Virus record (IMG/VR): IMGVR_UViG_3300035182_002586
Span: 62,001-126,000 of that record
Strand: one strand, 5' to 3'
Length of the DNA: 64,000 nucleotides
The translations under genes and the position numbers were made by a program. A model generated the notes under the pieces. That model ran no database searches and was not told where the DNA came from. It saw only the letters and a list, made by a program, of their open reading frames with translations. This document shows positions 1-64,000 of the stretch, one piece after another. Numbering within the stretch: position 1 is the first letter of the stretch; each line of letters starts with the position of its first letter.

Positions 1-1204
1 ACCCGCGCATACGGTCGGAGAAGCGCGCCCCGTGCTCCACCATGAAGCTGTTCGGGTCCGCGTGGAACCGCTGCCGGTAGTAGCTGATGGGGACCGACGG
101 GTTGATCTCCCACGTCGGCATCTGGAGAGCGAGCATGTTCTCGGACCCCTCTCCCCTCGACATCGCGAGGTTGAAGAGGTCGAAGAACTGTCCCTGCTTG
201 TTCAGGGGGGACGAGATGCAGATGATGCGGCTCTCGACCGGGTAGTCCGTCCCGTCGGGGTGCTTGAGCACCATCCCGTCCGGACCCTTCGGAGAGAAGG
301 TCGCTGCGGAGGGCTGGACCGCCTTGTATATCTCCTCGGCCGAGGACCCACCTTCGTCGATGAAGTGAGCCATCTCGTCGAGGATGATGACGATGTTGCC
401 CATACCACGGAGGCCCTTCGCGATACAGGGGCGGAACGTGACCCTGATCGAGGACTTGCCGTTGTAGCTGACGAACTTCCCGTCGGCGTGGCGGTTGTAC
501 GTGCCGAAGGTGTCGAGGTCGAACGGTGTCTGGAGGTCTACGAACGTCTTGTTGTCGGAGAGCTTGTACGGGTGGAAGTACTCGCACCGCGCCATGTGAT
601 TCGAGACTTCGCGGAAGAGAATCGCCGCCTGCTCCTTATCGGTAGCGACGCTGACGATCTGGATGGTGTTACCGTCCGGGAGACCGTAGTACTCCTGGGG
701 GTTGTACATATTCAAGAGGCGGTAGACCTCGTACGAGGCGAAGATCGACGAGAGCATGGTCTTGCCCCCGCGACGCCCGATGGCGAGCACCAGCTCGCGT
801 CGTTCGTGGTCCTGCTCTCGGATGTTGCAGCGTCCCTCGTCATAGAGGTGCCGCAGGTACTCCACCTCCGTGAAACGCCCTACGAGGTTCTCACGGAACA
901 TGTCCCAGATCTCGATCGTCTTCTCCTTGTCATCGAGAGGGATGTGGTAGTAGAGCTTCACAATGAAGCGCTGGACTGGATAGAGCTTCCGATCCAGACC
1001 CCACTTGGACTCGATGTAGTCGATGACTGAGAAGATCTTGGGCTTCTTCGGCTGCGCCTGTCCTGTTGGGACGGGCATCATGGACGCGAGGTAGTCGTCG
1101 ACCTGAGGATCCTCGGTCCCGGTCCTCTCTGCTTCGACTTTGGCTTCTTGTGCGGCTTGGCGGAATAGCCCCGCCATCCCGCTGCCGCGTTTCGTGGCTG
1201 CCAT
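1..1204 (-). CDS. terL: Phage terminase large subunit, N-terminal ATPase part; runs off the window's left edge
   Basis: Manual minus-strand translation from ATG 1204 (MAATKRG...) stays open to base 1. Walker A LAIGRRGGKT, VSVATDKEQA, Walker B VIILDEMAH, motif III ICISSP. Absent from the ORF track because its stop lies outside the window. Confidence 0.9.
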   Translation of the reverse strand, partial: MAATKRGSGMAGLFRQAAQEAKVEAERTGTEDPQVDDYLASMMPVPTGQAQPKKPKIFSVIDYIESKWGLDRKLYPVQRFIVKLYYHIPLDDKEKTIEIWDMFRENLVGRFTEVEYLRHLYDEGRCNIREQDHERRELVLAIGRRGGKTMLSSIFASYEVYRLLNMYNPQEYYGLPDGNTIQIVSVATDKEQAAILFREVSNHMARCEYFHPYKLSDNKTFVDLQTPFDLDTFGTYNRHADGKFVSYNGKSSIRVTFRPCIAKGLRGMGNIVIILDEMAHFIDEGGSSAEEIYKAVQPSAATFSPKGPDGMVLKHPDGTDYPVESRIICISSPLNKQGQFFDLFNLAMSRGEGSENMLALQMPTWEINPSVPISYYRQRFHADPNSFMVEHGARFSDRMRG

Positions 1205-1215
1205 TCAGGATCCGA

Positions 1216-1923
1216 TCAGCGCTTCGCGAGTTGCACCGAGGCGCGTTCCTCCCACCCCTCCAGCTTCGTCATGAGACGGTTGGTGAGGAGGTCGAGTTCT
1301 TCGGTCTTGAGGACTTCGCCTGCGACGGCCAGGACTGACTGCACCCACAGCTTGAAGACCGCCTGGAACTTCTCGCTGTGCAGGTCGAGAAGGTCACCAC
1401 CGAGCTTCTTGATCTCCAGCTCGATGTTCGCGATCTTCGTCAGGGCGTCGATGCGGCGCGTCGAGATCTGCGCGGTGTCCTTGCCGAGCTTCTCGTTCTC
1501 GATGCGCTGGAACTGGAGAGCCGCCGACTCCTTGGCGACTTCTGCCTTCACGAGATGCAGGATCTCCGCTGAGTCCGCCTTGCCGAGGGCAGCCCGCAGG
1601 ATCGGGTCGTTCTGAACGAACTTCTGCTTCTCGTTCGACATCTCCGCGTGGTATTCGAGGTCCGATGTCGTCGGCATCCTCTCGACCTTGCGCGGCCGCC
1701 CACGCTGGCGCGTCACCTTGAGGTCGTTCTTCCCCGTTCGCGGCGCTGCGTGCACCGGAAGAAGACGAAGCACGTTGCCCTCACGGTCATCCGAACCGCC
1801 TTCGGCCTCCCCGGACTCGCCGATCGGGTCTGCGTCGTCGACATCTTGCCCCTCGCCTTCATCGGCGGTGGCCTCGTCGATCACTCGCTCCAGCTCGTCG
1901 TCATGTTCCGCAGACATGCTCAT
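1216..1923 (-). CDS. Probable terminase small subunit / DNA-binding protein
   Basis: Directly upstream of terL; acidic N-terminus, AT-hook-like RGRPRK, helical C-terminus. Confidence 0.5.
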   Translation of the reverse strand: MSMSAEHDDELERVIDEATADEGEGQDVDDADPIGESGEAEGGSDDREGNVLRLLPVHAAPRTGKNDLKVTRQRGRPRKVERMPTTSDLEYHAEMSNEKQKFVQNDPILRAALGKADSAEILHLVKAEVAKESAALQFQRIENEKLGKDTAQISTRRIDALTKIANIELEIKKLGGDLLDLHSEKFQAVFKLWVQSVLAVAGEVLKTEELDLLTNRLMTKLEGWEERASVQLAKR

Positions 1924-2324
1924 TTCTCCTTGACGCCGACTGCTTTGGCGCCACCCCCACCCTGCGTCTCGATGAGATACTGAGAGAGGTTGCTCACAGC
2001 GTCGTACCCCTTGTCCTTGGGGATCTGCTTGTCCAGCGCGTGTGAGAGGTCCTCGCCCGTTTCGACGAGGTTCCGCACTCCCGTGTGCCGGGGTTTCGCG
2101 AGAAACACGTCCTCAGGCCGGACATCGCGACGAGACGGATCGACCGTCTCGTCGGTGGTCTCCACCTGCTTGCCGTTCTCCTTGATGATGTCCTTCGCGA
2201 TCCCCTTCGCGGGGTTCACGGTCTTGACCTCGCGCTTCACGTCCTTGCGCATGTTGGGCGCACGAGGCTTGGCCGCCTCCACCTGGAAGCGAGCAGCGAC
2301 GCGAAGTGCGAGGCTCGTTACCAC
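1920..2324 (-). CDS. Hypothetical virion-associated protein with LRVAARF N-terminal leader
   Basis: Coupled to neighbours; leader motif shared with other ORFs in the window. Confidence 0.6.
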   Translation of the reverse strand: MVTSLALRVAARFQVEAAKPRAPNMRKDVKREVKTVNPAKGIAKDIIKENGKQVETTDETVDPSRRDVRPEDVFLAKPRHTGVRNLVETGEDLSHALDKQIPKDKGYDAVSNLSQYLIETQGGGGAKAVGVKEK

Positions 2325-2327
2325 CCG

Positions 2328-2663
2328 TCACTTCCTTTCGAGGGACTGGTGCATTGAGGAGAGGACCCCGAACTTCTTGGCGATGGGACCGAGATCCGTG
2401 ACGACCGCCTTGAGCGCCATCACCGCCACATCGGGCTTGTCTGCCGTGCGGAGGACGTGGTGCAGGTTGCCGATCACCTCAGCGAGGTCGGACGTGATGT
2501 GATGGAGCTGTTCCCGCACACCCTCTTCCGGCGTGTCCGCATAGGCTGTGGGGTGACTCACGTAGTCACTCATCCCGCGAGCGAACTCCGACGACACGTC
2601 GACGGCACCATACGAGGCCGCCACGGTCTTCCAAGCAGGGTCGTTGAGAGCGATCTTGTCCAT
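2328..2663 (-). CDS. Hypothetical protein (MDKIALNDPAW...)
   Basis: ATG at 2663 follows the stop of the upstream gene; phage-like codon usage. Confidence 0.65.
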   Translation of the reverse strand: MDKIALNDPAWKTVAASYGAVDVSSEFARGMSDYVSHPTAYADTPEEGVREQLHHITSDLAEVIGNLHHVLRTADKPDVAVMALKAVVTDLGPIAKKFGVLSSMHQSLERK

Positions 2664-2668
2664 GATCG

Positions 2669-4936
2669 TCACCCCTTGACTGCCTGGTTGTCGTCGAAGC
2701 TGACGATGATGGGGTCCTGTTGCTTCGGGGCGTCGACTTCGACGACCATCCCGCCGTTCTGCATCTGGTACTCGGCGAGCATCCCCATGCCGCCCGCCAT
2801 GAGGGACTCGTACGAGACCTCCGTGGCCGAGCCCGAGTTGAGGATCGCCGCCTGCTGCGCGGCCTTGTCCACGTACGGAGGCTCCTCCACGAGGGCCTTG
2901 TGGAGCTTCGAGCAGAAGCCCGGACGCGTCTGGTGGACGCAGCTCCCGCACTTCGACCCGGCCTTCACGTACTGGATGACACGAGCGCGGAAGAGCCTGG
3001 CCGGCTCCTCACAGCCCTTACCGTAGTCGTCGTAGACCGTCGGGTCGACGAAGTAGATGCCCTGGAGGCCCTGTTCTGCGAGCACTTCTCGCAGATCCTC
3101 GTTGGCGGCCACGAGGTCGCGCTCGTCGTAGCTGCGGCGGAGAGCATGTGCGAGGTCGTTGCCGTACAGGCCCTCGTTCATGTACTTCGATGCAGTCTTC
3201 ACGATCTCGCGCTTGACGAGGCCCGCCGTCACGTGCTGCGGCGAGTTGCCACGGAACGCCTGCACGGTCTCCATGCGGATACCCGCCTGAGCCGGCGTCG
3301 GCTGGAGCGACGCCCCACGGTACATCGTCTTGAGAGCGTCCTCCGGGGTGCTCCCCAGAACCGAGGCGTTCCGGAGCGTCTGGTCTGCACGACCTGCGAT
3401 CCGGTGGTCCTGGAGAACCGCGTCGGCGGTCTCCCACGTGACCACTTCGGTGGCCTGCTTCGCGAGGGGCTTGCCGTAGAGGAGGCAGCGGCCGATCTTG
3501 TTGTAGACGCAGCCCGAGCACTTCTCGCCAGCCACGACGGCGCGGATACCAGGGTTGTGCTTCGCGATGAAGTCCGACCCCTCGCGGCAGTCCGCGAAGC
3601 TGTCCTGCGTCGTGTAGATCGAACCGTAGAGCCCGGCCTCACGGAAGATCGGCTCCCAGTGCGGACGGGTCTCGTGGAGGTCGGTGAGCGAGAAGGCATA
3701 CTTGAGCGCCTGCCCGAGTTCGACCTCGCTCCGTCCCTTGAGCATCTCGCGACGGAGCAGAGCCACGACTGGAGCTGCCTTGTGCGCGGACATCGCGTAC
3801 TTGGCCGCTTCGTCACGCTTGCGCGTGAGGCTCTCAGCAGCGATGAGCTGGTTGCTCACCGTCTGCGGCGACACGGGGGCGATCGGGGCCTGCGTGCCCG
3901 CACCCACATACGCGTTGCGCGGCGAAGCCACGGCTGCCGTAACAGCCGCCACGACCTGCGCGAGCACGTCTGCGTCCTGCGTTGCTGCGATCGTGCGGAA
4001 CGCGACCTTTGCGTCCGGAACCGAGAGGCGCCCCGAACGAAGGGCGTCGTCGACGGCAGCGTGTGCGGTCTTCTTCTGGCCCGTGAGGTCCGGCGGGAGG
4101 ACGACGGGGGCCGCAGCCACCGTCGGCTTCATGTACTGCGCCGGGTTCACCACAGGCTTCGGAGTCGAGGCTTCCGATCCGTACGAAGCACCTTCCGCGA
4201 GCAGAGCGAGACGGACGCGTTCCTTCGGAGGTGCGTTCGACGCCTGGACCGCCTTGCCCTTCGAGGACTGGACCCGCTCCACCTCTTCGGCGAGGGCCTC
4301 CGAGTAGGGCACCTCGACGACGAGCTGCTTGTGGAAGACCGCGCAGTTGGTGCCGCCGACCGGCCCCTGGAGGGCGTGGGTGCAACCGTGGCACTCCGGC
4401 TTTGCGACGACGAACCGAGCATCGTTCGCGAACTTCCTGACGAAGTTCACGGCCTGCTTCGGGGAGTTGTGGCAACCCGAGAAGTCCGACGCGTCGATGT
4501 AGAGCTTGCCGAGAAGCCCACGCTCTGCGATGAGCGAGGCCAACACCGGGCGAGCTGCTCGCAGCGAGTCGAGGTCGAACCGCTTGACGAGGGCATCGCG
4601 CAACCGAGCGGGGTCCGGCGACTGCATGAGCGCGAGTCGGGCCGTGCGGATGATGTCCTCGGAGGTCGAGCTGATCGGCCCGTGTGCCTGCGAGAGGTCC
4701 CCCATCGTCGCCGGCCGGTGGTCCTTCGGAAGATAGTCCGTTGCCGGACGATCTTCGTGAGCCCACATCGCTTCGAGGTCGGGCGCGATGTTGAGGTTCT
4801 GCTTCGGCAGCACGTCCTGTGCTCGGTACTCGGCGTCATCGACGGCGAGCCACGACACGTCGTTGACGGAACCCTCCTTGGAGGTCGGGATTGCCCCCTC
4901 CTTGAGGAAGTCGGACAGGTCACCGAGATCAGCCAT
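2669..4936 (-). CDS. Large hypothetical head-region protein with three Cys-rich repeat domains
   Basis: Start MADLGDLSDF at 4936; three copies of GLxG-aromatic...C...CxxC...C...K.L. Confidence 0.75.
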   Translation of the reverse strand: MADLGDLSDFLKEGAIPTSKEGSVNDVSWLAVDDAEYRAQDVLPKQNLNIAPDLEAMWAHEDRPATDYLPKDHRPATMGDLSQAHGPISSTSEDIIRTARLALMQSPDPARLRDALVKRFDLDSLRAARPVLASLIAERGLLGKLYIDASDFSGCHNSPKQAVNFVRKFANDARFVVAKPECHGCTHALQGPVGGTNCAVFHKQLVVEVPYSEALAEEVERVQSSKGKAVQASNAPPKERVRLALLAEGASYGSEASTPKPVVNPAQYMKPTVAAAPVVLPPDLTGQKKTAHAAVDDALRSGRLSVPDAKVAFRTIAATQDADVLAQVVAAVTAAVASPRNAYVGAGTQAPIAPVSPQTVSNQLIAAESLTRKRDEAAKYAMSAHKAAPVVALLRREMLKGRSEVELGQALKYAFSLTDLHETRPHWEPIFREAGLYGSIYTTQDSFADCREGSDFIAKHNPGIRAVVAGEKCSGCVYNKIGRCLLYGKPLAKQATEVVTWETADAVLQDHRIAGRADQTLRNASVLGSTPEDALKTMYRGASLQPTPAQAGIRMETVQAFRGNSPQHVTAGLVKREIVKTASKYMNEGLYGNDLAHALRRSYDERDLVAANEDLREVLAEQGLQGIYFVDPTVYDDYGKGCEEPARLFRARVIQYVKAGSKCGSCVHQTRPGFCSKLHKALVEEPPYVDKAAQQAAILNSGSATEVSYESLMAGGMGMLAEYQMQNGGMVVEVDAPKQQDPIIVSFDDNQAVKG

Positions 4937-6701
4937 CTGAGTTCCTCGCGATCGTGGGACGGGGGCGCCCGTAGGTATTGGGCGTATAGTCGTGGACGTC
5001 TTGCTGCCATCGAACGTACGGGGTGTTCGTGTCCTCGTACGTCTGACCGGGGGCGATGGGGGTGTCGCGACCGATCTGCTTCGGGGCGCTCTCCCCATCC
5101 CCCGGCATCTCACTGCCTGCCTGGAAGGGGGTCGTGAAGAGAGGCATGGGACCGCCCGTGACATCCGGGTGTGGCGTGATCGGCGTCGGCTTCGCCGGAG
5201 GCTGCGTGCCCGGCAGCCCCGACTGTGAGTTCACCAGGTTGCCCTTGTCCCCGGGGAAGTAGTCGCTACGTGCAACTGGAGGCTGCATGTCGTTCGGGAG
5301 GATCGCCGTGGCGTCGTCCAGGAAGGCGACGATCGGCCTCGGGGGCTTCCCGTACGGGAACGTCGCGATGAACTCGAAGCCGGGGTTCTCGGCCGCCATC
5401 ACGATGAAGTCGTGGAAGTCCTTCTTCCCTCCGAGGGACGCTTCCAACTGCTTCGCCAGCTCCGAAACCGAGCGTGCGACGACCATCGTGGCTTCACCCT
5501 GGACCGGCTTCGTGTCTGCAAACACGTTGCGGTCACGGAGCTGGACCTCGATGTCCGAACCGTCCGCGCTGGCCGGATCCTTGGTCGGGCCACCGGGGTC
5601 GTGAGGGAGATCCGACGACGGACCCCACACACCCTTGCCCTTGGGGTCCTTGGGGTCCGCCAGCGTGTGCTGGATGCCGTCACCCTTGGCCCCGTACCCG
5701 ATCCCGAAGTCGTTCGCGTCCGTCGGCGTCGTGTCGGTGTTGGTACCCGGCATCGCCGACTCCGCTACGAGCGAGAGCTGCGTCGCGAGCGCGTTGGCTC
5801 GGAGCATGAGCTGCTGAGCCGTGCGTTCGACGAGTTCGTTCTCGTGGTCGCCCGGGTAGTCGTAGTCCCGGGGGCGGTTGTCGTAGCGATCCTGCGAGGG
5901 GTTCTCCCCGCGGTTCCACGACCCCCACGGACCGGGCTGGTCTCCACGATCGAGGTGCTCGACGCGCGGACCTGGAAGTGTCTCGACGGGCAGGGAGGAG
6001 TTCGCCTGCTTGAAGTCCGCCTGGATGTAGGTGTTGGAGGCCGTCTTCTGCTTGTAGCCGGGGAACAGCTCGGCGTTGTTCCCTGTCGGCTGGTCGTTGT
6101 TGAAGGCCGGGAGGGTCTCAGCGTCACCGCCGCCGGGCAGCTCCGAACGCTCCGGGGACTTGTCCTTGTCCTTTCGGACTGCGACCGCTTCCCAGTTCTT
6201 CGCGCTCGGCTTCCCAGCTCCCTCGATGTCCTCGTCCTCCACCTCGTCGAAAGCCTTTTCGGCCTCGTCGACGAAGCGGCTGACATCCTTCTTCTCCCCG
6301 AACGCGAGCTGCGCAAGCCTTGGCTTCCAGTGGGGGGCGTTGATCTCGTCGTGGAGCGTGTCGCAGAGCGAAGAGAGCGACTCGCATGCCTCGTAGAGCC
6401 GCTGACGCAGCTCCTTGACCGGCATGATGTACCCGCGACCGCCGATGTTGCCGTCGGGGCTCACGGTCGCCGACTTCACCCGGGCGAACTGCCGGCAAGC
6501 AGAGAGAGCGTGACCCAAGGCGATGCTCGACTGCCACAGCGTCGCCGCGAGCGGCTTGAGCGCCATGGGGTCGTACTCGTAGTTCTTCGGAATGCTGCGC
6601 TTTGACGGCATCCCGGGAGGTAGCTCCCCTGCCGTTCGCGACATGCCGTCGTCTCCCGGAAGGGAAGCGAGGATCTCCCGCGTTCTTCGCTTGGCGTCCA
6701 A
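4929..6701 (-). CDS. Hypothetical, largely disordered protein (scaffold/head-interior candidate)
   Basis: 590-aa ORF; P/G/D-rich with recurring S-x-[LM]P-G motifs; start uncertain. Confidence 0.7.
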   Translation of the reverse strand: MDAKRRTREILASLPGDDGMSRTAGELPPGMPSKRSIPKNYEYDPMALKPLAATLWQSSIALGHALSACRQFARVKSATVSPDGNIGGRGYIMPVKELRQRLYEACESLSSLCDTLHDEINAPHWKPRLAQLAFGEKKDVSRFVDEAEKAFDEVEDEDIEGAGKPSAKNWEAVAVRKDKDKSPERSELPGGGDAETLPAFNNDQPTGNNAELFPGYKQKTASNTYIQADFKQANSSLPVETLPGPRVEHLDRGDQPGPWGSWNRGENPSQDRYDNRPRDYDYPGDHENELVERTAQQLMLRANALATQLSLVAESAMPGTNTDTTPTDANDFGIGYGAKGDGIQHTLADPKDPKGKGVWGPSSDLPHDPGGPTKDPASADGSDIEVQLRDRNVFADTKPVQGEATMVVARSVSELAKQLEASLGGKKDFHDFIVMAAENPGFEFIATFPYGKPPRPIVAFLDDATAILPNDMQPPVARSDYFPGDKGNLVNSQSGLPGTQPPAKPTPITPHPDVTGGPMPLFTTPFQAGSEMPGDGESAPKQIGRDTPIAPGQTYEDTNTPYVRWQQDVHDYTPNTYGRPRPTIARNSDG

Positions 6702-6712
6702 GGCGTTCTCCC

Positions 6713-7132
6713 TCAGCCCCGAACCGGCTGGCCGTTGTCGTCGAAGAGGCGCTCGATGTAGTAGGTCCCGTCAGCTTCCTTGCCGAGCGACCACAGATCC
6801 CGCTGGCTGCGGTGCACGAGGGTCTCTGCCGACACTCGGTCGAACCCCGCGAGCTGGCGGATGGAGGCGACGCGCGTACGGCCCACCGGAGCCGTAGGGC
6901 GAGCTGACCCCACGACGGGCTTCACGCTGGAGAGCCGGGGGTCCTGTGCGAAGATGGCGTCGATCCCGAGCGTGCTGCCCGACTCCATGGCGCCGAGGTC
7001 GAACCCCTCCGACCCGGAGTCGACACCCTGAAGGATCGGGATACCGACACGTTGACGCGCACCCTTCTCCAGGAAGCCGTCGATGTCCGCCGCCCCGCCA
7101 AGGTCCATGTCTGCGATGTTGAAGTCCGGCAT
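6713..7132 (-). CDS. Hypothetical phage protein (MPDFNIADM...)
   Basis: C-terminal 139 aa of the listed ORF; starts just after the upstream stop. Confidence 0.65.
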   Translation of the reverse strand: MPDFNIADMDLGGAADIDGFLEKGARQRVGIPILQGVDSGSEGFDLGAMESGSTLGIDAIFAQDPRLSSVKPVVGSARPTAPVGRTRVASIRQLAGFDRVSAETLVHRSQRDLWSLGKEADGTYYIERLFDDNGQPVRG

Positions 7133-7143
7133 GTGCTTGTGCC

Positions 7144-8061
7144 TCAGAGGATGGTGAGCTGAACGGTGACGTCGACGTGGTAGTTCAGGGAGTACCCACT
7201 GACGCGAAGGGTCTCTTGGTAGGTCCCAGAGGCCATCCCGTTGATGGGCTCGACGACGACTTGCACGGGCTGTGACCCGCCCGCAGCCACCGTCCCCGAA
7301 GACGGGGTGAACGAGGTCAACCACGAGGAGTAGCTGGTGAGCCTCTGAATGAGGTACTCCAGCACGGACCCACTCGGACCCGAGTTCATGACGAGGAGCT
7401 GCTGGTAGGGGATCGGTGTGAACGACCCGTCCGGCAGCGGCGTCGCAATGAAAGTCAGCGTCACGGGGCTCGTCGCAACGACTGCGCGCGGCCGCACCGT
7501 GATCGCCACCGGAACGACCATGGGACCGTTCGTAGAGTTGGGGTCCTGCACCGTGATCGTCGTCGCGTACGGGCTCTGCACAGCCTGGAGGTTCGTCGAG
7601 TCGACGGAGACCTCCGAGATGCCTGTCTGAGACGTAGCGAGGGGGCCTAGGTTGGCCGGAGCCACGCGCACATACGAATCGTGCGCGGTCAGGGACGGGC
7701 CAAGGATGGAGCCGTATGGCCCGACGTTCGACACCCTCAGGTCGAGGACCGGGGAGAACCCACGGCCTTCGTCGACGCTGAACGAAAGCGACGAGGGAGG
7801 GCCCACAAGGATGGCCGGGGCCAGGGCCGCCTTGATCTCGTCGATCGACGCAGCCATCGCGGACACCACATCGCCTGGGAGAGGGATGCTGTCTCGCAGC
7901 AGCCCGAAGGGCGAAATGATGTCCGTGATCTGATACTGCGGCGTCGCAAGGGTCGTATCGACGCGCGTAGTCCACTTCCAGAGGCCGGCGGGCACCTGGT
8001 ACGAGAACTGGGTCGATTGCGAACGAATGCTTTGGGCGAGGGACACGGGGACCTCACCCAC
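7144..8061 (-). CDS. Putative virion structural protein with tandem Ig-like (BACON-like) domains
   Basis: Beta-strand S/T/V/P-rich repeats (SLSFSVDEG...V.N.G; TLTFIA...VMNSG...SWL...P.SGTVAAG); TTATC motif upstream. Confidence 0.6.
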   Translation of the reverse strand: MGEVPVSLAQSIRSQSTQFSYQVPAGLWKWTTRVDTTLATPQYQITDIISPFGLLRDSIPLPGDVVSAMAASIDEIKAALAPAILVGPPSSLSFSVDEGRGFSPVLDLRVSNVGPYGSILGPSLTAHDSYVRVAPANLGPLATSQTGISEVSVDSTNLQAVQSPYATTITVQDPNSTNGPMVVPVAITVRPRAVVATSPVTLTFIATPLPDGSFTPIPYQQLLVMNSGPSGSVLEYLIQRLTSYSSWLTSFTPSSGTVAAGGSQPVQVVVEPINGMASGTYQETLRVSGYSLNYHVDVTVQLTIL

Positions 8062-8121
8062 GCACGAGATAAAAGGAAAGTAGCGGGTGAAATCTCCGCC
8101 TGGGAGGCTAGAGGGTCCCCT

Positions 8122-8436
8122 TCAACCTTCGCGTGAGGCGTCCCACACGTCCCTTGGCACCCAACAGACGGGGGCGCCGTCACCGCGTCGGATGACTACC
8201 ATCCCGTTCTCGTCGTTCTCGTCCACCAGCTCAGCGTAGTCCCCCGCCTTCGACTCAAAGGGAGGCGTGGAGAGTACCTGCGCGACCTGCGCCCAGTCCG
8301 CAGCGGAGACGAAGGCGACCTCCGCTGCATACGTGATGGCTGCACCGCACGTGCAGACCTTCGGCAGGTCCTCGATCGGGGTAGGGTCTACCCCGAACAG
8401 AACGTCGATGTTCTCGTGCTTGAAGTTGCAGCCCAT
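8122..8436 (-). CDS. Hypothetical protein with Cys motifs
   Basis: ATG 8436 lies 10 nt downstream of a GGTGTA motif. Confidence 0.6.
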   Translation of the reverse strand: MGCNFKHENIDVLFGVDPTPIEDLPKVCTCGAAITYAAEVAFVSAADWAQVAQVLSTPPFESKAGDYAELVDENDENGMVVIRRGDGAPVCWVPRDVWDASREG

Positions 8437-8454
8437 GAGGGGTCCGTACACCAA

Positions 8455-9606
8455 CTAGGCCCACACCTCACCCCTTCGGATCTTGCCGATCAGGGACCGT
8501 GCCACTCCGAATATTTCCGCCAGAGAAGCGTCATTTTCACCTGCGGCCGAACGCGCTCGGATGGAAGCGACCCTTTCCACGTCGAGCTTCCCCGTACGAC
8601 CGGAGGTGCGCCGCGTTCGGTTCTGCTCAGTCCTGGAACCCCAACGACAGTTCGCAGGCCAACCGCGGACCGTGCACTCTGGGCACTTCCCACACGAGTA
8701 GTGGCCGCTCCGGTCGACGCGCAACAACGTGTGCTGCGGAGATGGCTTCACGCCCACGTCTTCAAGGAAGGCGGAGAATTCACCCCTCCACCGCGAGCAC
8801 ATTGTGATGCCGGCCGCGCCGTACTCAGAGAACTTCTCGTGCTTCTCGTTGAAGCATCGGGTCTTGATGCTTGCCCACGTCTTGTACTCTGGTGTCTTGG
8901 TCCCGCCGTGCGCGTAGTTGCCGTGTGCCTCACCTACAGGCACCGGACGGCGATTTAGACTCTGCTCCGCCTTCGACGCCCACCGGACGTTACCGGGTTC
9001 GTAGTTCCCGTTCGGGTTGGGGTAGCGGTCGAGGGAGTAGTCGGGGCCGGGCCTGTGTCCAACATACATGCAGAACGCGATGAAGTCGTTCACCCACGGC
9101 TCGTGGATACGAACGCCTCTACCACCCCACCCCGCATAGTTGCTACTTTTCGGGTTGAGGCAACGGTCTTTCATCGAAATCCAAGCCACATACTCGGGGG
9201 ACTTGATCATCCCGTGCTTGTAGTTCGTTGCCCGCCCGGAAGGTGGCTTGGGCATGCTCGACTTCGGGCGATGGGGGCGTCGATTGTTGTTCTGCTCTTC
9301 GCTGGTAGCCCAACGCAGATTCCCAGGCTCATACCCCCGATCGTTCTCGATTCGATCAAGAGAGTGGCGCAGCGAAGGGCGTGTTCCAACGTGCTCGAAG
9401 AAGGCGGTGAAGTTATTCACCCATCCTTCATAAATCCCGATTCCGCGTCCACCGTAGTCTGAGTACGCTTTATGGCTCGGGTTTAGACACCGAGCCTTGA
9501 TCTGCTGCCAGTAGCGATAAACTTCAGGTGCACTTATCGCCGCCTCTACCAGCCCACTGCGGGAGGCGGACCTCTCTAAGGATGTTGAATTTTTTGCCGC
9601 CGCCAA
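8455..9606 (-). CDS. HNH-like homing endonuclease with three tandem nuclease-like repeats and C-terminal HTH
   Basis: Three copies of Y..W..[IM]K.RC.N.....Y..YG.RGI.....W...F..F...VG.RP....SLDR....G.YEPGN.RW; lower GC than flanks; start uncertain. Confidence 0.75.
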   Translation of the reverse strand: MAAAKNSTSLERSASRSGLVEAAISAPEVYRYWQQIKARCLNPSHKAYSDYGGRGIGIYEGWVNNFTAFFEHVGTRPSLRHSLDRIENDRGYEPGNLRWATSEEQNNNRRPHRPKSSMPKPPSGRATNYKHGMIKSPEYVAWISMKDRCLNPKSSNYAGWGGRGVRIHEPWVNDFIAFCMYVGHRPGPDYSLDRYPNPNGNYEPGNVRWASKAEQSLNRRPVPVGEAHGNYAHGGTKTPEYKTWASIKTRCFNEKHEKFSEYGAAGITMCSRWRGEFSAFLEDVGVKPSPQHTLLRVDRSGHYSCGKCPECTVRGWPANCRWGSRTEQNRTRRTSGRTGKLDVERVASIRARSAAGENDASLAEIFGVARSLIGKIRRGEVWA

Positions 9607-10171
9607 TGGCCTCGAAGATCTTCTGGTAGGGGCGATAGACCTCGTTGTCGTCGGCGAGCTTCGTGAGGGCCTTCACCGCATTGAAGAACCGGTGTCGGAC
9701 CTTGCCTTGTGTGAGGTTCAGTAGCTCAGCCACCTCGGACTGGCAGGTCGTCTGCCACATGCCCACGAGGATGTTCACGTCGGTCTCGTCGAACGCCCCC
9801 GTCAGGTCCCGGCGCATGTCCTCTTCGGTCACGTGGGGGATCGACAGCAGGAACTTGATGCGCTGGATGCCGCGTTCCAGTCTGTAACTGATCGCCGCTT
9901 GGGTGACCTCGAAGATCTCGGCGATGTCCGCCTGCCTCTTGCGCGCGATGAAGTAGAGGTAGATGAGATCCGCTTCCCGCTGGGGGATACGGTCGAGGAG
10001 AGGGGCGATCCGGCTCTCGAAGTCCACGTCCGACAGGAAGGACGAGAACCCCTCGTCGTCCGCCACGGACTCGATCTCGTCGAGTAGGTCGTCCTCTTCG
10101 GAGCCCTCCTCGCCGGAAAAACGGTTCGCGAGTTGTGACGGATCGACGGGAATTACATAGCCAGATGACAT
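9524..10171 (-). CDS. Sigma-70 region-4-like HTH protein with two HTH motifs
   Basis: LDRIPQREADLIYLYF...QADIAEIFEVTQAAISYRLERG and QSEVAELLNLTQGKVRHRF. Confidence 0.7.
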   Translation of the reverse strand: MSSGYVIPVDPSQLANRFSGEEGSEEDDLLDEIESVADDEGFSSFLSDVDFESRIAPLLDRIPQREADLIYLYFIARKRQADIAEIFEVTQAAISYRLERGIQRIKFLLSIPHVTEEDMRRDLTGAFDETDVNILVGMWQTTCQSEVAELLNLTQGKVRHRFFNAVKALTKLADDNEVYRPYQKIFEAIGGGKKFNILREVRLPQWAGRGGDKCT

Positions 10172-10192
10172 GTGGGTGGACCCCTCGCCTGC

Positions 10193-12214
10193 TCAAGTTG
10201 TCTTGGCGAAGCCAGCTACCCGTTCCGGATGAAACGTGGGCAGGATGGTATCGCAATCCACATCTTGCAGCCGCGCTAGAGCGGCCTTCCGATCCGGTTT
10301 GGGGTCGATCGTCGTGATCGGCAGGTCGATGCGGAGCGTCATCAGCTCCGCGTTGAGTCTGACCTGTTTCTCCGACGAGCGCATCTTGGCATACTGCGAC
10401 TTCGTGAGTCCCGCCAGGTTTGACGCGAAAATCTTGTCGATCGTACCGTACGCTCGGACAAGCCCGAGAAGAACCTTGCGATCGAACCCTACCCCGGGGA
10501 GCTTGTCCGAAGTATCCCCGTACAGCGCACGCAGAGCCACGATCTGGTCCGGGCCTACCCCCCAGGCTTCCTGGATGGTGTCCGGGTCATGAAAGGTTTC
10601 CTTCGCCTTCCCCACCGCAGGGGTCAGCAAGACATCCGTACGGCTGACCACCTGGAGAAGATCTCGGTCGGTGGAGAAGATAAGGTTCCGCTTCCCCGCC
10701 AAGGGGCCGCGTACGAGGGCCGCGATCACGTCGTCGGCCTCTTCCTCCGGATGGTAGGATTGAGACACACCTAGGAGGGGGAGCGTCTCCTTGATCCACG
10801 TGAGCTGCTCGGGGGTGATGGGGAGCTGCTTGCGGTCGGCTTTGTAGCCCGCGTACGCTGCCTTCCGTCGCCCCGAGGAGCCGTCCCACACAACGTGGAT
10901 GAGGGCGCCGGAGTAGCGCTTGACGAAGCTCCCGAGGCTCCTCAGGAACCCCGTGTAGATGCCGGAGGGTCTACCCTTCGAGTCCCTCAGCTCCGAGAGG
11001 CCGGGGGCGTACGCACACCTTGCTGCGAGGTTCAGGCCGTCCACCACTACATGGTCGATCGTCCCGTGAGGGGCCGTCGCAGGGTCCGGCTCTGGAAACG
11101 ACGGATTGTGGTCCATGTCGATCTCCAGGACGGCGCTCATGCTTTCCTCGATCAAACGGACCTCCTCCCCGATCGCTTCCAGGCGACCCACTGCATCCTT
11201 GAGCCAGAGCCACTCCATAGCGCGCTCGTCGACACGAGCACGGGATGGTGGAGTGTAGAACACGTTCACGAATGAATACAAGGGGGTCCAGCGAGACTCC
11301 CATGAGGCCAGACGCCCCAACGTCTTGGTGCGTTCACTCAGATCTACCAGAGAGGCTGCACTGACTTGCCGCGTCACCCTGGAAACAACAGGCTCGGTGG
11401 CCTGCCACTTGGACAGCCAGGACGCCACCCTCTTGAGGACGACGGCCTTCATGGAGAGGGGCTTGGGGTCGAACTTCGTGTAACCGAGGGCCTGGACGAA
11501 CCCGTAGAGGGCCTGCCACTTGGGCACCCACACCGACAAGCGCCGGTGGGCTTCAGCCGGACGGAGCAGTTTGGCCCCGTTGTTTCTCCACAAGAGGACG
11601 GGGCGCATGGACCTGAGCCAAGCGAGAGCTTCCGCCATGCGGCGCTCCACGGCGGGCTTCGGAGCCTTGGTGACGAGCTGGAGGAAGTTGCGGGGGAGGG
11701 TGACGATCGCTTCCTTGGAGCGGAGCTTCACGAGCACCTGCACCTGCGAAAGCTCTTGGATGTCCTCGTGGACAATGGCCTGAATCTGTCGGTAGGGCCC
11801 CGACATGATCAGTACAGTGTCACCCACAGAAATGCCTTGTTCACTCTCTTGGCTGACTTGCGCCTTCATTCGACGCACTTGCGCGTCGGTGGCCAAGGCC
11901 AGCTTGCCGTTACGCTGTAGAACGGCCGCTACATACCGAGTGTTCGCAAGACGTACGTAGACCTGATCCGGGTGCGTCTTCTTGACGAACGCGTACCCAT
12001 CGAATGCGTACCGAACTACCTTGTCCTGCCCTACGGTCGTCACCGCCGCAGGGACGAACACTTCGGCATCCCGGATAGAGCCTCGAATGGACCGGCGGAT
12101 GAGATCGGGATCCTCGCCTTCCGCCTTTGGGCCTAGTTCGAGGATCACCCACTGGTCAGCCACCGCCACCACCGGCCCCCGGCCAGGTACGTTCAAACTC
12201 CCTACGCCAGGCAT
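10193..12214 (-). CDS. Fusion of NusG/RfaH-like (NGN+KOW) domain and 5'-3' exonuclease/flap endonuclease (PolI N-terminal type)
   Basis: N-term WVIL...VFVP...FDGYAFV...VGDTVLIMSGPY; C-term VVDGLN, VVWDG, YKADR, EADDVIA, STDRDLLQ, GDTSDKLPGV. True start probably a GTG near 12160-12172. Confidence 0.8.
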   Translation of the reverse strand: MPGVGSLNVPGRGPVVAVADQWVILELGPKAEGEDPDLIRRSIRGSIRDAEVFVPAAVTTVGQDKVVRYAFDGYAFVKKTHPDQVYVRLANTRYVAAVLQRNGKLALATDAQVRRMKAQVSQESEQGISVGDTVLIMSGPYRQIQAIVHEDIQELSQVQVLVKLRSKEAIVTLPRNFLQLVTKAPKPAVERRMAEALAWLRSMRPVLLWRNNGAKLLRPAEAHRRLSVWVPKWQALYGFVQALGYTKFDPKPLSMKAVVLKRVASWLSKWQATEPVVSRVTRQVSAASLVDLSERTKTLGRLASWESRWTPLYSFVNVFYTPPSRARVDERAMEWLWLKDAVGRLEAIGEEVRLIEESMSAVLEIDMDHNPSFPEPDPATAPHGTIDHVVVDGLNLAARCAYAPGLSELRDSKGRPSGIYTGFLRSLGSFVKRYSGALIHVVWDGSSGRRKAAYAGYKADRKQLPITPEQLTWIKETLPLLGVSQSYHPEEEADDVIAALVRGPLAGKRNLIFSTDRDLLQVVSRTDVLLTPAVGKAKETFHDPDTIQEAWGVGPDQIVALRALYGDTSDKLPGVGFDRKVLLGLVRAYGTIDKIFASNLAGLTKSQYAKMRSSEKQVRLNAELMTLRIDLPITTIDPKPDRKAALARLQDVDCDTILPTFHPERVAGFAKTT

Positions 12215-13685
12215 CTGCCTGCATAGGTAGCAGCTCGTCGTCCTTCGTGGGGGCGAACTTCAAGGGCACCCTCGGAGACTTCTTGGACTCGTCGTGTCCG
12301 CGAGGGAAGTCTAGGGGCACCCCTCCGATGTGGTCCACCTCCGTCAGAGCCCTTTGATCCGAAGAACCAAGGGATCCAACTCCATCAAAGCGGAGAAGGG
12401 GGTCCCTCGGTGTAGCCGGGGGCGGCGGGGGAGCAGGGGCCGGGGGCGGCGGGGGAGCAGGGGCCACCTCGGCAGGAGGGGTAGCTGCTTCGACGGGGCC
12501 GTCTCCCGGGTTCTCCGGAATGTAGGCAGGGGTGGGGGTGGGGGCCGCGACCGGAGGGGTGGGGGCCGGAGCGGACACGGGGGCTGGACCCCCGTAGGAC
12601 TGCGCCACGAAGACGATGGGGGGCTGCGGCCCCATCGGGGGGAGGTTCCCTTGTGCCTGCGACAGCAGGAGGACGTCCGAAAGGAGGCCGGCTTGCGTCA
12701 GAGCACGCCCACGAAGGAAGTACTCTGAGAGGCGCAGCGCGTGTACGCCGTACCGCTTGTAGACCTCTCCCGCGAGGTTTCTGTCGACGTAGATCAGGTC
12801 TGTGTGCATGCCGTTCGCGAGTCGGTATGCGTTCATTGCTGCCTCGGAGATACCACTCACGGTCTCATCCGGCGACGATCTTTCGCACGCCTGCTCGACG
12901 AGGGCCACCGCTTTCCGAGGGTCGTGCAGAGCGAGGAGGATCTCGTAGTAGGTCGAGACAACCCCGAGGTTCAGGTACTCCCGCACCGTCTCGGCGCTGA
13001 CCCTCCCCATCTGCGAGACCATCTCCAGGCGGTTGAGCACGTCACGAACGTGCCCGCCGGAAAAGTCGATGACCATCAACACGGCTTCATCGTCGAAGTC
13101 GACCCCCTCTGCCCGGAGGACCGTCTGCATACGCGCGAGAATCTCTTCCCGCGTGACCTTGCGGATCGTGTACTCCTCACAACGGGATCGGATGGTGCCC
13201 CGGATCTTGTCGGGTTCGGTCGTGCAGAACATGCCGATCATGCGCTTGTCTTCGATCGGCTTGAGGAAGACGTCCTGCGCATCACGGGACATGCGGTGTG
13301 CTTCGTCGAAGAGATAGACCCTCTTCGGGGCTCCGAAGACCGCGAAGGGGAGTTCGTCAACGATGGCACGCGCGTGGTCGATGGTGCCGTTCGAGGCGGC
13401 GTCCTTCTCTACGAAGGCGCGACCCTCTTCACGCAACACGTCCATGCAGTTGTCACACGTGTTACACGGCTCGGGGTCCCCCTTCGGGTCGACGAGCTGC
13501 TCGCAAAGCATCGCTCGGGCGTGGATACGCGCGAGCGTGGTCTTCCCTTGGCCGTGCCCCCCGGAGAAGATGTACGACGTGTCGAGGGCAGAGCCGTTCC
13601 GTAGCCTCGCTCGGAGGATCTGGACGTTGCCCTCTTGCCCCAGCACGTCCGCGTACTTGAGCGGACGATAGCGCGTATCCCACAT
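12156..13685 (-). CDS. dnaX: DNA polymerase III gamma/tau clamp-loader subunit
   Basis: YRP...DVLGQ, GGHGQGKTT, PCNTCDNC, DAASN, DEAH, TIRSRC; Pro-rich tail. Confidence 0.92.
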   Translation of the reverse strand: MWDTRYRPLKYADVLGQEGNVQILRARLRNGSALDTSYIFSGGHGQGKTTLARIHARAMLCEQLVDPKGDPEPCNTCDNCMDVLREEGRAFVEKDAASNGTIDHARAIVDELPFAVFGAPKRVYLFDEAHRMSRDAQDVFLKPIEDKRMIGMFCTTEPDKIRGTIRSRCEEYTIRKVTREEILARMQTVLRAEGVDFDDEAVLMVIDFSGGHVRDVLNRLEMVSQMGRVSAETVREYLNLGVVSTYYEILLALHDPRKAVALVEQACERSSPDETVSGISEAAMNAYRLANGMHTDLIYVDRNLAGEVYKRYGVHALRLSEYFLRGRALTQAGLLSDVLLLSQAQGNLPPMGPQPPIVFVAQSYGGPAPVSAPAPTPPVAAPTPTPAYIPENPGDGPVEAATPPAEVAPAPPPPPAPAPPPPPATPRDPLLRFDGVGSLGSSDQRALTEVDHIGGVPLDFPRGHDESKKSPRVPLKFAPTKDDELLPMQADAWRREFERTWPGAGGGGG

Positions 13686-13772
13686 GATCGGTTCTCCTCC
13701 GCTACACCGGGTAGACAGGGGCCCTCGGGCAGAGTGGTACTCTGCCCGTACCGAGCCGTCTGCCGATCGGAT

Positions 13773-14279
13773 CTACGCCTGACCGATCGCGTCGCGAGCC
13801 ATTGCATCGACATCGATGCCCTTGCTCTCGACCCCGACGAACGACTTGAGGTCGTCATTCCACGCGCCGTAGCGCTTGAGGATGGACGTGAACTCCTCCA
13901 CGTCCGGCGTGCGGAGCTTCCACTTCATCGGCGCCCCGGCGTCCTCTTCGTCCTCTTCGCCGGTGCAGCGCTCCAGCAGGTGGTCGACGAGGGCCATGCG
14001 GGAGTGCGCATCCGCCGAGTTCCAGAGGTCGAGGGCGATCTCGATCGCGAAGTCGTTCTCGATGCGGTGCTCGACGTAACCCGAGAGCTTTCTGACCTTC
14101 CCTCGGACCGGGCGACCGTTCTTCATCGATGCCTCGGAGATGAACACGTAGTCGATGCGCGCCGTCGCCAGCTCCGGGTGGTACTGCGGGATCAACTTCT
14201 TCGCCATCTTGGCGACGGGCTCGGCGTCGAGGTATTCCTTCTTCGCCTTCTTCGCTGCCTTTTCCTTACCTTCTGCCAT
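13773..14279 (-). CDS. Putative phage metallopeptidase-like protein with degenerate active site
   Basis: L..ARI.Y.F...G...DF.I.I....W......R.ALVDH...PDVEEF..I..RYGAW pattern; HExxH replaced by HLLER. Confidence 0.6.
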   Translation of the reverse strand: MAEGKEKAAKKAKKEYLDAEPVAKMAKKLIPQYHPELATARIDYVFISEASMKNGRPVRGKVRKLSGYVEHRIENDFAIEIALDLWNSADAHSRMALVDHLLERCTGEEDEEDAGAPMKWKLRTPDVEEFTSILKRYGAWNDDLKSFVGVESKGIDVDAMARDAIGQA

Positions 14280-14307
14280 GTGCCTATCTCCTCAGGGTGT
14301 GACGGGA

Positions 14308-15009
14308 TCAGCCCGCATCAATCGTCGCTCGCACAAATACACCCACTCGATCGTCTCCCCACGTCTCCCACAGATCGCCGGGGTCCTTCACCTTTTTGCC
14401 GCTCGGGGTTAGGGGCTGAGGGTACGACACCTGATGCACCTTGAACACTTCCCCGTGAGAACGAGCGAAGCTCTTGTTGCTCCGCTGCCCCCGTTCGTCC
14501 ATGTCGTACCCCATCCACACATCCGTCACGGTTCGCCGCATGACGGAGATCAGAGGGTCTACCACACGAGCCGTGAGGGTCGCGACGACGCCCGGGAAGT
14601 GCTTCTGGATGGGGAAGAGGTCGAACCCGCCCTCCACCAACCAGATGGAGCCGGTCTCCCAAACGTGCGGCATCGCCTCCCCAAGACCGAAGAGAACGGC
14701 TTCGGCCTTGTCCACAATGTAGTCCATATAGCCCGACCGATCACGGTCGACATGTCGAAACTGCAACCCCCGGACGGCGCCAAGGGTCGTGGTGAGGGGG
14801 AGCACGAACACGTCATCGAGCCGGCGCCCGTAGTGGGACCACTCGATGAAGTCCTTCGGCAGGTCGAGGTTGTCCGGGAGCCCGTAGAGCTGCCCGAGCC
14901 GGAAGCGGGACACCTGCGTCTCGGATACCCCCCGGGCCGCTAGTTCATCGAGAACCCGCTCGTCCACCCTTGCGTGGGCGCAGTTCACGATGTCGTCGAG
15001 CCAGGTCAT
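14308..15009 (-). CDS. DNA primase-like Toprim protein without zinc-binding domain
   Basis: L..RGVS, LFGL, WLVEGGFD, GYDMDERG, KDPGD; ATG 15009 lies 11 nt after GGTGTA. Confidence 0.8.
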   Translation of the reverse strand: MTWLDDIVNCAHARVDERVLDELAARGVSETQVSRFRLGQLYGLPDNLDLPKDFIEWSHYGRRLDDVFVLPLTTTLGAVRGLQFRHVDRDRSGYMDYIVDKAEAVLFGLGEAMPHVWETGSIWLVEGGFDLFPIQKHFPGVVATLTARVVDPLISVMRRTVTDVWMGYDMDERGQRSNKSFARSHGEVFKVHQVSYPQPLTPSGKKVKDPGDLWETWGDDRVGVFVRATIDAG

Positions 15010-15061
15010 GGCCACCCCCATACACCAGGTCGGAACGTTCCGGCGGTGTAGAACGACCGAG

Positions 15062-15789
15062 ATGCCTACCCTGGTCCTCCCTCCCCGCTACACCAGCGAC
15101 TCGCAGCGCCTCTGGAGGGCCGCCATCGACGCCGGGTGGGACGTTCAACGCCTCTCGACTTCCTCGTCCAGGTCTCCGAGAGGGCTCCTCGTGGGGCGCC
15201 CCGTCTTCACGCGATCCTTGGAGGAGGCGTGGGGCTCGTGGGGCCTGCCTTCGTGAAGCCGGCCGAGGAGAAGGGCTTTCAGGCGAAGGTGTACGAGAAC
15301 GGGCGGACGCTGCGGAAGGCGACGGAAGCGTTCGATCCGAACCTACTGGTCCTCGTGAGCGAGCCCGTGTCCTTCGACGTGGAGTACCGCTTCTTCGTCA
15401 TTGGAGGGTCGGACCTCATCCCCATGGGCAAGCGTGTCGTGGCCGGTTCGATCTACATCCGGAACGGGGACATCGCCGAAGTAGACGGCGAGTGGCCGTG
15501 CGATGCAGGGGAGCTGGCGGCGGCACGAGCCTTCGCGGAGTCCGCGCTCTACAGCATCGGGCCGGGGTGGACCACCTACACGCACGGGCTCAGCGGCTTG
15601 AGCGCCCCGTCGTTGCTGCCGGCCGGTCTCGTTCTCGACGTGGGGCGCTTCAACGCCGGGGCCCGCAAGGATCAGTGGGGGATCGTCGAAGCCAACCCGG
15701 CGTGGGGTGCCGGTCTGTGCGGATGTGACACAGCTCCCGTGCTGGAAGTTCTACGGCGAACGACGGTGCCAGCAGTGCCGCAGCCCTAA
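15062..15789 (+). pseudogene. Frameshifted ATP-grasp (DUF4343-like) gene
   Basis: N-term MPTLVLPPRYTSDSQRLWRAA lies in one frame; PAFVKP...SEPVSFDVEYRFFV...VLDVG...IVEANPAWGAG lies in another; frames switch around 15150-15240. Confidence 0.7.
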
Positions 15790-15880
15790 GCCTCTTATCG
15801 CGTGCTCCCGGTGTGAAGTACGCGAAAATCCAGGACACTGGAAGGGTCGACTGGATCCGCGCCCATGCGGAGGGTTGCTG

Positions 15881-17026
15881 ATGGCCGCCAGTCCTGTGGT
15901 TCAGGTGAAGGACGGTGCGGGCGCCTACGGCTCGACCGACAACGGGGTCGACACCACCCCGGGCAACACCATCTCGATCAAGCTCTTCGACACGCTCGAC
16001 GTGACCACCTGGTACCTGGAGGTCATCGGGACGGATGAGCTATCGAGTGCACCGACGTTGGTGGGCGTGAACGTCCTCACCCACGAGGTCGCGTCCCCCG
16101 CCACTGTCGTGACCTTCTCGAACCAGATCAGCCTCGGGCGCGCACTGCTCTTCCGCTCGACTGTCGTGGGTCCGTTGGGGAGCGTTGCGACGACGTTCGC
16201 CCTCTTCAACCTCACCGCGGGTCTTCGACGTGTCGGCCCCACGGGGATGACGCGAGAAGGTGACCTGACGTACGGGTGGACGTCGATCGTCAACCCCCTC
16301 ATTCGCAACCCTGCGGCACTCCCTCCGGGCACGTCGACCAGCGACGTTCTCACGTGGGACGGTGGAGCCTACAACCCGCGCCGCCTCACGGAAGATGACA
16401 TCCTCCCAGGGTTCCTCGTCACCTCGTTCGCAGGCGGCACATCAATCGAACTCGGGGCCACGGTGACGACGCCCGCGATGACCGCGAGCTACTCTTCGGC
16501 CCCGGATGTGACCGCAAATTCTGTGGTCCTGACTGACACCGAGGCCACTCCGTCGAAGGACGTGACGCTGACCCCCACTGCGTTCACGAGCGATGGAACG
16601 TACACGAAGGCTGTCTACGGGCAGTCCGTCACGCTGACCCTCACCGCCAACAAGGGCGCCGTGACGAAGGTGGCCACCTCCACTTTCACGTGGATCCAGA
16701 ACGTCTACTGGGGCAAGTCCTCTTCTGCCGGCCCGTACAACGCGGCCTTCATCACGGGCCTCGCCCACAACGCCCTGGCCTCCTCACGCGCTACGACGCT
16801 CAACATGGCGGGCGGTGATGCTCCCGGAGTGGGTGAGAAGATCTATTACGCGTTCCGCTCTGCGTACGGAACGCCAACGTTCTACATCGGTGGCTTCGAG
16901 GGCGGCTTCGAGCTGATCGCAGCCGCCGTGGCTGTCACCAACGGCCACGGAGTGACCGAAAACTACGACCTGTGGCGTTCGGTCCAAGCGAATCTTGGTG
17001 ACCCTACCATCGTGACGGTGACCTGA
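15881..17026 (+). CDS. Putative virion structural / tail-associated protein
   Basis: T/S/G-rich beta protein directly upstream of the fibre gene; TTATC motif at 15795. Confidence 0.65.
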   Translation: MAASPVVQVKDGAGAYGSTDNGVDTTPGNTISIKLFDTLDVTTWYLEVIGTDELSSAPTLVGVNVLTHEVASPATVVTFSNQISLGRALLFRSTVVGPLGSVATTFALFNLTAGLRRVGPTGMTREGDLTYGWTSIVNPLIRNPAALPPGTSTSDVLTWDGGAYNPRRLTEDDILPGFLVTSFAGGTSIELGATVTTPAMTASYSSAPDVTANSVVLTDTEATPSKDVTLTPTAFTSDGTYTKAVYGQSVTLTLTANKGAVTKVATSTFTWIQNVYWGKSSSAGPYNAAFITGLAHNALASSRATTLNMAGGDAPGVGEKIYYAFRSAYGTPTFYIGGFEGGFELIAAAVAVTNGHGVTENYDLWRSVQANLGDPTIVTVT

Positions 17027-17027
17027 C

Positions 17028-20000
17028 ATGGCCGTTCGAGTCCAAGACACGATCCTCCCGAAGAACGACGCCGACTTCCCCGTCGTCGACTCATCCTCCA
17101 TCAAGGGTGGGCACCAGGAAGTCGCCAACGCCACGGCCCGGGATGCGATCACAGCCTCGCACCGCTCCATCGGCATGTTCGTCACCACGCAGGACGACGG
17201 CAAGGTGTGGAAGCTCGGCAACGACCTCCTCACCTGGACTGAGTTCACCGGTGGTGGAGGCGGCGGGTTCACCGCAGGTGGAGATCTCACCGGTACGAGC
17301 ACGAACCAGACGGTGGCCGCCATCCAGGGCATCCCCTCGATGGATCCGGTCTTCAAGGCCGATCGAGATCTCGTCGAGATCAAGAGCACGACGACGACCT
17401 CTGGCATCACCCTCAACCTGGCTTCCCCTCGCGACATTGTAAGCGACGGCACGCACATCTACGTCGCTCAGAACGGCCAGAACGCGCCTATCGCAGGGTC
17501 ACAGAACGTCTGGAAGCTCACGATGTCCGGCGGGACCGTAACCGCCGCCGTTGCGTGCGACCTCACGGCAGGCCCCTTGGGTCTCGTCACCGTGGTGCGT
17601 TGCCGAGGCATCGAGCAAGATGCCACCTACCTCTACGTCGCCACGTGGAACGCGCAGAACATCGCCATCATCGACAAGGCGACGATGACGCTCGTGGGGT
17701 GGGGCTACACAGGCGGCACCAGCGCGATGAGCGTGTGCGCCGACGGTGCAGGTAACTTCTACGCCTGCAATGACTTCAGTGAGATCTGGAAGTTTTCCAC
17801 TGCCGCGTGCATCGGTGCAGCTCCGAATACGGTGACTCCCGTACTCACGCTCCTCCCCAACGGAGGGACGTCTTTCGCAAGGTGGATCACCTACGGTGGG
17901 GGGTTCATTTGGGCTGCAAGTCCCGGTGGATACCTTGCCAAGATCGACCCCACGACGCTGACCGAAGTAACGGTCGTCACCGACGTGAACGGCGACACTG
18001 CCCTGATGGTGGCGAGGTACGCCTTCGGTGCACTGTGGGTCGCGAGCAACAACTCCACAGGTATCATCTACAAGGTCGATCCTACGACCCTCACGTGGAT
18101 CACCACCATCAGTGGGTTTGCACACCCATCCACGCCGATGTTTGGGACCATCCCGAACATCATCGAGGGTCCAGACGACCTCGGTAACCCCAATGCTTGG
18201 TTGTGGGTCTGCTCCATGGAGCAGAAGTTCGGTGGCCCCTACGTCGCAGCCGTCGATCCCGTCGGCCTTGTGCTCGCCTCCTCCACATACCAGCCGAGTG
18301 CGAACAACAGAGACGCCTACGAGGGTCTCTGTGTCGTCGGGAACTACGTGTACGCGGGAGGGTTCGATTCAAGCTGGGGACCGAGCACACCGCACATCGG
18401 CTACGTGAATGCCGTCACGAGTGCTTCGGGCAAGGTCACCGGAAGCTCCACGACGACAACTACTTGGGCCCTGGGGTACAAGCCGATCGACGGAGATCTT
18501 TCTGGTCCGATCGACAAGAACTCCGTCCACTACCTGCGTGGTGTGGCTGTACCTGATCCGGCCGGAGTCGTCACGGGGTACGTCCCCACCCTCGCCCAAT
18601 CGACCTTCCCACTGCTCAATGCGATCGCGTGGGACTCTAGCCACCAGAAGATGTGGGTGGGTCTTGCAGGAGACACTGCCGGCGCAGTCTTCTCCTACGA
18701 CCCTACAACCACCATCGGGGCCTATCACACCCCCAGTGACCCGGGCTACGCAGTAATCAGCCAATACCTGGCAGTCGCAGTCGACGCCAACTATGTGTTC
18801 GTAGCAGGAAGGAGCACTTTCGCGGGGCTCAGTGCCAACATCTTCGCTCTCGATAAGCTGACGGGAGCTGTAGTTGGTGTTGCAGCCTTCTACCGTGCTT
18901 CCAGTCTCTACTCTGACGGGACGTACTTGTGGGCAGTGACAAACCAAGGTTTCAGTGCAGGTCTAGCCAAGATCTCCATCGCGGCTATGATCGCAGCCGG
19001 ACCTACGGGTAGCCCGCCAGCCGCAACTGCATCCCTCCTGATGACCGGCCTACAAGGGGTCACAGGCGATGGTACGTGGGTCTACGTCTCCAACAACAAC
19101 ACCAGCAACATCCACCGCATCGACCCGGCTACTGCACTGGTCAGCGCGTCCTATGCAGACCCCGCAGTCAGCGGTGTCTATGGCCTGGTCATGGCTGGCG
19201 GTCATGTGTGGTGTGCAGCCTATGACCACGTACTGGAGGTAGACCCTGCGGGTATGACCCTCGTGAGTACTACCCCGCTAGGCACTTTCAACATCACGTC
19301 CATCGCATATGACGGGACCCGGGTGTGGGCGGGGTCTCTCTCTACGCGGGATATCTTCGGACTCACGGTGCCTGGGGGTGGACTCGCATACACGATCACT
19401 CCAACGGACATCTCCGATAACCACAAGAGTCTAGCCTATGACGGAACGTATCTGTGGGGGGTAGGTAACACCAGCACCACAGACGCTATCACCCGCTTCA
19501 CAGATCCGGCGGGTGTGGAGAACCTCCGTTACTTCGGCCCGTGGCGTCTCGACTACGCTGCTGCTGGTGGGACGCTTGCAGGCGATGTCACTGGTGCTCC
19601 GGGCGCCAACACGGTCACCCGTCTTCAAGGCTTTACGGTCAACAGTGCAGTCCCAACGGTAGGTGCTGCTCTAGTCTGGCAGTTCCCTGCGGGATGGACG
19701 CCGACCACGCCGGGAGGCGACCTCTCAGGTAGTTCGTTCGCAACGCCAACGGTGGCTAGGATCAACGGCTACACCGTCAGCGCAACGCCTACGCTCTCTG
19801 GGCAAGTTCTCACGTGGAACGGTTCGGCGTGGGTCGCTCAGGCTGTCGGAGGGTCCAACCCCGGCACGCCGCAGACGGGCAACAACTACGCCCCCGTCAA
19901 GGTCAACGTCTCGGGTGCGGCCATCCAATCGTGGATCAACCTGAACGGCGGCACGGGCTACCGCTCGGATCTCGTGGACGGTGACGTAGACGGGATGCTC

Positions 20001-22463
20001 CAAGCATCACAGGTCTCCGGCGCCGCCGGAGCGCCCATGAAGGCTGCCCGGTCCACCGTGGACGATATGACCCAGCAGATGGCCCCTCCCCTGGTGAGCG
20101 GCGGCACGGGTCAGGGTCCGAAGGCCGACGGATACACGCTCCAGATCGTCTCTGGGACGAACCCCCAAGGAATCGCCAACGACGCGAGCACTGGAGTCGT
20201 TGCGATCACTCGATCGGGCTGCGACGATACCTACTTCATGTCCGGGTCCTCCACGGGAGCGACGCGGGCACCTCGTGTCATCAGCCTGGAGACCGACCTT
20301 ACGGACGAGACGGCACAGGGGGTCCGACCGGCGATCACCGGCAAGACCGTGTTCCGGAACGGGCTTGCATACGCTGTCAAGGAGTATGCAGGCAGCCGTC
20401 AATACGTGGTCGAAGTTGACTACGCACGCGGGACTGCACGCAAGGTCGTTACGAACATCACCTCGTCCTTGCGCGAGATGTTCCTGGACTCTGCTTGGAA
20501 GACCTCCAGCCAGTCGGGGGACAGCGATGTCTACGCCTGCTGGTACAAGGGCTTCGGCAACGACTACTGGCTCCAGGGGGTCTCGTACAGCACTGCAACG
20601 GCTGCTTCCGTTACGGTGGCTGGAGGTGTCACCATCACAGCCATGTGCGTCGCCCAACCGGTGGGTGGTTACGCCTCCCCGGGGGGACGCATCTATCTCG
20701 GCCAGAGCGACGGCACCATCCAGGAGTGGGACGGGACGGTCAACCCTCCCGTGTTCGTACGCACCCTCAGTGACGCCTCCATCAGCGGCTCACCCATCGT
20801 GGCGATGCGGCCGATCTTCTTCAACGCGAGCAATCAGTGGCTTCACGCCATCAACGCAGCCGGTGTTCTGGCTCGATTTCACATCGTCACGAACGTGTTC
20901 CAGGCGTCCTTGAGCACTGGGCTCACCAACGCCGTGGACATCACAATCGCACCGAACCGCATCTGCCTCGTCATCGCCAACGCGACGAGCCTCCGGTCCA
21001 TCACCTCCCCGACGGGAGCGATGGCTCTGAGTACGCTGCTCACCCCCGTCAAGTTCGGGACGATCAGCAGCTTCAACTTCAAGGCTCTCGCTCAATCCAC
21101 GACCGGTGGCGGCTCCTACAACCTGTGGGTCGCCGACCAGACCAATGGTCTCTGGAAAGCGAACATCAACTCGGGTTCCGGCGTCCTAACCTGGGACGGC
21201 CTGTACAACGGGTTCTACGACATCTCCGGGCTCTCCCGTTGGGCGAAACCCAACATCAATTTCGACGACCCCGAGCACTACACGGGCAGCCTCCCTGTCC
21301 GCAACATGATGGGTGGGAATCGCCTCGGGGGCGCCTACTGTCTGACCCCGGCGTACAAGCTCACCGTTGGAAAGACGCTCAAGGTCGTGTCGGGCACAGG
21401 ACCGACGGAGATCTTCCCCGGGTACGTCAGTCGACCGGGATCGAAGGACATCATCCAGCTCTATATGGCCCCCGGGGCCGGGACCTACAGTGGTGCTGTC
21501 ATTCCTCTCACGGGCGCTTGGGCCGATGCCTATGGCCTAGGAAACCCTCCCGACGAGATTACCGCCAATGGTCTGTGGGCACTCAACAGCTCCTACTCAT
21601 CCGTCTTCACAATGGACCAGTACGGGCGTCTGTTCTCGTTCTCCGTGGACGGCACGACGGGGCGGGGGTCGTCGTTCGCAGCTCGACTGCTCTTCACGGG
21701 GCTCAACCCGATCGGCGGTGGGCCAGGCGGAGTCATGGACACGGACGCCTCGAACGGCGGCCGCTTCTTCCTCCTCGCAGGACGAACGGTCTCGCTGATC
21801 GACGCGACCTACAACTCGTACCGGCGCGAAACGCTCGTGTGGTCGGTGAACATTCACCTCAACCTAACGGGCGGGGAGCTGCCCACGTCCATCTGCTCGC
21901 TGAGCACCTACGTCTACGTCTCCACGGATCAGGGGCATGTCCTCCAGTTCAACGCTTCCGACGGCAGCTACGTCCGAACGGTGAACGCCTCGGAGACGGG
22001 TGCAGGTGCCTCGATCGTGAAGATCGTCTCTGACACCTCTGCCGGGAAGATCTACTGGATCACGGGCGGCGCTCTCAAGCAGTTCAACCGCCTCACTGGC
22101 AACACAGCGGCCATCGACGGAACCGGAACCCTCACGCTTGGCGTCACGGCTCGCGACCTCTCTCACAACAACGGATCGGTCGGCAGCGGGTTCGAGCGCC
22201 TCGCCATCCTCACGGCCACGGGCATTGTTTGGCTCAACGGGTTCCAGACGGGCACGCCCCCGACAGTGTACACGCCGACCCCGGACAACACGACCACCAT
22301 CGTGGGGGCTATCTCCCTGGGTCACATCACATATAACGGCCTCGGCACGTGGTGGGCGACGGACACAGGCGGGGACGTCCTGTGGGAAATCGGCATGAAC
22401 ACGTTCACCAACGTGGCGACACTCACGTCGTACGCCATCAGTGGACTTGTGGATTACGTCTGA
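17028..22463 (+). CDS. Large tail fibre / receptor-binding protein with multiple beta-propeller modules
   Basis: 1811 aa; fibre-type N-terminus (ARDAI....R..GM.V....DG..WKL); GDL[ST]G linker repeats; many A[YS]DG..[LV]WV blade repeats. Confidence 0.75.
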   Translation: MAVRVQDTILPKNDADFPVVDSSSIKGGHQEVANATARDAITASHRSIGMFVTTQDDGKVWKLGNDLLTWTEFTGGGGGGFTAGGDLTGTSTNQTVAAIQGIPSMDPVFKADRDLVEIKSTTTTSGITLNLASPRDIVSDGTHIYVAQNGQNAPIAGSQNVWKLTMSGGTVTAAVACDLTAGPLGLVTVVRCRGIEQDATYLYVATWNAQNIAIIDKATMTLVGWGYTGGTSAMSVCADGAGNFYACNDFSEIWKFSTAACIGAAPNTVTPVLTLLPNGGTSFARWITYGGGFIWAASPGGYLAKIDPTTLTEVTVVTDVNGDTALMVARYAFGALWVASNNSTGIIYKVDPTTLTWITTISGFAHPSTPMFGTIPNIIEGPDDLGNPNAWLWVCSMEQKFGGPYVAAVDPVGLVLASSTYQPSANNRDAYEGLCVVGNYVYAGGFDSSWGPSTPHIGYVNAVTSASGKVTGSSTTTTTWALGYKPIDGDLSGPIDKNSVHYLRGVAVPDPAGVVTGYVPTLAQSTFPLLNAIAWDSSHQKMWVGLAGDTAGAVFSYDPTTTIGAYHTPSDPGYAVISQYLAVAVDANYVFVAGRSTFAGLSANIFALDKLTGAVVGVAAFYRASSLYSDGTYLWAVTNQGFSAGLAKISIAAMIAAGPTGSPPAATASLLMTGLQGVTGDGTWVYVSNNNTSNIHRIDPATALVSASYADPAVSGVYGLVMAGGHVWCAAYDHVLEVDPAGMTLVSTTPLGTFNITSIAYDGTRVWAGSLSTRDIFGLTVPGGGLAYTITPTDISDNHKSLAYDGTYLWGVGNTSTTDAITRFTDPAGVENLRYFGPWRLDYAAAGGTLAGDVTGAPGANTVTRLQGFTVNSAVPTVGAALVWQFPAGWTPTTPGGDLSGSSFATPTVARINGYTVSATPTLSGQVLTWNGSAWVAQAVGGSNPGTPQTGNNYAPVKVNVSGAAIQSWINLNGGTGYRSDLVDGDVDGMLQASQVSGAAGAPMKAARSTVDDMTQQMAPPLVSGGTGQGPKADGYTLQIVSGTNPQGIANDASTGVVAITRSGCDDTYFMSGSSTGATRAPRVISLETDLTDETAQGVRPAITGKTVFRNGLAYAVKEYAGSRQYVVEVDYARGTARKVVTNITSSLREMFLDSAWKTSSQSGDSDVYACWYKGFGNDYWLQGVSYSTATAASVTVAGGVTITAMCVAQPVGGYASPGGRIYLGQSDGTIQEWDGTVNPPVFVRTLSDASISGSPIVAMRPIFFNASNQWLHAINAAGVLARFHIVTNVFQASLSTGLTNAVDITIAPNRICLVIANATSLRSITSPTGAMALSTLLTPVKFGTISSFNFKALAQSTTGGGSYNLWVADQTNGLWKANINSGSGVLTWDGLYNGFYDISGLSRWAKPNINFDDPEHYTGSLPVRNMMGGNRLGGAYCLTPAYKLTVGKTLKVVSGTGPTEIFPGYVSRPGSKDIIQLYMAPGAGTYSGAVIPLTGAWADAYGLGNPPDEITANGLWALNSSYSSVFTMDQYGRLFSFSVDGTTGRGSSFAARLLFTGLNPIGGGPGGVMDTDASNGGRFFLLAGRTVSLIDATYNSYRRETLVWSVNIHLNLTGGELPTSICSLSTYVYVSTDQGHVLQFNASDGSYVRTVNASETGAGASIVKIVSDTSAGKIYWITGGALKQFNRLTGNTAAIDGTGTLTLGVTARDLSHNNGSVGSGFERLAILTATGIVWLNGFQTGTPPTVYTPTPDNTTTIVGAISLGHITYNGLGTWWATDTGGDVLWEIGMNTFTNVATLTSYAISGLVDYV

Positions 22464-22466
22464 CGG

Positions 22467-22652
22467 CTACTTCCCGTAGCCGTCTTTCGCCCAACCATCC
22501 CCGCTCAACACGAAGGGAGGCGCCCCGGAGATCAACCGGCGCGCCTTCTCTTCATTGCAGGCCGGGCACTTCGTGGCCGGGGGGTCCGTGATCCTCTGGT
22601 CCTCTTGCCACTGCTTGCCGCAACCCTTGCAGTCGTAGTCGTACGTGGGCAT
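22467..22652 (-). CDS. FmdB-family zinc-ribbon protein
   Basis: MPTYDYDCKGCG...CPAC...RLIS...F.L.G.GW. Confidence 0.85.
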   Translation of the reverse strand: MPTYDYDCKGCGKQWQEDQRITDPPATKCPACNEEKARRLISGAPPFVLSGDGWAKDGYGK

Positions 22653-22689
22653 CGATCGTCAGTGTACACCAGCGGTGTAAGAAGAGGGT

Positions 22690-23094
22690 ATGCCCACCCC
22701 GCTCCGCGTCTCGTTCGACATTGGCGGGGTGCTCTCCAAGTACCCCGACGTCTTTCGGCCCCTGGTGGACGCGCTCCAGAAGGGGGGCGTCGAGGTCTTC
22801 GTCCTCACGGACATGTCCGACCATGAGCTGAGCACGAGGTTCGTCCGTGATAACGGGTTCGACGTCCCCCCTGAGCGCATCCTCAACGCCGACTACCGCG
22901 AGCACGGGGAGAACTGCAAGGCGCAGCTCATCGAAGCGCACGGCATCCAGCTCCACATCGACGACTTCCCGGGCTACTGCGCCCACACGAAGGCCGTCAG
23001 CCTCTTTGTCTGGCCGAACCCGGACCTTCCGTACTACCACGACGACTTCGTGACCCACGGGGCCGAGGGTAGCTTCGGACGCCGGAAGAAGTAA
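22690..23094 (+). CDS. HAD-superfamily-like protein
   Basis: SFDIGGVL, VLT, K, HIDD motifs. Confidence 0.65.
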   Translation: MPTPLRVSFDIGGVLSKYPDVFRPLVDALQKGGVEVFVLTDMSDHELSTRFVRDNGFDVPPERILNADYREHGENCKAQLIEAHGIQLHIDDFPGYCAHTKAVSLFVWPNPDLPYYHDDFVTHGAEGSFGRRKK

Positions 23095-23096
23095 CC

Positions 23097-24029
23097 CTAG
23101 AGGACCGAAACACCCCGGAACTTCTTCAAGTGCTCCGGGATCTCGGGCTTCAGCTCCGGAGGCGCCCCCGACATCACCGCCTCGAAGTTCTCCAACACTC
23201 CGGGCTTGGCCATCGAGGTCATCCCGAAGTTGGAAAGGGCGAACAGCTCGGCGAACGATTCCCCGTCGTTGATGCTGTACTTCGTCGTGTGCCACTCGGC
23301 CCGGTCGAAGTCCACCTTGAGGTGGTGTTTCGCCTCGTATCTATGACCAAGCTCGTGGGTCACCACGTAGCTGAAGCCACCGTAGCCCGACCCGGCCCGC
23401 TCGATGCGCCCGCCAACCGTCGCGCGGATCCAGAGGATGTCCCCCTCCCGCCCGTACTTCCCGCTCGCCGTCCCACGGAAGTCCTTGGGCCCCGCCAGGT
23501 GGACTTTGATCCCACCGGAGAGCGCTCCTCGGTGCCACCCCTTCAAGCCGGCGAAGATGCCCTCCATCTCCGCGATCATGGCGTCCAGCTTCTCATCGTT
23601 GACGCCGACCATGTTGACGTAGGTGTTACCCCCGACCTTCTTCTCTCGGGTGAGAGCCTTCGCACCCCCCTCCACCGAAGAGAACGCCGACACCCAGGCG
23701 GGGACCAACGCCTTCATTCGCTGGTCTTCCCACAGCGAGCGAATCGAGTTTGTCAGGGCGCCAGGAAGGTAGTGCTCGTAGTACTCTACGTCCCTCTCGA
23801 TGGAACGATAGAACCGGTCCAGCTCTTCCTTCTCCCGCTTCATCCCCTTGGGCGTGTAGCGCGTCTGGAAGTGGAAGTTGTGCACGATCCACTTTGCGAA
23901 CTCCTGAAGCTCGTGCTTCGGAGGCTTCTCCGGGTCGTAGGACAGCAACTTGTCGACCTTCGACACGAAGTCGTGTTCGAGAGACGCTGCCTGGAAGCGC
24001 CGCGCCACCTTGATCGCGAGAGGGTCCAT
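23097..24029 (-). CDS. Zincin-type metallopeptidase with KVARRF leader
   Basis: VTHELGH plus downstream ESFAELF; ATG 24029. Confidence 0.7.
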   Translation of the reverse strand: MDPLAIKVARRFQAASLEHDFVSKVDKLLSYDPEKPPKHELQEFAKWIVHNFHFQTRYTPKGMKREKEELDRFYRSIERDVEYYEHYLPGALTNSIRSLWEDQRMKALVPAWVSAFSSVEGGAKALTREKKVGGNTYVNMVGVNDEKLDAMIAEMEGIFAGLKGWHRGALSGGIKVHLAGPKDFRGTASGKYGREGDILWIRATVGGRIERAGSGYGGFSYVVTHELGHRYEAKHHLKVDFDRAEWHTTKYSINDGESFAELFALSNFGMTSMAKPGVLENFEAVMSGAPPELKPEIPEHLKKFRGVSVL

Positions 24030-24092
24030 CACACGTGTAGGTAGATAAGCAGAACCATCGACAAGAGCCCGGTGGCCGGTGTATTTCGGGGT

Positions 24093-24800
24093 ATGACCGA
24101 AGCAGGCATCCTCACCGGGCACGAGATTGTCGAGCAACACAAGGCCGGGCGCATCCGCATCTACCCCTTCGTACCGGAGCGCGTGAACCCCGGCTCCTAC
24201 GATCTCACCCTCGGCTCGAAGGTTGCCGTCTACAAGAACCTGGTGGTCCCCGACTTCGAACCCATGGAGAAGGACGGCATCCCGGGGGAGTGCATCCGCG
24301 TCCAGCATGACGTGGACCCTCACATCCCGTTCCGCGCCAGACCCGGTATCAACTGCCTCGACGCTGCGATGGCGAACGAGATCGCCGTCTACGAGATGGA
24401 CAACCGTGGATTTCTCCTGCGACCCGGCATCGGTTACCTGATGCACACGGCGGAGCGCGTGCAGTCGGATTCGTTCGTCCCTGTGATCGACGGTAAGTCG
24501 AGCATCGGCCGCCTCTTCATCCTGGTCCACTTCACGGCCGGGTACGGAGAGATCGGTTTCGACGGGCAGTACACGCTGGAGGTCATGGCGACCCACCCTG
24601 TCATCATCTACCCCGGAGAGCCGATCGCACAGATCCGCTTCCACACGACGCGGGGCAAGGTCGAGTCGTACCAGGGGAACTACCAAGGACAGGACGCCAT
24701 GGGACCGGTCGCGTCGAAGTCTCACAAGCAGATCGAAGCCTGCGGTCTCCGAGTCGGGCATCACTCGCAGCCGATGGATCGATCCCGCGACGACGTGTAG
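24093..24800 (+). CDS. dcd: dCTP deaminase
   Basis: VNPGSYDLTLG, GKSSIGRL, HFTAGYGEIGFDGQYTLE, PIAQI.F, Y.G.YQGQ. Confidence 0.9.
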   Translation: MTEAGILTGHEIVEQHKAGRIRIYPFVPERVNPGSYDLTLGSKVAVYKNLVVPDFEPMEKDGIPGECIRVQHDVDPHIPFRARPGINCLDAAMANEIAVYEMDNRGFLLRPGIGYLMHTAERVQSDSFVPVIDGKSSIGRLFILVHFTAGYGEIGFDGQYTLEVMATHPVIIYPGEPIAQIRFHTTRGKVESYQGNYQGQDAMGPVASKSHKQIEACGLRVGHHSQPMDRSRDDV

Positions 24801-24992
24801 TACGATCGTCGTCGCGTACGCGATGTGGTTGGCTGCCCATCTTACCCTCCCCATCGTCCGAGCGTTCATCCGAGAGGAGAAGGAAATCAAGCGGAAGTGG
24901 TCCTACACTATACCTGAGGTCCCGGTGTACCGTACGATCAACTACCGCACGGTTGCCCTCGTCGAACGCCAAGTACAGAACGGGAAGAAGTG

Positions 24993-25373
24993 ATGCGGAC
25001 CCGAGTGCTCATCATCGGCCCCGAAGAGCGGAACGCGGCCGCGAAGCTCACAGCCTTCGCGCTGACGAGCCCCTTCACCCCTGGACCGGGCGTGAAGGCC
25101 CCCGGAGACGACCCCCGACACTCCATGCAGCTCGGGGACTTCCGCTGCGTCTTCTCGTTCACTCGCATCGACGGCAAGCTCTACCGCCACCTGTCCGTGG
25201 GCATGCTCGACCAGAAGGCCCCCCTCCCTAACCCGCTAGCTGTCCAGGAGATCGCCCACCTGATGGGGTTCGAGGGGTTCCTCTCGGAGTGGCGTGTGGG
25301 CGTCATGCGTACTCACATTTCGATCCTCCAGCCGATGGATCAGGAGCCGGCACCCACTGTAATCGAGGCATGA
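24993..25373 (+). CDS. Hypothetical protein
   Basis: ORF coupled to the next gene (ATGA); RHLSV...P.P pattern. Confidence 0.6.
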   Translation: MRTRVLIIGPEERNAAAKLTAFALTSPFTPGPGVKAPGDDPRHSMQLGDFRCVFSFTRIDGKLYRHLSVGMLDQKAPLPNPLAVQEIAHLMGFEGFLSEWRVGVMRTHISILQPMDQEPAPTVIEA

Positions 25374-25987
25374 GCCGCTTCCCGCATATGGTCGAGATCG
25401 TCCCGGAGGGATCTTCGGGCAACGTCAAGGTTGAGCACTTCGAGGTGCCGCAGGTCTCGCTTCGCATGCTGTTCCGCCCCTCGGAGTACGTGACGCCTGG
25501 TAAGTACGCGAGGCTCGTCATCAACGGTCAGATCATGATGACCGACACCGACATGGAGCGGACGTCGAACCGTACGGTCCTCCTCTGCGCGCACGGTCAC
25601 GTGCTGGTCGCAGGGCTCGGGCTCGGGATGATCCTCCACCCCATCCTCGCGAAGTCCTCCGTCGAGACGGTCACGGTCCTGGAGAAGAACCCCGACGTGA
25701 TCAAGCTCATCGAGCCGACCGTCCGGCACCCGAAGCTCACTGTCGTCCAGGCAGACGTGTTCGACTGGACCCCTCCCCCGGCGCCGAAGTTCAACACCGT
25801 GTACTTCGACATTTGGGCGGAAATCTGCGGCAACAACCTCAAGGACATGGCATTCTTGCATCGTCGGTACGGCCGCTGGACGGACACGAGCGATCCGGGG
25901 CGATTCGTCGATAGCTGGCAGCGGGACTTCCTCAAGCGCCAGCAGGTGAAGTCCCGCCGCAACTCTTGGACACGTAGCTCGTTCTGA
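25370..25987 (+). CDS. SAM-dependent methyltransferase (spermidine-synthase-like fold)
   Basis: VLVAGLGLG, VTVLEKNPDVI, QADVF, YFDIW. Confidence 0.8.
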   Translation: MSRFPHMVEIVPEGSSGNVKVEHFEVPQVSLRMLFRPSEYVTPGKYARLVINGQIMMTDTDMERTSNRTVLLCAHGHVLVAGLGLGMILHPILAKSSVETVTVLEKNPDVIKLIEPTVRHPKLTVVQADVFDWTPPPAPKFNTVYFDIWAEICGNNLKDMAFLHRRYGRWTDTSDPGRFVDSWQRDFLKRQQVKSRRNSWTRSSF

Positions 25988-25994
25988 GACCCGC

Positions 25995-26699
25995 ATGAAA
26001 CTCCGCCTCTCCCACGTGTCTGACACCCACGGCCACCTCCCCTTTCTCAAGGGGAGGACGGACATCGTGGTCCACAGTGGAGACTTCATGCCGAACCGGT
26101 TCGACGACGCCGAGCCGGATCCCGTCACGAAGCAGAGTCTTCGAGGCGTCCCTTACGAGGAAGAGGCGTTCCAGACAGAGTGGATCGACCAGCACGCTAC
26201 GGCCATCAAGCAGTGGCTTGGGGGCCGCGCGTTCTTCTTCTGCGCCGGCAACCACGACTTTGTAGATCCCACCCCGCGCCTGCGTGCTGAGGGTATCAAG
26301 GCGGTGAACCTCACGAGCCGCGTCCACACGTACGACGGGCTCTCGTTCATCGGCTTCCCGTGGTGCCCGTACGACGTGCGCCCCTGGAACTACGCGATCC
26401 CCATCCGAGACATGCAGCGGGAGGTCGACCGCCTCAAGCAGATGATCTCCGAGGGTGGGCCCGAAGTGATCCTCGTCGCGCACTGCCCTCCGGCAGGGCT
26501 CTTTGATGTGTCGAGGGGGACAAGCTACGGCAATACTGCGCTCGCGAACCTGCTCTCGTACGGCACGCACGACCCGTTGCTCGCGCTCCTGTGCGGGCAC
26601 ATCCACACGGACCACGGTGTGGCCTACGAAGACGGCATGCTCGTCTCGCAGGCCGCGACGACCGTGCATAACCTGATGCTGAGGGTGAGCGACGAGTAG
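25995..26699 (+). CDS. Metallophosphoesterase
   Basis: SDTHG, HSGDF, GNHD, H.PP, GHIH. Confidence 0.9.
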   Translation: MKLRLSHVSDTHGHLPFLKGRTDIVVHSGDFMPNRFDDAEPDPVTKQSLRGVPYEEEAFQTEWIDQHATAIKQWLGGRAFFFCAGNHDFVDPTPRLRAEGIKAVNLTSRVHTYDGLSFIGFPWCPYDVRPWNYAIPIRDMQREVDRLKQMISEGGPEVILVAHCPPAGLFDVSRGTSYGNTALANLLSYGTHDPLLALLCGHIHTDHGVAYEDGMLVSQAATTVHNLMLRVSDE

Positions 26700-26839
26700 G
26701 AGTGCCGATGACCGAAAAACTCCACGAGACCCTAGGAAAGTATCTCTCCCCGCATCTACCGCTTTGAGTGGGCGATGCAGATCCTTCGTGACTACGGAGA
26801 GGCTGCACTAGCTGCCACCCTTTCCGCAGGGATCTCGGG

Positions 26840-27034
26840 CTAGTCGTCGACGCTCACGCCGAGGGTCCCCCGGCCCCCAAGACCAACAAGGACGACCTCT
26901 TCCCCGTTGTCGAGCTTGAGGGCCTTGATCCCATCGTTGTCGAAGAGGGCCTCCTGGATGGTGCGACCCAAGAGGACCTCGTTCCAGAACGCGGGGTTGA
27001 TCTCGTGATCGGCCTGCGTGTTCTGATACTTCAT
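26840..27034 (-). CDS. Hypothetical protein
   Basis: ATG 11 nt after GGTGTA. Confidence 0.55.
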   Translation of the reverse strand: MKYQNTQADHEINPAFWNEVLLGRTIQEALFDNDGIKALKLDNGEEVVLVGLGGRGTLGVSVDD

Positions 27035-27053
27035 GCGCCCGCAGGTACACCGG

Positions 27054-27233
27054 CTAGGCCGGGTAGCCCGAGCACACGCGCGGCGTCGAGTCGTCCCCGT
27101 GCCGGAGCATGTCCTTGCAGAGACGGCGGAAAGCCCGGTGGGCCTGGCGCTTGTGCCAACCCTTCACGCTGCTAGGGACCTTCGAGCACTGGCGACAGTG
27201 GCAGGAGTAGTAGACGGTACGCTTCGTGGACAA
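27054..27233 (-). CDS. Small basic Cys-containing protein, not in the ORF track
   Basis: TTG start after GGAGG; STKRTVYYSCHCRQC...HKRQAHRAFRR, 59 aa. Confidence 0.5.
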   Translation of the reverse strand: MSTKRTVYYSCHCRQCSKVPSSVKGWHKRQAHRAFRRLCKDMLRHGDDSTPRVCSGYPA

Positions 27234-27304
27234 GAGCCTCCACGCGACATCTCCGAAGGGGAGGGCGCGTCACAAGGCGTCGAGTCGTCGTCCGGCTGCC
27301 GGAG

Positions 27305-27775
27305 TCACTTCTTCAAGCCTGCGATCGCGGTGTGGAAGAGCTGGATGGCGAGCGTCCCGTGGCCCTTCATGTGGGGCGTCTCCCAGTTCTTCGGGTCGGG
27401 GAGCTTCATCGCGTCGGTGATGAGGGCGATGGTCGCCCCAAGGTCGTTCGCGAGGCGGTGGTGGTCGACCTGACGGCCTTCGAGCCAGAGGTTGAACGGG
27501 CCGCGCCAGCTCTTGCTCTGCTGGTCGATCTTGCGGGCGAGCTTGAAGAGTTGCCGGCCCATCTTCTCCAGCTTGGGATCGACGGGATCTTCCTGAAGGT
27601 CGGCCATCGTCGAGCCGACGTTCTCCGCCGTCTTGACGAACTCCTCCATCGCGTCCCACCCGTTCGAGAGGGCTTCCTTCACGGGGTCGCCGTGCGCGGA
27701 AGGACGTGAGAGAGCCGTACGCTGGTCGTACGAATAGCGCGCGGTCGAGGGGCGGTGGTCGTAGGAGTAGGACAT
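27305..27775 (-). CDS. Hypothetical protein with duplicated YSYDxR leader
   Basis: MSYSYDHRPSTARYSYDQRTA. Confidence 0.65.
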   Translation of the reverse strand: MSYSYDHRPSTARYSYDQRTALSRPSAHGDPVKEALSNGWDAMEEFVKTAENVGSTMADLQEDPVDPKLEKMGRQLFKLARKIDQQSKSWRGPFNLWLEGRQVDHHRLANDLGATIALITDAMKLPDPKNWETPHMKGHGTLAIQLFHTAIAGLKK

Positions 27776-27803
27776 CCTGTACTCCCTCGACACAAGAGGA
27801 AAG

Positions 27804-28061
27804 TCAGGGGCCCTTGGAGAGCCAGAGTCGGTACTGCTTCTCCCTCTCCAACCAGAACTCCGACGAGGCCCCGGTCAGCTTGGCCAGCCCGGCGGCCTCT
27901 GCCGGCCCAATGGCAGCCTCGCCCCGGAGGAGGGCCGAGAGGGTCACCGGGTGCATCCCGGCGCGCGTCGCAGCTTCCCGGAGGTCGAGGCGGCGCTCTT
28001 TGAGGATGTCGGCGATCGTGTCTCCGGGCGGGGAGCCCCAGTCGGGCTTGAACTCGGTCAT
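27804..28061 (-). CDS. HigA-like Xre HTH protein
   Basis: SPPGDTI.D.L.ER.L...E.A.R.G......S.L..G...I....A..L....G.S.EFWL..E..Y. Confidence 0.8.
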   Translation of the reverse strand: MTEFKPDWGSPPGDTIADILKERRLDLREAATRAGMHPVTLSALLRGEAAIGPAEAAGLAKLTGASSEFWLEREKQYRLWLSKGP

Positions 28062-28552
28062 GCCGCCCCTCTACACCGCCCGTCCACCTCTTTCAGGAGA
28101 GTCGGGAGGCGGAAGTCCCCGTGCATCCCCCGAACGAGGTCTGCGGCGGCTTCTGCGGCCATCCCAGCGGCCGTCACGTACAGGGGGCGGGTGCTAGTCC
28201 CCCGCAGGACCTCGATGGCCCCCTTCGATTCGTGGAAGTGCGTCTTGGCCACGCCTACGACGGGGACGGTCTCCCCGAGCGCCTCGTAGAGTCGGGCGCC
28301 AAGGCCAGGTTTCTCCCCGAGCCAGGCGTACCCGTCGACCACGACCGCACTCAGAGGGTCACGGAGATGCCCGAGAACCTTGAGCAAGCACGGAAGCTCG
28401 CGCCGGTAGAATTCTCCCGGCTGGTAGTCCTCGACCGGGCTGACGTGCTCGATGATCACGCGCTGAGGCTTCGCGTCCATCCAGCCGTTGGCGATGACAC
28501 CCGCAGCTACGGCGAGTGTGCCTCGATAGTCGACGTCCAGGATCGCAATCAC
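28058..28552 (-). CDS. nfi: Endonuclease V
   Basis: LDVDY, YQPGEFYRRELP, VVDGY, PVVGVAKT, PLYVT, R.PTLLKEVD. Confidence 0.88.
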   Translation of the reverse strand: MIAILDVDYRGTLAVAAGVIANGWMDAKPQRVIIEHVSPVEDYQPGEFYRRELPCLLKVLGHLRDPLSAVVVDGYAWLGEKPGLGARLYEALGETVPVVGVAKTHFHESKGAIEVLRGTSTRPLYVTAAGMAAEAAADLVRGMHGDFRLPTLLKEVDGRCRGAA

Positions 28553-28573
28553 AGGACGGGCAGTACACCAGGC

Positions 28574-28879
28574 TCAGACGAGCGGGACCTCGCGGCCGAT
28601 CCCCGTGTCGAGCAAGGCGTAGACGAAGAGGCTCGCGAGCAGCTCCTCCTCGCACCCGTCTGGGAAGGCCAGGAGGACGCCCCACCGTCGCGCGAGGCCC
28701 ACGATGAGCGCCTGGATGGCTTCGGTGACCGAGAGGTCGTCAGGCACCATCTCCGAGGCCATCGCCTGAACGATTTCGAGAGGTGTCCCGCGATAGACGG
28801 CGACCGGGGCGCTTCCCGTGATGCTGATCGTGCGCGGAAGTGTACGGAGAGTTTCGGTTGGTACGGATGAGCGATTCAC
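28574..28879 (-). CDS. Hypothetical protein
   Basis: ORF with overlapping start/stop. Confidence 0.5.
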   Translation of the reverse strand: MNRSSVPTETLRTLPRTISITGSAPVAVYRGTPLEIVQAMASEMVPDDLSVTEAIQALIVGLARRWGVLLAFPDGCEEELLASLFVYALLDTGIGREVPLV

Positions 28880-29205
28880 GCAACGACCGTCCTAGGGTTT
28901 CGGGCGGGAGCAAGACGTCGCTCCCACGCAAGCTGTTTCTTCACGGCCTTCCATGCGGGCACCTTCGGGCTCGCACTTTCCACCTGGAGGATCTGACGGG
29001 GGAGAGGCCCTGTTGCGTCGAGGGTCATCGAGGTCACCCTCCACTCCCCTGATGCGTCGAGCTGCTCAGCGCGACCGCCGTTCATCCGCCGGAGTTTGAA
29101 GGCCAGCTTCATGCGGTCCCCGATCCGAAGAGGACCGGGGAGTACGAGCTGCACGTTCGGTGCCCCCGGCACGTCGCTCAAGGTGATCACCGTGGGGAGG
29201 TGCAT
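28876..29205 (-). CDS. Hypothetical protein
   Basis: ORF. Confidence 0.55.
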   Translation of the reverse strand: MHLPTVITLSDVPGAPNVQLVLPGPLRIGDRMKLAFKLRRMNGGRAEQLDASGEWRVTSMTLDATGPLPRQILQVESASPKVPAWKAVKKQLAWERRLAPARNPRTVVA

Positions 29206-29289
29206 GGGGCCTGTACGTGCATTTTCATAGGTAAATCCTCGATCCGATCGTTTTGTTAGCCGATCCCCGCGAGCTGGTGTACGAGGGTC

Positions 29290-29640
29290 GAACCCCCGAG
29301 GTTTAGGGGTCGGTCATCTCGTCCCGCAAAGACGCTATGGCCGGGCTCGTTGGCGAACCGGCTTCCTCACGGAAGCTCCCCTCACGGGGTGCCACGAGAT
29401 GCTCTCGTGGTCACGAGAACCGCCCCCTTCTCGAAGAGGACGGTGACCACGGGTAGGCCGATCGAGGACTCGGAGGTCCAGACGTCGGTGAACGCGAAGT
29501 AGCAACCGAGGGATCGCCTCCGAAGTTCACGTGGAACTCCCCGATCCCCCTCCCGGAGCATTGAGCGATCGTTCCTGACGGAGCGGTCCCCTCACCGGGA
29601 AGAGCGAGCGAAACCCGGCATCCTCTTCTCTCTCGTGACG
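29290..29640 (+). ncRNA. Candidate structured non-coding RNA (alternatively origin-associated DNA hairpins)
   Basis: No ORF; about 10 inverted repeats, some nested; GGTGTA motif just upstream at ~29276. Confidence 0.4.
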
Positions 29641-29647
29641 TTCCCCT

Positions 29648-29820
29648 AGGATCAGATCAGAGAGATCCTGATCAAGTAGGTCAGGATCTTAGAGAAACAG
29701 CAGCAAGTACGAGTGATCCAGCAACAGCAACGAGTACGGATGTAGCAGTAGCAGCAGTAGACGACGACGCACCAGCAGTGACGGCAGCAGCAAGTGGTGA
29801 CGGTGACGAGGGACAACGGA
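29648..29820 (+). repeat. GATC-rich inverted repeats followed by a strand-biased CAG/CAA/TAG low-complexity tract
   Basis: aggatcagatcagagagatcctgatcaagtaggtcaggatc then cagcagcaa, gtagcagtagcagcagtag. Confidence 0.6.
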
Positions 29821-30000
29821 GTGCGGGGTGGGAGAGCCACCCCAAGAGACCGACGGACATAGATTGTCCGTCAGGTGCGGAGTCGAACGAAAAGGTGTTG
29901 ACCGTTCGACCCAAAGGCGTATCGTCGCGGGCGTAGCTCGATAGGTCACCCATCCCGATCCTCGGGCCGGGCCACCTCAGAGCGGATCGGGTTGGTACGA

Positions 30001-30438
30001 ATGCTCAAGACTGCACGAGAGATCGTCGCCCTCGGCGACGAGAGACTTGTCGTCGACTACGCCGTCGAGGCGGATCGACAGATCAAGGCGACCAAGGCGG
30101 AATTCGAAACCGCCAAGGACTTCTTGCGTCTTCGAGCTGCGGACATCGTGGCCCACACGAACGAACCGACGGCACAACTTAAGGGGAGCAGCGGCTCCGT
30201 GGTTGTGTCTTTCCAGAAGCCGCAGGCTGCGGTACGCAAGGGTGTCGATCCGCTCGCCTTCGAGCAGACGATGGACCCTAGCCTCTGGAGCACCTTCTTT
30301 CGCAAGAGGGTCGTCGTGGAGGTCGCCGACGATGCGGAGGCAAAGCTCGCCACGCTCACGCCTGCACAGCGGGCAGCGATGCTGAACCTCATCGAGATCC
30401 GAACGGACGTTCCGCGCGTGACGGTCAAGCAAGGCTGA
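30001..30438 (+). CDS. Hypothetical protein
   Basis: ORF. Confidence 0.6.
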   Translation: MLKTAREIVALGDERLVVDYAVEADRQIKATKAEFETAKDFLRLRAADIVAHTNEPTAQLKGSSGSVVVSFQKPQAAVRKGVDPLAFEQTMDPSLWSTFFRKRVVVEVADDAEAKLATLTPAQRAAMLNLIEIRTDVPRVTVKQG

Positions 30439-30519
30439 CCAGACCAAGGGGTAGCCGTGGTGGCTCGTGGTGACCACAAGCTCGATGTGGGGGGGATCGT
30501 CGCCGGACGTGCGCCCGCT

Positions 30520-31137
30520 CTACCCTCGTCGGAAGCTCGCTGCGTACGTCCAGGCGATCACGCTGGATGTCTCGGTGCCGAAGTTGGCTCCGAAGTCCAC
30601 GGCTCGCAGCCAGAGGCGGCGTGCGTCTTCCACATCTCCCTCTGCGAGGCGCTCGATGGCCTCGGCCCAGAAGTGCAGGGCCATGGTCTCGATCTCCGCA
30701 CCAGGGATTCGCAGCGTGGTGGTGACATCACCAGCAAGTTCAATGGCTTGCTTCGTGTGACCGGCCGCAAGGGCGAGCCAGGCGGAGCACACAGGAGCGG
30801 CCGCGTGTTCCTCGTCGAGGGCCACACCGGTCAGCGGGCTTCCAGCCACGAGGCGCATAGCCTCTTCGAGAGTCGTTTCGATCGCGTCACCAGACGCGAT
30901 CGGCCGTCGGGCCGCGAGGACTTCACGAGTGAGATCGCGAGCTTTGCCTCGCACATCCTCGTGCCCGTCCGCTGCGGCTACCGCGGCGTTCATAGCCCGG
31001 ACCTCTGCGATCACGCTGACGGTCGGGTTCACCACAACCCCCGGAAGTCGACGAACAACCGCCCTCGCGCGGGATGGCTGCGACAAGGGCGGTTGTTCTG
31101 TACGCCCATCGGCATACGGGCGAACGCAGACGTACAA
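30520..31137 (-). CDS. Hypothetical helical protein (start uncertain)
   Basis: Ala-rich ORF. Confidence 0.5.
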   Translation of the reverse strand: MYVCVRPYADGRTEQPPLSQPSRARAVVRRLPGVVVNPTVSVIAEVRAMNAAVAAADGHEDVRGKARDLTREVLAARRPIASGDAIETTLEEAMRLVAGSPLTGVALDEEHAAAPVCSAWLALAAGHTKQAIELAGDVTTTLRIPGAEIETMALHFWAEAIERLAEGDVEDARRLWLRAVDFGANFGTETSSVIAWTYAASFRRG

Positions 31138-31298
31138 CGCGACGAGTCACGGGTCAAGAGGGCCTTCTCTACACGTACGGTTTCGCAGGGGTTTTTCGGT
31201 AGGGTCGTGGGCGTCGGCATGCGTCCGGGATCTTTTTTCAGGGTCGACGATGGATCGGCGTCGTCGTCGCTCTGTACTTACACCGAGCGAGGGATGGC

Positions 31299-32480
31299 AT
31301 GAGCGAAACGCAGTCTGAACTGGTCGTAGTCGGCAAGGGTTCGATCACCGCTGCATCGGCGGAAGAGGAGTGGTCCGAGACGGACCTCGACACGGACGTG
31401 ACGGCAGAGGTGGGCGAGGACGACAACGACAACGACACGGCTGCGCTTGCGCTCGTGACGCCGCCCCCGGCGACGCGCCCGCGTGGTGCGTCGCTCGACA
31501 CGAACGAGGGCCGTCCGTGGCCGGCGGGCGTGCCGCGCAACTACGACGAGATGTACCAGACGTGGGGGAAGTACGTCTCGAACCTCATCGGCCGGTACAA
31601 CAAGGTCGATCGCAACTTCGAGGAGCTGGTCCAGTGGATCTGGGAGAAGCTCCTCCAGTCGAACCTCCTGGAGAAGTACGTCGACCGTCTCTACGACTCG
31701 CAGGAGACCGTCTCGAACTTCGAGGCGTGCCAGTTCGTCGGCCTCGCCTGGAGCGTCGAGCGCATCGGCCCGGACGGCAAGAAGCGCATGGATCGCGGCC
31801 CGTGGTACAAGCGCATGTGGCGCTGCTACTGCGGCGAGCCGATGGGTCGCAAGGGGAACATCCCGCTCGGCCCCGACGGTCAGCGGCTCCGGAAGAAGTC
31901 CGGCTGGATGCCGAAGATCGTCAAGGGGACGTGGGCCTCGAAGGAAGCTCTCCTCCTCCGCAGCGACGTCATCAAGTTCAAGGAACAGCTCGACGAGGAG
32001 CGCATGGAGGCGGCCCTGGAGGGCAAGGTCCTGCGCATCTGGCAGAGCATCGGGGAGTCGAAGATCCCGATCCCGGCGTCGACGGACGCGAACTTCGCGG
32101 GCTACTTGCGCCGCGCCGTCCGCAACCACTTCTGCAACTTCGTCCGCCACAAGGAGCGCAAGGAAAAGGAGCGGCTGCACGACCACTTCTTCACCTTCAC
32201 GAACCGTCTGGCGCAGAACGAGGGCGCGCAGTGGGAAGACCTGCTCGTCGACGAGCGGAGCGGCGGGGCCGCCGAGGCGTCCGCCGAGCTGAACGCGGCG
32301 CTCGCCAAGATGCTGCCGCACATCCCGGAGAAGTTCCAGAAGTCGCTCTTCGACCTCCTCATGGAGGGCGTGACCCTGGAACACTCGATCAACCGTCTGG
32401 ACGCGACGCCTGAGGAGAAGCGCACGATGTCGCGCGCCGTCTCCGCGGTGCGGCCGATCAGACGGCAGGCGGGCTACTGA
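31299..32480 (+). CDS. Phage sigma-factor-like protein with a large insertion in region 2
   Basis: YDEMYQTWGKYV...FEELVQWIWEKL [insert] FAGYLRRAVRNHFCNFVR; C-terminal L.KML..IPEKFQ....L...G.TL. Confidence 0.6.
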   Translation: MSETQSELVVVGKGSITAASAEEEWSETDLDTDVTAEVGEDDNDNDTAALALVTPPPATRPRGASLDTNEGRPWPAGVPRNYDEMYQTWGKYVSNLIGRYNKVDRNFEELVQWIWEKLLQSNLLEKYVDRLYDSQETVSNFEACQFVGLAWSVERIGPDGKKRMDRGPWYKRMWRCYCGEPMGRKGNIPLGPDGQRLRKKSGWMPKIVKGTWASKEALLLRSDVIKFKEQLDEERMEAALEGKVLRIWQSIGESKIPIPASTDANFAGYLRRAVRNHFCNFVRHKERKEKERLHDHFFTFTNRLAQNEGAQWEDLLVDERSGGAAEASAELNAALAKMLPHIPEKFQKSLFDLLMEGVTLEHSINRLDATPEEKRTMSRAVSAVRPIRRQAGY

Positions 32481-33063
32481 TCGCCGCGAGGACTTCCAGG
32501 GCGCGAGCCTCCAGCTCCGCCCTGGTCCCTTCGTTCACGATGACGTGATCGGCGACACTCACCTTCTCCATGAGCGGGAGCTGTGAAGCAATACGAGCCC
32601 GAGCAGCTTCTTCGGATAGTTCGTCACGCGCCATGATGCGCTGAATCTGCACCGCAGGGGACACGGCGACGACGACCAGGGGTCGGTAGTGCCTGTGAAG
32701 CCCCTTCTCGATCAAGAGGGCTGCATCGACACACACGATGCAGCCCTTCTTGCGTTCTGTCTCGACACGAGCCGCGATGGCCTCGAAGAGGATGGGGCCC
32801 AGGGTGGTGTCGAGACGGTTCAGCTCCGACACCGAACCGAACACGTGCGCCCCGAGCGCCTTCCGATCCAGCGTCCCGTCCGCTGTCAGGAACTTCGCCC
32901 CGAACGTCTTCACGATGACATCCAAGCCCGGCTCCCCGGGGCGCACGATGTCCCTGGATACGAGGTCCCCGTCGACCACAGAGACACCCGCAGCCGCGAA
33001 GACCGTGGACACGGTGCTCTTCCCCGACGCTATCCCACCCGTCAGCCCGAACACGATGGCCAT
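32458..33063 (-). CDS. coaE: Dephospho-CoA kinase
   Basis: GLTGGIASGKSTV, LDRKALG..VF, DAALLIE, RIASQLP...K...AD.VI.N. Confidence 0.92.
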   Translation of the reverse strand: MAIVFGLTGGIASGKSTVSTVFAAAGVSVVDGDLVSRDIVRPGEPGLDVIVKTFGAKFLTADGTLDRKALGAHVFGSVSELNRLDTTLGPILFEAIAARVETERKKGCIVCVDAALLIEKGLHRHYRPLVVVAVSPAVQIQRIMARDELSEEAARARIASQLPLMEKVSVADHVIVNEGTRAELEARALEVLAAISSPPAV

Positions 33064-33073
33064 GTTGCTGGAC

Positions 33074-33090
33074 TACACCGACGTGGTGTA
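33074..33090. promoter_or_regulatory. Back-to-back GGTGTA motifs serving coaE and the methyltransferase (representative of more than 20 copies)
   Basis: TACACC-gacgt-GGTGTA, 10 and 12 nt from the two divergent ATGs. Confidence 0.7.
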
Positions 33091-33102
33091 GGGACCACCT
33101 CG

Positions 33103-34017
33103 ATGACCACCACCTCGATGACCACCCCCTCGAACGCCATCCTCCACGGGGACTGCCTCGACCGGCTGCGTACGTTCTCATCCGAGTCCGTCGATGCAGT
33201 CGTGACCGACCCCCCGTACGGGCTCGGCACCAAGGAACCCACAGGGGAGGAGATCGATCACTACCTCGCCGGAGGTGCGCTCGACACGGGCGGCGACTTC
33301 ATGGGCAAAGAGTGGGAGATCCCGCCGGTCGCCGTCTGGCTAGAGTGTCTTCGTGTGCTTCGGCCCGGAGGCCACCTCCTCGCGTTCGCGGGCACCCGTA
33401 CGTGGGACATCATGGCAGCAGGCATCGCAGCGGCCGGGTTCACAGACGAGGACACCCTCGCGAGCGAATTCGCTACCCCTGTTCTCGGGTGGGTCCACGG
33501 ACAAGGCTTCCCGAAGAGCCTCGACGTGTCCAAGGCGCTCGCCAAGATGCCGGGCGTCAGCCCCGAAGAGGTCGAGAAGTGGAAGGGCTTCGGCACGGCC
33601 CTCAAGCCTTCGTGGGAGCCTGTTCTCGTCTACCGCAAGCCTGGGAGCGGTCCCTATGACGGGCCCCGGCCGGAGATCCCGTTCTTCTACTGCGCCAAGG
33701 TGTCGCAGGCGGAGGCCACGAAGAAGGGGAAGGTCGAGAACACGCACCCGACCCGCAAGCCGATCGCCCTCATGCAGTGGTTGGTCGAGATGTCGACCAC
33801 GGGGGGACAGCTCGTGCTCGACCCCTACTGCGGCTCGGGCTCCACGTGCGTCGCCACGCTGCTGTCCGGACGGCGCTACCTCGGCATCGAGCGCGAGGCC
33901 ACCTACCACGCGATCGCAGAGGCACGCATCGCCCTCTACGCCGTCGACAAGAATGACGACGACGCCCTCAGGAGCGGGTTCGACTACATGGACGACCTGC
34001 CCCAAGAGGGGGACTGA
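33103..34017 (+). CDS. DNA amino-methyltransferase (N4C/N6A, beta class)
   Basis: GDC, VTDPPYG, HPTRKPIALM, VLDPYCGSGST. Confidence 0.9.
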   Translation: MTTTSMTTPSNAILHGDCLDRLRTFSSESVDAVVTDPPYGLGTKEPTGEEIDHYLAGGALDTGGDFMGKEWEIPPVAVWLECLRVLRPGGHLLAFAGTRTWDIMAAGIAAAGFTDEDTLASEFATPVLGWVHGQGFPKSLDVSKALAKMPGVSPEEVEKWKGFGTALKPSWEPVLVYRKPGSGPYDGPRPEIPFFYCAKVSQAEATKKGKVENTHPTRKPIALMQWLVEMSTTGGQLVLDPYCGSGSTCVATLLSGRRYLGIEREATYHAIAEARIALYAVDKNDDDALRSGFDYMDDLPQEGD

Positions 34018-34019
34018 CT

Positions 34020-34670
34020 GTGCGCGTGCCGGACGACGACGTGTACATCGTGACCGGCTACCTGCACGCCAAGCGTCGCATCATCGAGGCCGGGTTCGCC
34101 AACGACATCGATTGGGCGGAGGGTCTCGCCAAAGTAGTCCCGGACGCCCACTACGTCATGCGCGAGACCGCGTGGGTCATCATCAACAGCGGTTTCCGAG
34201 CCAAGGTGGCGCAGAAGCTCTGGCCGCGCCTCCGGTTCGCCTTCAACGAGTTCGTCCCGCAACTCATCGACGAGACGAACTTCAAGGCTGCGATGGCGAT
34301 CCTCGCGCATGAGGGCAAGATGAAGGCGATCGTGAAGGTCGCCGAGATCATCACCCGAGACGGGATCGGCCAGATCTTGGAGGATGCCAAGGACCCTCCG
34401 AGGCTCACGCGGTTGCCGTTCATCGGTAAGATCACGTGCTACCACCTGGCGAAGGTGCTTGGGGTCGATGTCGTCAAGCCCGACGTGCACCTGACACGCG
34501 CGGCGGTGGCGGCGAAGAAGCCGTCCCCCCTCGCTCTGTGTGAAGCGATCCGGAATGCGATCGGGGACACGCTCACGGTCGTCGACTCTGTACTGTGGCG
34601 CTACGGGGAGCAGCAAGAAGCACGCAAGTGGCCGACGTGGGACATGTTGTTCGAGGTGTCGACGGTGTAG
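34020..34670 (+). CDS. HhH DNA-glycosylase-like protein
   Basis: LTRLPFIGKIT..HLAK.LG.DVVKPDVHL. Confidence 0.65.
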   Translation: MRVPDDDVYIVTGYLHAKRRIIEAGFANDIDWAEGLAKVVPDAHYVMRETAWVIINSGFRAKVAQKLWPRLRFAFNEFVPQLIDETNFKAAMAILAHEGKMKAIVKVAEIITRDGIGQILEDAKDPPRLTRLPFIGKITCYHLAKVLGVDVVKPDVHLTRAAVAAKKPSPLALCEAIRNAIGDTLTVVDSVLWRYGEQQEARKWPTWDMLFEVSTV

Positions 34671-34679
34671 AAGACGAAC

Positions 34680-34967
34680 ATGACTCCCGGCATTCTCGTC
34701 CTCACCTTGGGGTCAACCGTCTACTGCGGGATGTCCTTCCGGGAGTTCATCCTCCTCAAGCGCACCCTCGACCAGATCGAGCGGAAGGTCATCGAGGGGG
34801 ACATCGACGCCAAGAGGGCGTACATCCTCGTGGATCGAGTTCAGGGGACGCTCTCGATGCAGGGGCTCTACATCGCCTTCGCACTGCTCTCCCTCTTCTG
34901 GCCCGTCCTCTGGTGGCAGTCGTGGCGAAACAAGCGCCGGAAGGCGATGGCCGCGAAAAGCCTATGA
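34680..34967 (+). CDS. Small membrane protein
   Basis: Two hydrophobic segments; GGTGTA 10 nt upstream. Confidence 0.6.
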   Translation: MTPGILVLTLGSTVYCGMSFREFILLKRTLDQIERKVIEGDIDAKRAYILVDRVQGTLSMQGLYIAFALLSLFWPVLWWQSWRNKRRKAMAAKSL

Positions 34968-34998
34968 ATCCTCTTGTGCCGTGGGGTTTTTGGACCCT

Positions 34999-35535
34999 AT
35001 GGCACAAGATCCGCTGGAGACGATCCGCAACCTGATCGCTCGCGCGGGCTCGGACAACGAGCACGAGGCGCGAACGTCGGCGGTTCTCGCGCTCAAGCTG
35101 ATGAAGAAACATGGGGTCGTCCTCACCCTCCCGGGTGAGATACCTCCGCCCGTGAGCCCCTCCGCTGTGGTGTCGGACCCGGTGCCCGACGAACCGTTCT
35201 TCGTCCCAACCAAGAAGCCCCTTCGACGCGTCCGCGACCTGCACGGGTCCGAGTGGTCTTTCTACGAGACGGGGCCCGGTGGGGGTCGTTGCATCATGTG
35301 CGACATCCCCATCATCCGCGGGGTGGCGTTCTACATGGGTGACCCCGGCCTGGTCCACCTTGGGTGTTGGAGTCAGCGTCAGGCTGGAGCCACACGCTCT
35401 GCCCGGGCCACGGCCACGGGGCGCCCTCACGTGACCCCCGCGACTCCAGGTCCCCCACCCGCACCACCCCCACCGGTGGACGAAGCTAGCGCGGTCGATT
35501 CCGTGTGGGAGTTCGTGTCGAAGATCCCACGTTGA
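34999..35535 (+). CDS. DUF2786-like N-terminal domain protein
   Basis: IRNLIARAGSDNEHEARTSAVLALKLMKKHG. Confidence 0.6.
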   Translation: MAQDPLETIRNLIARAGSDNEHEARTSAVLALKLMKKHGVVLTLPGEIPPPVSPSAVVSDPVPDEPFFVPTKKPLRRVRDLHGSEWSFYETGPGGGRCIMCDIPIIRGVAFYMGDPGLVHLGCWSQRQAGATRSARATATGRPHVTPATPGPPPAPPPPVDEASAVDSVWEFVSKIPR

Positions 35536-35573
35536 CCGTGTACTTATCGTGACGTGTAGGGGAGAGGTGCCTG

Positions 35574-36230
35574 ATGGCTTTCCCCGTTTTCCCCGAAGGT
35601 CCCCGAGTCCTCAGCCCCACGGGCCTGGTGGTCTACCCGGAAGACCCTAGCACCGGCTACCCCGCCAACGCGTCGAACGCCGTCCCCGGTCAGGTGTTGT
35701 GCGTCCGTGGGCCCGAGTCCTACCCGGTCACGTCGAGTGACCCCCTCTACGGTCGTCGGGGCTACCTCGACATGCAGGTGTACCTCGGGATCCCCCCGAC
35801 GAGCCCGTCCGTGTACCGCCCCATCGGCCGGCGTCGTCGTCCCCGTCCGTGGCCCCCCGCACCGCACTCCCCTCCGCAGTCCCTCTTCGCGATCGTGGGG
35901 GCGGACGGTGCCTACTTCGCGGTGTCCATCGACCCCACGGGCAACAACATCCAGTTCGGGATGTCCGATGGTCAGGCTGTAACCGTCGCACAGACGAACG
36001 CCGCGTCCTTCGGCGACAACATGGTCGTGCGGCTGGTCGTATCCTTCGACGCAGTTCGGGGCGTTGCCTCCGCGTCCTTCGACGGTACCCCGGCAACGTG
36101 GACAGTCGAACCGAGCGGGCCGTGGTTGCCGTTTCGGCCTACCCGCATCGACATCGGCACCGAGACGCCAGAGCTGGGCTTGGACGGCTTCGACGGTGCG
36201 CTCTACCTGGCGCAGTACGGCGAGCCCTAG
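35574..36230 (+). CDS. Hypothetical beta-sandwich protein, possibly virion-associated
   Basis: ORF; TTATC motif upstream. Confidence 0.55.
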   Translation: MAFPVFPEGPRVLSPTGLVVYPEDPSTGYPANASNAVPGQVLCVRGPESYPVTSSDPLYGRRGYLDMQVYLGIPPTSPSVYRPIGRRRRPRPWPPAPHSPPQSLFAIVGADGAYFAVSIDPTGNNIQFGMSDGQAVTVAQTNAASFGDNMVVRLVVSFDAVRGVASASFDGTPATWTVEPSGPWLPFRPTRIDIGTETPELGLDGFDGALYLAQYGEP

Positions 36231-38797
36231 AGCACGTCGTCGTCATCGAGAAGGCGCGTCCACAGCTCACGCCCCGGGGCGTCCTGGATGGTACGCGCCT
36301 TCTGCGTAGAGCCTCGCGTGAGCCCACGGAAGTCTCGTAGTAGGTCGGCGATGGGCACCGTCTCTTCAACGCCCCCCGTCCACCGAACACGGGCAGTGCG
36401 CCGCACTTCGTCGAACTCGACGACGTTGCATCGACGGTGGGTCTTGGTGTTGACCCACTCGTCCCCGAAAGGCGGCGGGGTGTCTTCCGTGGTGGTCAAT
36501 GTACCGCCGACGAGGAAGGCCGACGTCAACGCGTCGTAGCGCACGGGCTGCTCTCGCGTGAAGTCGTCGAGAGGGCCGACCCAAGCGATGCGCGCGTCCT
36601 CCCCGAGCCTTCGGATCGACAGAAGTGTCCCACGGGAGGAGATGATCTGGCCTGCACGGAAGCTCGTGGTGCTGGTGATGGGGGTCGCCATCTGCGCGTG
36701 CACGAGCCCGTCCGCAACGACGACAGCAGCGCACAGGAGAACCGTAGACCCGTCCTTCGTCGGCACCGGGACCTCGAACACCTCGCCGACGTTCACCGTC
36801 TCTTCGTCCGGGAGCAGAAGATGCAGCGTGGAGGTGTTGGCGTGCATCACCGACGCCGGGTGGAGACGCCGAACTTCCGTGGAGGGTTGTGCGGCGGGTC
36901 GGGGTCGAGAAGGGGTCGCTTGGCTCGTCAGGTCGGGGACTCCGAGTGCCGATCGAATGGCCCGTGCGGTGTGCTCGGTCTCCCCCGACAGGTCGAGGAG
37001 ATCTGCGGTCCCCCACGTTGCATCGTCGAGGATGGTCGCGAACTCCGTACGGCCGCGAATGCGACGGGGTGCGGTCGGGAACCCAAGCGTCGTCGGGGGT
37101 TCCTGGTGAATCGGGGTGGCAGTCACGTAGTCCCGGCCGTCGTTTTGGCTTACGTCCTCTGCCGAGAGGAACATGAGTAGCCCGTTCGCCACGGACTCCA
37201 CAGCGACCCTCGGGATCATGTCGAGAACCTGCCCCGCTCGCAGGTCTGGGGAGTAGGCCGACGTGCTGTTCCGGTAGACCAACTCAGACGTGTTCGACCA
37301 GAAGTCGTTGAGCGGGAGCCTCTCCACGTTACCAGACGGCAGGATCTCCACATCCACGTGGTGGGAGGCATGGTCGAGGACTCGAAGCAGTGCCGCCGGT
37401 CCTCGCAACCATAACCACAGCGACCCGACGTTGAGCGAAGGGGCTACGGGCTCCTCGGGGGATACGCGATCCCTCAAGGACAGGAGCACCAACTCCGCCG
37501 GGTAGGGTCCTTGGAACGGAGCAGCAGTCAACGTCATGGGGTGGAGATCCGACACATCCATGCTGGATACGAGGCGGATCTCGTGTGGCGAAGGCATGCT
37601 CTCCACGAAGCACATACGGCCGTCTGCGAGCCGAAGGTGGGAACCGACCCGGAAGTTCCCGAGCAACCCTCCTAGGGGGTTGACCGAGATCTCGTGCTCC
37701 GCTTGTCGACCGTGCGCGGCGAGCTGTTGCGCGGGGATGTAGGCCAGGTGGTTGCTCCCCGGGAAGACCACCCGAAGACGGGCCCCAAGGTCGTCGAACA
37801 CTCGAACGAGAGTCGGTCCGACCGTGGACTGGAGCACCCACAGGGTCCCTTCCAACGAGGACCTAGACAGAGGGCGTGGCATCTCCTCCGGACGCGTGAC
37901 GGGGTTACTACCCGGCCTCAGCGGGACCCACTCTCTCACGAGGTCGTCCATCCACACGCGTGGCGACGAGCCGTTCAAGACCACGTACGGTCTGCGGTAG
38001 GAACCCGACACATCCTGGATGCGTGCAACCTCAAGCGTGGTGAGGTTGTGCACCAGAACCCCGGGCGATGCCCATGCGGGGGTGTCCACGGAATCCGTGC
38101 AAAGCTGGCGGCGACCACCGAAGGAAGAGATCCTCTCGACGGAACGCACGCGGTTGTAGTTCGCGGCGAAGTCCTGGAACGGGATGACGACGAGAGGCGT
38201 GCCGGCAGGCTGCCCCTCATCACGCACGTGAATCTCCGTCGTGATCCCTCGGACTTCCACCACCCTCTGGACCGTGACCGTGGCGCCGGGTTCGACCCAC
38301 TGTGCCCACGACTCCCCCACGGCGGGGGTGGGGAACGGGACGAACCCCAAGAGGTCCCGGAACCTGATCTGCTCGTTCGCCGCTTCGTGCGGGCGAGCGG
38401 GATCGATGTACGTGACGTGAAGGGTGCTCGCGCGCAGATCCACGCGATCGATGATGTGCGTGACCCCCCTGCACACGAGGTGCAGGTCCGGCTCGATCCA
38501 GAAGGGCGGGATGTCCTCGTCTTCTCTGGCCTCCCACGCTTCTTCTTCCTCGTCGCGGTACGTGACCCGTGCACGGAACGGGGGCGTCATCGGTGCCACC
38601 CGTTGAATCCAACGGTGGGGGCGCCACATGGTCACGGTATCCCCGAGCGATGGACGGTATAGAACCGCAGGGTCGTTGAGGTGGCGGATGAGAACGTGCG
38701 GGGACACGTCCCGCGTGATCTCCTCGACGATGCCCTGCGCATCGTTCGCGACGGTCTGGACCACAGACCCGGGGGTGAGCCAACGAGGGGACGGCAT
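36227..38797 (-). CDS. Large hypothetical protein with repeated small beta-barrel-like modules
   Basis: Start MPSPRWLTPG at 38797; recurring W..PG / G[ESD].W modules. Confidence 0.65.
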   Translation of the reverse strand: MPSPRWLTPGSVVQTVANDAQGIVEEITRDVSPHVLIRHLNDPAVLYRPSLGDTVTMWRPHRWIQRVAPMTPPFRARVTYRDEEEEAWEAREDEDIPPFWIEPDLHLVCRGVTHIIDRVDLRASTLHVTYIDPARPHEAANEQIRFRDLLGFVPFPTPAVGESWAQWVEPGATVTVQRVVEVRGITTEIHVRDEGQPAGTPLVVIPFQDFAANYNRVRSVERISSFGGRRQLCTDSVDTPAWASPGVLVHNLTTLEVARIQDVSGSYRRPYVVLNGSSPRVWMDDLVREWVPLRPGSNPVTRPEEMPRPLSRSSLEGTLWVLQSTVGPTLVRVFDDLGARLRVVFPGSNHLAYIPAQQLAAHGRQAEHEISVNPLGGLLGNFRVGSHLRLADGRMCFVESMPSPHEIRLVSSMDVSDLHPMTLTAAPFQGPYPAELVLLSLRDRVSPEEPVAPSLNVGSLWLWLRGPAALLRVLDHASHHVDVEILPSGNVERLPLNDFWSNTSELVYRNSTSAYSPDLRAGQVLDMIPRVAVESVANGLLMFLSAEDVSQNDGRDYVTATPIHQEPPTTLGFPTAPRRIRGRTEFATILDDATWGTADLLDLSGETEHTARAIRSALGVPDLTSQATPSRPRPAAQPSTEVRRLHPASVMHANTSTLHLLLPDEETVNVGEVFEVPVPTKDGSTVLLCAAVVVADGLVHAQMATPITSTTSFRAGQIISSRGTLLSIRRLGEDARIAWVGPLDDFTREQPVRYDALTSAFLVGGTLTTTEDTPPPFGDEWVNTKTHRRCNVVEFDEVRRTARVRWTGGVEETVPIADLLRDFRGLTRGSTQKARTIQDAPGRELWTRLLDDDDVL

Positions 38798-38799
38798 GG

Positions 38800-40305
38800 T
38801 CAGAGGTCCTCGTCGCCAATGAGGCGGTCGTAGACGCTGGCTCGCACGAAGGGCTTCCACTCGACAGCGAAGGCAGACAGGGGGACTACCTGCGACCCCG
38901 TGCGTACTCCGTCCTTGTCGAGGGTGATGATGTTGCGGCGGCTGTCGATCTGTATGACCTTCGCGACCTGACCCGTTCGAGTCTCTTCCCACTCCTCTCC
39001 GCAAGCGACCTTGATCGGCAACGGGGGGTCAGGGGTCTCGGCAGGCTTGGCGTTCAGCGTCGCGTCGTACTTGTCGAGGAACTCGCGGAAGGTGACGACG
39101 ATCTCCGATCCCGTCGTGGTGATCAGGTGGACTTGATCCCCTTCGGTACGGGCGACCGTGGCTTCTTGCGTCCCGGCCTTCTCTTTCCACGGGGCTCCGG
39201 GAGCGAGAAGGGTGCTCACCATCCTCGGGAGGTTGGCCCGGAGCTGTGCCCTGGTCCGTCCAGCGGCCGAGATCATGGGCTCCACCGTAGTCAGGAAGAG
39301 GCGGATGGACTCAATGGAGAGACCGCTGGTGCGGGCAGCCTCTACCAGCACGGGGTCCTCACGCTCGACGGGAGGCGGAGCTGGAGTCGGGGTCGGAAGA
39401 GTCTCCGCCAAGGACGAGAAGAACGTGCGGAACCACTCCGGTATCCCGGCTGCCTGGTTCCGATGACGCTCGAACTCGCGGCGGTCTGCCTCGGTGATCG
39501 TCACCGCTTCCGTAGTGGGGCGATCTGGACGCCCACCCAACCGGGAGACGGGCATCGGCGGTCTCGGCCTGGAAGGACGTTCGTTCTCCCGTAGAACGAT
39601 GTGGACGGCCGTGGGCTCGATCGAAAGCGACAGCCTCGGTGGCAGGGAGAGGGTGCGGTCTAGCAAGTCCGTCGATCGACTGTCCCCCAAGGCCGCAGGA
39701 CCCATCTCGACGCGATCCACCGTGAGACTGCTACTGTGGATGTGTCTCAGAGCGCTCTGAACGACCGTCTCGTACCAACGCCCCCTCGACGCGATGTCGA
39801 TTAGGTCCGCAGCGGGGGACGGGATGGCCGCCCACACGCGGCCACAGAGCTGACACGACCACCAGGACCACGCAGCGCCCGCAGGACGAACCGAGAGGAG
39901 ATCCTCTGCCGTCGCCGTGCTTGCGCACGACGGGCAGGTCATCGACGGCTGATCTCGCGCAGGGGTACGAGGATCGACGCTCGGCGAGTGCGTGAGCAGC
40001 TCGGCTTGGATGGAGATGGGTAGGTGTCTCGGGCAGACGTACTCGGTCGTACCATCCCGCTCGTACTTGAAGAACGCGCTGATGGGACAGCCTCGTCGGC
40101 CGCAGGTCATGTGTGTGCGCGGTGCAGGGGCTACGAACGTCCAGTTCAGCTCCAGCATGCGTGGAGCCACGCGGAAACGATGACCCGTGGACGAGACGAG
40201 CGTGATGATGGTGTCCGTCGCGTCTGCGACCACACCTCGCACTTCGAGGCCCTGCGCATCGCGCATCGCCCAACTCTCACCGATCTGTGGATTTCCGACG
40301 GGCAT
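38800..40305 (-). CDS. Hypothetical protein with Zn-finger motifs and similar modules
   Basis: CxxxxC...CxxH, CxxC...CxxC; IGESW, GEEW modules. Confidence 0.7.
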   Translation of the reverse strand: MPVGNPQIGESWAMRDAQGLEVRGVVADATDTIITLVSSTGHRFRVAPRMLELNWTFVAPAPRTHMTCGRRGCPISAFFKYERDGTTEYVCPRHLPISIQAELLTHSPSVDPRTPARDQPSMTCPSCASTATAEDLLSVRPAGAAWSWWSCQLCGRVWAAIPSPAADLIDIASRGRWYETVVQSALRHIHSSSLTVDRVEMGPAALGDSRSTDLLDRTLSLPPRLSLSIEPTAVHIVLRENERPSRPRPPMPVSRLGGRPDRPTTEAVTITEADRREFERHRNQAAGIPEWFRTFFSSLAETLPTPTPAPPPVEREDPVLVEAARTSGLSIESIRLFLTTVEPMISAAGRTRAQLRANLPRMVSTLLAPGAPWKEKAGTQEATVARTEGDQVHLITTTGSEIVVTFREFLDKYDATLNAKPAETPDPPLPIKVACGEEWEETRTGQVAKVIQIDSRRNIITLDKDGVRTGSQVVPLSAFAVEWKPFVRASVYDRLIGDEDL

Positions 40306-40378
40306 TCTTCCTCGCGAGGTCCGTGCAGGAACCTCCTATCGCGCCGTTCCTAGTGCTACACCGCCGCCGGGAGAACGT

Positions 40379-40822
40379 GTGTCGTCCATCGACCCAGCCA
40401 AGGCTTTTCAGGCGTTTGCCGACCTCGGCGTTTACCCGAACGACGTGCGAGCACTGGAACGCCTGCCCTTTCCTGAGGCTCAGGTGGCTCTACTTGAGCT
40501 GAAAGAAAGGGCCCGGAGGAACTTCCGGCGTCTATCCCTGGAGCTACACCCTGACCGCAACGGCGGGAACGAGGCGCTGACAGAGCGTTTCAAGGTGATG
40601 TCTGCGGTCCGCGACGAGCTGGAGAAGATCGAGGTGCACCCCGCCCCGGCACCCCCGCGTCCGGTCCCTGCGCACCCTCGTGCTGTGAACCCCTTCCCTC
40701 AGCACAGGCACCCCTTCCCCTTTGGCGGGGGTGTCACGGTGATCAACTTCGCGTCGAGCACTTCGGCGACGGGGGCGGTAGGCGGGTGGGTAAGCCGGCC
40801 GATCCGCATCATCATCCGGTGA
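40379..40822 (+). CDS. J-domain (DnaJ-like) protein
   Basis: FRRLSLELHPDRNGG....F. Confidence 0.75.
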   Translation: MSSIDPAKAFQAFADLGVYPNDVRALERLPFPEAQVALLELKERARRNFRRLSLELHPDRNGGNEALTERFKVMSAVRDELEKIEVHPAPAPPRPVPAHPRAVNPFPQHRHPFPFGGGVTVINFASSTSATGAVGGWVSRPIRIIIR

Positions 40823-40864
40823 AAAAGACCACGGCCGGTGTAGATTAACCCATGGGAGCTGACC

Positions 40865-41191
40865 ATGGCAGAAGATGACCCCAAGAAGCCGCCCGTCTGT
40901 CCCGGTGAGGACCAGCTCGTGATTGGGGGTGCTCCCGACGAGAGCGGGCACGTCCCCTACGTCCGTCACACGGCCGATCACGAGATCGAGGCTGGTGTCA
41001 TGCGCCCGGTGCAGGAAGGGGAAGCGATCGACGAGAACTCGTTCCGTCTGGAACACCGCTCCGGCCCCATCTACGCCGTCAAGCCCGTCTCCGAAGGGGA
41101 TCGCAAGGGCCCCGCGAAGGTCGCGAGCGACGCCTTCCGCTCCGGGTGGGACAACATCTTCGGCAAGCGTCAGCCCGTAGGCCAAGCCTGA
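40865..41191 (+). CDS. Hypothetical protein
   Basis: GGAG RBS; ORF. Confidence 0.65.
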   Translation: MAEDDPKKPPVCPGEDQLVIGGAPDESGHVPYVRHTADHEIEAGVMRPVQEGEAIDENSFRLEHRSGPIYAVKPVSEGDRKGPAKVASDAFRSGWDNIFGKRQPVGQA

Positions 41192-41192
41192 T

Positions 41193-41423
41193 ATGCCCGT
41201 CTTCCAACCGAAGCGCACGAACGGAAGCCGGTTCGATGCCTGGACGGCTCCCTGCCCCGTCTGCTCGAAGAAAGCAGACGAAGACTGCATCCACGTGCTC
41301 GTGCGTGACACGCAGGAAGACACGTTGAAGCCTCGGGTCCCCGTCGCTTCTGGGGGTGTACCCGCGCCCGATGTACCGAAAGGAATCTGGGAACGCATCC
41401 TCGATGACGAAGACGTGGTGTAG
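41193..41423 (+). CDS. Small zinc-finger protein
   Basis: CPVC......C; C-terminal WERILDD. Confidence 0.6.
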   Translation: MPVFQPKRTNGSRFDAWTAPCPVCSKKADEDCIHVLVRDTQEDTLKPRVPVASGGVPAPDVPKGIWERILDDEDVV

Positions 41424-41431
41424 ATCGAGAC

Positions 41432-42304
41432 ATGCCCTCTGACCGCACGACGGCGATGGTCCGCAACTTCGGTATCCTCTACGGGATGAGCAAGACGGGC
41501 GCTCTCCCTCCGAACTACGAGAAGCTCGACATCGCGGAGATGCAGCACGTCTGGAACCACGGCCGGGAGCGAGACCCTCGTGTGGGTCAGGTACTCGACG
41601 CACTATCGAGCACCCGGGCACCCCTCGGCCCCTACGCCGCCATCCAGGCGGGGATCCCGTGTCCGGTCTGCCCGTCCGGTGCCTGCGTGCACGGTGCAGG
41701 CACCCCTCTGGAGCCGCCGCTTGTCAGAGTCGGCGGGACCACTAGGTCCGACGTACCGGAGTTCCAACGGAACTACCTGAGCTACGCCCCCGTGACCGTA
41801 CCCGAGATGCCGCCCCCGCCCCCATCGCCCGCCCCTGTGGTGACGCCGGAGCTGCTGCGGAAGGCGCTCGAACGGTTCGATAAGGTCTACAAAGACCAGT
41901 GGCAGCGCATCCTGGAAGATGACGGGAACGACGACGCGATCTTCGTTGAGATCGAGAGAATCATCGGGGCCGCACGCAAGAAGCTGATCCACCCCAACGC
42001 TTGGTGGCGCGGCCGCGAGCCTGCCGTGGGTCCGGATGGCCCGGTTGGAGGTAGCGACCCCCGGGCCGTGAAGTGGTCGATCTCCGGGGCGTTGTACGCA
42101 GAGATGTCGGATGACCCTCAGGTTTCCGCCGCTGTGCGCGCCGCTGTGACCCTCGTTGCGACGGTTGTGTCCGGGACCCTCCAGACGGACTGGTTCGCTG
42201 CGGACATGAGGCTGACGCGGTGGAACGCAGACCCGAAGAGGCTCTACACGGACGTACTCCACGTCCTGGCTCAGGTGCACCTGGCCGTGAAGCAGCGGGC
42301 TTGA
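41432..42304 (+). CDS. Hypothetical protein
   Basis: GGTGTA 9 nt upstream; ORF. Confidence 0.6.
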   Translation: MPSDRTTAMVRNFGILYGMSKTGALPPNYEKLDIAEMQHVWNHGRERDPRVGQVLDALSSTRAPLGPYAAIQAGIPCPVCPSGACVHGAGTPLEPPLVRVGGTTRSDVPEFQRNYLSYAPVTVPEMPPPPPSPAPVVTPELLRKALERFDKVYKDQWQRILEDDGNDDAIFVEIERIIGAARKKLIHPNAWWRGREPAVGPDGPVGGSDPRAVKWSISGALYAEMSDDPQVSAAVRAAVTLVATVVSGTLQTDWFAADMRLTRWNADPKRLYTDVLHVLAQVHLAVKQRA

Positions 42305-42330
42305 GGATCAAGTTTTCCGCCCCCTCCATT

Positions 42331-42585
42331 ATGCCCAAGCAGATCGGCGGCAAAACCGTGCAGATCACGGTGCGCGTGGGCGAAGACGTTCCCGATCGGG
42401 CGGCCCGTCTCGCACGCACCATGGCTCCGGAGGGGATGCGCCTCGCACGCGCTGACGTGCTCCGTGCAGCTCTCCTGCGAGGTCTCCTCGGGATGGAGGC
42501 GGAGATTGCTCCAACCCTCCCTCCTCCGCCCCCCGAGGACCTCGGTGTAGAACCCTCCGTGGACCCGCCGGTAGAGACGGGGTAG
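42331..42585 (+). CDS. Ribbon-helix-helix (CopG-like) DNA-binding protein
   Basis: QITVRV....DRA..LA......RADVLRAALLRGL. Confidence 0.6.
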   Translation: MPKQIGGKTVQITVRVGEDVPDRAARLARTMAPEGMRLARADVLRAALLRGLLGMEAEIAPTLPPPPPEDLGVEPSVDPPVETG

Positions 42586-42594
42586 GGTGGTCAC

Positions 42595-43209
42595 ATGCTC
42601 TCGTCCCTGACGTTCGCGAAGGATTTCCGCTGCTTCAAGGCGTCGGAGAGGATCGACTTCCACGCAGGGGTCAACCTGCTCGTAGGGGACCAGGGGGCCG
42701 GGAAGTCGAGCCTGTTGTCCATCCTCCGTGGGTTCGGTGGCGACGCCATGGCTCTCGGGCCGATGTCGGTGGCGGAAGCTCGGCAGACGGTGAAGGTCGC
42801 GGCCACGGGGGAGCGCTTCAAGTCCTTCGGGTTCGACTTCGAGAAAGAGAACCCCCGCACTCTGCCAGGCATCGCCGAGAAGGGGGCCGGCGGGATGTTC
42901 TTCCAGGTCGGGAGCTTCTTCCGGTCCCACGGGGAGACCGTGAAGTCGATCATCGCCTCCCTCGAACAAGAGGCGGTCAAGGGACCCTACCTCATCCTGT
43001 TCGACGAGCCTGACGCCGGACTGTCCCCGCGCAGCGCGGTGGAGCTGCTTCGAGTCCTACGGGTCGTCACGGAGCACGGGGGGCAGGTCATCGCCTCGGT
43101 CCACAGCCCCATCCTGATGCTCGGGGTTCCCGAGGTGCTTTCCCTGGAGCACCGCCGGTGGATGCCGGGACGGGAATTCCTCGCAACGCACGGCGTCAGC
43201 GGGTTCTAG
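42595..43209 (+). CDS. Stand-alone ABC/AAA ATPase
   Basis: GDQGAGKSS, SHGE, LFDEPDAGLS, SVHSP. Confidence 0.85.
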   Translation: MLSSLTFAKDFRCFKASERIDFHAGVNLLVGDQGAGKSSLLSILRGFGGDAMALGPMSVAEARQTVKVAATGERFKSFGFDFEKENPRTLPGIAEKGAGGMFFQVGSFFRSHGETVKSIIASLEQEAVKGPYLILFDEPDAGLSPRSAVELLRVLRVVTEHGGQVIASVHSPILMLGVPEVLSLEHRRWMPGREFLATHGVSGF

Positions 43210-43231
43210 TCTACGATCCTAACTTCCCGGA

Positions 43232-43260
43232 TGGATCGGGTTGGGGTCGCATTGTACTAG
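43232..43260 (+). promoter_or_regulatory. TGGATC-N17-TACTAG promoter-like motif (third class)
   Basis: Same layout at 31251 (+), 60273 (-) and 60717 (-). Confidence 0.55.
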
Positions 43261-43264
43261 AGAC

Positions 43265-43507
43265 ATGCCGACCACCAAGTTCAATTGCAAGACCCCGGGC
43301 GACGCAACCAAGCTGATCGAGACCGTGAAGAGCCACATGGCTCGTGGCGCGGCGATCTCAAGCTACAGCTTCCCGGGCGGCTTCGAGAACACGAGCGCGC
43401 CGGTCCTCGTCACCGTCACCGGCATGACCGCCGTGGTGTGGGACGTGGCCCGCAAGAGCGGCGCCGAGCTGCTCCCCAACCTCAAGCCGTGGGAGAAGCA
43501 GTCGTGA
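43265..43507 (+). CDS. Hypothetical protein
   Basis: Downstream of a TGGATC-N17-TACTAG motif. Confidence 0.6.
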   Translation: MPTTKFNCKTPGDATKLIETVKSHMARGAAISSYSFPGGFENTSAPVLVTVTGMTAVVWDVARKSGAELLPNLKPWEKQS

Positions 43508-43764
43508 GCCGCTGCGACTGGTGTGACACCCGAACGACGGGCTGCACGGGCCTCTGCCGAACCTGTAAGTCCAAGCGCTTCCACGCAGTGAGGCGCATCA
43601 AGGAGGAGAAGCTCCTCGTCGACACTGCCGGAGGATCCTGGTGGGTGTGGGACGCGAAGGGCACCGTTCTCGTGATCGGCAAGACCTCCAAGTACATGGC
43701 CCTCAAGGCACTCGCCTTGGGTGACGGAGATCAGGATCAGGAAGGGAGCGAGGCACGGACATGA
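43504..43764 (+). CDS. Small Cys-rich hypothetical protein
   Basis: GTG start overlapping the upstream stop; CxxC...CxxC. Confidence 0.55.
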   Translation: MSRCDWCDTRTTGCTGLCRTCKSKRFHAVRRIKEEKLLVDTAGGSWWVWDAKGTVLVIGKTSKYMALKALALGDGDQDQEGSEART

Positions 43765-44105
43765 GCGAGAAGAAGACCAAGGAACCCGGCGAAGACATCC
43801 AGAACCGTGGCGTCAGCACGTGGCGCTACAAGCGGGAACCCGAGGAGCTGCGCTTCGCCAAGGCATGGGATCACCAGTGCACTGTGGGCCGAACCCTCGA
43901 CCACCTGCTCGATCAGCGGGAGGTCCGGACCGGGCACCCGCCGTACGCCAACGACCGCGACGTCACCGTTGCCGCCACTGTCATCCAGTGGCTCGGTTCG
44001 AACGTCGGTCAGAGCTTCCTCGCCGACCTCGGGTACGTCCGGCCCGGCTCCTGCGAGTGGGAAGAGATCCTCCTCCAGCGTGGCTACGTGAAGAAGGATT
44101 GGTAG
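43761..44105 (+). CDS. Hypothetical phage protein
   Basis: E..FA..W...VAATVIQWLGSNVG.SFL. Confidence 0.65.
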   Translation: MSEKKTKEPGEDIQNRGVSTWRYKREPEELRFAKAWDHQCTVGRTLDHLLDQREVRTGHPPYANDRDVTVAATVIQWLGSNVGQSFLADLGYVRPGSCEWEEILLQRGYVKKDW

Positions 44106-44117
44106 GTCCTCCACCCC

Positions 44118-44183
44118 ATAGCTCAGCGGTCCGAATCATGGTCAAGATTCAAATCTTGACCATGATTCGGACCGCTGAGCTAT
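44118..44183. repeat. 66-bp palindrome with perfect 32-bp arms and a 2-nt spacer
   Basis: atagctcagcggtccgaatcatggtcaagatt-ca-aatcttgaccatgattcggaccgctgagctat. Confidence 0.95.
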
Positions 44184-44388
44184 TGCCATCGGCTCGTTGT
44201 GGTGTATAGGAAGGGGGACACTACACGTGGACCGCGCTCCCTCGGGGGTTTGGGTCCTCGTGACGGCTGGCCGCACCTTCGGGTTTGGGTTGGCCGCGGA
44301 CGATCGCTAAGGCGCCGTGGGTTTGGAAGCCAGTCCGGGCTTCGCACCAGCGGTAGGACCGACCCGAAACGTTTCACGGAGGACCCCC

Positions 44389-46107
44389 ATGAAGGTCGAA
44401 GCACGTCTCACGTATGGACAGATCCGTCACGACCAGCCCAAGGACGCCCACCTCGTCCTCTCCCTGACCGCGCCCCCGCTCGCCGAAGAGACCAAGCGCC
44501 CGCCGATCTGCGTGGTCGCAGCCATCGACGTGTCGCCCTCGATGGAGGGCCCGAAGCTCGCCTACGCGAAGCAGTCGGCCATCAAGATGGTCGACCACCT
44601 CCAGCCCGGGGACTACTTCGGGCTCGTGGACTTCGCGCAGAGCGCGAGGCTCGTGATCAAGCCGCAGAAGGTGACGACCGCGTACAAGGACGAAGCGAAG
44701 CGGCAGATCGGCGGGCTCAAGGTCCGGGGCGCCACGAACATCGCGGACGCTCTTCTCGTCTCCCTCGACGCGGCGAACCGAATGGACCTCGGGGCCGAGG
44801 TCATCACCCGCTGCATCCTCTTCACCGACGGGGACGCCAACACCGGGGTCGCCATCACGCCGAAGGCCATCATCGAGCTGCTCTCGAAGAACCTCGGGAT
44901 CGCGACCGTCAGCGCCTTCGGGTACGGCGAAGACGTGAAACAGGAGCTTCTCGCGGACATCGCGAAGGTGGGCAAGGCGAACTACGCCTTCGTCAAGAAC
45001 CCGGACGACGCCCTCAGCGCCTTCGGTAAGGAACTCGGCGGACTGGTCTCCACGTGGGCGACGGGCATCACGGTCGAACTCGCGCCCTCGGCGGACGAGC
45101 ACAGCTTCCGGGCCATCGTCTCCGACGTGGAGGCCGAGGAGGACGTGGCCGGGCACATGACGATCAAGATCCCGGACCTCCTGGCGGAGGAGACGCGGCA
45201 CATCGTCCTCGGGGTGAACCTCGCCCCGCAGAAGGCCGTGGGCCCGCGTGCCGTCAACGTCTTCGAGGCGAAGATCGCCTACGACGTGATCGGAACGGAC
45301 GGGCGCAAGGAGCGCAAGACCATCGAAGCCAAGGCGAAGGTCCAGTTCGTCAAGGCGGGGGACGAGCAGAAGACCCCCACGAAGACGGTCGACGAGATCG
45401 TCGCGCAGGCGCAGATCGTCCGTGCACAGATCGAGGCCGAGCAGGCGGCACAGCAGGGCGACTTCAAGACGGCCGGGGCGGTCTTCCAGAAGACGTCCAA
45501 GAGCCTCCAGGACCGCGGGCACGCGGACCTCGGGAGCGTCGTCAGTCACCTCCACGGGATGTACGCCGACTCGAACTCGTACCGCACCACGTCCGGCAAC
45601 CGCGTCGGCATGCGCACCGCGATGACTCGCGCCGTGGGGGCGTCCGGGCTCGACAGGGACGACGAGGCCCTGCTCAGCTCGGCGCGCTACAACATGTCGA
45701 ACTCGTCGCAGACCTCGATGGTCTCCAGCTTCACCGGGGACACGCCCCCGCCTCCGGCAATCCACGGCGGGACCGCCCTGGCTCCCGTGGCGACCCTCAT
45801 CGCCGCTCCCTCGTGGGTCGGGGGTGTGGCTCCTGCGCAGCCCTCCGCCGGGTGGGTCCAGCCTGCGGGCGGGGTCAGCATCCAGGACCTCCAGAACGCG
45901 ATGGGCGTCGTTCCGTTCAACGGGATGCCGCCGCACCGTCCCGGGTACACGGTCCCCCGCTCCGCCGACGCGCAGCAGCTCCAGGAAGCCGCAGCCGAGG
46001 CGCTGCGGAGGATCGACGCCGACAAGAAAGCCAAGGAAGAGAAGCCGGCCCCGTCGTCGAAGGGTCGCAAGCCCCTCAAGCAGACGAAGAGCCCGACTCG
46101 CTGGTAA
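44389..46107 (+). CDS. von Willebrand factor A domain protein
   Basis: MIDAS DVSPSM, GATNI, LFTDGDAN, FGYG; GGAGG RBS. Confidence 0.88.
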   Translation: MKVEARLTYGQIRHDQPKDAHLVLSLTAPPLAEETKRPPICVVAAIDVSPSMEGPKLAYAKQSAIKMVDHLQPGDYFGLVDFAQSARLVIKPQKVTTAYKDEAKRQIGGLKVRGATNIADALLVSLDAANRMDLGAEVITRCILFTDGDANTGVAITPKAIIELLSKNLGIATVSAFGYGEDVKQELLADIAKVGKANYAFVKNPDDALSAFGKELGGLVSTWATGITVELAPSADEHSFRAIVSDVEAEEDVAGHMTIKIPDLLAEETRHIVLGVNLAPQKAVGPRAVNVFEAKIAYDVIGTDGRKERKTIEAKAKVQFVKAGDEQKTPTKTVDEIVAQAQIVRAQIEAEQAAQQGDFKTAGAVFQKTSKSLQDRGHADLGSVVSHLHGMYADSNSYRTTSGNRVGMRTAMTRAVGASGLDRDDEALLSSARYNMSNSSQTSMVSSFTGDTPPPPAIHGGTALAPVATLIAAPSWVGGVAPAQPSAGWVQPAGGVSIQDLQNAMGVVPFNGMPPHRPGYTVPRSADAQQLQEAAAEALRRIDADKKAKEEKPAPSSKGRKPLKQTKSPTRW

Positions 46108-46155
46108 CACCTGCACCCACCTCTGGCCCGTGCTCTCCGGTGTAGAGCACGGGCC

Positions 46156-46770
46156 ATGGGATACCCTCTCGAAGACGTAGGCGAACGACGCATCCGGGGC
46201 TTGCAGGTCGAGCACGAGATCGCGCTGCGGTTCCGCATGAAGGACTTCGGCGTGATCCTCCCGCCGACGCATCTCCGAGCCAAGACGGAGAGCCGCGAGC
46301 CCTTCGAGTTCGAGATCGACCTGGAGGTCTACCTCGATGGTGTGAACGGGCTCACGGACCCGTCAAAGCGTCGTGTCATCGAGGTGAAGGGGAAGTCAGG
46401 CGCGAAGGACGTGTTCACGACCGTGGACACGTGGCCCCACGAGAATGTGGCGCTCTACAACGTCAACAAGAAGACGCCCCCCTACGCGGTCGTCCTGTAC
46501 AGCACCCACACGAAGCACGCGCTCGTCGTCGTCGCGGGGGATTCCCCCTGGTCGAAGCACTCGATCCACGACAAGAAGCGCAACGCCACCTACGACGTGT
46601 GGACGGCGGAGAACTCCGCCCTGATGACGTTCGACTACTTCCTGGATCGGCTGCGGCGCGAGCTGGCGGATCAGATCCCGCCGCAGAGGATCATCGAGGC
46701 CCCGCCCGTCAGCCGCTACGTGCCGCAGGAACTCTCGCCGGAAGACGAAGAGGCGCTGCTGACGATCTGA
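46156..46770 (+). CDS. Putative PD-(D/E)XK nuclease
   Basis: G...E....; IDL; IEVKGK. Confidence 0.55.
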   Translation: MGYPLEDVGERRIRGLQVEHEIALRFRMKDFGVILPPTHLRAKTESREPFEFEIDLEVYLDGVNGLTDPSKRRVIEVKGKSGAKDVFTTVDTWPHENVALYNVNKKTPPYAVVLYSTHTKHALVVVAGDSPWSKHSIHDKKRNATYDVWTAENSALMTFDYFLDRLRRELADQIPPQRIIEAPPVSRYVPQELSPEDEEALLTI

Positions 46771-46788
46771 TCGGAGAGGGCTTCCACC

Positions 46789-47385
46789 ATGACCGAGATC
46801 TACATCAGCACGGACATCGAGAGCGACGGTCCCATCCCGGGCCCCTACTCCATGCTCTCATTCGGCTCAGCCGCCTTCCTGGAAGACGGCACCCGGGTCG
46901 GCACCTTCACGCGCAACCTGGAGTTACTTCCAGGTGCATCCCAACACCCAGACACGATGGCGTGGTGGTCAGAGCCCAAGCAGCACCAGGCGTGGGAAAA
47001 CGCACGTCGAACCCCGGTCGATCCAAAGGTCGCCATGGAGGACTATGTGCGGTGGATCGAGGGGCTCCCCGGCATCGAGAAGTCCAAGAACGGAAGTGTG
47101 AAGAACGTGGTTTTCGTAGGCTATCCGGCAGGGTTCGACTTCATGTTTGTCTACTACTACCTCGTATACTTTACGGGAGGTAGCCCATTCTCATTCTCAG
47201 CGCTCGACATGAAGTCGTTTGCCATGGCTGTCCTGGGGACTACGTACCGAGGCACATCCAAGAAGACGATGCCGAAGAAGTGGTTCCCCCCGAACCGACC
47301 CCACACTCATGTAGCTTTGGACGACGCTATTGAGCAGGGGGAACTGTTCATCAACATCCTCAAAGAGGCTTCACAAAGAAGGTAG
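46789..47385 (+). CDS. DEDDh 3'-5' exonuclease
   Basis: [21 protein letters not shown]. Confidence 0.85.
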
Positions 47386-47387
47386 GG

Positions 47388-47966
47388 ATGTCCCGGCATA
47401 CACGTCAGCCCACCTACTTTGAGGGGTTCGAACATGGGCTTGCTCAGTGTGGTGGTGTGTATGTGATCGAAAACACCGTCTCAGGTGCGATCTACATCGG
47501 GAGTACACACAACTTACGTAAACGGTGGCAGCTCCACAGATGTCGCTTGCGGGCCGGGAATCACCACTCCCCGCATCTTCAACGGGCATGGGACAAGTAC
47601 GGTGCGGAAGCCTTTCGCTTCATAACCCTAATTGCCTCAAACGATGAGGGGACACGTCTTCGCTTGGAGCAACACTTCATCACTACACTCACCCCCGCAT
47701 ATAATGTGTCACCTACGGCCGTCTCGACCCTTGGTGTCAAACGTAGTGTAGAAACTCGGGCAAGGATTCAAGCGGCTGTAACGCAACCTGGTCGTCTAGC
47801 GAAGTTCATACAGATGGCTGAATGTCCAAAATCGGCTGAACATAGAGCACGTAGTGCGGCGGCGCATGTAGGCATGAGACCTAGCGAAGAGACGAGAGAA
47901 AAGTTGCGAGCTGCAAGTGCTAAGCGGTGGGCAGAACACCGTCGTAAGAAGCAGCTTGAGGGATGA
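47388..47966 (+). CDS. GIY-YIG homing endonuclease with NUMOD3-like repeats
   Basis: GVYVI...YIGST...RW..H; SVETRARI, SEETREKL; lower GC. Confidence 0.88.
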   Translation: MSRHTRQPTYFEGFEHGLAQCGGVYVIENTVSGAIYIGSTHNLRKRWQLHRCRLRAGNHHSPHLQRAWDKYGAEAFRFITLIASNDEGTRLRLEQHFITTLTPAYNVSPTAVSTLGVKRSVETRARIQAAVTQPGRLAKFIQMAECPKSAEHRARSAAAHVGMRPSEETREKLRAASAKRWAEHRRKKQLEG

Positions 47967-48133
47967 AGCCTGTACGCTTGCCGAACCCGATGCCCTGCAA
48001 GTACTGCAAGAGCGTCATGAGGCACGTGTTGCGAGACGTCTCCCCCACACAGGTGGAGCTTTACTGCCCCCTCTGTGGGGTGCAGATCGGAAAGAAGGCC
48101 CGGACCAACCCTCCGGTCCCCACACGGACTTAG
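47963..48133 (+). CDS. Small zinc-ribbon protein, not in the ORF track
   Basis: ATGA overlap; CKYC...CPLC, 56 aa. Confidence 0.5.
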   Translation: MKPVRLPNPMPCKYCKSVMRHVLRDVSPTQVELYCPLCGVQIGKKARTNPPVPTRT

Positions 48134-48142
48134 GAGACCGTC

Positions 48143-48820
48143 ATGCTGGTACAGGCCACGACCCCCAGGCCCCTCTTCAACCTCGCCGAGTACCCGGAGT
48201 ACGTGCGCATCCACGCGCTTCGGAAGGCAGGGGTGTCAAAGGGCTCCGTCTTCTTCTCGGTGGCGACGGACGTGGAGCACGGCAACAAGATGACGGTCCC
48301 GCTCGATCCCCTCGTCGTCTACGACGTGGACGGGGAGACCGGGTTCTCGTTGATGGAGTACGTCATCCCGTTCGACAAGATCTACGCGACGGTGGGCAGG
48401 GATATCACCATGGCTCTGCTCGGGGCCGGTGGTTACCACGTCACCGTGCACTCGGCTTTCCGGGCCGACTCACGGATGTACAGCGAGCGGGTCCTCTCGT
48501 TCCAACTTCTCCTCCCCGTCACGGGAGGGGGGATCATTCGCCTCGGGGGTGATTCGGTCGACATCACGAACCCGACGCTCAACCCTCGGGCCCCAACGCC
48601 AAGCGCCTCTCGGAACCTGGAACTGGCGGACGCGCTGAACCGCACTCACGGGGTGCCGAAGAACGCCTCGGACATCGAGAAGCGGCGGGCAGCCCGTCTG
48701 GCGGCCGCCAAGGCGTCAGAGGACCGCGTGCGGGCCGAGGAAGGGCAAGATCGAGCGCTTCCTCAGACCACGGGCGAGATCCCGGCGCTCCCGGAGTCCA
48801 CGGAGAGGGAGCCCGAGTGA
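48143..48820 (+). CDS. Hypothetical protein
   Basis: AGGAG RBS; ORF. Confidence 0.7.
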   Translation: MLVQATTPRPLFNLAEYPEYVRIHALRKAGVSKGSVFFSVATDVEHGNKMTVPLDPLVVYDVDGETGFSLMEYVIPFDKIYATVGRDITMALLGAGGYHVTVHSAFRADSRMYSERVLSFQLLLPVTGGGIIRLGGDSVDITNPTLNPRAPTPSASRNLELADALNRTHGVPKNASDIEKRRAARLAAAKASEDRVRAEEGQDRALPQTTGEIPALPESTEREPE

Positions 48821-49095
48821 CAAGGGAAGAGCTAGACGCTCTCCTCGACCCCCTCTTCCAGGAGATCGGCGAGATCAACACGCGGAACGGCTTCCGTGTT
48901 ACGGGCCGTTCCCCTGAGGACATGGCTCGGTTCGATGAGGTCTTCGCGGAGATTGACCGTCTTCAAGACGAGTTCGACGTGGAGCACCCGGTGCCCCCGT
49001 GCCCGGGGTGCGGGACCGCTCGTTCGGCTATCCTCGGAGCGGAGACCTGCTTGAACATCGGGCAGTGCCGGCTCGCCCCCTTCCCCGGGGGTTGA
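48817..49095 (+). CDS. Hypothetical protein
   Basis: Coupled ORF. Confidence 0.55.
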   Translation: MTREELDALLDPLFQEIGEINTRNGFRVTGRSPEDMARFDEVFAEIDRLQDEFDVEHPVPPCPGCGTARSAILGAETCLNIGQCRLAPFPGG

Positions 49096-50529
49096 TCACT
49101 CCGGGAGCTTGAACGCCGAGCCCAAACCCACGTCTTCGAGCTTCACCCCGAGGTCGATCCCACGCTCGTCGAGCATGGCGAGGATGCGGTGGGCCAGCTC
49201 CGGGTGCTGGACCATGACTTCTTTGAGCATCCGTTTCTTCGCGGCCTTGCCCGGCTGGCTCGTGATCTCCAGCACGAGACCCTTCGGGGTGCGGTAGTCG
49301 GTGGGCTTCGGGGCGAGCCTCTGCATGCGGTCCAGCATCGGCATCAGCTCGCTCGCGACGACGCGCATGTCCTCGTCGCGGATGGCGCGGATCATCTGCC
49401 AGATCCCCGCCGTGTACTTGAAGTCGAGGAAGCGCGGGTACCAGGTGCGCACCCCCGGCGGGAAGTGCTCCATCATGGCGCCGTGGCTGTGCTCCAGGTT
49501 GTTGGCCCGGTCCACCGCGTGGATGGCCGCTTTGCCGCTGGCCGACTGGAGGTTGTGGTAGGAGCTGATGGCTTCCATCCAGCCATCTCGGTCCGAGTCA
49601 CTGCCATAGCGGCTCTCCAGCTCGCGGATGGCATCGGGGATCGAGTGGATGTCGCGCTGGAAGTTGACCGTCACCTCAGTGCCGTGCACCTGGAACTTGA
49701 ACGAGTAGGGGACCTTCTCGGCTTTCCCATACTCGTTGAACGCCTTGGTGAAGCGGTCGATGTTACCAGGGAGCCACTCCTTGAAGAACCAGTCCTTGGG
49801 CTCCTCCGCGGGCCTCATCGGCTTCGCTGCGGGCGGTGTGTGTACGAGCTGAGCTGCCTGCGGGAGCTGTTGGAGAACGCGTGTGTCGAGGATCTTCGTG
49901 AACCAGACGGTCCCGTCGAACTCGAACCCCAGGTCGCGCAGCTTGGTGCGGTTCGTGTAGGTCAGGTTCGACTTGGGGATCTCATAGACGTGGCGGGACG
50001 AGTTGAAGGTGATGGGCATCTGCTCCATCTCCGACATCGCCGTCTTCGTGTGGTTCTTGACCCAATCCTGCCAGACGACGCGGACGACCTTCTGGCCGAG
50101 GGCGTCGATGCGGTCGAGCTTGAGGAACTTGGTGGCTTCGGCCGGCACGAACTCGGACGGTGGCTTCGGCTTGCTCGTCAGCATGGACGGAATGGCCTCC
50201 ACCCAGTCCCCGAGGGCCTCTTGCAGGGCCTTCATGGCCTTCGACTGCTGCGTGAGGTTCGCGCGGTTCAGGAAGACGTAGCCGAGCCACTCGGCGAACC
50301 GGCGCGCATACTCCGTCGCCAACGAGGAGGCGAACATCTTGACTCGGCTGTCGTTCGTGTCCGACGCGAGGTAGTCGAACACGTAGGTCGCGTGGCAGAT
50401 GTCGTAGGATGAGAACGTCCCCATGCTCGACGCGAGGGCGGGAAGCATGGGGGCCACGTCCTCGGTCGGATCGATGCCCCCGGCCTGACGGAGCTTCCAA
50501 AGGGCGGAGGAGGGGGAGATCGGCGCCAT
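49096..50529 (-). CDS. Hypothetical protein, possibly virion-internal
   Basis: Long ORF with strong phage codon bias; start MAPISP. Confidence 0.7.
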   Translation of the reverse strand: MAPISPSSALWKLRQAGGIDPTEDVAPMLPALASSMGTFSSYDICHATYVFDYLASDTNDSRVKMFASSLATEYARRFAEWLGYVFLNRANLTQQSKAMKALQEALGDWVEAIPSMLTSKPKPPSEFVPAEATKFLKLDRIDALGQKVVRVVWQDWVKNHTKTAMSEMEQMPITFNSSRHVYEIPKSNLTYTNRTKLRDLGFEFDGTVWFTKILDTRVLQQLPQAAQLVHTPPAAKPMRPAEEPKDWFFKEWLPGNIDRFTKAFNEYGKAEKVPYSFKFQVHGTEVTVNFQRDIHSIPDAIRELESRYGSDSDRDGWMEAISSYHNLQSASGKAAIHAVDRANNLEHSHGAMMEHFPPGVRTWYPRFLDFKYTAGIWQMIRAIRDEDMRVVASELMPMLDRMQRLAPKPTDYRTPKGLVLEITSQPGKAAKKRMLKEVMVQHPELAHRILAMLDERGIDLGVKLEDVGLGSAFKLPE

Positions 50530-50660
50530 CTTGCTGTCCCTGTCGTACAACAAGAAGCGCAGAGGGGGTGGACCGGACATACCCTGTCCGACCCCCGCGT
50601 TTCAGGTCGTTCGGGAGCCTACCGCCGGTGTAAGGGACGGGCCAAGGAGGCAAACACCGA

Positions 50661-51530
50661 ATGTCGAACGCAACCAGCTACAAGGTGGCCGAGTCACTGT
50701 ACCTCGTCCGCCAGGAAGTCGCGAAGGGGAACCAGGTCGCGAAGCCGGTCGAGATCCCGACCAACCACATCCTGGAGATCGACTGCTCAGGGAGCATGTC
50801 ATGGGATCTCCCCAAGATCCGCGAGCAGGTCAAGAAGAAGCTGGTGAAGCTGCTCAAGGAGGGGGACACCCTCTCCATCGTCTGGTTCAGCGGGCGTGGA
50901 CAGTGCGGGGTTCTCCTGGAAGGTGAGCCGGTCGCGACGCTGGCGGACCTCAACAACGTGAACGCTGCGGTCGATCGCTGGCTCAAGCCGGTCGGCATGA
51001 CGGGCTTCAAGGAGCCGCTGGAGCTGCTCCCGGGCCTGATCGAGCGTCTCGCGAAGAAGTACCCCAAGAACGTCAACTCGCTGATGTTCCTCTCGGACGG
51101 CTGCGACAACCAGTGGTCGCGCCCCGACGTGCTCAAGGCGATGGAGAAGGCGGCCGGCGGGCTCTCAGCCACCACGGTCGTCGAGTACGGCTACTACGCG
51201 GATCGTCCACTGCTCACGGCGATGGCCGAGCGCGCGGGTGGGAGCCTCATCCACGCGGCGGGGTTCGACAAGTTCGAGCCCATCCTCGAAGCCTCGCTCA
51301 AGAAACAGGTCGTCGGCGGCAAGCGCGTCGAGATCGACGTGAAGGGTGACGTCATCGGCGGCTTCGTCTGGATGGAGGACAACGGCGACCTCGTGACCTA
51401 CGGGATCGCGGACGGCAAGGCGCACGTCGCCGAGCAGACGCAGGCGGTGTGGTACCTCTCGCCGACTCCTATGGGGAAGGTGGAGGGGAACCTGAGCCAG
51501 TTGGCGGAACAGGCGTCGAAGGCGGCTTGA
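50661..51530 (+). CDS. vWA-domain protein, N-terminal part of a probable split gene
   Basis: IDCSGSM, GMTGF, FLSDGCDN; AAGGAGG RBS. Confidence 0.85.
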   Translation: MSNATSYKVAESLYLVRQEVAKGNQVAKPVEIPTNHILEIDCSGSMSWDLPKIREQVKKKLVKLLKEGDTLSIVWFSGRGQCGVLLEGEPVATLADLNNVNAAVDRWLKPVGMTGFKEPLELLPGLIERLAKKYPKNVNSLMFLSDGCDNQWSRPDVLKAMEKAAGGLSATTVVEYGYYADRPLLTAMAERAGGSLIHAAGFDKFEPILEASLKKQVVGGKRVEIDVKGDVIGGFVWMEDNGDLVTYGIADGKAHVAEQTQAVWYLSPTPMGKVEGNLSQLAEQASKAA

Positions 51531-52110
51531 GCCGCTCTTCCCGTCTACGCCACGTCCGAATGTGATGGCAGTTCGCGCAGACAAGCTCGCACTTCGCGAC
51601 TTCGGCCTGGAGGACTGCCATCGAGTACGCACGGTTCTTCATGCGAGCGATGTCCATCACCTTCCCGGACTTCACATGATCGAACTGCATCGCAGCGTGG
51701 TGGAACGTACCCCCACAGTCTGTGCAGGGCTTTGATTTCAACTCGCGGATGAACGCTCGTTGCTCATCTCGAACGCGGGAAGCTCGTTTCTTCGAGCGTT
51801 CCATCTGCTCTCCCTTGTGACGGGCGTACCAGGCTCGCCGGTAGGGACGAAGGCAGATCGTACAGGTTCGCTGGTACTTCCCCTTGGCCTTGTTGGCGAC
51901 AGGAAAATCCCCCAAGGGCTTCCATTCCTTGCATCGCCAGCATCGTCGCAAGCCAGGGTTCGCGGTGCTTTGGGTAGAACACGTCGGCCGTTTGTGCCCT
52001 GCCTGCCCGCACAACCCGCACTTCTGGTGGGGCCCAGGCTCTAAGGTCTTCGTTTGATAGTTCACACCGAACACGGTGTATAAGAGATTTAGGAAAGCAA
52101 AGGTTCCCAT
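51469..52110 (-). CDS. HNH endonuclease with N-terminal zinc knuckle
   Basis: CGLCGQAGHKRPTC; CTDCG...FDHV...KCELVCANCH; start uncertain. Confidence 0.8.
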   Translation of the reverse strand: MGTFAFLNLLYTVFGVNYQTKTLEPGPHQKCGLCGQAGHKRPTCSTQSTANPGLRRCWRCKEWKPLGDFPVANKAKGKYQRTCTICLRPYRRAWYARHKGEQMERSKKRASRVRDEQRAFIRELKSKPCTDCGGTFHHAAMQFDHVKSGKVMDIARMKNRAYSMAVLQAEVAKCELVCANCHHIRTWRRREERLKPPSTPVPPTGSGSPPPSP

Positions 52111-53596
52111 GCCCTCGAACGACCCCGTTTCCGCTGCTTACGCTGCTGTCTCGCTTTTCAGCGTTCGTGCGAAGCCCGAAGTGGTTCTCCCTCTGCTTGG
52201 TGCGTTGGGGGATAAGGCTCTCCTGGAGCGTTTCGGAGGGCTTTTCGGCAAGCAGAAGTACTCGGATTTCATGGCGGAGACGAAAGCCGCGTCGTTCGAC
52301 CCGAAGCTCCGTCTCATCAAGGGGTACGATCCGAACGCCCTGCCTCGGGACGACGCGTTCACCGTCCTCGACATGCTCCGCCTGCTCGCGTCCGACGAGG
52401 ACAACAAGGTCCTCCTCGACCACGAAGCGTTCAAGTACAGCCGCATCTCACGCGGGCGCGTCGACGCGTTCACCGTCCTCACGGCGGACGAGCAGGCGGA
52501 GGTCGAGCGCCTCACCGAGGAGCTGACCAAGGCCAAGAAGGATGCCAAGAAGGTCGCCGAGCTGAGCGCGAAGATCGCGGCCATCTCCAACAAGCCTGCG
52601 CCGCTCAAGTTCGAGGCGGACCCGGCGCCCGACGGCTACTCGGTCTCCAACCTCACGTACAACGAGGAGCACCCGAACGTCAGCCTGCTCGTCCGCAAGA
52701 CCGGTACGGTCGACATCTCAGGCCGTCTCCCGGCGGAGATCACCGGCGTCCCGGCCAAGTTCCCGACGTTCATCTTCCGCAACTACGCAGTGGTGAAGGA
52801 TGGGCTCGTCAACGTCGAGGTCCTCCCGACCAAGCTCTCAGCGGCGACGCTCGCGAAGCTCTTCGAGCTGCACAAGGCGGGGAAGTTCTCCGACGAGGTG
52901 GTGAAGTCGGACGGCAACGTCGTCCTCCTCAACTTCAAGTCGCTGCCGGTCATCAACCGCACGATGGTGAAGGCGACGTCGGCGAAGGCCCTCTTCGAGA
53001 ATGAGTGGGCGCTCACGCGCATCCAGGCCGAGCAGAAGGTCTACAAGTCGTTCGCCAAGGAGAAGTTCGGGACCAAGAAGTCCGCGGGCTTCGAGGAGAC
53101 GTACGGTAAGGCGGCGGCCGACTGGCTCAAGGAGCAGGGCTTCACCGACTACTCGGGCTTCTCGCCGAAGAGTGTCCAGGCCGAGTCGACCGACGTGTAC
53201 GTCGCCAAGGAGCTGTCGATCGTGATCAAGGGCTTCTCAGCGATCCCGAGCCTCAACGACTTCAAGAAGCAGGCGGCGAAGGGGAAGTTCACCCCGTCGG
53301 CGCAGCTCATGAAGGACGCGGCCGATGCCGTCGAGAAGTTCCTCGCTTCCGACGACTACAAGAACGGCGGCGACCCGGCGTTCGAGAAGTGGCTCAAGGA
53401 CAAGGACAAGGCGCTCGACAAGACGCGCCGCGCCCTCATCGCCAACAAGGCGCAGCAGATCTTCTGCGTGGTAGTAGGTCAGACGTGGCCGGTGGAGTTC
53501 GCGTCAATCGACGAAACGCAGTTGAAGATCACCACTCCGGAGGGTAACGTCCTGGAGTGCGAAGTGAAGATGCGAGATCGCGAGATCAAGATCTAA
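52109..53596 (+). CDS. Hypothetical protein, probable C-terminal partner of the vWA gene
   Basis: Same strand and codon style as 50661-51530; own GGTGTA motif at ~52075. Confidence 0.7.
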   Translation: MPSNDPVSAAYAAVSLFSVRAKPEVVLPLLGALGDKALLERFGGLFGKQKYSDFMAETKAASFDPKLRLIKGYDPNALPRDDAFTVLDMLRLLASDEDNKVLLDHEAFKYSRISRGRVDAFTVLTADEQAEVERLTEELTKAKKDAKKVAELSAKIAAISNKPAPLKFEADPAPDGYSVSNLTYNEEHPNVSLLVRKTGTVDISGRLPAEITGVPAKFPTFIFRNYAVVKDGLVNVEVLPTKLSAATLAKLFELHKAGKFSDEVVKSDGNVVLLNFKSLPVINRTMVKATSAKALFENEWALTRIQAEQKVYKSFAKEKFGTKKSAGFEETYGKAAADWLKEQGFTDYSGFSPKSVQAESTDVYVAKELSIVIKGFSAIPSLNDFKKQAAKGKFTPSAQLMKDAADAVEKFLASDDYKNGGDPAFEKWLKDKDKALDKTRRALIANKAQQIFCVVVGQTWPVEFASIDETQLKITTPEGNVLECEVKMRDREIKI

Positions 53597-54020
53597 GACC
53601 TTGGGTGGTCTACACCCTGACAGACCCAAGGGAACCTGAGGTCGTCCGTTACGTGGGCTGGGCGAGCAGCCCAGCCCACGTAATCGTCTTCGTACCCACA
53701 TCAATCAAGCGCGAAGTGGTAAAGACACCACACGCTGCGGGAATTGGAAAAGGTCCCTGCTGCAAGACGGCGTGGAGCCCTGCCTCACGGTTATTGAAGC
53801 AGGAGTGGGTAGGGAGTGGGCGACAGCGGAGATGCGGTGGGTAGCATACTATCGCGCCCTGTCCGGCTCCCGCCTCACTAATCTCACCGACGGCGGGGAC
53901 GGGGCTAGAGGTTGCACACGTTCAGCAGAGACGCGTGCCAAGATGAGTGCTGCAAGTCGGGGCCGCACTCACTCCGAAGAGACCAAAGCAAAGCTGCGAG
54001 CTGACCGCTTGGGAGTACCC
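53597..54020 (+). pseudogene. Frameshifted GIY-YIG/NUMOD3 endonuclease
   Basis: VYTLTDPR...RYVGW, frameshift near 53670, then RLRTHI...EMRWV...LTNLTDGGDG...SAETRAKMS. Confidence 0.75.
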
Positions 54021-54325
54021 CGGACGCCTACAAGTCGGCGTGCTCGGTCAACCACGGGTCGGGCCGGACGATGGCGCGTGGCAAGGCGAAGCGGCAGCTC
54101 GAACACAAGCAGGACCGCATCGACGCCGAGATGGCGGAGGTGAAGCGGACGTTCGCGGGTGTTTCCGTCGAAGGGGTGATGATCAACCACCGACACGTGC
54201 CCCTCGACGAATGTGAGCACGTCTACAAGGATCTCGACGAGGTGCTCCGCGTCCTGGAGACCGAGAACATCGCGAGGGTCGCGAACCGCCTGTTCCCCGT
54301 GGCCAACTTGAAGGGGGCTGACTGA
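54020..54325 (+). pseudogene. rtcB: C-terminal fragment of RtcB RNA ligase
   Basis: SACSVNHGSGRTMAR..AK...DEC..VYKDLDEVL...L.PVANLKG; N-terminal portion absent. Confidence 0.8.
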
Positions 54326-54330
54326 TCTAC

Positions 54331-54625
54331 TTGTTGCACCCGGAGGGCGCTCCGGTCGTGCTGATCTACGCCCACCTGGCTGAAGCTCTCGTGGGGCCAG
54401 GGGGGAAGCTCCACACCAGGCAGGCGATCGGCACCGTCGGGACCTTCAAGGTCAACGGCGGGTGGTTTCCGCACGTCCACGTGCAGGCCATCGACCTCGC
54501 CTACTACACATCGCTCCAGGGGGACCTCGCCGAGATCGACGGGTACGGGCCCTTGCAGGAGCGCGAGCTGCTGGCTCACCGGTTCCCGGACCCGACGCCC
54601 TGGTTCTCCATCCCATTACCCCCAG
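54331..54625 (+). pseudogene. C-terminal fragment of an M23-peptidase-like gene
   Basis: IYAHL...IGTVG....NGGWFPHVHVQ...DGYG...FPDP; N-terminal half missing. Confidence 0.6.
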
Positions 54626-54646
54626 CGCGCCGGTGTACCCAAGACC

Positions 54647-55042
54647 ATGCACAACCTGAGCATGGTCCAAGCTCTCGCTCTCTGGTCGGAGCTGGAGTCG
54701 GCCTTCCACGGGGACAACTCGTACAGCGGCGACACGGCCGAGATCTACGCCTACCGGCTGATGCCACACGACCCGTTGGGTCTGTCGTATATCGACCGGA
54801 GCCGTAACGCGGTAGGGCGGGAGATCTTCGAGGGGTTGGCGGGGGAGAGCGCGAGGGACTTGCTGCGCAACGCGGCGCAGTCCCTTCGGGCCCTCATCCT
54901 CCACTTCGAGGCGACGCACTCCCGTACGCGCGTCCTCGTGAACGCGGGCGATGCGGGCATGATCCCTGCGGCCGAGTGGCTCGCGACGAACTTCTTCACC
55001 CACCGGATCCACGTCCAGGTGGTTCAGGAGGCGACCGGATGA
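54647..55042 (+). CDS. Hypothetical protein
   Basis: GGTGTA 9 nt upstream. Confidence 0.65.
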   Translation: MHNLSMVQALALWSELESAFHGDNSYSGDTAEIYAYRLMPHDPLGLSYIDRSRNAVGREIFEGLAGESARDLLRNAAQSLRALILHFEATHSRTRVLVNAGDAGMIPAAEWLATNFFTHRIHVQVVQEATG

Positions 55043-55239
55043 CTCTACCCTGGAACTCCGGCGTCCTCGCCTCGTGGTCGATCGTGGGGATGAACCACTA
55101 CCACCTCGGGGGCGTCCGCCGCCTCTTCGTCGCCATGGTGAAGGACGGCCGGTGCATCAAGGCCGAAGGGGCGGACGAGGCCGGCGTCTTCGAGGAGCTG
55201 ACCAAGCTGGCGATGGATCCCCCACGTCCAGTACTGTAG
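55039..55239 (+). CDS. Small hypothetical protein
   Basis: ATGA coupling; WSIVGMNHY...LFVAM.KDG.CI. Confidence 0.6.
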   Translation: MTLPWNSGVLASWSIVGMNHYHLGGVRRLFVAMVKDGRCIKAEGADEAGVFEELTKLAMDPPRPVL

Positions 55240-55247
55240 TCCCAACC

Positions 55248-55487
55248 GTGAGACCTCTGAGCCTCTTGTCGTTCGCCCTGACTCTGGCCGTGCTCTGTCC
55301 TCAGCAAGAGCCGGAACCGGAACCGGAACCGGAACCGGAACCGGAACCTCCTCCCCCGCCTCCGCGATACAAGCGAGGCTACTACACGTCTGACCCCAAC
55401 CCCAACCCCGTCTACGGCTGCCGGTACTGCCACCGCAACGACGGTGCCCACAACTCGCGCTGCCCCGAGAGAGACCGCCATGGCTGA
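55248..55487 (+). CDS. Small protein with hydrophobic N-terminus and (EP)n repeat
   Basis: GAACCG hexamer tandem at ~55307-55348. Confidence 0.45.
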   Translation: MRPLSLLSFALTLAVLCPQQEPEPEPEPEPEPEPPPPPPRYKRGYYTSDPNPNPVYGCRYCHRNDGAHNSRCPERDRHG

Positions 55488-56058
55488 CATCTACGGCAAG
55501 AACGCGAAGAAGGTGGGCCAAGCCCCGGCTGTCGCGCTGTGCAACCCACGCTTCCCCCACAACGTCGGCGCGGCCGTCCGCGCGGCGAGCTGCTTCGGCG
55601 TCCGTCAGGTCTGGTGGACCGGAGAGCGGATCTCGTTCGCGCTCCAGGTCAAGAAGCGCCTCCCGCGTGAGGAGAGGATGAAGGGCTACCGAGACGTGGA
55701 GCTGCGCCAGTACGACTCGTTCATCGACCAGTTCGAGGACGTGACGCCCGTGGCCGTGGAGCTGCGCCCGAACTCCGAGTCGCTGCCCCTCTTCGAGCAC
55801 CCGAAGAACCCCCTCTACATCTTCGGCCCGGAAGACGGGAGCATCCCCGGGAACATCCTCCGGCACTGCCACCGCTTCGTGGTCATCCCCACGCGTCACT
55901 GCGTGAACCTCGCGGCGGCCGTCTACCTCGTGCTCTACGACCGTCAGGTCAAGATGGCCCCCGACATGACGATCGCGGACGCGCTCGCGGAACGCCGGTT
56001 CGATTTTCCCGAGAACTCCGAGCTGGCCGACGAGCTGGGTCTGGAGAACTCGGGCTGA
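55480..56058 (+). CDS. SpoU/TrmH-family RNA 2'-O-methyltransferase
   Basis: P..PHNVGAAVRAA.CFG, YIFGPEDG, IPT..CVNLAAAV..VLYDR. Confidence 0.88.
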   Translation: MADIYGKNAKKVGQAPAVALCNPRFPHNVGAAVRAASCFGVRQVWWTGERISFALQVKKRLPREERMKGYRDVELRQYDSFIDQFEDVTPVAVELRPNSESLPLFEHPKNPLYIFGPEDGSIPGNILRHCHRFVVIPTRHCVNLAAAVYLVLYDRQVKMAPDMTIADALAERRFDFPENSELADELGLENSG

Positions 56059-56085
56059 CGAGGGTTCCGGTGTAGTCACTGGCCC

Positions 56086-56823
56086 ATGAGGATCCTGCTC
56101 GTACGCCACGGAGAGAGCGAAGCCAACGTCGATCGGAGTGTGCACACGCGGCTGCCCGACCATGCGATCCCGCTGTCGGATCGGGGGCGCGCACAGGCAG
56201 ACGCGGCGGGAGTGTTCCTCGCCAAGTGGCTCGCCTACGGTGGTGCTGGGTACACGTACCAGTTCGGGGACGTCAGCCGCAATCTCTCCCCCGGCCTTCA
56301 CGTAGGATCGGGCAAGCTCCCGTTCCGACTCTGGCAGAGCCCCTACCTACGCGCGCGGCAGACGGCGGAGATCATCCTCGCGGCGGTCAAGCGTGAAACC
56401 GGAGCGGTCCCCGAGTTCGGTGTCCGCGAGCACGTGAACCTGGCCGAGCAACAGTTCGGGCTGTTCGATGGGCTCTCGGACGAAGACCGCAAGGAGCGCT
56501 ACCCCGCGGAGCAGGGACACTTCCAGAAGTGTGAAGACTTCGAGGGGGAGTTCTGGGCTCGGATGCCTCTCGGGGAGAGCCGCTTCGACGTGGCACTGAG
56601 AGTGCACCAGGCGTTCGGAACCTTCCACCGGGACGCAGAGAAGCACCGGATCGATACGATCGTGGTCGTGGCCCACGGGACGACCAATCGGGCGTTCCTC
56701 ATGCAGTGGCTCCACCTCCCCTTCGAGTGGTTCGAGCAGGAGCGCAACCCCAAGAACTGCTCGATCCGCTACATCGCCGACAGGGAAGATGTCGGTTACA
56801 TCTATCCGGGTGAAGGTGCATGA
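56086..56823 (+). CDS. Histidine phosphatase (phosphoglycerate-mutase family)
   Basis: LVRHGES, SPYLRARQT, EQQFG, GES, VAHG. Confidence 0.9.
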   Translation: MRILLVRHGESEANVDRSVHTRLPDHAIPLSDRGRAQADAAGVFLAKWLAYGGAGYTYQFGDVSRNLSPGLHVGSGKLPFRLWQSPYLRARQTAEIILAAVKRETGAVPEFGVREHVNLAEQQFGLFDGLSDEDRKERYPAEQGHFQKCEDFEGEFWARMPLGESRFDVALRVHQAFGTFHRDAEKHRIDTIVVVAHGTTNRAFLMQWLHLPFEWFEQERNPKNCSIRYIADREDVGYIYPGEGA

Positions 56824-57275
56824 GCGCTCCGGTCTGCCTTACCGTCACGTTCCGCTGTGACGAGAACGACCCTCTAGCAGAAGTCGCTCGGGACTACGCA
56901 CCCCGATTCGGGGACGACCACGACTCGATGCCCGACGGCAAGCGTGAGGCCCGCTACTTCCTCGACGACATCTCTGGCCGCACCGGGCCCAACCCGGGCC
57001 GAAACGGCGGCCTGTGTGTCTGGGGGACGATCGGCAACTTCACCCCGCCGGAGGTCTTCGTCGAGGCCCTCATGCCGTTCTTCCTTCGCCTGTGGATCGC
57101 AGGGGTCATCCCCCTCGACGAGCACGTCTTGATCCTGAGTCAGCGCAAGGGTGGGGAGGCCACGCACTTCTGCCTCAGGGTGAACGCCGAAGCCCTGGAG
57201 CAACGCCGGGCCCCGAACCTCACCGATGTCCTGGTTGCGACCGAGGTGTCCGCCCTCGGGTGGTACGACCGTTGA
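56820..57275 (+). CDS. Hypothetical protein
   Basis: Coupled ORF. Confidence 0.6.
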   Translation: MSAPVCLTVTFRCDENDPLAEVARDYAPRFGDDHDSMPDGKREARYFLDDISGRTGPNPGRNGGLCVWGTIGNFTPPEVFVEALMPFFLRLWIAGVIPLDEHVLILSQRKGGEATHFCLRVNAEALEQRRAPNLTDVLVATEVSALGWYDR

Positions 57276-57320
57276 CACGCCGCTAGCGGTCCTTACCCAT
57301 AGGCTCGTCGGAGGAACACT

Positions 57321-57722
57321 ATGAGCGACGCTTGGTTGAAAAAGGTGTGGGAGCACATGGATCGTGCATTCGACAGCGTGTGGTGCGCGTTCGACGAGAC
57401 GTTCGTGCCGGGGGAGAGAGCCGAAGAGTCGTCCGTCGGTCGCAACTACCACGTCGTGTCGAACGACGAGACGGCGATCGTCATCACCCTCGACGTCCCC
57501 GGTGTGAAGCGGGCGGACATCGACGTCGAACTCATCGAAGAGAACCGTCTCCGCATCGCGGGCAAGCGTGAAGGACGCGGGAGCTTCGGGTTGAAGCTCC
57601 GTCTCACCGACATCATCGATCCCGACGGGATCTCGGCGACGCTCGCCGATGGTGTCCTCACCATCACCGCGAAGAAGCTCGTACCCAAGGCTCCGGCGGG
57701 CCGGAAGATCCCGATCGGCTAG
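57321..57722 (+). CDS. Hsp20 small heat-shock protein
   Basis: DVPGVKRADIDVEL...ISATLADGVLTIT; GGAGG RBS. Confidence 0.88.
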   Translation: MSDAWLKKVWEHMDRAFDSVWCAFDETFVPGERAEESSVGRNYHVVSNDETAIVITLDVPGVKRADIDVELIEENRLRIAGKREGRGSFGLKLRLTDIIDPDGISATLADGVLTITAKKLVPKAPAGRKIPIG

Positions 57723-57982
57723 GCTAGGCCGACCGTCCCGACAGAGAGCAAGAGGGTGCGGATCGCATCCGCTTGGCTGAGCAACCGATCGGCCCGTTGA
57801 AGGACCGCCTCGACTTCCTTCGAGAGCGCCTCCATCGCGGGCCGAGCGCTTTCTGGGGTGCACGGGTCGTCCAGCAGAAGACGGATATCCTTGAGCCGCA
57901 GAGCTGCGTCACTGCGCACAACGAGCAGCTCTGCGATGTCCGTCTCGTGGTGTTCGAGAATGGATTGACGCGTCCCCTTCAT
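57719..57982 (-). CDS. Hypothetical coiled-coil protein
   Basis: ORF. Confidence 0.5.
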   Translation of the reverse strand: MKGTRQSILEHHETDIAELLVVRSDAALRLKDIRLLLDDPCTPESARPAMEALSKEVEAVLQRADRLLSQADAIRTLLLSVGTVGLA

Positions 57983-58017
57983 CCCCTAGATCCTCCACCA
58001 AAGGATCCGACAGCCCA

Positions 58018-58317
58018 CTATTCCGTGAGGAAACCCGTGGCGCGCCAACGTGGGGGTTCGTTCCCTACCTGTGTGAATGCCAGAGGGACGACAACACTCT
58101 CGGCTCTACCTTGGAGTCCACTCGGTAGTGCGTTCTCCACAGTCAGACGGAGATACCCGCCCGTCATCCACGAGACGTAGACGACATCCCCCACCGAGAT
58201 CCCTCCCTCTTCGAGCACGGGGTCCGGGAGCTTGGAGCCCTCTCGTTCGAGGGACTTGTGCACCTCCGGGCGCAGGTAGCTCCGGACCGTCTTGGTGACT
58301 CGCAGGTCTTCACGCAT
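58018..58317 (-). CDS. Hypothetical protein
   Basis: GGTGTA 11 nt upstream. Confidence 0.55.
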   Translation of the reverse strand: MREDLRVTKTVRSYLRPEVHKSLEREGSKLPDPVLEEGGISVGDVVYVSWMTGGYLRLTVENALPSGLQGRAESVVVPLAFTQVGNEPPRWRATGFLTE

Positions 58318-58355
58318 GACGGGGAGCCTACACCGCGCCGGTGTACAAGGCTCGC

Positions 58356-58763
58356 ATGTCCGACCCTACCGATCCCGCCGCCGTTCAGCCCGCCGTGTCC
58401 GCTGCGAAAGCCGCCTTCGAGGCGGACAAGACGGCCCCCGTCCTCGACTACGAGACCTTCCAGAAGGTCGACCTCCGCGTGGGCTACGTCCTGGAGGCCG
58501 AGCGCGTGCCGAAGAGTGACAAGCTCCTCAAGCTCCAGGTCAACGTCGGTGAGCCGCAACGCCGCCAGATCGTCGCGGGTATCGGCAAGTCGTTCACGCC
58601 GGAAGACATGATCGGCAAGCAGATCGTGATCGTCGCGAACCTCGCCCCGTGCAAGATCATGGGCGTCATGTCCTACGGGATGGTCCTCGCGGCCGGAACG
58701 CCCGAAGACCTCGCCATGCTCACGCCCTCGTGCAGGCGCGAGCCCGGCACCAAGGTGAAGTGA
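58356..58763 (+). CDS. tRNA-binding OB-fold protein (MetRS C-terminal / Trbp111 / CsaA type)
   Basis: FQKVDLRVG.VLEAERVPKSDKLLKLQV..G...RQIVAGI...NLAP.KIMGV.S.GMVL. Confidence 0.9.
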   Translation: MSDPTDPAAVQPAVSAAKAAFEADKTAPVLDYETFQKVDLRVGYVLEAERVPKSDKLLKLQVNVGEPQRRQIVAGIGKSFTPEDMIGKQIVIVANLAPCKIMGVMSYGMVLAAGTPEDLAMLTPSCRREPGTKVK

Positions 58764-59830
58764 TGAAGATCGCGCTGATCGGCGGGGTGTTCGACGACGC
58801 GGGTGGTCGCAAGTCCGGGTACGTCACCCGGCTCCAGGCGGAGGTCGTGGGACAGCTCGGGGGTGACTCGCTGGACCTGTACGTCAACGGCGGCCCCGCC
58901 AGCGAGCTGGAGAGCCTCGTAGAGCGCCTCCAGGGCATCGACGTGGCCCTCTGGTTCGCCGACGTGCCGAACCACCTACCGAAGCTCGTCGGGAGCCTCA
59001 AGGCCCGCTGGCCGAAGATGCTCCTGGTCACCTCGAAGCGGAATCTGGACGGGGCCTACCCCATCTCCGAGCTTCTCGGGCGAGCGCTCAAGACCAAATC
59101 GAACCTCCTCGTCGAGATGACGGGTGGCCGGACGAAGGTGGAGTCGACCGTCCTCGACCCTCTCGGCTCGTCGTACTGCACCAAGGAGACGGACATCGGG
59201 AAGGTGGCCGGAACGCTTCTCGGCCGGCTGCGCCGTCTTCGTGGGTTCGGACGGGTCGGCTCCGAGCAGGTCGGAGAGAAGATCGCGGCCCCGGACGACC
59301 CGGAGTTCTTCGCGCTCGTCCGCGAGCAGGCGGAGCAGTTCCACGCGATCATCCACGGGGTCGGTCACGAGCGGATGATGGGGAACGCCTCGTTCCGCTG
59401 CGCCAAGGGGTTCCCCTCGGTCCGGTCCGGCAACCTCATCTTCGTGTCCCGCCGGGACATCGACAAGCGGTTCATCGCCCCCGAGAATTTCGTGGCCGTG
59501 GACGCCGACTCGAACAACCCGGTGCGTTACTACGGCGCGGAGAAGCCCTCGGTCGACACGCCCATCCAGGTGCGGCTCTACCAGTACTACCCCCGCGTCC
59601 GGTACATGCTGCACTCGCACACGTACATCGATGGAGCGCCCACGACTTCCGAGCCCGTCCCCTGCGGCGCCGTCGAGGAAGCTGACCAGGTGTTCGCGCT
59701 CTTCCCGGATGCGGGGCTGGTGGACTTCTGCCTCAACCTGCGCGGCCACGGGAGCATCGTGCTCGCCTCCAGCGTCACGGGTCTGCGGGGCTGGCCGTGG
59801 GGCCCGAGGCCGGTGCCGGAACCCGTCTGA
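58763..59830 (+). CDS. Class II aldolase/adducin-domain protein with possible CoaB-like N-terminal domain
   Basis: GNASFR, PSVDTP, HSHTY, NLRGHGSI; N-term PKLV..LK..WP..LLV.SK. Confidence 0.7.
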   Translation: MKIALIGGVFDDAGGRKSGYVTRLQAEVVGQLGGDSLDLYVNGGPASELESLVERLQGIDVALWFADVPNHLPKLVGSLKARWPKMLLVTSKRNLDGAYPISELLGRALKTKSNLLVEMTGGRTKVESTVLDPLGSSYCTKETDIGKVAGTLLGRLRRLRGFGRVGSEQVGEKIAAPDDPEFFALVREQAEQFHAIIHGVGHERMMGNASFRCAKGFPSVRSGNLIFVSRRDIDKRFIAPENFVAVDADSNNPVRYYGAEKPSVDTPIQVRLYQYYPRVRYMLHSHTYIDGAPTTSEPVPCGAVEEADQVFALFPDAGLVDFCLNLRGHGSIVLASSVTGLRGWPWGPRPVPEPV

Positions 59831-60036
59831 TGTTCGACCACAACGAGGTCGCGGGGGCCGGCGAGGTCTTCGTGTGCGCGTGCTGTGGGCGCCGGTCGAA
59901 GGACCGGGCAGGAAGAATGCGGATCAGCTCTCATTGGGACGAGAGCTGCGTCTTCCACGCTGTCCGGGTCTACGAGGCCAGTGTCGTGCTCGAAAACGGG
60001 CTCGTCATCGCTGCGGACGCCGTGAGACCGAACTAG
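59830..60036 (+). CDS. Small Cys-rich protein
   Basis: VCACCG...WDESC. Confidence 0.55.
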   Translation: MFDHNEVAGAGEVFVCACCGRRSKDRAGRMRISSHWDESCVFHAVRVYEASVVLENGLVIAADAVRPN

Positions 60037-60239
60037 TACACGTAGTCACCGTTGGCGATGACCTTGACGAGGAGCTTCGCAAGAGCGTCGTCCCCGAAGA
60101 CGTTCTCGACGGCGCCCTTCATGATGGCGCGTTCGAGGTCCTGGATCGCAGCGGCCGTCAGGACTTCCCGGAGGTCTTCTCGGTGAACACCACAGACCGT
60201 CGTGGTGCCGTTCTTGTTCCTGCGGGCTCAGTAGGACAT
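60033..60239 (-). pseudogene. Small gene with in-frame TGA at codon 4 (MSY*ARRNKNG...)
   Basis: AGGAGG and TGGATC-class motif upstream; frame open after the TGA until TAG at 60033. Confidence 0.45.
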
Positions 60240-60392
60240 GACCCTCCTACAACGGGAGGCGGGCGGTGATCCATCCGTCGGTGTACGATCGCAGCATGTC
60301 CGTGCGAGCTTCCACTGCCGTCGCGGTCGCCATCGGCGCCCTGCTCGTGATCGTCCTGTTCCCGCAACTGGTGCGGCTCCGGATCAGTTGAG

Positions 60393-60501
60393 TGGTGGAC
60401 ACGGCCGGGTTCGAACCGGCATCGAGGGCTTTCGGCCCTCCGTTTTACCTGCCCTGGCTACCGGCGGCGCCACCTGCCAGGACTATGAAACGTACGTGCC
60501 C
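60393..60501 (-). ncRNA. tRNA-like RNA with encoded CCA and expanded D-arm
   Basis: Acceptor GGGCACG/CGTGTCC-A-CCA; T-arm GCCGG-TTCGAAC-CCGGC; D-stem CGTTT/AAACG; GAGGG-CCGAAAG-CCCTC arm. Confidence 0.7.
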
Positions 60502-60508
60502 GTAAGAG

Positions 60509-60682
60509 CTACTTCGACGGGTTCAGGTTCGGACAGTAGGGGTTGCTGTGCGTGCGGAGCGGGTGCCCGAAGCAGTGACACGTGGCCTCGACGGAGGTGC
60601 CGCCGCCCTCGAAGTGGGCGACCTTCACCTTGACCCCGTTCTTCACGGTCATCTCGACCCTCACGAGATTGCTCTGTCCCAT
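60509..60682 (-). CDS. Small hypothetical protein
   Basis: GGAGG RBS, TGGATC-class motif; C.C..H...H...C. Confidence 0.55.
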   Translation of the reverse strand: MGQSNLVRVEMTVKNGVKVKVAHFEGGGTSVEATCHCFGHPLRTHSNPYCPNLNPSK

Positions 60683-60740
60683 GCCTCCCTGTACCACGTG
60701 ATGTGAGGGGCGATCCATCCGGCCGGTGTAGAAAGGGGGC

Positions 60741-61229
60741 ATGGGCAATCACGGGCTCGTCGCCGTCTACGCTGGCACGTTCGACCCCCCGACCATCGGG
60801 CACGAGGACCTCATCAAGCGGGCGCTCGGCTTCTGCGAGAAGCTGATCATCGGCATCGGGGTCAACTCGACCAAGACGCCGATCTTCACCGTCGAAGAGC
60901 GCGTCGAGATGCTCCAGAAGCTCGCGGACAACCCCCGGGTCGAGGTCGTGGCCTTCCAGGGGCTCCTCGTCGACTTCGTGCGCAAGAGCGGCGGGAGCAT
61001 GATCATCCGCGGCTTGCGTGCCGTGATGGACTTCGAGTACGAGATGGGCATCGCGCACGCGAACGCCGACCAGGCGCCGACGGTCGAGACCGTCTTCCTC
61101 GCGACCAAGCCGCAGTACTCGTTCATCTCCTCGTCTGTCGTCCGTGAGGTCGCCAAGTACGGCGGCTCCGTGCGACACTACGTCTCCCCGCTCGTCGAAG
61201 AGGCCCTCAGGGCCAAGTTCAGGAAGTAG
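60741..61229 (+). CDS. coaD: Phosphopantetheine adenylyltransferase
   Basis: YAGTFDPPTIGH, IIRGLR...DFEYE, ISSSVVRE. Confidence 0.95.
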   Translation: MGNHGLVAVYAGTFDPPTIGHEDLIKRALGFCEKLIIGIGVNSTKTPIFTVEERVEMLQKLADNPRVEVVAFQGLLVDFVRKSGGSMIIRGLRAVMDFEYEMGIAHANADQAPTVETVFLATKPQYSFISSSVVREVAKYGGSVRHYVSPLVEEALRAKFRK

Positions 61230-61253
61230 TAGTAGTAGGCGTTCTGGTGTCTT

Positions 61254-61327
61254 GCTCCCGTGGCCGAGTGGTTCAGGCGGGCGACTTTAAATCGCCGTCA
61301 ACGTGGGTTCGAGTCCCACCGGGGGCG
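61254..61327 (+). tRNA. Ochre suppressor tRNA, anticodon TTA at 61287-61289
   Basis: Full cloverleaf: GCTCCCG/CGGGGGC, GCC-GAGTGGTTCA-GGC, GGCGA-CTTTAAA-TCGCC, GTGGG-TTCGAGT-CCCAC; discriminator G; no encoded CCA. Confidence 0.85.
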
Positions 61328-61857
61328 CTCCTCTTCAAGTGGTTGCGGACAGATGATTCGGCTACCCCAAGCTGTCTGACTACTTCACTCTTTGAGGTCT
61401 TTGCAATCAAGTCCAGAAGCTCCTCCATCGGAGGCCATGCGGCACGCTTAGCTCTAGGCTTTCGGTGCCCACACGAACGACACTGCACACTGGACTTGGC
61501 GATCGTAGTCCCGCACCGACAGGTCTTGTGTGTGGCCTTCGCGATGCTCCGCCCACAGAACGTTGCGGTCTGTGAGTCGCAGTTAGGACACAGAAACCTC
61601 AAGTTTTCTAGTCTGTGATCACGATTCACACCGTTGATATGGTCCAGCCGAAGCACGAGAGGTTTTCCTCCCCACTCGGGCCCAAGCTGACAGCCAACAC
61701 AGTGGGATGTGTCCAGGGCCAGGCGCGCGATAGCGTTGCGCACGTAGGCTGCCCCTCCACCAGAAGCAGAGGGTCGACCTAGAGCACGAAGAATTGCAGT
61801 GACACTAGCGTGCTCTCGCACAAGCACCACCAGGGTGTCGTCAGAGATGGGTTACAT
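61273..61857 (-). CDS. HNH endonuclease overlapping the tRNA antisense; upstream ATG at 61857 followed by in-frame TAA (alternative GTG start 61830)
   Basis: LRLDHINGVNRDHRLENLRFLCPNCDSQT; C-terminal HTH. Confidence 0.75.
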
Positions 61858-61895
61858 CGAGTTTAGTGGCGGTATAAATGACCTACTAAACTCGA
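61857..61895. repeat. 11-bp-arm inverted repeat at the start of the HNH gene
   Basis: tcgagtttagt-N17-actaaactcga. Confidence 0.75.
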
Positions 61896-61923
61896 CCCTC
61901 TCGATCAGGTGTACCATCCCCCC

Positions 61924-62274
61924 ATGCAGGATCGAAGCTACCTCGCCGATCTCACCGAGGCACAGCTCAAGGGTGTCGCAGGTGCACTGGAGGCGCGGAT
62001 CAGGGACTCCAAGAAGAAGGCCACGCAGGCCCTCTCCAAAGACCCCGAGCTGATGAAGAGCTGGATCGCCACAATGTCGGCGGTCCCCGCTACGACCTCA
62101 GAGGAAGAAGACGCGAAGGAACTGGTCCGCAAGGCCCGCGAGGACCGTCGACTAGCCTTCGAGAAAGCCCTCGTCGAGCACCCGGAGGCGTACGTCCTCT
62201 ACCACATGGCGAACTACCTCGTCGGTCTTAGCGAGGCCGTCCGCAAGGAGCGGAGCGAGAGGGCTCGCAAGTGA
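61924..62274 (+). CDS. Hypothetical protein
   Basis: GGTGTA 10 nt upstream. Confidence 0.65.
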   Translation: MQDRSYLADLTEAQLKGVAGALEARIRDSKKKATQALSKDPELMKSWIATMSAVPATTSEEEDAKELVRKAREDRRLAFEKALVEHPEAYVLYHMANYLVGLSEAVRKERSERARK

Positions 62275-62275
62275 C

Positions 62276-62902
62276 TCAGTGGTAGTCGTAGCGAAGACCG
62301 AGCTGATCCCACTCGTGCGTCAGCTCTTGCATCGTCATGTTCGCGGCCTTGGAGATGTTGTCCTTGAGCCAGCCGTAGAACAGGATGCCGTCCTTCTTGC
62401 TCACGGGTGAGTAGAGGGTGTCCTGACGGTAGCCGTGGGCCGCCTTGCCGGGCGCCTCGATGACGGTGCTGTTGGTCACGTGGAAGTCGTGCGGGCTCGC
62501 CTGGATGCGGACGATGGTGCCGTCCGGGAACTTCTTCTCCAGCTTGATGGTGGTCCCCGGCGGCTCGACGTCGATCCCACGGAGTTCCCGCTCGTGGGTC
62601 TCCATCAGCTCCGGGTGGTCCGCCTTGATCTTCTCCAGGTGTGACTTCGCCTGGTCGTAGTTCATGTGCAGGATGGAGGTGACCGCCTGCTTGAGGATCC
62701 GGTCCGCCATCTCGTCGTTGAGCGTGTGCGGCATCACCGTCAGCTCACGGACCTTCTTGCCCCGCTTGCCGGCATTCGTCATGTCGGTGATCCGAACGCT
62801 CCCGTGGAAGCGGTGGATCTTGAGGTGCTCGGTGAAGGCGTGTTGCCCCACGTCCAGGCTGGCGGCAAGGAACTTGGCAGCGACTCGGCGGGCGAGGTCC
62901 AT
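62276..62902 (-). CDS. Hypothetical protein with RVAAKF leader
   Basis: MDLARRVAAKFLAAS; TTATC 13 nt upstream. Confidence 0.7.
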   Translation of the reverse strand: MDLARRVAAKFLAASLDVGQHAFTEHLKIHRFHGSVRITDMTNAGKRGKKVRELTVMPHTLNDEMADRILKQAVTSILHMNYDQAKSHLEKIKADHPELMETHERELRGIDVEPPGTTIKLEKKFPDGTIVRIQASPHDFHVTNSTVIEAPGKAAHGYRQDTLYSPVSKKDGILFYGWLKDNISKAANMTMQELTHEWDQLGLRYDYH

Positions 62903-62925
62903 GCCCACACCCCGTGATAAGACCT

Positions 62926-63222
62926 CTATCGCCCTACGCTGACCAGGGCGTCGTCGATCTGGTCCGGGTCCAAGCGGAAAGGACCCGGACCCCCTGCCCC
63001 GGGAGCCCAACCGGCCAGGACCCCTCGCCGGACCAGGGCCTCCACCTCGGTCGTTCCGATGGCGTCACATCGACGTACATCCACCGTGGCCACGAGGCAG
63101 CGCCCCGGGAACGCCTCCACCTCGATCGTCACGTTGAGACAGGGGGCCGCCCTCTTGGTGACCAGGAAGCGGTAGGAGGTGGTGTCGACGGTCAACCGCC
63201 GGCTGTGGTTAGGCAGGGTCAT
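62926..63222 (-). CDS. Hypothetical protein
   Basis: GGTGTA 11 nt upstream. Confidence 0.6.
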   Translation of the reverse strand: MTLPNHSRRLTVDTTSYRFLVTKRAAPCLNVTIEVEAFPGRCLVATVDVRRCDAIGTTEVEALVRRGVLAGWAPGAGGPGPFRLDPDQIDDALVSVGR

Positions 63223-63233
63223 GCCCTAGCTAC

Positions 63234-63246
63234 TACACCTTTTATC
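63234..63246. promoter_or_regulatory. Divergent GGTGTA (minus) and TTATC (plus) motifs
   Basis: tacacc-tt-ttatc between two divergent genes. Confidence 0.55.
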
Positions 63247-63261
63247 GCCCCCGCAGGGGTG

Positions 63262-63600
63262 ATGGCCTACTCCTACGACCACCGGACCCGCACCGCTGCC
63301 TTCAACATCTCGAAGGTGGTCATGGACATCGACGTTGACCTCTACCCCGAGAAGCTCTCCTGGACCTCAAGTGGGAAGGTCCTCATGACGGGGGTGGCCG
63401 AGTTCGTTCTCCCCAACCGCAAGCACAAGAGCAAGCCCTACGAGCTGGAGACCTCCGAAGACGGTACGGTCCAGCAGTGCAAGTGCGAAGACCCTATGCA
63501 TCGACAGATGATCTGGATCGCCGCAGACAAGCGCAAGCGCGAGCTGGCCGAGCTGATCGAGGACCAGAAGCAGCGGGGCGGGCTCCGTCGCAAGCCCTGA
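63262..63600 (+). CDS. Hypothetical protein with YSYDHRTRTA leader
   Basis: TTATC 15 nt upstream. Confidence 0.65.
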   Translation: MAYSYDHRTRTAAFNISKVVMDIDVDLYPEKLSWTSSGKVLMTGVAEFVLPNRKHKSKPYELETSEDGTVQQCKCEDPMHRQMIWIAADKRKRELAELIEDQKQRGGLRRKP

Positions 63601-64000
63601 TCAAACCCGGTTGATGTAGCGGCTGACGACTCTGTGGGCGATCGTGGCGTTTTTCGGGCGCGTGCTGGCCTTGCCGAGCGCCTCTATCGCCTGCTGGAAG
63701 TCGTCCGGTACCTTCCACGCGTTCTCGTTGGGGAACCCGTGACCAACCCCGTACTGGTCTAGCAGGGCCCGGACTGTCTTCACGGAACGGTCGATCTGTG
63801 CGACTGCCTCCGCTTCGACTTTGCCCTTGAAGGGGGTGTAGAAGTCTTTGAACGAGATCACCTGCTGGTGGGCGTCGCTGTACTGCTCCGCGATGTCGAA
63901 GGGGATGGCCATCCCCTCGTTCGTGTAGAGGAGCGTCATGAGCTTCGCCGACTCGGCGTACAGCTTGATGAACATCGCCGTGTAGTCGTGGGCGGCTACG
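63601..64000 (-). CDS. Hypothetical protein, 5' end probably outside the window; C-terminal IAHRVVSRY motif
   Basis: Frame open to the window edge. Confidence 0.6.
   Translation of the reverse strand, partial: VAAHDYTAMFIKLYAESAKLMTLLYTNEGMAIPFDIAEQYSDAHQQVISFKDFYTPFKGKVEAEAVAQIDRSVKTVRALLDQYGVGHGFPNENAWKVPDDFQQAIEALGKASTRPKNATIAHRVVSRYINRV

Follow-up and report, generated by a model that had tools for sequence, protein, structure and literature searches.

Our analysis of a 64,000-nucleotide stretch of DNA (the window), which belongs to a 528,957-bp virus record of 64% GC, reveals two short peptide motifs, tags A and B, that sit at the ends of about twenty otherwise mostly unrelated proteins per genome, move between proteins as modules, are conserved at the protein level throughout a large clade of uncultivated huge phages and are partly co-regulated with structural genes. 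We consider them very probably to be genuine modular docking tags, and our best, tentative reading is that they dock cargo for loading into the capsid and injection. What is known of huge phages (350–600 kb) comes almost entirely from metagenomes, and the majority of their genes lack an assigned function; through a common tag, about twenty genes in each genome fall into one functional class, in hundreds of contigs, and one single interaction is predicted.

Two terminal peptide motifs

Tag A follows the pattern [L/A]-x-[RK]-V-[AVL]-x-[RK]-[FY], with the consensus L-A-x-R-V-A-x-R-F/Y often continued by L-A-A-S, and is a basic amphipathic helix; tag B has the consensus Y-x-Y-D-[HQR]-R. The proteome-wide search that the earlier note had proposed, carried out on the 700 called proteins of the whole record, bears out both. 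Tag A, as [RK]V[AVLMIT].[RK][FY], is present 27 times where composition alone would give 3.7; 14 copies, in 13 proteins, lie within the first 25 residues, where random placement predicts 3.1 (P = 4e-7), and six lie within the last 25. Tag B, as Y.YD.R, occurs five times against 0.44 expected, each time at a terminus. A PSSM scan of all six frames gave 12 matches above 26 bits, every one of them 3–19 codons past the start codon of a long open reading frame, and the maximum in the reversed genome was 15 bits. Either end of a protein can bear a tag, some tags are in tandem or at both ends, and one protein, g_53206, has A and B together. The shared leaders described in the earlier note are real, but the motif is genome-wide, also C-terminal and tandem, and not special to the window. 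In the literature, RVAARF appeared in no paper and no publication describing such a tag was found.

At the conserved tag residues synonymous codons vary freely, which led us to reject a nucleotide-level signal. This freedom, together with the persistence of the tags in a relative of 53% GC as against 64% here, argues for selection at the protein level, and with conservation across the phage clade it upholds the earlier proposal of modular, transferable tags on unrelated proteins.

Cleavage of the tags by a prohead protease, also proposed earlier, is left unsupported, as no common cleavage motif follows them: inspection of about 26 tags gave no shared site after the N-terminal copies, L/I-x-E included, and in the peptidase family the Glu that follows tag A is not conserved. 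The related [RK][TV]A peptides claimed for head-region proteins amount to a faint signal. Genome-wide, KTA numbers 72 copies for an expectation of 48, a 1.5-fold excess with no concentration at termini, and it was discarded as a cleavage motif. A junction pattern defined after the data were seen, K-x-[AS]-[AST], precedes five of the seven C-terminal tags; elsewhere it accompanies at most one of three C-terminal tags in the relative G005 and is present in about 20 of 53 topoisomerase homologs.

Tagged loci and their cargo

All six peptides that the earlier note had named in the window are encoded where it placed them, as six-frame translation confirms. The minus-strand gene at 1920–2324, which has a GTG start, encodes a basic 134-aa protein (pI 9.5; no family match) with the leader MVTSLALRVAARF; its N-terminal tag A (MVTSLALRVAARFQVEAA, 2271..2324, minus strand) scores 35 bits in the PSSM scan and is kept by orthologs in two relatives (L116, L121). 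This gene sits in a minus-strand run with a promoter-like motif at its upstream end, upstream of 8046. The minus-strand gene at 23097–24029 encodes a 310-aa HExxH zincin-like metallopeptidase with the leader MDPLAIKVARRF, the N-terminal tag A (MDPLAIKVARRFQAAS, 23976..24029, minus strand) also being found by the PSSM scan, and a promoter-like motif (CTGCTTATC, 24044..24052, minus strand) lies 14 nt ahead of its start codon. This is the carrier that the earlier note had called an HExxH peptidase. In its AlphaFold model (pLDDT 90) a long helix begins, unattached, with the tag; a zincin fold has weak support from the nearest solved folds, PPEP-1/Zmp1 and anthrax lethal factor (E-values about 1e-2). 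For the tagged peptidases no Pfam family rose above threshold, Peptidase_Mx falling below its cut-off. Among 31 aligned orthologs of the 310-aa protein, with identity down to 39%, tag residues R11, A15 and L17 hardly change.

Two tandem copies of tag B (MSYSYDHRPSTARYSYDQRTA, 27713..27775, minus strand), found by six-frame translation and in the Y.YD.R count, begin the 156-aa product of the minus-strand gene at 27305–27775, which has no family match and is preceded at 15 nt from its start codon by a promoter-like motif (CCTCTTGTG, 27791..27799, minus strand). Towards the end of the window, the minus-strand gene at 62276–62902 encodes a 208-aa protein with the leader MDLARRVAAKF, read by six-frame translation, for which neither a family match nor a lead from an ESM Atlas look-up was obtained. 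Its N-terminal tag A (MDLARRVAAKFLAAS, 62849..62902, minus strand; PSSM scan) is kept by the G001 ortholog as MRVVARY (L124), and a promoter-like motif (GGTCTTATC, 62916..62924, minus strand) lies 13 nt ahead of its start codon. On the plus strand, the motif CCTTTTATC at 63238..63246 stands 15 nt before the start codon of the gene at 63262–63600, whose 112-aa product, without a family match, starts with tag B (MAYSYDHRTRTAA, 63262..63300, plus strand; six-frame translation and Y.YD.R count). The adjoining gene, on the minus strand, encodes a 343-aa J-domain protein; it starts at 64632, past the window end, and its 3' part occupies 63601..64000. Six-frame translation and the terminal motif count place a C-terminal tag A here, IAHRVVSRYINRV, immediately before the stop (TIAHRVVSRYINRV then stop, 63601..63645, minus strand). 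The protein matches PHROG 13942, and Pfam DnaJ with E = 2.9e-6 at 27.7 bits, against a cut-off of 27.8. Elsewhere the window encodes a weak sigma-factor-like match.

The carriers of the whole genome comprise a topoisomerase IB, the J-domain protein, a 2H phosphoesterase, a Dps-like protein, four zincin peptidases and several small unknowns; profile searches returned the families Topoisom_I, DnaJ, LigT/2H and ferritin-like, and most carriers had no match in either Pfam or PHROGs. They are 89–435 aa long, and none has more than one recognised enzyme domain. The 2H phosphoesterase has a clear family match and a sub-threshold one to Acb1, and g_53206, with no family match, shows by eye only a ParB-like DGxHR motif. 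BLASTP detects no similarity among the carriers. The earlier statement that the protein bodies are unrelated holds for most of them, but not for four A-tagged proteins that share a distant HExxH...FAExF zincin body. In the AlphaFold model of the topoisomerase the tags are helices with pLDDT 54–69, the core exceeds 90, and a disordered linker precedes the C-terminal tag.

The promoter-like motif, (A/T)TCCTCTT[AG]T[CG] at 13–45 nt before the start, is found at 12 of the 24 tagged genes versus 37 of the 676 others (P = 5e-9); half of the tagged genes lack it. It also precedes the gene for a scaffold-like protein, a 1403-aa head-module gene, baseplate-region genes and a GH25 lysozyme gene, and the core replication proteins that we examined (helicases, a UvsX-like recombinase and the clamp loader) are neither tagged nor motif-bearing. 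We take the motif to reflect, in part, late or structural co-regulation of the tagged genes, the label 'late' deriving from few annotated genes.

Relatives and the head module

Comparison of orthologs shows how mobile the tags are: they are gained, lost, duplicated, shifted between termini and exchanged, A for B. An N-terminal tag is borne by more than 40 of the 107 peptidase homologs, at identities as low as about 40%; homolog P0071 has one at the C-terminus only, P0049 has two copies, and P0029 has a B-like HSYDRR just upstream of the usual A site. Among the 100 topoisomerase homologs examined, about 50 end in an A tag on a variable linker and six in a B tag, and the remainder stop just past the enzyme core.

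The head module lies at 343–354 kb of the genome, outside the window. The earlier note had seen a head region within the window, but the proteins of 2328–6644 have no family match, and for those at 1216–9420, which it took for head proteins, neither Pfam nor PHROGs returned anything. Two window matches to PHROG 2426 came under suspicion of marking a capsid protein or terminase; the one at 52109–53596 is a vWA-domain protein of Vi1-like phages. The capsid protein (gene at 343027–343959 of the genome) is of the HK97 type (PHROG 2522) and is 92% identical to its counterpart in G005, where the next most conserved protein reaches 77% and the median is 49%; the T4-type prohead protease gp21 and capsid protein gp23 (PF03420, PF07068) have no match in the genome. 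The module further encodes a Gln-rich scaffold-like protein, at 344771–346282, and a 555-aa protease (PHROG 18299) with a conserved C-terminus, at 346326–347993. Upstream of the protease gene lies the 1403-aa gene, whose G005 ortholog starts with MPRRVARRF and whose product yielded no lead in an ESM Atlas look-up. Three tagged genes lie 3–8 kb from the capsid gene in this genome. Such clustering did not hold up, as the search of five relatives revealed no tagged gene in the core head module of four, and gene proximity is therefore weak evidence.

The genome analysed here is present in sediment and microbial-mat samples. All eight records with this HK97-type capsid protein carry tags. In three partial IMG/VR records (42–69% complete) the capsid protein was sought and not found, and tags are absent; phage PaBG, examined for tags only, has none either. 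Common descent alone may account for this association of tag and capsid type. In a megablast of an 8-kb piece of the window against GenBank phages nothing matched, tblastn with the topoisomerase reached no cultured relatives, its matches being distant jumbo phages and a single uncultured record of 485 kb, and a related-loci search with a single protein returned nothing, an alignment being needed as query.

Destination of the tagged proteins and known packaging systems

From three indirect lines, the promoter-like motif common to tagged, scaffold-like, baseplate-region and lysozyme genes, the co-occurrence of tags with the HK97-type capsid protein and the tagged head-module protein of one relative, we tentatively infer a destination in the head and injection from it. 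We posit that both tags are small docking peptides that can be transferred between proteins; attached at either end of some twenty proteins per genome, they would dock their carriers on a conserved component of the assembling procapsid; the carriers would be enclosed in the head and delivered together with the DNA as a kit of early-acting enzymes. The ultra-conserved HK97-fold capsid protein would be the first candidate receptor, and the next in line the protease or the Gln-rich scaffold-like protein. The tag hardly varies and therefore fits only a partner as conserved as the capsid protein. That the capsid protein itself, in the manner of an encapsulin shell, has a site where tag A docks and perhaps another for tag B, we rate as rather unlikely. 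If it did, the need to serve some twenty cargo types could account for a capsid protein frozen at about 92% in a proteome at about 49%, and the capsid would be a programmable delivery container in which a 10-residue tag at either end grants entry to the host. When capsid protein, scaffold-like protein and tag were modelled together as one complex, the score was 0.26 where the mark is 0.32, a single run without controls that counts neither way.

Should the capsid be the destination, the tags would constitute a protein-packaging signal outside T4 that is widespread, is defined by its sequence and can act from both ends of a protein, and they would link phage heads to encapsulin-style cargo loading. 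The delivered enzymes would then have names (topoisomerase IB, a 2H phosphoesterase with its sub-threshold Acb1 match, zincin peptidases and a J-domain protein) and direct relevance to counter-defence biology, and the tag is a simple search key for such effectors in metagenomes.

The strongest alternative, though in our estimate it probably does not apply, is that the tags bind a hub of phage or host other than the capsid: a chaperone system, an AAA+ unfoldase or protease adaptor that times destruction, a replication or repair factory, or another phage-built compartment. Placement at either terminus on flexible linkers is typical of hub-binding and degradation motifs too, two carriers (topoisomerase IB, Dps-like) are DNA-acting proteins, a J-domain carrier would suit a chaperone system, and the capsid receptor is itself a candidate only. 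On the other hand, the replication proteins named above have neither tag nor motif, the promoter-like motif of the tagged genes is common to structural and not replication genes, and the tags resemble no clamp, SSB or ClpX motif known to us; the weak sigma-factor-like match may hint that the phage relies on the RNA polymerase of its host and does not build a sealed nucleus.

It is also conceivable, but improbable, that the tags bind one another (A to A or A to B) and so assemble a non-covalent multi-enzyme particle, an unfused counterpart of polyvalent proteins, packaged or not. Zincin peptidases such as those among the cargo are typical polyvalent-protein domains (PMC5512222), tandem and both-end tags would suit cross-linking, and g_53206 combines A with B; however, an Ala-rich helix of 9–14 residues is short for stable self-association, and A and B interchange at equivalent positions in orthologs, which suggests equivalent and not complementary roles. 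Very little speaks for the tags being no tags at all, as remnants of a duplicated N-terminal domain or a nucleotide signal near start codons: four of the carriers belong to one zincin family as distant paralogs, and many tags begin directly at the initiator Met with a conserved MDPLA, but this is largely refuted by carriers with well-known unrelated folds, by C-terminal copies and shifts between termini among orthologs, and by the free synonymous codons and survival of the tag from 64% to 53% GC. Just as implausible is a Tat- or Sec-type export signal, which copies reading RRF recall, since the tags have no S/T-R-R-x-F-L-K spacing, no hydrophobic core after the motif, no A-x-A site and no restriction to N-termini, and the topoisomerase and J-domain cargo are cytoplasmic in nature.

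Capsid loading, the reading that we prefer, has a precedent in T4, where a 10-residue capsid targeting sequence is common to unrelated internal proteins (IPI–III, Alt) and is enough to have foreign proteins packed in the head and injected, Alt being processed at both ends (PMC9026906). The tags share with it the short terminal leader on unrelated proteins, but the analogy drawn in the earlier note fails in detail: the tags are unrelated in sequence, also occur in tandem and at C-termini (six copies), and are not followed by an L/I-x-E-type prohead-protease site, and the capsid protein is of the HK97 type and the protease of PHROG 18299, no match to gp23 or gp21 having been found. Whereas packaging is established in T4, that of the tagged proteins is putative.

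Encapsulin cargo-loading peptides are likewise short and terminal, occur on unrelated enzymes including ferritin-like ones, and bind the inside of a shell built from an HK97-fold protein. Here, too, terminal tags accompany an exceptionally conserved HK97-fold shell protein, and one carrier is Dps/ferritin-like; the tag A consensus, however, bears no likeness to the GSL or LTVGSL type of encapsulin cargo, and the shell is a DNA-filled phage capsid to which tag binding is putative. The encapsulation peptides of bacterial microcompartments are N- or C-terminal amphipathic helices, with a linker of low conservation between helix and enzyme. The tags match this arrangement, as amphipathic terminal helices on flexible linkers at either end, but are conserved residue by residue in the case of tag A, whereas the microcompartment peptides are conserved in pattern only. 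In HK97 itself, the C-terminal tail of the prohead protease directs that protein into the procapsid; this is a C-terminal peptide acting as a capsid address, yet on a single protein and not as a common tag, and the 555-aa protease here ends differently. Finally, the cargo repertoire, with its weakly supported zincin folds, appears to overlap that of the polyvalent proteins, in which the zincin metallopeptidase is the commonest, hub domain and which are proposed to be packaged and injected as early effectors (Iyer et al. 2017, PMC5512222). Instead of one giant multidomain fusion, the phage described here encodes separate small proteins, each with its own tag.

Terminal tags on separate protein families

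The 528,957-bp virus record, of uniform 64% GC, whose bases 62,001-126,000 make up the window, very probably carries a real, modular and clade-wide system of short terminal peptides that works at either end of a protein. The peptides quoted in the earlier note were all found at the positions it gave, and the proteome-wide motif search that it had proposed revealed enrichment of tag A ([L/A]-x-[RK]-V-[AVL]-x-[RK]-[FY]). In the called proteome, the regular expression [RK]V[AVLMIT].[RK][FY] has 27 matches against 3.7 expected from composition, of which 14 fall in the first 25 residues (13 proteins; P = 4e-7 for the N-terminal excess), six within 25 residues of the C-terminus and seven at internal positions. 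Such protein counts depend on a crude gene call by our own codon-bias model (700 genes, 85% of the genome covered); six-frame scans are independent of it. Scanning six frames with a tag-derived position matrix gave 12 matches above 26 bits, all 3-19 codons 3' of the start codon of a long ORF, and no match above 15 bits in the reversed genome. Lower-scoring matches supply more copies, both C-terminal and N-terminal (MPIRVLDRY, MTSQRVLARY). Alignment gives the consensus M-x-x-L-A-x-R-V-A-x-R-F, frequently followed by L-A-A-S, and tag A occurs genome-wide, well outside the window too. Tag B (Y-x-Y-D-x-R) has five copies against 0.44 expected: four are N-terminal in three proteins, one of which bears a tandem pair, and the fifth forms the final six residues of a Dps/ferritin-like protein. 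Another tagged protein, g_53206, combines an A tag with a following B-like HYRYDEG.

At the conserved tag positions every synonymous codon for Arg, Val and Ala is used. The relative G005 (53% GC; median protein identity to this genome 49%) has at least 13 N-terminal A, two N-terminal B, one C-terminal A and one C-terminal B tags. The tags are a signal at the protein level.

Once the first 30 residues are cut off, the carriers show no mutual BLASTP similarity. The proposal that the bodies of the tagged proteins are unrelated stands with one qualification: a distant HExxH...FAExF body is common to four of them. Those with an assignable identity fall into separate families: a topoisomerase IB with tags at both ends (Pfam Topoisom_I, 1e-28), a J-domain protein and a LigT/2H phosphoesterase (sub-threshold match to anti-CBASS Acb1) with C-terminal tags, and the Dps/ferritin-like protein with its C-terminal B tag. 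The AlphaFold model of the 310-residue HExxH peptidase at 23097-24029(-) has a pLDDT of 90, and its nearest folds, with weak E-values, are the zincins PPEP-1/Zmp1 and anthrax lethal factor.

A third common N-terminal string, PAWKT[AV], is found on two small proteins (NDPAWKTVAAS and HPAWKTASDPKTAS) encoded at window 2328-2672(-) and genome 362036-362449(-) (locus L097). The G005 ortholog of the Dps-like protein ends in KTASDPW.

Tag exchange among homologs and predicted structure

More than 40 of 107 homologs of the window's peptidase, reaching down to about 40% identity, begin with tags of the MDPLAxRVAxRF type, and more distant ones have a different N-terminal domain in the tag's place. Among individual homologs, P0071 lacks the N-terminal tag and has a C-terminal DRVASRF, P0049 has the tag twice, P0029 places a B-like HSYDRR just upstream of the A-tag site, and P0026 and P0101 are fusions with 2H/Acb1 and NUDIX domains. 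Nearly all of the best 120 topoisomerase IB homologs have an N-terminal RVAA[RK]Y, many with a second copy upstream. The end of the conserved core was locatable in 100 of these: in about half, a variable linker of 8-20 residues leads from it to a C-terminal A tag, in six the C-terminal tag is of type B (e.g. GYTYDRR), and the remainder end directly past the core. By these A/B swaps and the use of both termini in peptidase and topoisomerase orthologs, tags A and B are interchangeable and the choice of terminus is immaterial. Carriers in this genome and G005 are orthologous only in part, and the Dps-like protein and the 2H enzyme have untagged orthologs in G005.

In the topoisomerase model the core exceeds pLDDT 90, the N-terminal helix (residues 2-23) has 62-65, and the C-terminal tag helix (276-290), which follows a disordered linker, has 54-69; as modeled, the tags look like a tethered docking helix. 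Drawn as a helix, the tag A consensus places hydrophobic L, V and F at i, i+4 and i+8, with two basic residues alongside. Between enzyme core and terminal tag, topoisomerase homologs P0109, P0110, P0129, P0138 and P0142 contain Cys/Gly-rich stretches of the type CGCAGDCGGACSCGGGCSC.

A promoter-like motif shared with virion genes

The motif (A/T)TCCTCTT[AG]T[CG] precedes many tagged genes, ending 13-45 nt, mostly 13-16 nt, before the start codon, a spacing that would leave the mRNAs with very short leaders or none. Window sites are 24044-24052(-), 27791-27799(-), 62916-62924(-) and 63238-63246(+), with further ones at 8068-8076(-), 34970-34978(+) and 35540-35548(+). Read on the sense strand, it looks like the anti-Shine-Dalgarno sequence and not like a ribosome-binding site. 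A relaxed form precedes 49 of the 700 genes, among them 12 of the 24 tagged ones (odds ratio 17, P = 5e-9). Among untagged genes, it precedes the scaffold-like gene, the gene for a 1403-residue head-module protein and three baseplate-region genes, one of them adjoining a baseplate-wedge homolog. Genes for a GH25 lysozyme, a staphylococcal-nuclease homolog and several proteins whose C-termini are beta-rich have it too; it is absent from all replication genes identified. In G005 a related CTTGTA motif stands ahead of several tagged genes. This sharing fits co-expression of the tagged genes with virion genes, the temporal class being inferred. The protein encoded at 31299-32480(+), which weakly matches an RNA polymerase sigma factor (PHROG 1740, 1e-4), is a candidate reader of the motif.

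Head module and proposed destination of the tags

The earlier note had placed a head region in the window; we find the head module beyond it, at genome 343-354 kb. It comprises an HK97-family capsid protein (L072; 343027-343959(-); PHROG 2522, 4e-53), whose called start is 19 codons too early judging from homologs, a 209-residue protein, a 503-residue Gln/Ala-rich protein (L058; 344771-346282(-)), a 555-residue prohead protease (PHROG 18299) and two small proteins (247 and 133 residues), followed by the 1403-residue protein, whose G005 ortholog begins MPRRVARRF. The 503-residue protein, encoded between the protease and capsid genes, is presumably the scaffold; about 250 central residues are nearly all Gln and Ala repeats (QQAQQAQQ), and its gene has strong codon bias.

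Near-identical DNA is found in sediment, microbial-mat, groundwater and hot-spring metagenomes, and GenBank phages include no near relative of the window. Profile scans gave 4-9 hits in each of five IMG/VR relatives (363-512 kb), eight in a 257-kb fragment and four in an uncultured 485-kb GenBank record, and none in cultured phage PaBG or in three IMG/VR fragments (127-222 kb) encoding untagged peptidase homologs. Tag presence coincides with that of one particular HK97-type capsid protein, found in 8/8 tag-bearing records and 0/3 of the tag-less fragments, which are just 42-69% complete (PaBG is outside the comparison); the correlation is at clade level. The capsid protein is 92-93% identical in five relatives, even with GC differing by 11 points, against 30-65% for its module neighbors, and is the most conserved protein genome-wide relative to G005 (92%; next 77%; median 49%). 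It has more than 2000 database homologs, and the 120 listed are 84-100% identical to it. We infer that a tag near-invariant across divergent genomes needs a near-invariant partner.

The procapsid is tentatively the most plausible destination. A complex prediction of capsid protein, scaffold-like protein and tag, a single run without controls, scored 0.26 against a mark of 0.32, which weighs neither for nor against docking. The main alternatives are docking of the carriers onto another, non-capsid hub, which is less likely, and their assembly by tag-to-tag binding, which is less likely again.

Tags A and B are like microcompartment encapsulation peptides in architecture and like encapsulin cargo-loading peptides, which bind an HK97-fold shell, in logic. 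In function, the T4 capsid targeting sequence comes nearest: its 10 N-terminal residues, common to unrelated internal proteins, suffice for packaging foreign proteins and are cut off by the prohead protease, and T4 Alt undergoes trimming at each end (PMC9026906). The T4-type analogy holds for a leader common to unrelated proteins and fails for position, cleavage motif, and protease and capsid families. The tagged cargo is also reminiscent of polyvalent proteins, effectors that are packaged or injected and in which zincin peptidases serve as the hub domain (Iyer et al.; PMC5512222), but in this phage the domains are separate small proteins. A literature search found no paper containing the tag motif or describing such a tag.

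Removal of the tags by a protease, as had been suggested, gains no support: inspection reveals no evident cleavage site after the N-terminal tags, and the residues that follow merely continue an Ala-rich helix. The proposed [RK][TV]A signal performed poorly genome-wide. KTA-like junctions do recur beside tags (FVKTAS ahead of topoisomerase C-terminal tags, KTAS ahead of the Dps tag) and in head proteins (capsid IKTAAG, scaffold-like VKTAD). K-x-[AS]-[AST], a pattern defined post hoc, lies ahead of 5/7 C-terminal tags in this genome and held poorly in independent sets (topoisomerase homologs, G005).

Within the capsid protein, an invariant HDLRVARIY (alignment A3, residues 176-184) is tag A-like but one residue out of register, and the N-terminal helix contains KTAAGRAKLAAS, reminiscent of the K-F-L-A-A-S of the tags; both likenesses may be coincidental.

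Elsewhere, replication genes at window 10193-13685(-) encode an exonuclease-like protein (PHROG 107) and a clamp loader (PHROG 5846, 2e-52), and an 1811-residue ORF at 17028-22463(+) has a short N-terminal PHROG 23630 match as its sole annotation. ORFs at 44389-46107(+) and 52109-53596(+) match different portions of a single family, PHROG 2426; the latter was rejected as a capsid protein or terminase, its product being 30-33% identical to a vWA-domain protein of Vi1-like and Klebsiella myophages. A contractile tail is suggested by a 1422-residue protein (L079; genome 355848-360116(-)) with a sheath-like N-terminus (SYVPPGVYT, by eye) and an 1153-residue baseplate-wedge homolog (L087; 251835-255296(-); PHROG 6). 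A 337-residue protein without family match (L094; 362461-363474(-)), 67% identical in G005, has by eye an actin/Hsp70-like phosphate-binding motif, GLDVGTMNLVSA, at its N-terminus.

What the first reader, a model, noticed from the sequence alone, without database searches (positions are those of the whole stretch)
8436..63239. Window-wide GGTGTA motif 9-12 nt before start codons: phage promoter class making leaderless mRNAs
Seen in sequence: GGTGTA precedes starts at a fixed 9-12 nt gap, usually with no Shine-Dalgarno. Plus strand: 15045, 22674, 24078, 33085, 34664, 41417, 46139, 54632, 56069, 58340, 60725, 61908. Minus strand (TACACC): 8447, 15021, 22665, 27046, 28072, 28564, 33074, 58329, 63234. 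Several are back-to-back pairs between divergent genes. Where the gap is longer (13703, ~50627, ~52075), a purine-rich RBS-like sequence appears. Inference: TA is the start of a -10 element, placing the transcription start at or near the ATG. Most accessory genes would then be individually promoted and leaderless, probably under a phage sigma factor. Leaderless translation could also bypass host Shine-Dalgarno-dependent control.
Basis: partly seen in the sequence, partly recalled or inferred. Interest (0 to 1): 0.75.

Follow-up and report, generated by a model that had tools for sequence, protein, structure and literature searches.

The report
Huge-phage promoter abutting start codons
A 529-kb uncultivated phage puts a short conserved DNA word (YGGTGTA) exactly 9-12 bases before about 130 of its start codons. 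This is most likely a promoter element that yields messenger RNAs with no leader, an arrangement already known from Thermus phages but here with a new motif and a new candidate phage sigma factor.

Summary
All 21 listed sites check out. GGTGTA occurs 42 times in the window against 13 expected. In the whole 529-kb phage genome, 132 of 332 copies have an ATG 9-12 nt downstream, the highest share of 3,442 hexamers (median 4%).

The motif is YGGTGTA, with no -35 element and no T at the sixth position of a TANNNT box. Genes behind it lack a Shine-Dalgarno, start with ATG 90% of the time and usually have C at -1. The spacing matches the "-10 box 6-7 bp before the ORF" rule shown experimentally for leaderless genes in Deinococcus-Thermus and Thermus phages. 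The motif also lies 13 and 15 nt before two tRNA genes, so it is a transcription signal rather than a translation signal.

It is conserved at the same spacing in 18 related metagenomic loci (51-65% GC). All of these carry a divergent sigma-factor gene, which the window also encodes at 31299-32477.

No transcription start was mapped, because no RNA run was listed. "Leaderless" and "phage sigma" therefore remain inferences. "Most genes" is overstated: the figure is about 27-30%.

The parts
8447..8452 (-). class-1 motif GGTGTA, gap 10, ATG at 8436 (ORF 8122-8436, 104 aa)
15021..15026 (-). class-1 motif, gap 11, ATG at 15009 (ORF to 14308, 233 aa); back-to-back with 15045
15045..15050 (+). class-1 motif, gap 11, ATG at 15062 (64-codon ORF to 15256)
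22665..22679 (.). divergent pair TACACC-N3-GGTGTA; ATG 22652 (-, 61 aa) and ATG 22690 (+, 134 aa); 37 nt from ATG to ATG
24078..24083 (+). class-1 motif, gap 9, ATG 24093 (235 aa)
27046..27051 (-). class-1 motif, gap 11, ATG 27034 (64 aa)
28072..28077 (-). class-1 motif, gap 10, ATG 28061 (85 aa)
28564..28569 (-). class-1 motif, gap 11, GTG 28552 (164 aa)
33074..33090 (.). divergent pair TACACC-N5-GGTGTA; ATG 33063 (-, 201 aa) and ATG 33103 (+, 304 aa); both motifs conserved at the orthologous place in relative L001
34664..34669 (+). class-1 motif inside the 3' end of the upstream gene, gap 10, ATG 34680 (95 aa); conserved in L001
41417..41422 (+). class-1 motif, gap 9, ATG 41432 (290 aa); conserved in L001
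46139..46144 (+). class-1 motif, gap 11, ATG 46156 (204 aa)
54632..54637 (+). class-1 motif, gap 9, ATG 54647 (131 aa)
56069..56074 (+). class-1 motif, gap 11, ATG 56086 (245 aa)
58329..58345 (.). divergent pair TACACC-N5-GGTGTA; ATG 58317 (-, 99 aa) and ATG 58356 (+, 135 aa)
60725..60730 (+). class-1 motif, gap 10, ATG 60741 (162 aa); directly abuts the -35-like block of a class-2 promoter on the other strand
61908..61913 (+). class-1 motif, gap 10, ATG 61924 (116 aa)
63234..63239 (-). class-1 motif, gap 11, ATG 63222 (98 aa)
13703..13708 (-). GGTGTA with a 17-nt gap holding GGAGGAG before ATG 13685 (clamp-loader-like gene); leadered or read-through case
50627..50632 (+). GGTGTA with a 28-nt gap holding AAGGAGG before ATG 50661
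31299..32477 (+). divergent sigma-70-family gene (393 aa): sigma2 split by an insertion of about 115 aa, plus a sigma4-like C-terminus; candidate reader of the motif
31252..31298 (+). class-2-like promoter (GATGGATC-N14-CTGTAC) with a 21-nt leader holding GAGCGAGGGA, in front of the sigma gene; same arrangement in L001
9524..10171 (-). 215-aa protein with two sigma-70 region-4 type HTH domains and no sigma2
25337..25372 (+). class-2 promoter GGATC-N17-GTA-N8-ATG (ATG 25370)
43233..43267 (+). class-2 promoter GGATC-N16-GTA-N8-ATG (ATG 43265, 80 aa)
60680..60716 (-). class-2 promoter GGATC-N17-GTA-N9-ATG (ATG 60682, 57 aa)

Best explanation
YGGTGTA is the core, -10-like element of a phage-specific promoter class that has no -35 element. 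RNA polymerase starts about 10-11 nt after the A of the motif, at or within a few bases of the A of the start codon. The mRNAs therefore have no 5' leader, or a leader of at most about 4 nt, and no Shine-Dalgarno, and are translated as leaderless mRNAs.

The host's multisubunit RNA polymerase is the likely enzyme, since no phage polymerase was found. It is probably redirected by a phage-encoded sigma factor. The best candidate is the divergent sigma-70-family protein at 31299-32477. A second class (GGATC-N16/17-GTAG-N7-ATG) works the same way but has a -35-like block.

Shown: the motif, its position lock, the lack of SD, its conservation in relatives, its presence before tRNA genes, and the presence of sigma-like genes.

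Inferred: the start site, the leaderless state, and which factor reads which class.
For: 1. Position lock and rank: 132 of 332 copies have an ATG at gap 9-12, the top value of 3,442 hexamers.

2. Geometry: if TA is taken as the first two bases of a hexamer, the ATG lies 6, 7, 8 or 9 positions past the hexamer in 23, 49, 39 and 21 cases. This matches "-10 motif ~6-7 bp upstream of the ORF" shown experimentally for leaderless genes in Deinococcus-Thermus (PMC12340547). It also matches start sites 6 bp past the -10 element in the mostly leaderless Thermus phage Lalka27a (bioRxiv 10.64898/2026.04.20.719267). The few canonical promoters in this genome abut an ATG in the same way: TTGACA-N17-TAATAT-N7-ATG and TTGACC-N16-TAGGAT-N6-ATG.

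3. No SD: 19% against 15% at random positions and 42% for other genes. Start codons are ATG in 90-100% of motif genes against 60-72% elsewhere. C at -1 is 72-93% against 44-50% elsewhere.

4. The base just after the motif is G in 54 cases and C in 49, so the start is not there.

5. The motif lies 13 and 15 nt before tRNA-Thr and tRNA-Ser genes. About 0.2 such cases are expected by chance.

6. There are 11 divergent pairs with 34-52 nt between the ATGs, which leaves no room for leaders.

7. Conservation: in 18 related loci (237 kb, 51-65% GC) GGTGTA is again the top hexamer, with 40 of 162 copies at gap 9-12 before an ORF. The figure is 3 of 73 in unrelated viral loci and 3.4-4.4% in three bacterial MAGs. 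Orthologous sites are kept while the flanks diverge.

8. Sigma: 25 of 60 members of the family match Pfam Sigma70_r2. The top structural matches are nearly all sigma factors, at Z 5-7.2. No T7-like or multisubunit polymerase was detected.
Against: - No transcription start was mapped.
- The sixth hexamer position is not T (20 of 121), which is unlike every well-studied sigma-70-type -10 box.
- TG abuts TA directly, one base out of register with the classical extended -10.
- In some sites with a gap of 14-18 nt, the SD-like run lies within 10 nt of the motif. It would then be upstream of the proposed start (13703, genome 470914). Either those genes are read from upstream promoters or the start lies closer to the motif there.
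- The GTA-to-ATG distance differs by 2 nt between class 1 (10) and class 2 (8). Both cannot start exactly at the A if GTA is read in one register.
- The link between the sigma and the motif rests on loci that were chosen because they carry the sigma gene, so it is not an independent test.
- The structural Z-scores are below the tool's caution line.
Confidence: 0.72

Rival explanations
1. The motif is a promoter element read by the host's own sigma factor, housekeeping or alternative. No phage sigma is involved, and the phage simply copies the host's promoter grammar for leaderless genes.
For: Canonical -10-like boxes (TAGGGT, TAGAGT, TAATAT, often with TG directly before TA) also sit 5-8 nt before about 17 other starts in this genome. 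The geometry is that of ordinary leaderless promoters (PMC12340547). The host is unknown.
Against: The motif lacks the -7 T that group-1 sigmas need. It is kept unchanged in relatives from 51% to 65% GC, which probably infect different hosts. Three Planctomycetota MAGs, the nearest LigA relatives, show only background levels of 3.4-4.4%. The phage carries at least three sigma-related genes.
Confidence: 0.15
2. The motif lies in the transcribed 5' UTR and acts on translation or RNA fate. It would be a phage-specific ribosome- or protein-binding site, like the start-associated sequences of Cluster K mycobacteriophages, or a processing site.
For: The position is locked to start codons, as for SAS (PMC3203893). 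GGUG can pair with CACC of the 16S tail. The phage invests heavily in translation, with 53 tRNAs and a tmRNA.
Against: The spacing from GGUG to the AUG (11-14 nt) is far beyond the 6-9 nt seen for real SDs in this genome. The motif occurs 13-15 nt before two tRNA genes, which are not translated. In divergent pairs with 34-39 nt between the ATGs, the promoters would have to lie inside the neighbouring gene. The sister class 2 has a clear two-block -35/-10 layout with a 16-17 nt spacer.
Confidence: 0.07
3. GGTGTA is the -6..-1 part of a promoter for a phage-encoded single-subunit or other non-canonical RNA polymerase. Transcripts would start right after the motif and carry a 9-12 nt leader without an SD.
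For: This layout resembles T7-type promoters, which are conserved up to -1 and AT-richest at the end. In sites with a gap of 14-18 nt, the SD-like run would then be inside the transcript.
Against: No T7-like (PF00940) or beta/beta' domains were found, and no DFDGD-type catalytic motif in any long ORF. The base after the motif is C as often as G, which is poor for an initiating nucleotide. A fixed leader of about 10 nt with no SD has no obvious reason to be so tightly constrained.
Confidence: 0.05

Closest known systems
Leaderless promoters of Thermus phages phiYS40 and Lalka27a (late -10 element TAGGGT)
   Same: These are phage-specific promoter classes defined mainly by a -10 element. Start sites lie 6 bp past it, most transcripts begin at the A or G of the start codon, promoters are dense with few terminators, and divergent promoter pairs occur in short intergenic regions (bioRxiv 10.64898/2026.04.20.719267).
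   Different: The motif here is YGGTGTA, with no T at hexamer position 6. The genome is 529 kb and uncultivated, and the host is unknown. A candidate phage sigma of a new family is present, and start sites have not been mapped here.
-10 motif (TANNNT) adjacent to ORFs in Deinococcus-Thermus, and leaderless genes of Actinobacteria
   Same: A -10-like element sits 6-7 bp before the start codon, there is no SD, and about a quarter to a third of genes are affected (PMC12340547; PMC3898074; PMC4633059).
   Different: Those elements are read by the cell's housekeeping sigma and need T at positions 1 and 6 and A at position 2. Here position 6 is free and four upstream bases (GGTG, preceded by Y) are fixed.
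T4 late promoters (TATAAATA read by gp55), from my own knowledge
   Same: A single -10-region element with no -35, read by a very divergent phage sigma on host core polymerase, in front of many genes.
   Different: No gp55 homologue was detected. T4 late mRNAs have leaders and an SD. The sequence is unrelated.
ECF (group 4) sigma promoters, GGAAC-N16/17-GTC/CGT
   Same: The class-2 promoters found here (GGATC-N16/17-GTA) share the two-block layout and spacer. The candidate sigma's closest structural matches include many ECF sigmas.
   Different: The -35 block lacks the AAC core. Class 1 has no -35 at all. The candidate sigma has a large insertion in sigma2.
Start-associated sequences (SAS) of Cluster K mycobacteriophages
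   Same: A short asymmetric repeat locked a few bases before many start codons of one phage clade and absent from host genomes (PMC3203893).
   Different: SAS holds an SD-like GGAG core 3-8 bp from the start and was proposed to act in translation. GGTGTA has no SD core, sits further away and also precedes tRNA genes.

Membership tests
sigma-70-type -10 box of leaderless genes (TANNNT) | T at position 1, A at position 2 and T at position 6 of the hexamer | tested here: not met
   TA is invariant by construction, but position 6 reads A15 C32 G54 T20 in 121 sites
sigma-70-type -10 box of leaderless genes (TANNNT) | hexamer ends 6-7 bp before the start codon | tested here: met
   The gap after TA is 10 in 49 sites and 11 in 39 sites, which is 6 and 7 bp past a TAnnnn hexamer; compare PMC12340547
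sigma-70-type -10 box of leaderless genes (TANNNT) | no Shine-Dalgarno between the element and the start | tested here: met
   19% have a good duplex, against 15% at random positions and 42% for other genes
leaderless mRNA | primary 5' end at the start codon, or at most about 5 nt upstream | not testable with these tools
   No RNA run was listed for this phage
extended -10 promoter (TGnTATAAT) | TG one base upstream of the hexamer (-15/-14) | tested here: not met
   TG abuts TA directly (GGTG-TA) in every copy
T4-type late promoter / gp55 | a single -10-region element with no -35 | tested here: met
   Information content is about 0 from -50 to -2 relative to the motif
T4-type late promoter / gp55 | a gp55-family sigma and dependence on the sliding clamp | not tested
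   No search for a gp55 family was run; clamp dependence needs biochemistry
ECF sigma promoter (applies to class 2) | two blocks 16-17 bp apart, with the -10 block about 6-9 nt before the start | tested here: met
   GGATC-N17 (27 sites) or N16 (14 sites), then GTA-N8-ATG
ECF sigma promoter (applies to class 2) | AAC core in the -35 block | tested here: not met
   The block is GATGGATC
sigma-70 family (protein 31299-32477) | sigma2 domain (Pfam PF04542) over the curated cut-off | tested here: inconclusive
   The protein itself scores E 0.024, 14.8 bits, below the 24-bit cut-off. 25 of 60 family members match, best 1.8e-7. Structural matches to sigma2 domains reach Z 5-7.2, under the tool's caution line
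sigma-70 family (protein 31299-32477) | C-terminal sigma4-type HTH | tested here: inconclusive
   Weak NCBIfam ECF hits over residues 261-385 (E 7e-4 to 0.015). The profile hits GerE/LuxR-type HTH in the PDB at E 0.1-0.7. The model has a helical C-terminal domain at residues 322-386
Start-associated sequence (SAS) | SD-like core pairing with the 16S tail, 3-8 bp from the start | tested here: not met
   No GGAG core; the gap is 9-12 nt, whereas real SDs in this genome sit 6-9 nt from the start

The most novel reading that the evidence does not exclude
A previously undescribed branch of the sigma-70 family carries an insertion of about 115 aa, possibly DNA-binding, inside sigma2. It reads the -35-less element YGGTGTA on host core polymerase. 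With a second two-block class, it drives a transcription programme built largely on leaderless mRNAs. This sigma-promoter pair is conserved across a clade of large uncultivated phages whose genomes span 51-65% GC, so it would be a self-contained expression system that is portable between hosts.
Probability: 0.35. Interest if true: 0.7.

Novelty: new variant of a known kind. Interest (0 to 1): 0.55.

Why it matters
If the reading holds, three things follow.

1. It gives a ready rule for finding true start codons and transcription units in a clade of huge phages whose genes are almost all ORFans.
2. It shows that leaderless expression, so far documented for Thermus phages and a few repressor genes, can carry roughly 30% of the genes of a 529-kb phage (classes 1 and 2 together).
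3. It offers a compact 7-bp promoter with a candidate cognate sigma. This pair could be tested as an orthogonal expression module and used to ask how a sigma2 domain reads a -10 element that lacks the canonical -7 T.

Tried and rejected
- **RNA evidence.** The look-up of sequencing runs listed four DNA runs (sediment, microbial mat, groundwater) and no RNA run.
- **Relatives in IMG/VR.** None were found by protein search. The class-2 DNA pattern gave only 22 single, chance-level hits. Those loci served as controls.
- **Flanks of the original 620-kb contig.** They could not be reached.
- **Host.** Alignments A3 and A4 were too divergent for a genome-contig scan. The LigA scan gave a best hit of only 39% identity, to a Planctomycetota MAG. 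Those MAGs do not use the motif. The host remains unknown.
- **Phage RNA polymerase.** No T7-like, Rpb2_6 or Rpb1_2 domains and no DFDGD-type motif were found.
- **phrog_2426.** I suspected a polymerase subunit, but it is a VWA-domain protein of Vi1-like phages.
- **Structure of the sigma-like protein.** With 3 sequences the model was poor, at pLDDT 49.5. Foldseek against the PDB gave nothing significant.
- **ESM Atlas.** The look-up of the 273-aa ORF next to the region-4 gene was uninformative.
- **Complex prediction (sigma plus promoter DNA).** It was not folded and is not evidence.
- **Canonical signals.** Sigma-70 promoters and intrinsic terminators are not enriched in 22-42 kb.
- **Handle search of relatives' whole contigs.** Not possible.
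Full report
**What the window is.** The window is bases 62,001-126,000 of a single 528,957-bp IMG/VR virus record. CheckV rates it 100% complete, it is labelled "provirus", and its GC is 63.9%. Most proteins are ORFans. There are weak HK97-capsid and terminase matches elsewhere in the genome. The genome also holds 53 tRNA genes, a tmRNA and a TAA-suppressor tRNA. The same DNA occurs in sediment, microbial-mat and groundwater metagenomes. I treat it as a huge tailed phage of an unknown bacterial host.

**The observation.**
- The window holds 42 copies of GGTGTA against 13.06 +/- 3.87 expected, and no shuffle out of 100 reached 42.
- The genome holds 332 copies. An ATG follows at gap 9/10/11/12 in 23/49/39/21 of them, and 121 of these open an ORF of at least 60 codons.
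- Ranked against every hexamer with at least 30 copies, GGTGTA comes first of 3,442. Of its copies, 39.8% have an ATG at gap 9-12, against a median of 4.1%.
- It is also the most enriched hexamer upstream of my own crude gene calls, 101 observed against 3.4 expected.
- Allowing GTG starts and requiring coding potential gives 136 sites in the genome and 20 in the window, out of about 640 and 73 genes. "Most genes" is therefore too strong.

**Anatomy of the motif.**
- The logo is Y-GGTGTA-S.
- There is no information upstream, so there is no -35 element.
- Nothing is conserved between the motif and the start except C at -1, in 90 of 121 sites.
- If TA begins a hexamer, its sixth base is T in only 20 of 121 sites, so this is not a TANNNT box.
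- The base directly after the motif is G in 54 sites and C in 49. That argues against initiation at that position.

**Evidence that the genes lack a leader.**
- A good anti-SD duplex is found in 19% of motif genes, 15% of random positions and 42% of other genes.
- The start codon is ATG in 90% of motif genes, against 60-72% elsewhere. Y at -1 is 83%, against 58% in SD-led genes.
- Where the motif is 22-45 nt from the start, a GGAGG-type SD usually appears 6-10 nt before the start codon. In a few sites with a 14-18 nt gap, including 13703, the purine run lies within 10 nt of the motif, which the model explains only by read-through from upstream.
- The genome has 11 divergent pairs with only 34-52 nt between the two ATGs. 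Four of them are in the window.

**Geometry compared with known systems.** Taking TA as hexamer positions 1-2, the ATG lies 6-7 bp past the hexamer in the two modal classes. That is the spacing reported and experimentally validated for the -10 motif of leaderless genes in Deinococcus-Thermus (PMC12340547). It is also the spacing of start sites in Thermus phage Lalka27a, whose transcripts, like those of phiYS40, are mostly leaderless and whose late class has its own -10 element, TAGGGT (bioRxiv 10.64898/2026.04.20.719267). Within this genome, canonical TTGACA-N16-18-TANNNT promoters are very rare, six in 529 kb. Two of them abut an ATG at 6-7 nt. About 17 further genes have a TANNNT box 5-8 nt before the start.

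**Transcription or translation signal.** GGTGTA lies 13 nt before tRNA-Thr(UGU) at genome 139975 and 15 nt before tRNA-Ser(UGA) at 150469. The latter is the first tRNA after a 560-nt gap. About 0.2 such cases are expected by chance. tRNA genes are not translated, so this favours a promoter. Real SDs in this genome sit 6-9 nt from the start, which is much closer than GGTG.

GATGGATC-N13/14-(T/G)GTAG(A/T)(G/A)GG-N2-C-ATG can be written as GGATC-N17 (27 sites) or N16 (14 sites), then GTA-N8-ATG. There are 53 strict sites, mostly at 420-528 kb, with some in the window at 25337, 43233 and 60716(-).
- It has a clear two-block layout with an ECF-like spacer.
- ATG is invariant and C at -1 is found in 93% of sites.
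- Its purine block ends 2-3 nt from the ATG, too close to act as an SD.
- The GATCCATCC that the window shows just upstream of GGTGTA at 60280 and 60725 is the -35-like block of class-2 promoters on the other strand.
- The sigma-like gene at 31299 has a class-2-like promoter followed by a 21-nt leader with an SD-like run, and the same is true in relative L001.

**Who reads the motif.** No T7-like or multisubunit polymerase domains, and no catalytic DFDGD-type motif, were found. Three sigma-related genes were found.
- **Window 31299-32477 (393 aa).** It gives weak sigma hits on its own. A profile search found 203 related clusters. Of 60 aligned members, 25 match Pfam Sigma70_r2, best 1.8e-7. 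With that alignment the AlphaFold model reaches pLDDT 81.5. The Foldseek-independent structure search returns almost only sigma factors at the top (sigma H, RpoE, SigB, SigI, AlgU, SigK, sigma-28, SigW and others) at Z 5-7.2. Sigma2 is split by an insertion at about residues 136-250, and a helical C-terminal domain follows. These Z values are below the tool's own caution line, so I call the assignment probable, not proven.
- **Window 9524-10171.** It has two region-4 HTH domains and no sigma2.
- **Genome 479437-479790.** This is a 117-aa region-3.2/4 protein (Sigma70_r4, 1.5e-17; RpoH/RpoS-like) directly after a 273-aa ORFan.

**Conservation.** Loci carrying homologues of the 393-aa sigma were fetched from Logan, ENA and JGI assemblies.
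- In L001 (about 60% protein identity, syntenic with window 30-42 kb) the motifs are kept at orthologous starts, including the divergent pair, while the flanks diverge.
- Pooled over 18 loci (237 kb, 51-65% GC), GGTGTA is again the top hexamer. 40 of 162 copies sit 9-12 nt before an ATG opening an ORF of at least 40 codons. Y precedes the motif in 39 of those 40 and C is at -1 in 25 of 40.
- Independent gene calls on those contigs start at the motif-proximal ATGs.
- Controls are at background: 3 of 73 copies in 22 unrelated viral loci, and 3.4-4.4% of YGGTGTA copies in three Planctomycetota MAGs, with no excess of the motif itself.
- The loci were chosen through the sigma gene, so the co-occurrence is suggestive and not an independent test.

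**Conclusion.** The best reading is a phage-clade-specific, -35-less promoter element placed so that transcription begins at or within a few bases of the start codon (confidence about 0.7). That a phage sigma reads it is plausible, with a concrete candidate (about 0.4-0.5). The architecture itself is known from Deinococcus-Thermus and their phages. The new parts are the motif, its lack of the -7 T, the scale (about 190 promoters of two classes in one genome), the huge-phage clade and the candidate sigma family with an insertion. I rate it a new variant of a known kind.

Noticed in passing
genome-wide; in the window at 24776-24799, 25337-25372, 31252-31298, 43233-43267, 55215-55238 (+) and 60680-60716, 60248-60272 (-): A second promoter-like class: GATGGATC-N13/14-(T/G)GTAG(A/T)(G/A)GG-N2-C-ATG. 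There are 53 strict sites, concentrated at genome 420-528 kb, also locked to the ATG, with extra conserved C at -17 and -15. The copy at 60248-60272(-) is followed only by a 3-codon ORF (ATG TCC TAC TGA).
   Followed up: partly
window 61254-61328 (+): A tRNA with anticodon UUA, a TAA suppressor, found by ARAGORN and confirmed as a tRNA by Rfam at 55 bits. TAA ends only 36 of 639 crude gene calls. Possible stop-codon read-through or recoding was not examined.
   Followed up: partly
genome 138785-176528 (outside the window): 52 further tRNA genes and a tmRNA (tag ANDNGTVITALKAAA), all on the + strand, in a 38-kb region.
   Followed up: partly
window 50661-51530 and 52109-53596 (+): One PHROG family (phrog_2426, a VWA-domain protein of Vi1-like phages) is split here into two genes, matching profile positions 16-255 and 262-736. 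They are separated by about 580 bp that hold no Rfam family. This could be an insertion, an intron-like element or a genuine split; it was not resolved.
   Followed up: partly
window 9524-10171 (-): A 215-aa protein with two sigma-70 region-4-type HTH domains and no sigma2 domain. Its role is unknown; it could be a transcription factor or a sigma-appropriator-like protein.
   Followed up: partly
genome 478614-479790 (locus L027 8614-9790): A 117-aa sigma region-3.2/4 protein (RpoH/RpoS-like, Sigma70_r4 1.5e-17) starts one base after the stop of a 273-aa ORFan in another frame. This may be a split sigma factor.
   Followed up: partly
genome about 290905-290950 (outside the window): Three tandem copies of ATATGGAGGGTAAG directly before the ATG of a 256-aa gene.
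   Followed up: no
G001 (Planctomycetota MAG) contig C257: Five YGGTGTA-N9-12-ATG matches fall on one contig of this MAG. Three have near-identical spacers, so they may be a repeated gene family or a mis-binned phage contig.
   Followed up: no
window 17028-22463 (+): An 1811-aa ORFan with no Pfam hit and no match in 50,697 phage records. Only its first 87 residues match a PHROG of unknown function.
   Followed up: no

What the first reader, a model, noticed from the sequence alone, without database searches (positions are those of the whole stretch)
10193..12214. NusG/RfaH-like domain fused to a PolI-type 5'-3' exonuclease through three Trp-rich repeats
Seen in sequence: one open frame joins NGN+KOW, three ~36-aa repeats (RLSVWVPKWQALYGFV / RVASWLSKWQATEPVV / RLASWESRWTPLYSFV) and a complete FEN domain, between dnaX and a sigma-like gene. 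I do not know this architecture from characterised proteins. Inference: it may tether a 5' nuclease to RNA polymerase (R-loop removal, or replication-coupled late transcription). GAGGAAAGC-ATG near 11140 could also give a separate exonuclease product.
Basis: partly seen in the sequence, partly recalled or inferred. Interest (0 to 1): 0.65.

Follow-up and report, generated by a model that had tools for sequence, protein, structure and literature searches.

The report
NusG-like factor fused to flap nuclease
A clade of huge bacteriophages encodes one protein that joins a NusG-type RNA-polymerase elongation factor to the phage's only detected flap endonuclease through a repeat-built helical spacer; the architecture is real, conserved and apparently undescribed, and may place a DNA/RNA-hybrid nuclease on the transcription machinery.

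Summary
Window 10193-12214 (-) is one intact open frame. It holds an NGN plus KOW module (NusG family), about 175 residues of long helices built from three significant ~37-residue repeats, a short disordered spacer, and a complete PolA-type 5' nuclease (FEN) with every catalytic carboxylate conserved.

The window lies in a 529-kb phage record. At least about 120 protein clusters and about 45 viral contigs (up to 659 kb) keep the same fusion. It always sits in one cassette: Toprim-like, phage metallopeptidase, clamp loader, NusG-like, FEN, sigma-region-4 protein.

More distant phages carry NusG-like and FEN as separate abutting genes. Some have the cassette without FEN, and one has a direct fusion without a spacer. 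The spacer-type fusion forms a single clade, so it is not an assembly artefact.

The phage has a family-A DNA polymerase without its own 5' nuclease. No RNase HI, RNA polymerase or second FEN was detected.

Binding to host RNA polymerase is inferred from homology only; the one complex prediction gave no verdict. The proposed internal start at M358 is not conserved. I found no paper describing this architecture. I rate it a new variant of known kinds, of moderate to high interest, with the mechanism still open.

The parts
10193..12214 (-). Whole open frame of the NusG-like/FEN fusion (673 aa from ATG 12214). The probable real start is GTG 12163 (656 aa) or GTG 12172 (659 aa, as called in the protein database). 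The stop codon is at 10193-10195.
11843..12160 (-). NGN domain (residues about 19-124). It carries the family-invariant strands WV[VI]LEL and GYAF[IV].
   Evidence: TIGR00922 E 7e-10 and RfaH 8e-7. PDB NusG 2lq8. AF2 pLDDT above 90 with an alpha/beta topology. Invariant columns.
11666..11836 (-). KOW domain (residues about 127-183), a five-stranded barrel with the motif QGIxVGDxVxIxSGPY.
11126..11659 (-). Helical spacer (residues about 186-363), four to five long helices. Its length varies across the family (92-216 aa), and no known fold or family matches it.
   Evidence: AF2 models (linker alone pLDDT 85, pTM 0.30). No Pfam, PHROG, NCBIfam, PDB or Atlas match. Length range.
11495..11542 (-). 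Repeat 1 core, RLSVWVPKWQALYGFV (residues 225-240).
11384..11431 (-). Repeat 2 core, RVASWLSKWQATEPVV (residues 262-277).
11267..11314 (-). Repeat 3 core, RLASWESRWTPLYSFV (residues 301-316).
11054..11125 (-). Acidic, low-confidence spacer between the last helix and the FEN (residues 364-387). Its length is 4-36 residues across the family.
10232..11053 (-). PolA-type 5'-3' exonuclease / flap endonuclease domain (residues 388-661). The carboxylates D392, D444, E492, D494, D495, D516, D518, D567 and D570 align with the Taq active-site motifs; all are invariant in 117 sequences except D444, which is conserved in at least 90%. The C-terminal helix aligns with Taq LEFGSLL.
   Evidence: Pfam. NCBIfam pola E 5e-44. 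Taq alignment. Foldseek match to M. smegmatis FenA, E 3.8e-18. Invariant columns.
11141..11152 (-). It is present in this sequence but not conserved.
9524..10171 (-). Downstream cassette gene, 215 aa. It has an acidic N-terminus, a true sigma region 4, a second HTH, and no region 2. It is 21 nt from the fusion's stop.
12156..13685 (-). Upstream cassette gene, a DnaX/RFC-like clamp-loader ATPase. Its TGA stop overlaps the fusion's probable GTG start.
13773..14279 (-). Cassette gene, a putative phage metallopeptidase (PF18894).
14308..15021 (-). Cassette gene, a Toprim-like (primase-like) protein.

Best explanation
The gene encodes a phage-specific NusG-family transcription-elongation factor that carries the phage's only detected flap endonuclease on the same chain.

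Shown:
- The protein has an N-terminal NGN+KOW module, a repeat-built helical spacer of variable length, and a catalytically intact PolA-type 5' nuclease.
- The fusion is conserved across one clade of huge phages.
- The two halves are adjacent, start/stop-overlapping separate genes in more distant phages.
- The gene is always embedded between a clamp loader and a sigma-region-4 protein.

Inferred:
- The NGN domain docks on the clamp helices of the host RNA polymerase, as NusG, RfaH and Spt5 do. No RNA polymerase was detected in the phage genome.
- The KOW domain and spacer project the nuclease towards the upstream DNA and RNA-exit side of the elongation complex.
- There the nuclease would cut 5' flaps or degrade the RNA strand of RNA:DNA hybrids. 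Candidate substrates are R-loops behind the polymerase, or transcripts used as replication primers, where transcription and phage replication meet.
- The phage's family-A DNA polymerase lacks its own 5' nuclease and no RNase HI was detected, so the same enzyme probably also removes primers during replication.
For: Domain identities.

Catalytic residues conserved in 117 sequences.

Fusion conserved:
- 118 of the 120 listed protein clusters cover at least 92% of the query at 37-50% identity. JGI's automatic names already say '5'-3' exonuclease/transcription antitermination factor NusG'.
- About 45 IMG/VR loci carry the same fusion.

Cassette conserved in about 60 loci.

Gene-fusion (Rosetta-stone) evidence:
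- In L011, L015, L134, L135 and L137, NusG-like (167-191 aa) and FEN (303-315 aa) are separate adjacent genes; in L011 and L015 the two reading frames abut or overlap.
- L138 is a direct fusion of 474 aa lying on a separate branch of the FEN tree.

The spacer-type fusion is one clade, support 99.

Own-genome content:
- One FEN and one NusG-like gene.
- A PolA without a FEN domain.
- No hits for RNAP beta or beta', T7-like RNAP, sigma region 2 or RNase HI.

Precedent that NusG/Spt5 factors bridge 5'->3' nucleases to elongation complexes: archaeal Spt5-FttA (PMC11616081) and yeast Spt5-Xrn2 (PMC11695829).
Against: - No direct evidence that the NGN module binds any RNA polymerase. Its scores are far below the curated NusG and RfaH cut-offs (39 against 135.7 bits), and the host is unknown.
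- Some cassette-bearing phages have the NusG-like gene without any FEN. One of them is a 90%-complete 230-kb genome. The nuclease is therefore dispensable for whatever the NusG-like protein does.
- The split-type FENs end in ...[YFI]SLF(D), which resembles a beta-clamp-binding motif (from my own knowledge). That points to a replisome job.
- PolA-type FENs need a free 5' end. In a long transcript that end is far from the polymerase, so the substrate geometry is unclear.
- Adjacent co-expressed genes can fuse without any mechanistic coupling.
Confidence: 0.4

Rival explanations
1. Two independent jobs on one chain. The FEN is simply the phage's Okazaki-primer and flap nuclease, and the NusG-like part is a separate transcription factor. 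The fusion arose once from neighbouring co-translated genes and persists because it is harmless or fixes a 1:1 dosage. The nuclease is not delivered to RNA polymerase.
For: - The FEN is the only detected 5' nuclease and the PolA lacks one.
- The cassette is otherwise about replication: Toprim-like protein and clamp loader.
- Split-type FENs carry a clamp-motif-like SLF tail.
- Cassettes exist without FEN.
- The spacer-type fusion has a single origin, as a frozen accident would.
Against: - A spacer of about 170 aa, built from repeats and varying from one to four units, was added and kept.
- A second, direct fusion exists on a separate branch (L138).
- In split forms the two genes are always immediately adjacent, and in L011 and L015 their reading frames abut or overlap.
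- Only 3 of 42 members of the fused clade are split, and one of those is split by a single nonsense codon.
Confidence: 0.25
2. Replication-coupled transcription. The protein bridges host RNA polymerase (through the NGN domain) to the replisome or a sliding clamp (through the FEN). Together with the sigma-region-4 neighbour it makes phage late transcription depend on replicating or nicked DNA. This would work like T4 gp55, gp33 and the gp45 clamp.
For: - Clamp loader, NusG-like and sigma-region-4 genes are invariably adjacent, even where FEN is missing.
- No sigma region 2 is found in the genome, while NGN and sigma region 2 use the same docking site on RNAP (plus established knowledge of NusG, RfaH and sigma competition).
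- The neighbour has a genuine sigma region 4, which docks on the beta flap.
- FENs commonly bind sliding clamps (established knowledge), and split-type FENs end in an SLF-type tail.
Against: - No sliding clamp was detected in the phage.
- The fused proteins lack the SLF tail.
- The conserved 'PDxILxAFF' that looked PIP-like aligns with the ordinary C-terminal helix of Taq's 5' nuclease.
- There is no homology to gp33 or gp55.
Confidence: 0.15
3. A covalent 'torpedo'. The nuclease acts on nascent RNA as a 5'->3' exoribonuclease, held on the elongation complex by the NusG-like module. It would terminate transcription or shut off host transcription. This would be a bacterial-virus counterpart of Spt5-Xrn2 or Spt5-FttA.
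For: In archaea and eukaryotes, NusG/Spt5 factors bridge and stimulate 5'->3' ribonucleases at the RNA exit channel (PMC11616081, PMC11695829). The architecture puts a 5' nuclease next to a KOW domain.
Against: - PolA-type FENs are known as structure-specific nucleases on duplex DNA and RNA:DNA hybrids (established knowledge), not as single-strand RNases.
- All closest structures are DNA flap nucleases.
- A torpedo needs an entry cut, and no endoribonuclease partner is evident.
Confidence: 0.1
4. Artefact. A frameshift, misassembly or read-through falsely joins two genes in this assembly.
For: Rare relatives are split (L007, L008, L130).
Against: The same fused frame, spacer included, occurs in well over 100 independent assemblies from several sources, at 37-50% identity.
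Confidence: 0.01

Closest known systems
Bacterial NusG and its paralogs (RfaH, LoaP, UpxY)
   Same: Same two-domain core: an NGN domain followed by a KOW domain with the canonical GDxVxIxxGP[FY] motif. Detected with the NusG, RfaH, UpxY and LoaP models and with PDB NusG.
   Different: - Scores are far below every curated cut-off, so it is not an equivalog of any of them.
- About 490 extra C-terminal residues (spacer plus nuclease).
- Phage-encoded.
- The KOW loop reads LRSK where NusG has IFGR (my own recollection of the NusG sequence, not tested).
- The 2021 NusG review lists extra domains such as T. maritima DII but has no occurrence of 'nuclease', 'fused' or 'fusion' (PMC7819879).
DNA polymerase I 5' nuclease domain and stand-alone bacterial or phage FENs (Taq, M. 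smegmatis FenA, E. coli ExoIX/Xni, T5 D15, T4 RNase H)
   Same: Same fold and same active-site carboxylates, with the H3TH region and the C-terminal helix present.
   Different: Here the nuclease is fused at its N-terminus to a transcription factor instead of at its C-terminus to a polymerase. The phage's PolA is encoded about 245 kb away and lacks this domain.
Spt5-FttA (archaea) and Spt5-Xrn2 (yeast) pre-termination complexes
   Same: A NusG/Spt5-family factor physically links a 5'->3' nuclease to the elongation complex (PMC11616081, PMC11695829). This is the closest functional parallel.
   Different: Those links are non-covalent. The nucleases are a beta-CASP enzyme and an XRN enzyme acting on RNA, whereas here the link is a covalent fusion to a PolA-type FEN. 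Any action on RNA or in termination is untested.
T4 late-transcription apparatus (gp55, gp33, gp45 clamp, gp44/62 loader)
   Same: Clamp-loader and RNAP-docking factor genes are clustered. One factor would use the sigma-2 site (clamp helices) and another the sigma-4 site (beta flap).
   Different: There is no sequence relationship, no clamp was found, and no clamp-binding tail is present on the fused protein. This is an analogy only.

Membership tests
NusG/Spt5 family (NGN + KOW) | An NGN domain recognisable by sequence and fold. | tested here: met
   TIGR00922 aligns model positions 33-164 of 172 (E 7e-10). PDB NusG hits at 6e-5 and 9.5e-8. AF2 gives an alpha/beta domain at residues 21-124 with pLDDT above 90. 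The Pfam NGN model alone is below threshold (E 0.01).
NusG/Spt5 family (NGN + KOW) | A KOW domain with the conserved Gly-rich motif directly after the NGN domain. | tested here: met
   QGIxVGDxVxIxSGPY is invariant or nearly so in 117 sequences. It aligns to the NusG KOW domain. AF2 gives a five-strand barrel at residues 133-182.
NusG/Spt5 family (NGN + KOW) | Binds the RNA polymerase clamp helices. | tested here: inconclusive
   The complex prediction with E. coli beta' residues 220-340 returned 'no answer'. It is not evidence for or against binding. This needs biochemistry.
NusG proper / RfaH (NCBIfam equivalogs) | A score above the curated cut-off of the equivalog model. | tested here: not met
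   NusG scores 39.0 bits against a cut-off of 135.7. RfaH scores 29.2 bits against 144.5. The protein belongs to the family but is not NusG or RfaH.
PolA-type 5'-3' exonuclease / FEN (PF02739 + PF01367) | Both Pfam domains score above their gathering thresholds. | tested here: met
   90.8 bits against 34.3, and 47.2 bits against 40.
PolA-type 5'-3' exonuclease / FEN (PF02739 + PF01367) | A full set of metal-binding carboxylates. | tested here: met
   D392, D444, E492, D494, D495, D516, D518, D567 and D570 align with the Taq motifs vDG, vfD, EADD, DkD and GDxSD. All are invariant in 117 sequences except D444, which is conserved in at least 90%.
PolA-type 5'-3' exonuclease / FEN (PF02739 + PF01367) | The FEN fold. 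| tested here: met
   Foldseek gives E 3.8e-18 and target TM 0.77 to M. smegmatis FenA, and also matches ExoIX, Taq and T5 FEN.
PolA-type 5'-3' exonuclease / FEN (PF02739 + PF01367) | Flap endonuclease or 5' exonuclease activity. | not testable with these tools
   Needs an enzyme assay.
Sliding-clamp-binding nucleases (PIP-box or beta-motif bearing) | A C-terminal clamp-binding motif. | tested here: not met
   For the fused protein, the conserved PDxILxAFF aligns with Taq's ordinary C-terminal helix LEFGSLL, and the tail is variable. Only the distant split-type FENs end in ...SLF(D).

The most novel reading that the evidence does not exclude
The NusG-like module and the adjacent sigma-region-4 protein together replace a sigma factor or co-activator on host RNA polymerase. 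The NGN domain would sit on the clamp helices and region 4 on the beta flap. The tethered FEN would couple this complex to nicks, flaps or primer ends on replicating phage DNA. Phage gene expression would then be licensed by replication intermediates: a new, NusG-based version of T4-style replication-coupled transcription. Alternatively, the protein could be a covalent Spt5-nuclease-type terminator in a bacterial system.
Probability: 0.12. Interest if true: 0.85.

Novelty: new variant of a known kind. Interest (0 to 1): 0.62.

Why it matters
NusG/Spt5 is the only transcription factor conserved in all domains of life. Its known bacterial paralogs keep the plain two-domain plan.

A large, conserved phage family in which that factor carries a catalytically intact 5' nuclease would be a new class of NusG paralog. 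It would also be a natural covalent version of the Spt5-nuclease partnerships recently visualised in archaea and eukaryotes.

The finding gives a concrete, expressible protein with which to ask how huge phages coordinate transcription with replication and deal with RNA:DNA hybrids. The conserved six-gene cassette looks like a core module of this phage group.

Tried and rejected
- Complex prediction of the NGN domain (residues 15-125) with E. coli beta' 220-340: 'no answer' (0.32 against a mark of 0.34). I do not use it as evidence either way.
No read or RNA check of the junction was made, and I did not try to get round it.
- A PIP-box or clamp-binding reading of the conserved C-terminal 'PDxILxAFF': rejected. 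It aligns with the canonical last helix of Taq's 5' nuclease, and L138 has the ordinary LEFKSF form.
- Sliding clamp in the phage: no hit with PF00712, PF02768, TIGR00663 or PF02916. A divergent clamp is not excluded.
- Spacer identity: nothing in Pfam, PHROGs, NCBIfam, PDB sequences, Foldseek PDB, the ESM Atlas by features or by shape (best TM 0.30). I treat it as generic long helices.
- Internal start at M358: no relative has Met in that column.
- Stand-alone close relatives of the NGN-KOW half: only 5 short proteins were found. The two contigs I inspected (P0122 in L007, P0125 in L008) carry split copies of the same gene.
- Cellular genomes: of 241 FEN-bearing loci in species-representative genomes, only 3 match both halves. 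All three are in MAG contigs that carry the phage cassette.
- Literature: no paper holds 'NusG' together with 'huge phages'. None of the papers found for NusG with exonuclease, jumbo phage or NusG-like phage terms is about such a fusion, judging from titles and abstract openings.
- I did not run the exhaustive representative-protein search. The word search plus two contig scans already answered the distribution question.
Full report
**1. What is there**

Window 10193-12214 on the minus strand is a single intact open frame of 673 codons from the first ATG. Its codon-position GC (0.65/0.45/0.76) matches the other genes of this 62-65% GC sequence.

Relatives begin one to four residues before a conserved WV[VI]LEL strand, and the protein database calls a 659-aa product. 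The real start is therefore probably GTG at 12163 (MADQW..., overlapping the TGA of the upstream gene) or GTG at 12172.

**2. Domains**

The C-terminal 290 residues are a complete PolA-type 5'-3' exonuclease / flap endonuclease.
- Both Pfam domains score above threshold.
- NCBIfam Pol I models give E 5e-44 over their first 250 positions.
- Taq polymerase matches at 2.4e-26.
- The AlphaFold model matches M. smegmatis FenA, ExoIX, Taq and T5 FEN (Foldseek E down to 3.8e-18).
- The carboxylates that align with Taq's vDG, vfD, EADD, DkD and GDxSD motifs are invariant in 117 family members, apart from D444, which is conserved in at least 90%. The nuclease should be active.

The N-terminal 170 residues are an NGN plus KOW module.
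- The full-length NusG model aligns across both domains (E 7e-10), followed by RfaH, UpxY and LoaP.
- A PHROG of 'transcription antiterminators' matches at 2.7e-6.
- T. maritima NusG structures match at 6e-5, or 9.5e-8 with the family profile.
- The model gives an alpha/beta domain (residues 21-124) and a five-strand barrel (133-182) at pLDDT above 90.
- All scores lie far below the curated cut-offs, so the protein is a member of the NusG family but is neither NusG nor RfaH.

Residues 186-363 lie between the two modules.
- They form four or five long helices and match no family or fold.
Pairwise scores are 43-48 against about 20 +/- 4 for shuffles.
- The family consensus shows the unit RLxxWxxxGxxL...LDxxP three times.
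- Spacer length ranges from 92 to 216 residues across the family, with between zero and five RLxxW-type motifs.
- A short acidic, disordered stretch (364-387) precedes the nuclease.

**3. Where it lives**

The window is part of a 528,957-bp IMG/VR virus record. Most large ORFs nearby have no Pfam match.

Relatives sit on contigs of up to 659 kb. One related genome is 469,617 bp with direct terminal repeats. This is a clade of huge phages.

In the window's genome I found the following.
- One FEN and one NusG-like gene, both being this gene.
- A family-A DNA polymerase without a FEN domain.
- No hit for Pol III alpha, RNAP beta or beta', T7-type RNAP, sigma region 2, RNase HI, DnaN or T4 gp45.

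Absence of Pfam hits does not exclude very divergent proteins.

**4. Is the fusion real and conserved**

Yes.
- The word-based search of 5.8 billion proteins returned 192 hits. Of the 120 listed, 118 cover at least 92% of the query at 37-50% identity, are 567-691 aa long and carry both FEN domains. JGI's automatic names already read '5'-3' exonuclease/transcription antitermination factor NusG'.
- A scan of IMG/VR gave about 45 further fused loci.
- Searching the NGN-KOW half alone found only five short proteins.
- One of them, in L007, is the same gene with a single in-frame TGA where close kin have Gly (RL*DW against RLGDW).
- Another, in L008, is a two-gene version: a 315-aa NGN-KOW-spacer protein and a 290-aa FEN with an ATGA overlap.
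- Among species-representative cellular genomes, only 3 of 241 FEN-bearing loci match both halves. All three lie on MAG contigs that carry the phage cassette.

**5. The cassette and its variants**

I scanned all fetched loci with HMMs of the three parts and with the window's neighbours. About 60 loci share one cassette: Toprim-like protein, phage metallopeptidase, clamp loader, NusG-like, FEN, sigma-region-4 protein.

The variants are as follows.
- (a) Fusion with the helical spacer. This is the majority.
- (b) Fusion with a spacer too diverged for my HMM (L009, L133).
- (c) A direct fusion of 474 aa without a spacer (L138).
- (d) Separate adjacent genes, NusG-like of 167-191 aa and FEN of 303-315 aa, without a spacer (L011, L015, L134, L135, L137); in L011 and L015 the two reading frames abut or overlap.
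- (e) NusG-like only, placed directly between the clamp loader and the sigma-4 gene (L151, L157/158, L160/161). One of these genomes is 90% complete and has no FEN hit at all.

A quick maximum-likelihood tree of FEN domains puts all spacer-type fusions, together with L007, L008 and L130, in one clade (support 99). The old split forms fall outside it. L138 sits on a long separate branch, so its placement is unsure.

So the NusG-like/sigma-4/clamp-loader trio is the constant core. FEN is an add-on that sits next to NusG-like and has been fused to it at least once, and possibly twice.

The sigma-like neighbour has a genuine region 4 (SigF sigma-4 at 5.5e-8), a second HTH and a conserved N-terminal motif, but no region 2. 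No terminator-like site separates the five minus-strand genes.

**6. How it most likely works**

Shown: the architecture, the intact active site, the conservation, and the gene-neighbourhood and fusion pattern.

Inferred: the NGN domain docks on the host RNAP clamp helices, as in every studied family member. The KOW domain and spacer hold the nuclease near the upstream DNA and RNA-exit side. The nuclease then processes 5' flaps or the RNA strand of RNA:DNA hybrids where transcription and phage replication meet.

The enzyme probably doubles as the phage's primer-removal nuclease, because the PolA lacks one and no RNase HI was detected.

The closest functional parallels are the Spt5-bridged nucleases FttA and Xrn2 (PMC11616081, PMC11695829).

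I put 0.4 on this model. The rivals are:
- two unrelated jobs on one chain, 0.25;
- a T4-like bridge between RNAP and the replisome for replication-coupled transcription, 0.15;
- a covalent RNA 'torpedo', 0.10;
- artefact, 0.01.

**7. What did not work**

- The one complex prediction gave no verdict.
- My first idea of a PIP-like C-terminal motif was wrong. It is the ordinary last helix of the PolA nuclease domain.
- Only the distant split-type FENs end in a beta-clamp-like ...SLF(D) tail. Its resemblance to clamp-binding motifs is from my own knowledge and is untested.

**8. Novelty**

Both halves belong to well-known families, and automatic annotation has already noticed both COGs.

I found no paper that describes or discusses the fusion. 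A 2021 review of NusG diversity has no occurrence of 'nuclease', 'fused' or 'fusion'.

I classify it as a new variant of known kinds: a new, phage-specific class of NusG paralog with a covalently attached nuclease, embedded in a conserved replication/transcription cassette. Interest is 0.62.

Noticed in passing
window 8455-9606 (-): A 383-aa protein directly downstream of the cassette. It has three tandem ~90-residue repeats (Y..W...K.RC.N...Y..YGGRGI...W...F..F...VG.RP...SLDR...YEPGN.RWA...EQ..NRR) and a C-terminal HTH-like tail. It has no Pfam hit apart from a weak one (E 0.039) far below the curated cut-off.
   Followed up: no
window 9524-10171 (-) and about 40 homologs (alignment A4): The 'sigma-like' neighbour has a true sigma region 4 but no region 2, and the whole 529-kb genome gives no sigma region 2 hit. 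It also has a conserved N-terminal motif GYVIPVDPxELANRF, a second HTH (TQGRVRHRFF) and a conserved tail NILREVxLPQW.
   Followed up: partly
L009:4155-6041; L091:1293-4007; L111:1221-3959: Other rearrangements occur inside the same cassette. In L009 the phage metallopeptidase is fused to the clamp loader (628 aa). In L091 and L111 the clamp loaders are 904-912 aa, about twice the usual size, which suggests an insertion or intein.
   Followed up: no
L011, L015, L134, L135, L137 (FEN genes): All five split-type FENs end in ...[YFI]SLF(D), a tail that resembles bacterial beta-clamp-binding motifs. The fused proteins lack it.
   Followed up: partly
window 17028-22463 (+), 36227-39004 (-), 2669-5164 (-), 23097-24890 (-): Very large ORFs of 1811, 925, 831 and 597 aa have no Pfam match at E <= 0.001.
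   Followed up: no
whole record G000 (528,957 bp): IMG/VR labels the record 'provirus', and the encoding contig is 620 kb. Its kin include a 469,617-bp genome with direct terminal repeats and scaffolds of up to 659 kb. Whether this copy is integrated or a free huge-phage genome was not examined.
   Followed up: no
window 32689-34017 (+) and 44317-46107 (+): An N6/N4 DNA methyltransferase (PF01555, E 6e-26) and a von Willebrand factor A domain protein (E 3e-15) are encoded in the same window.
   Followed up: no
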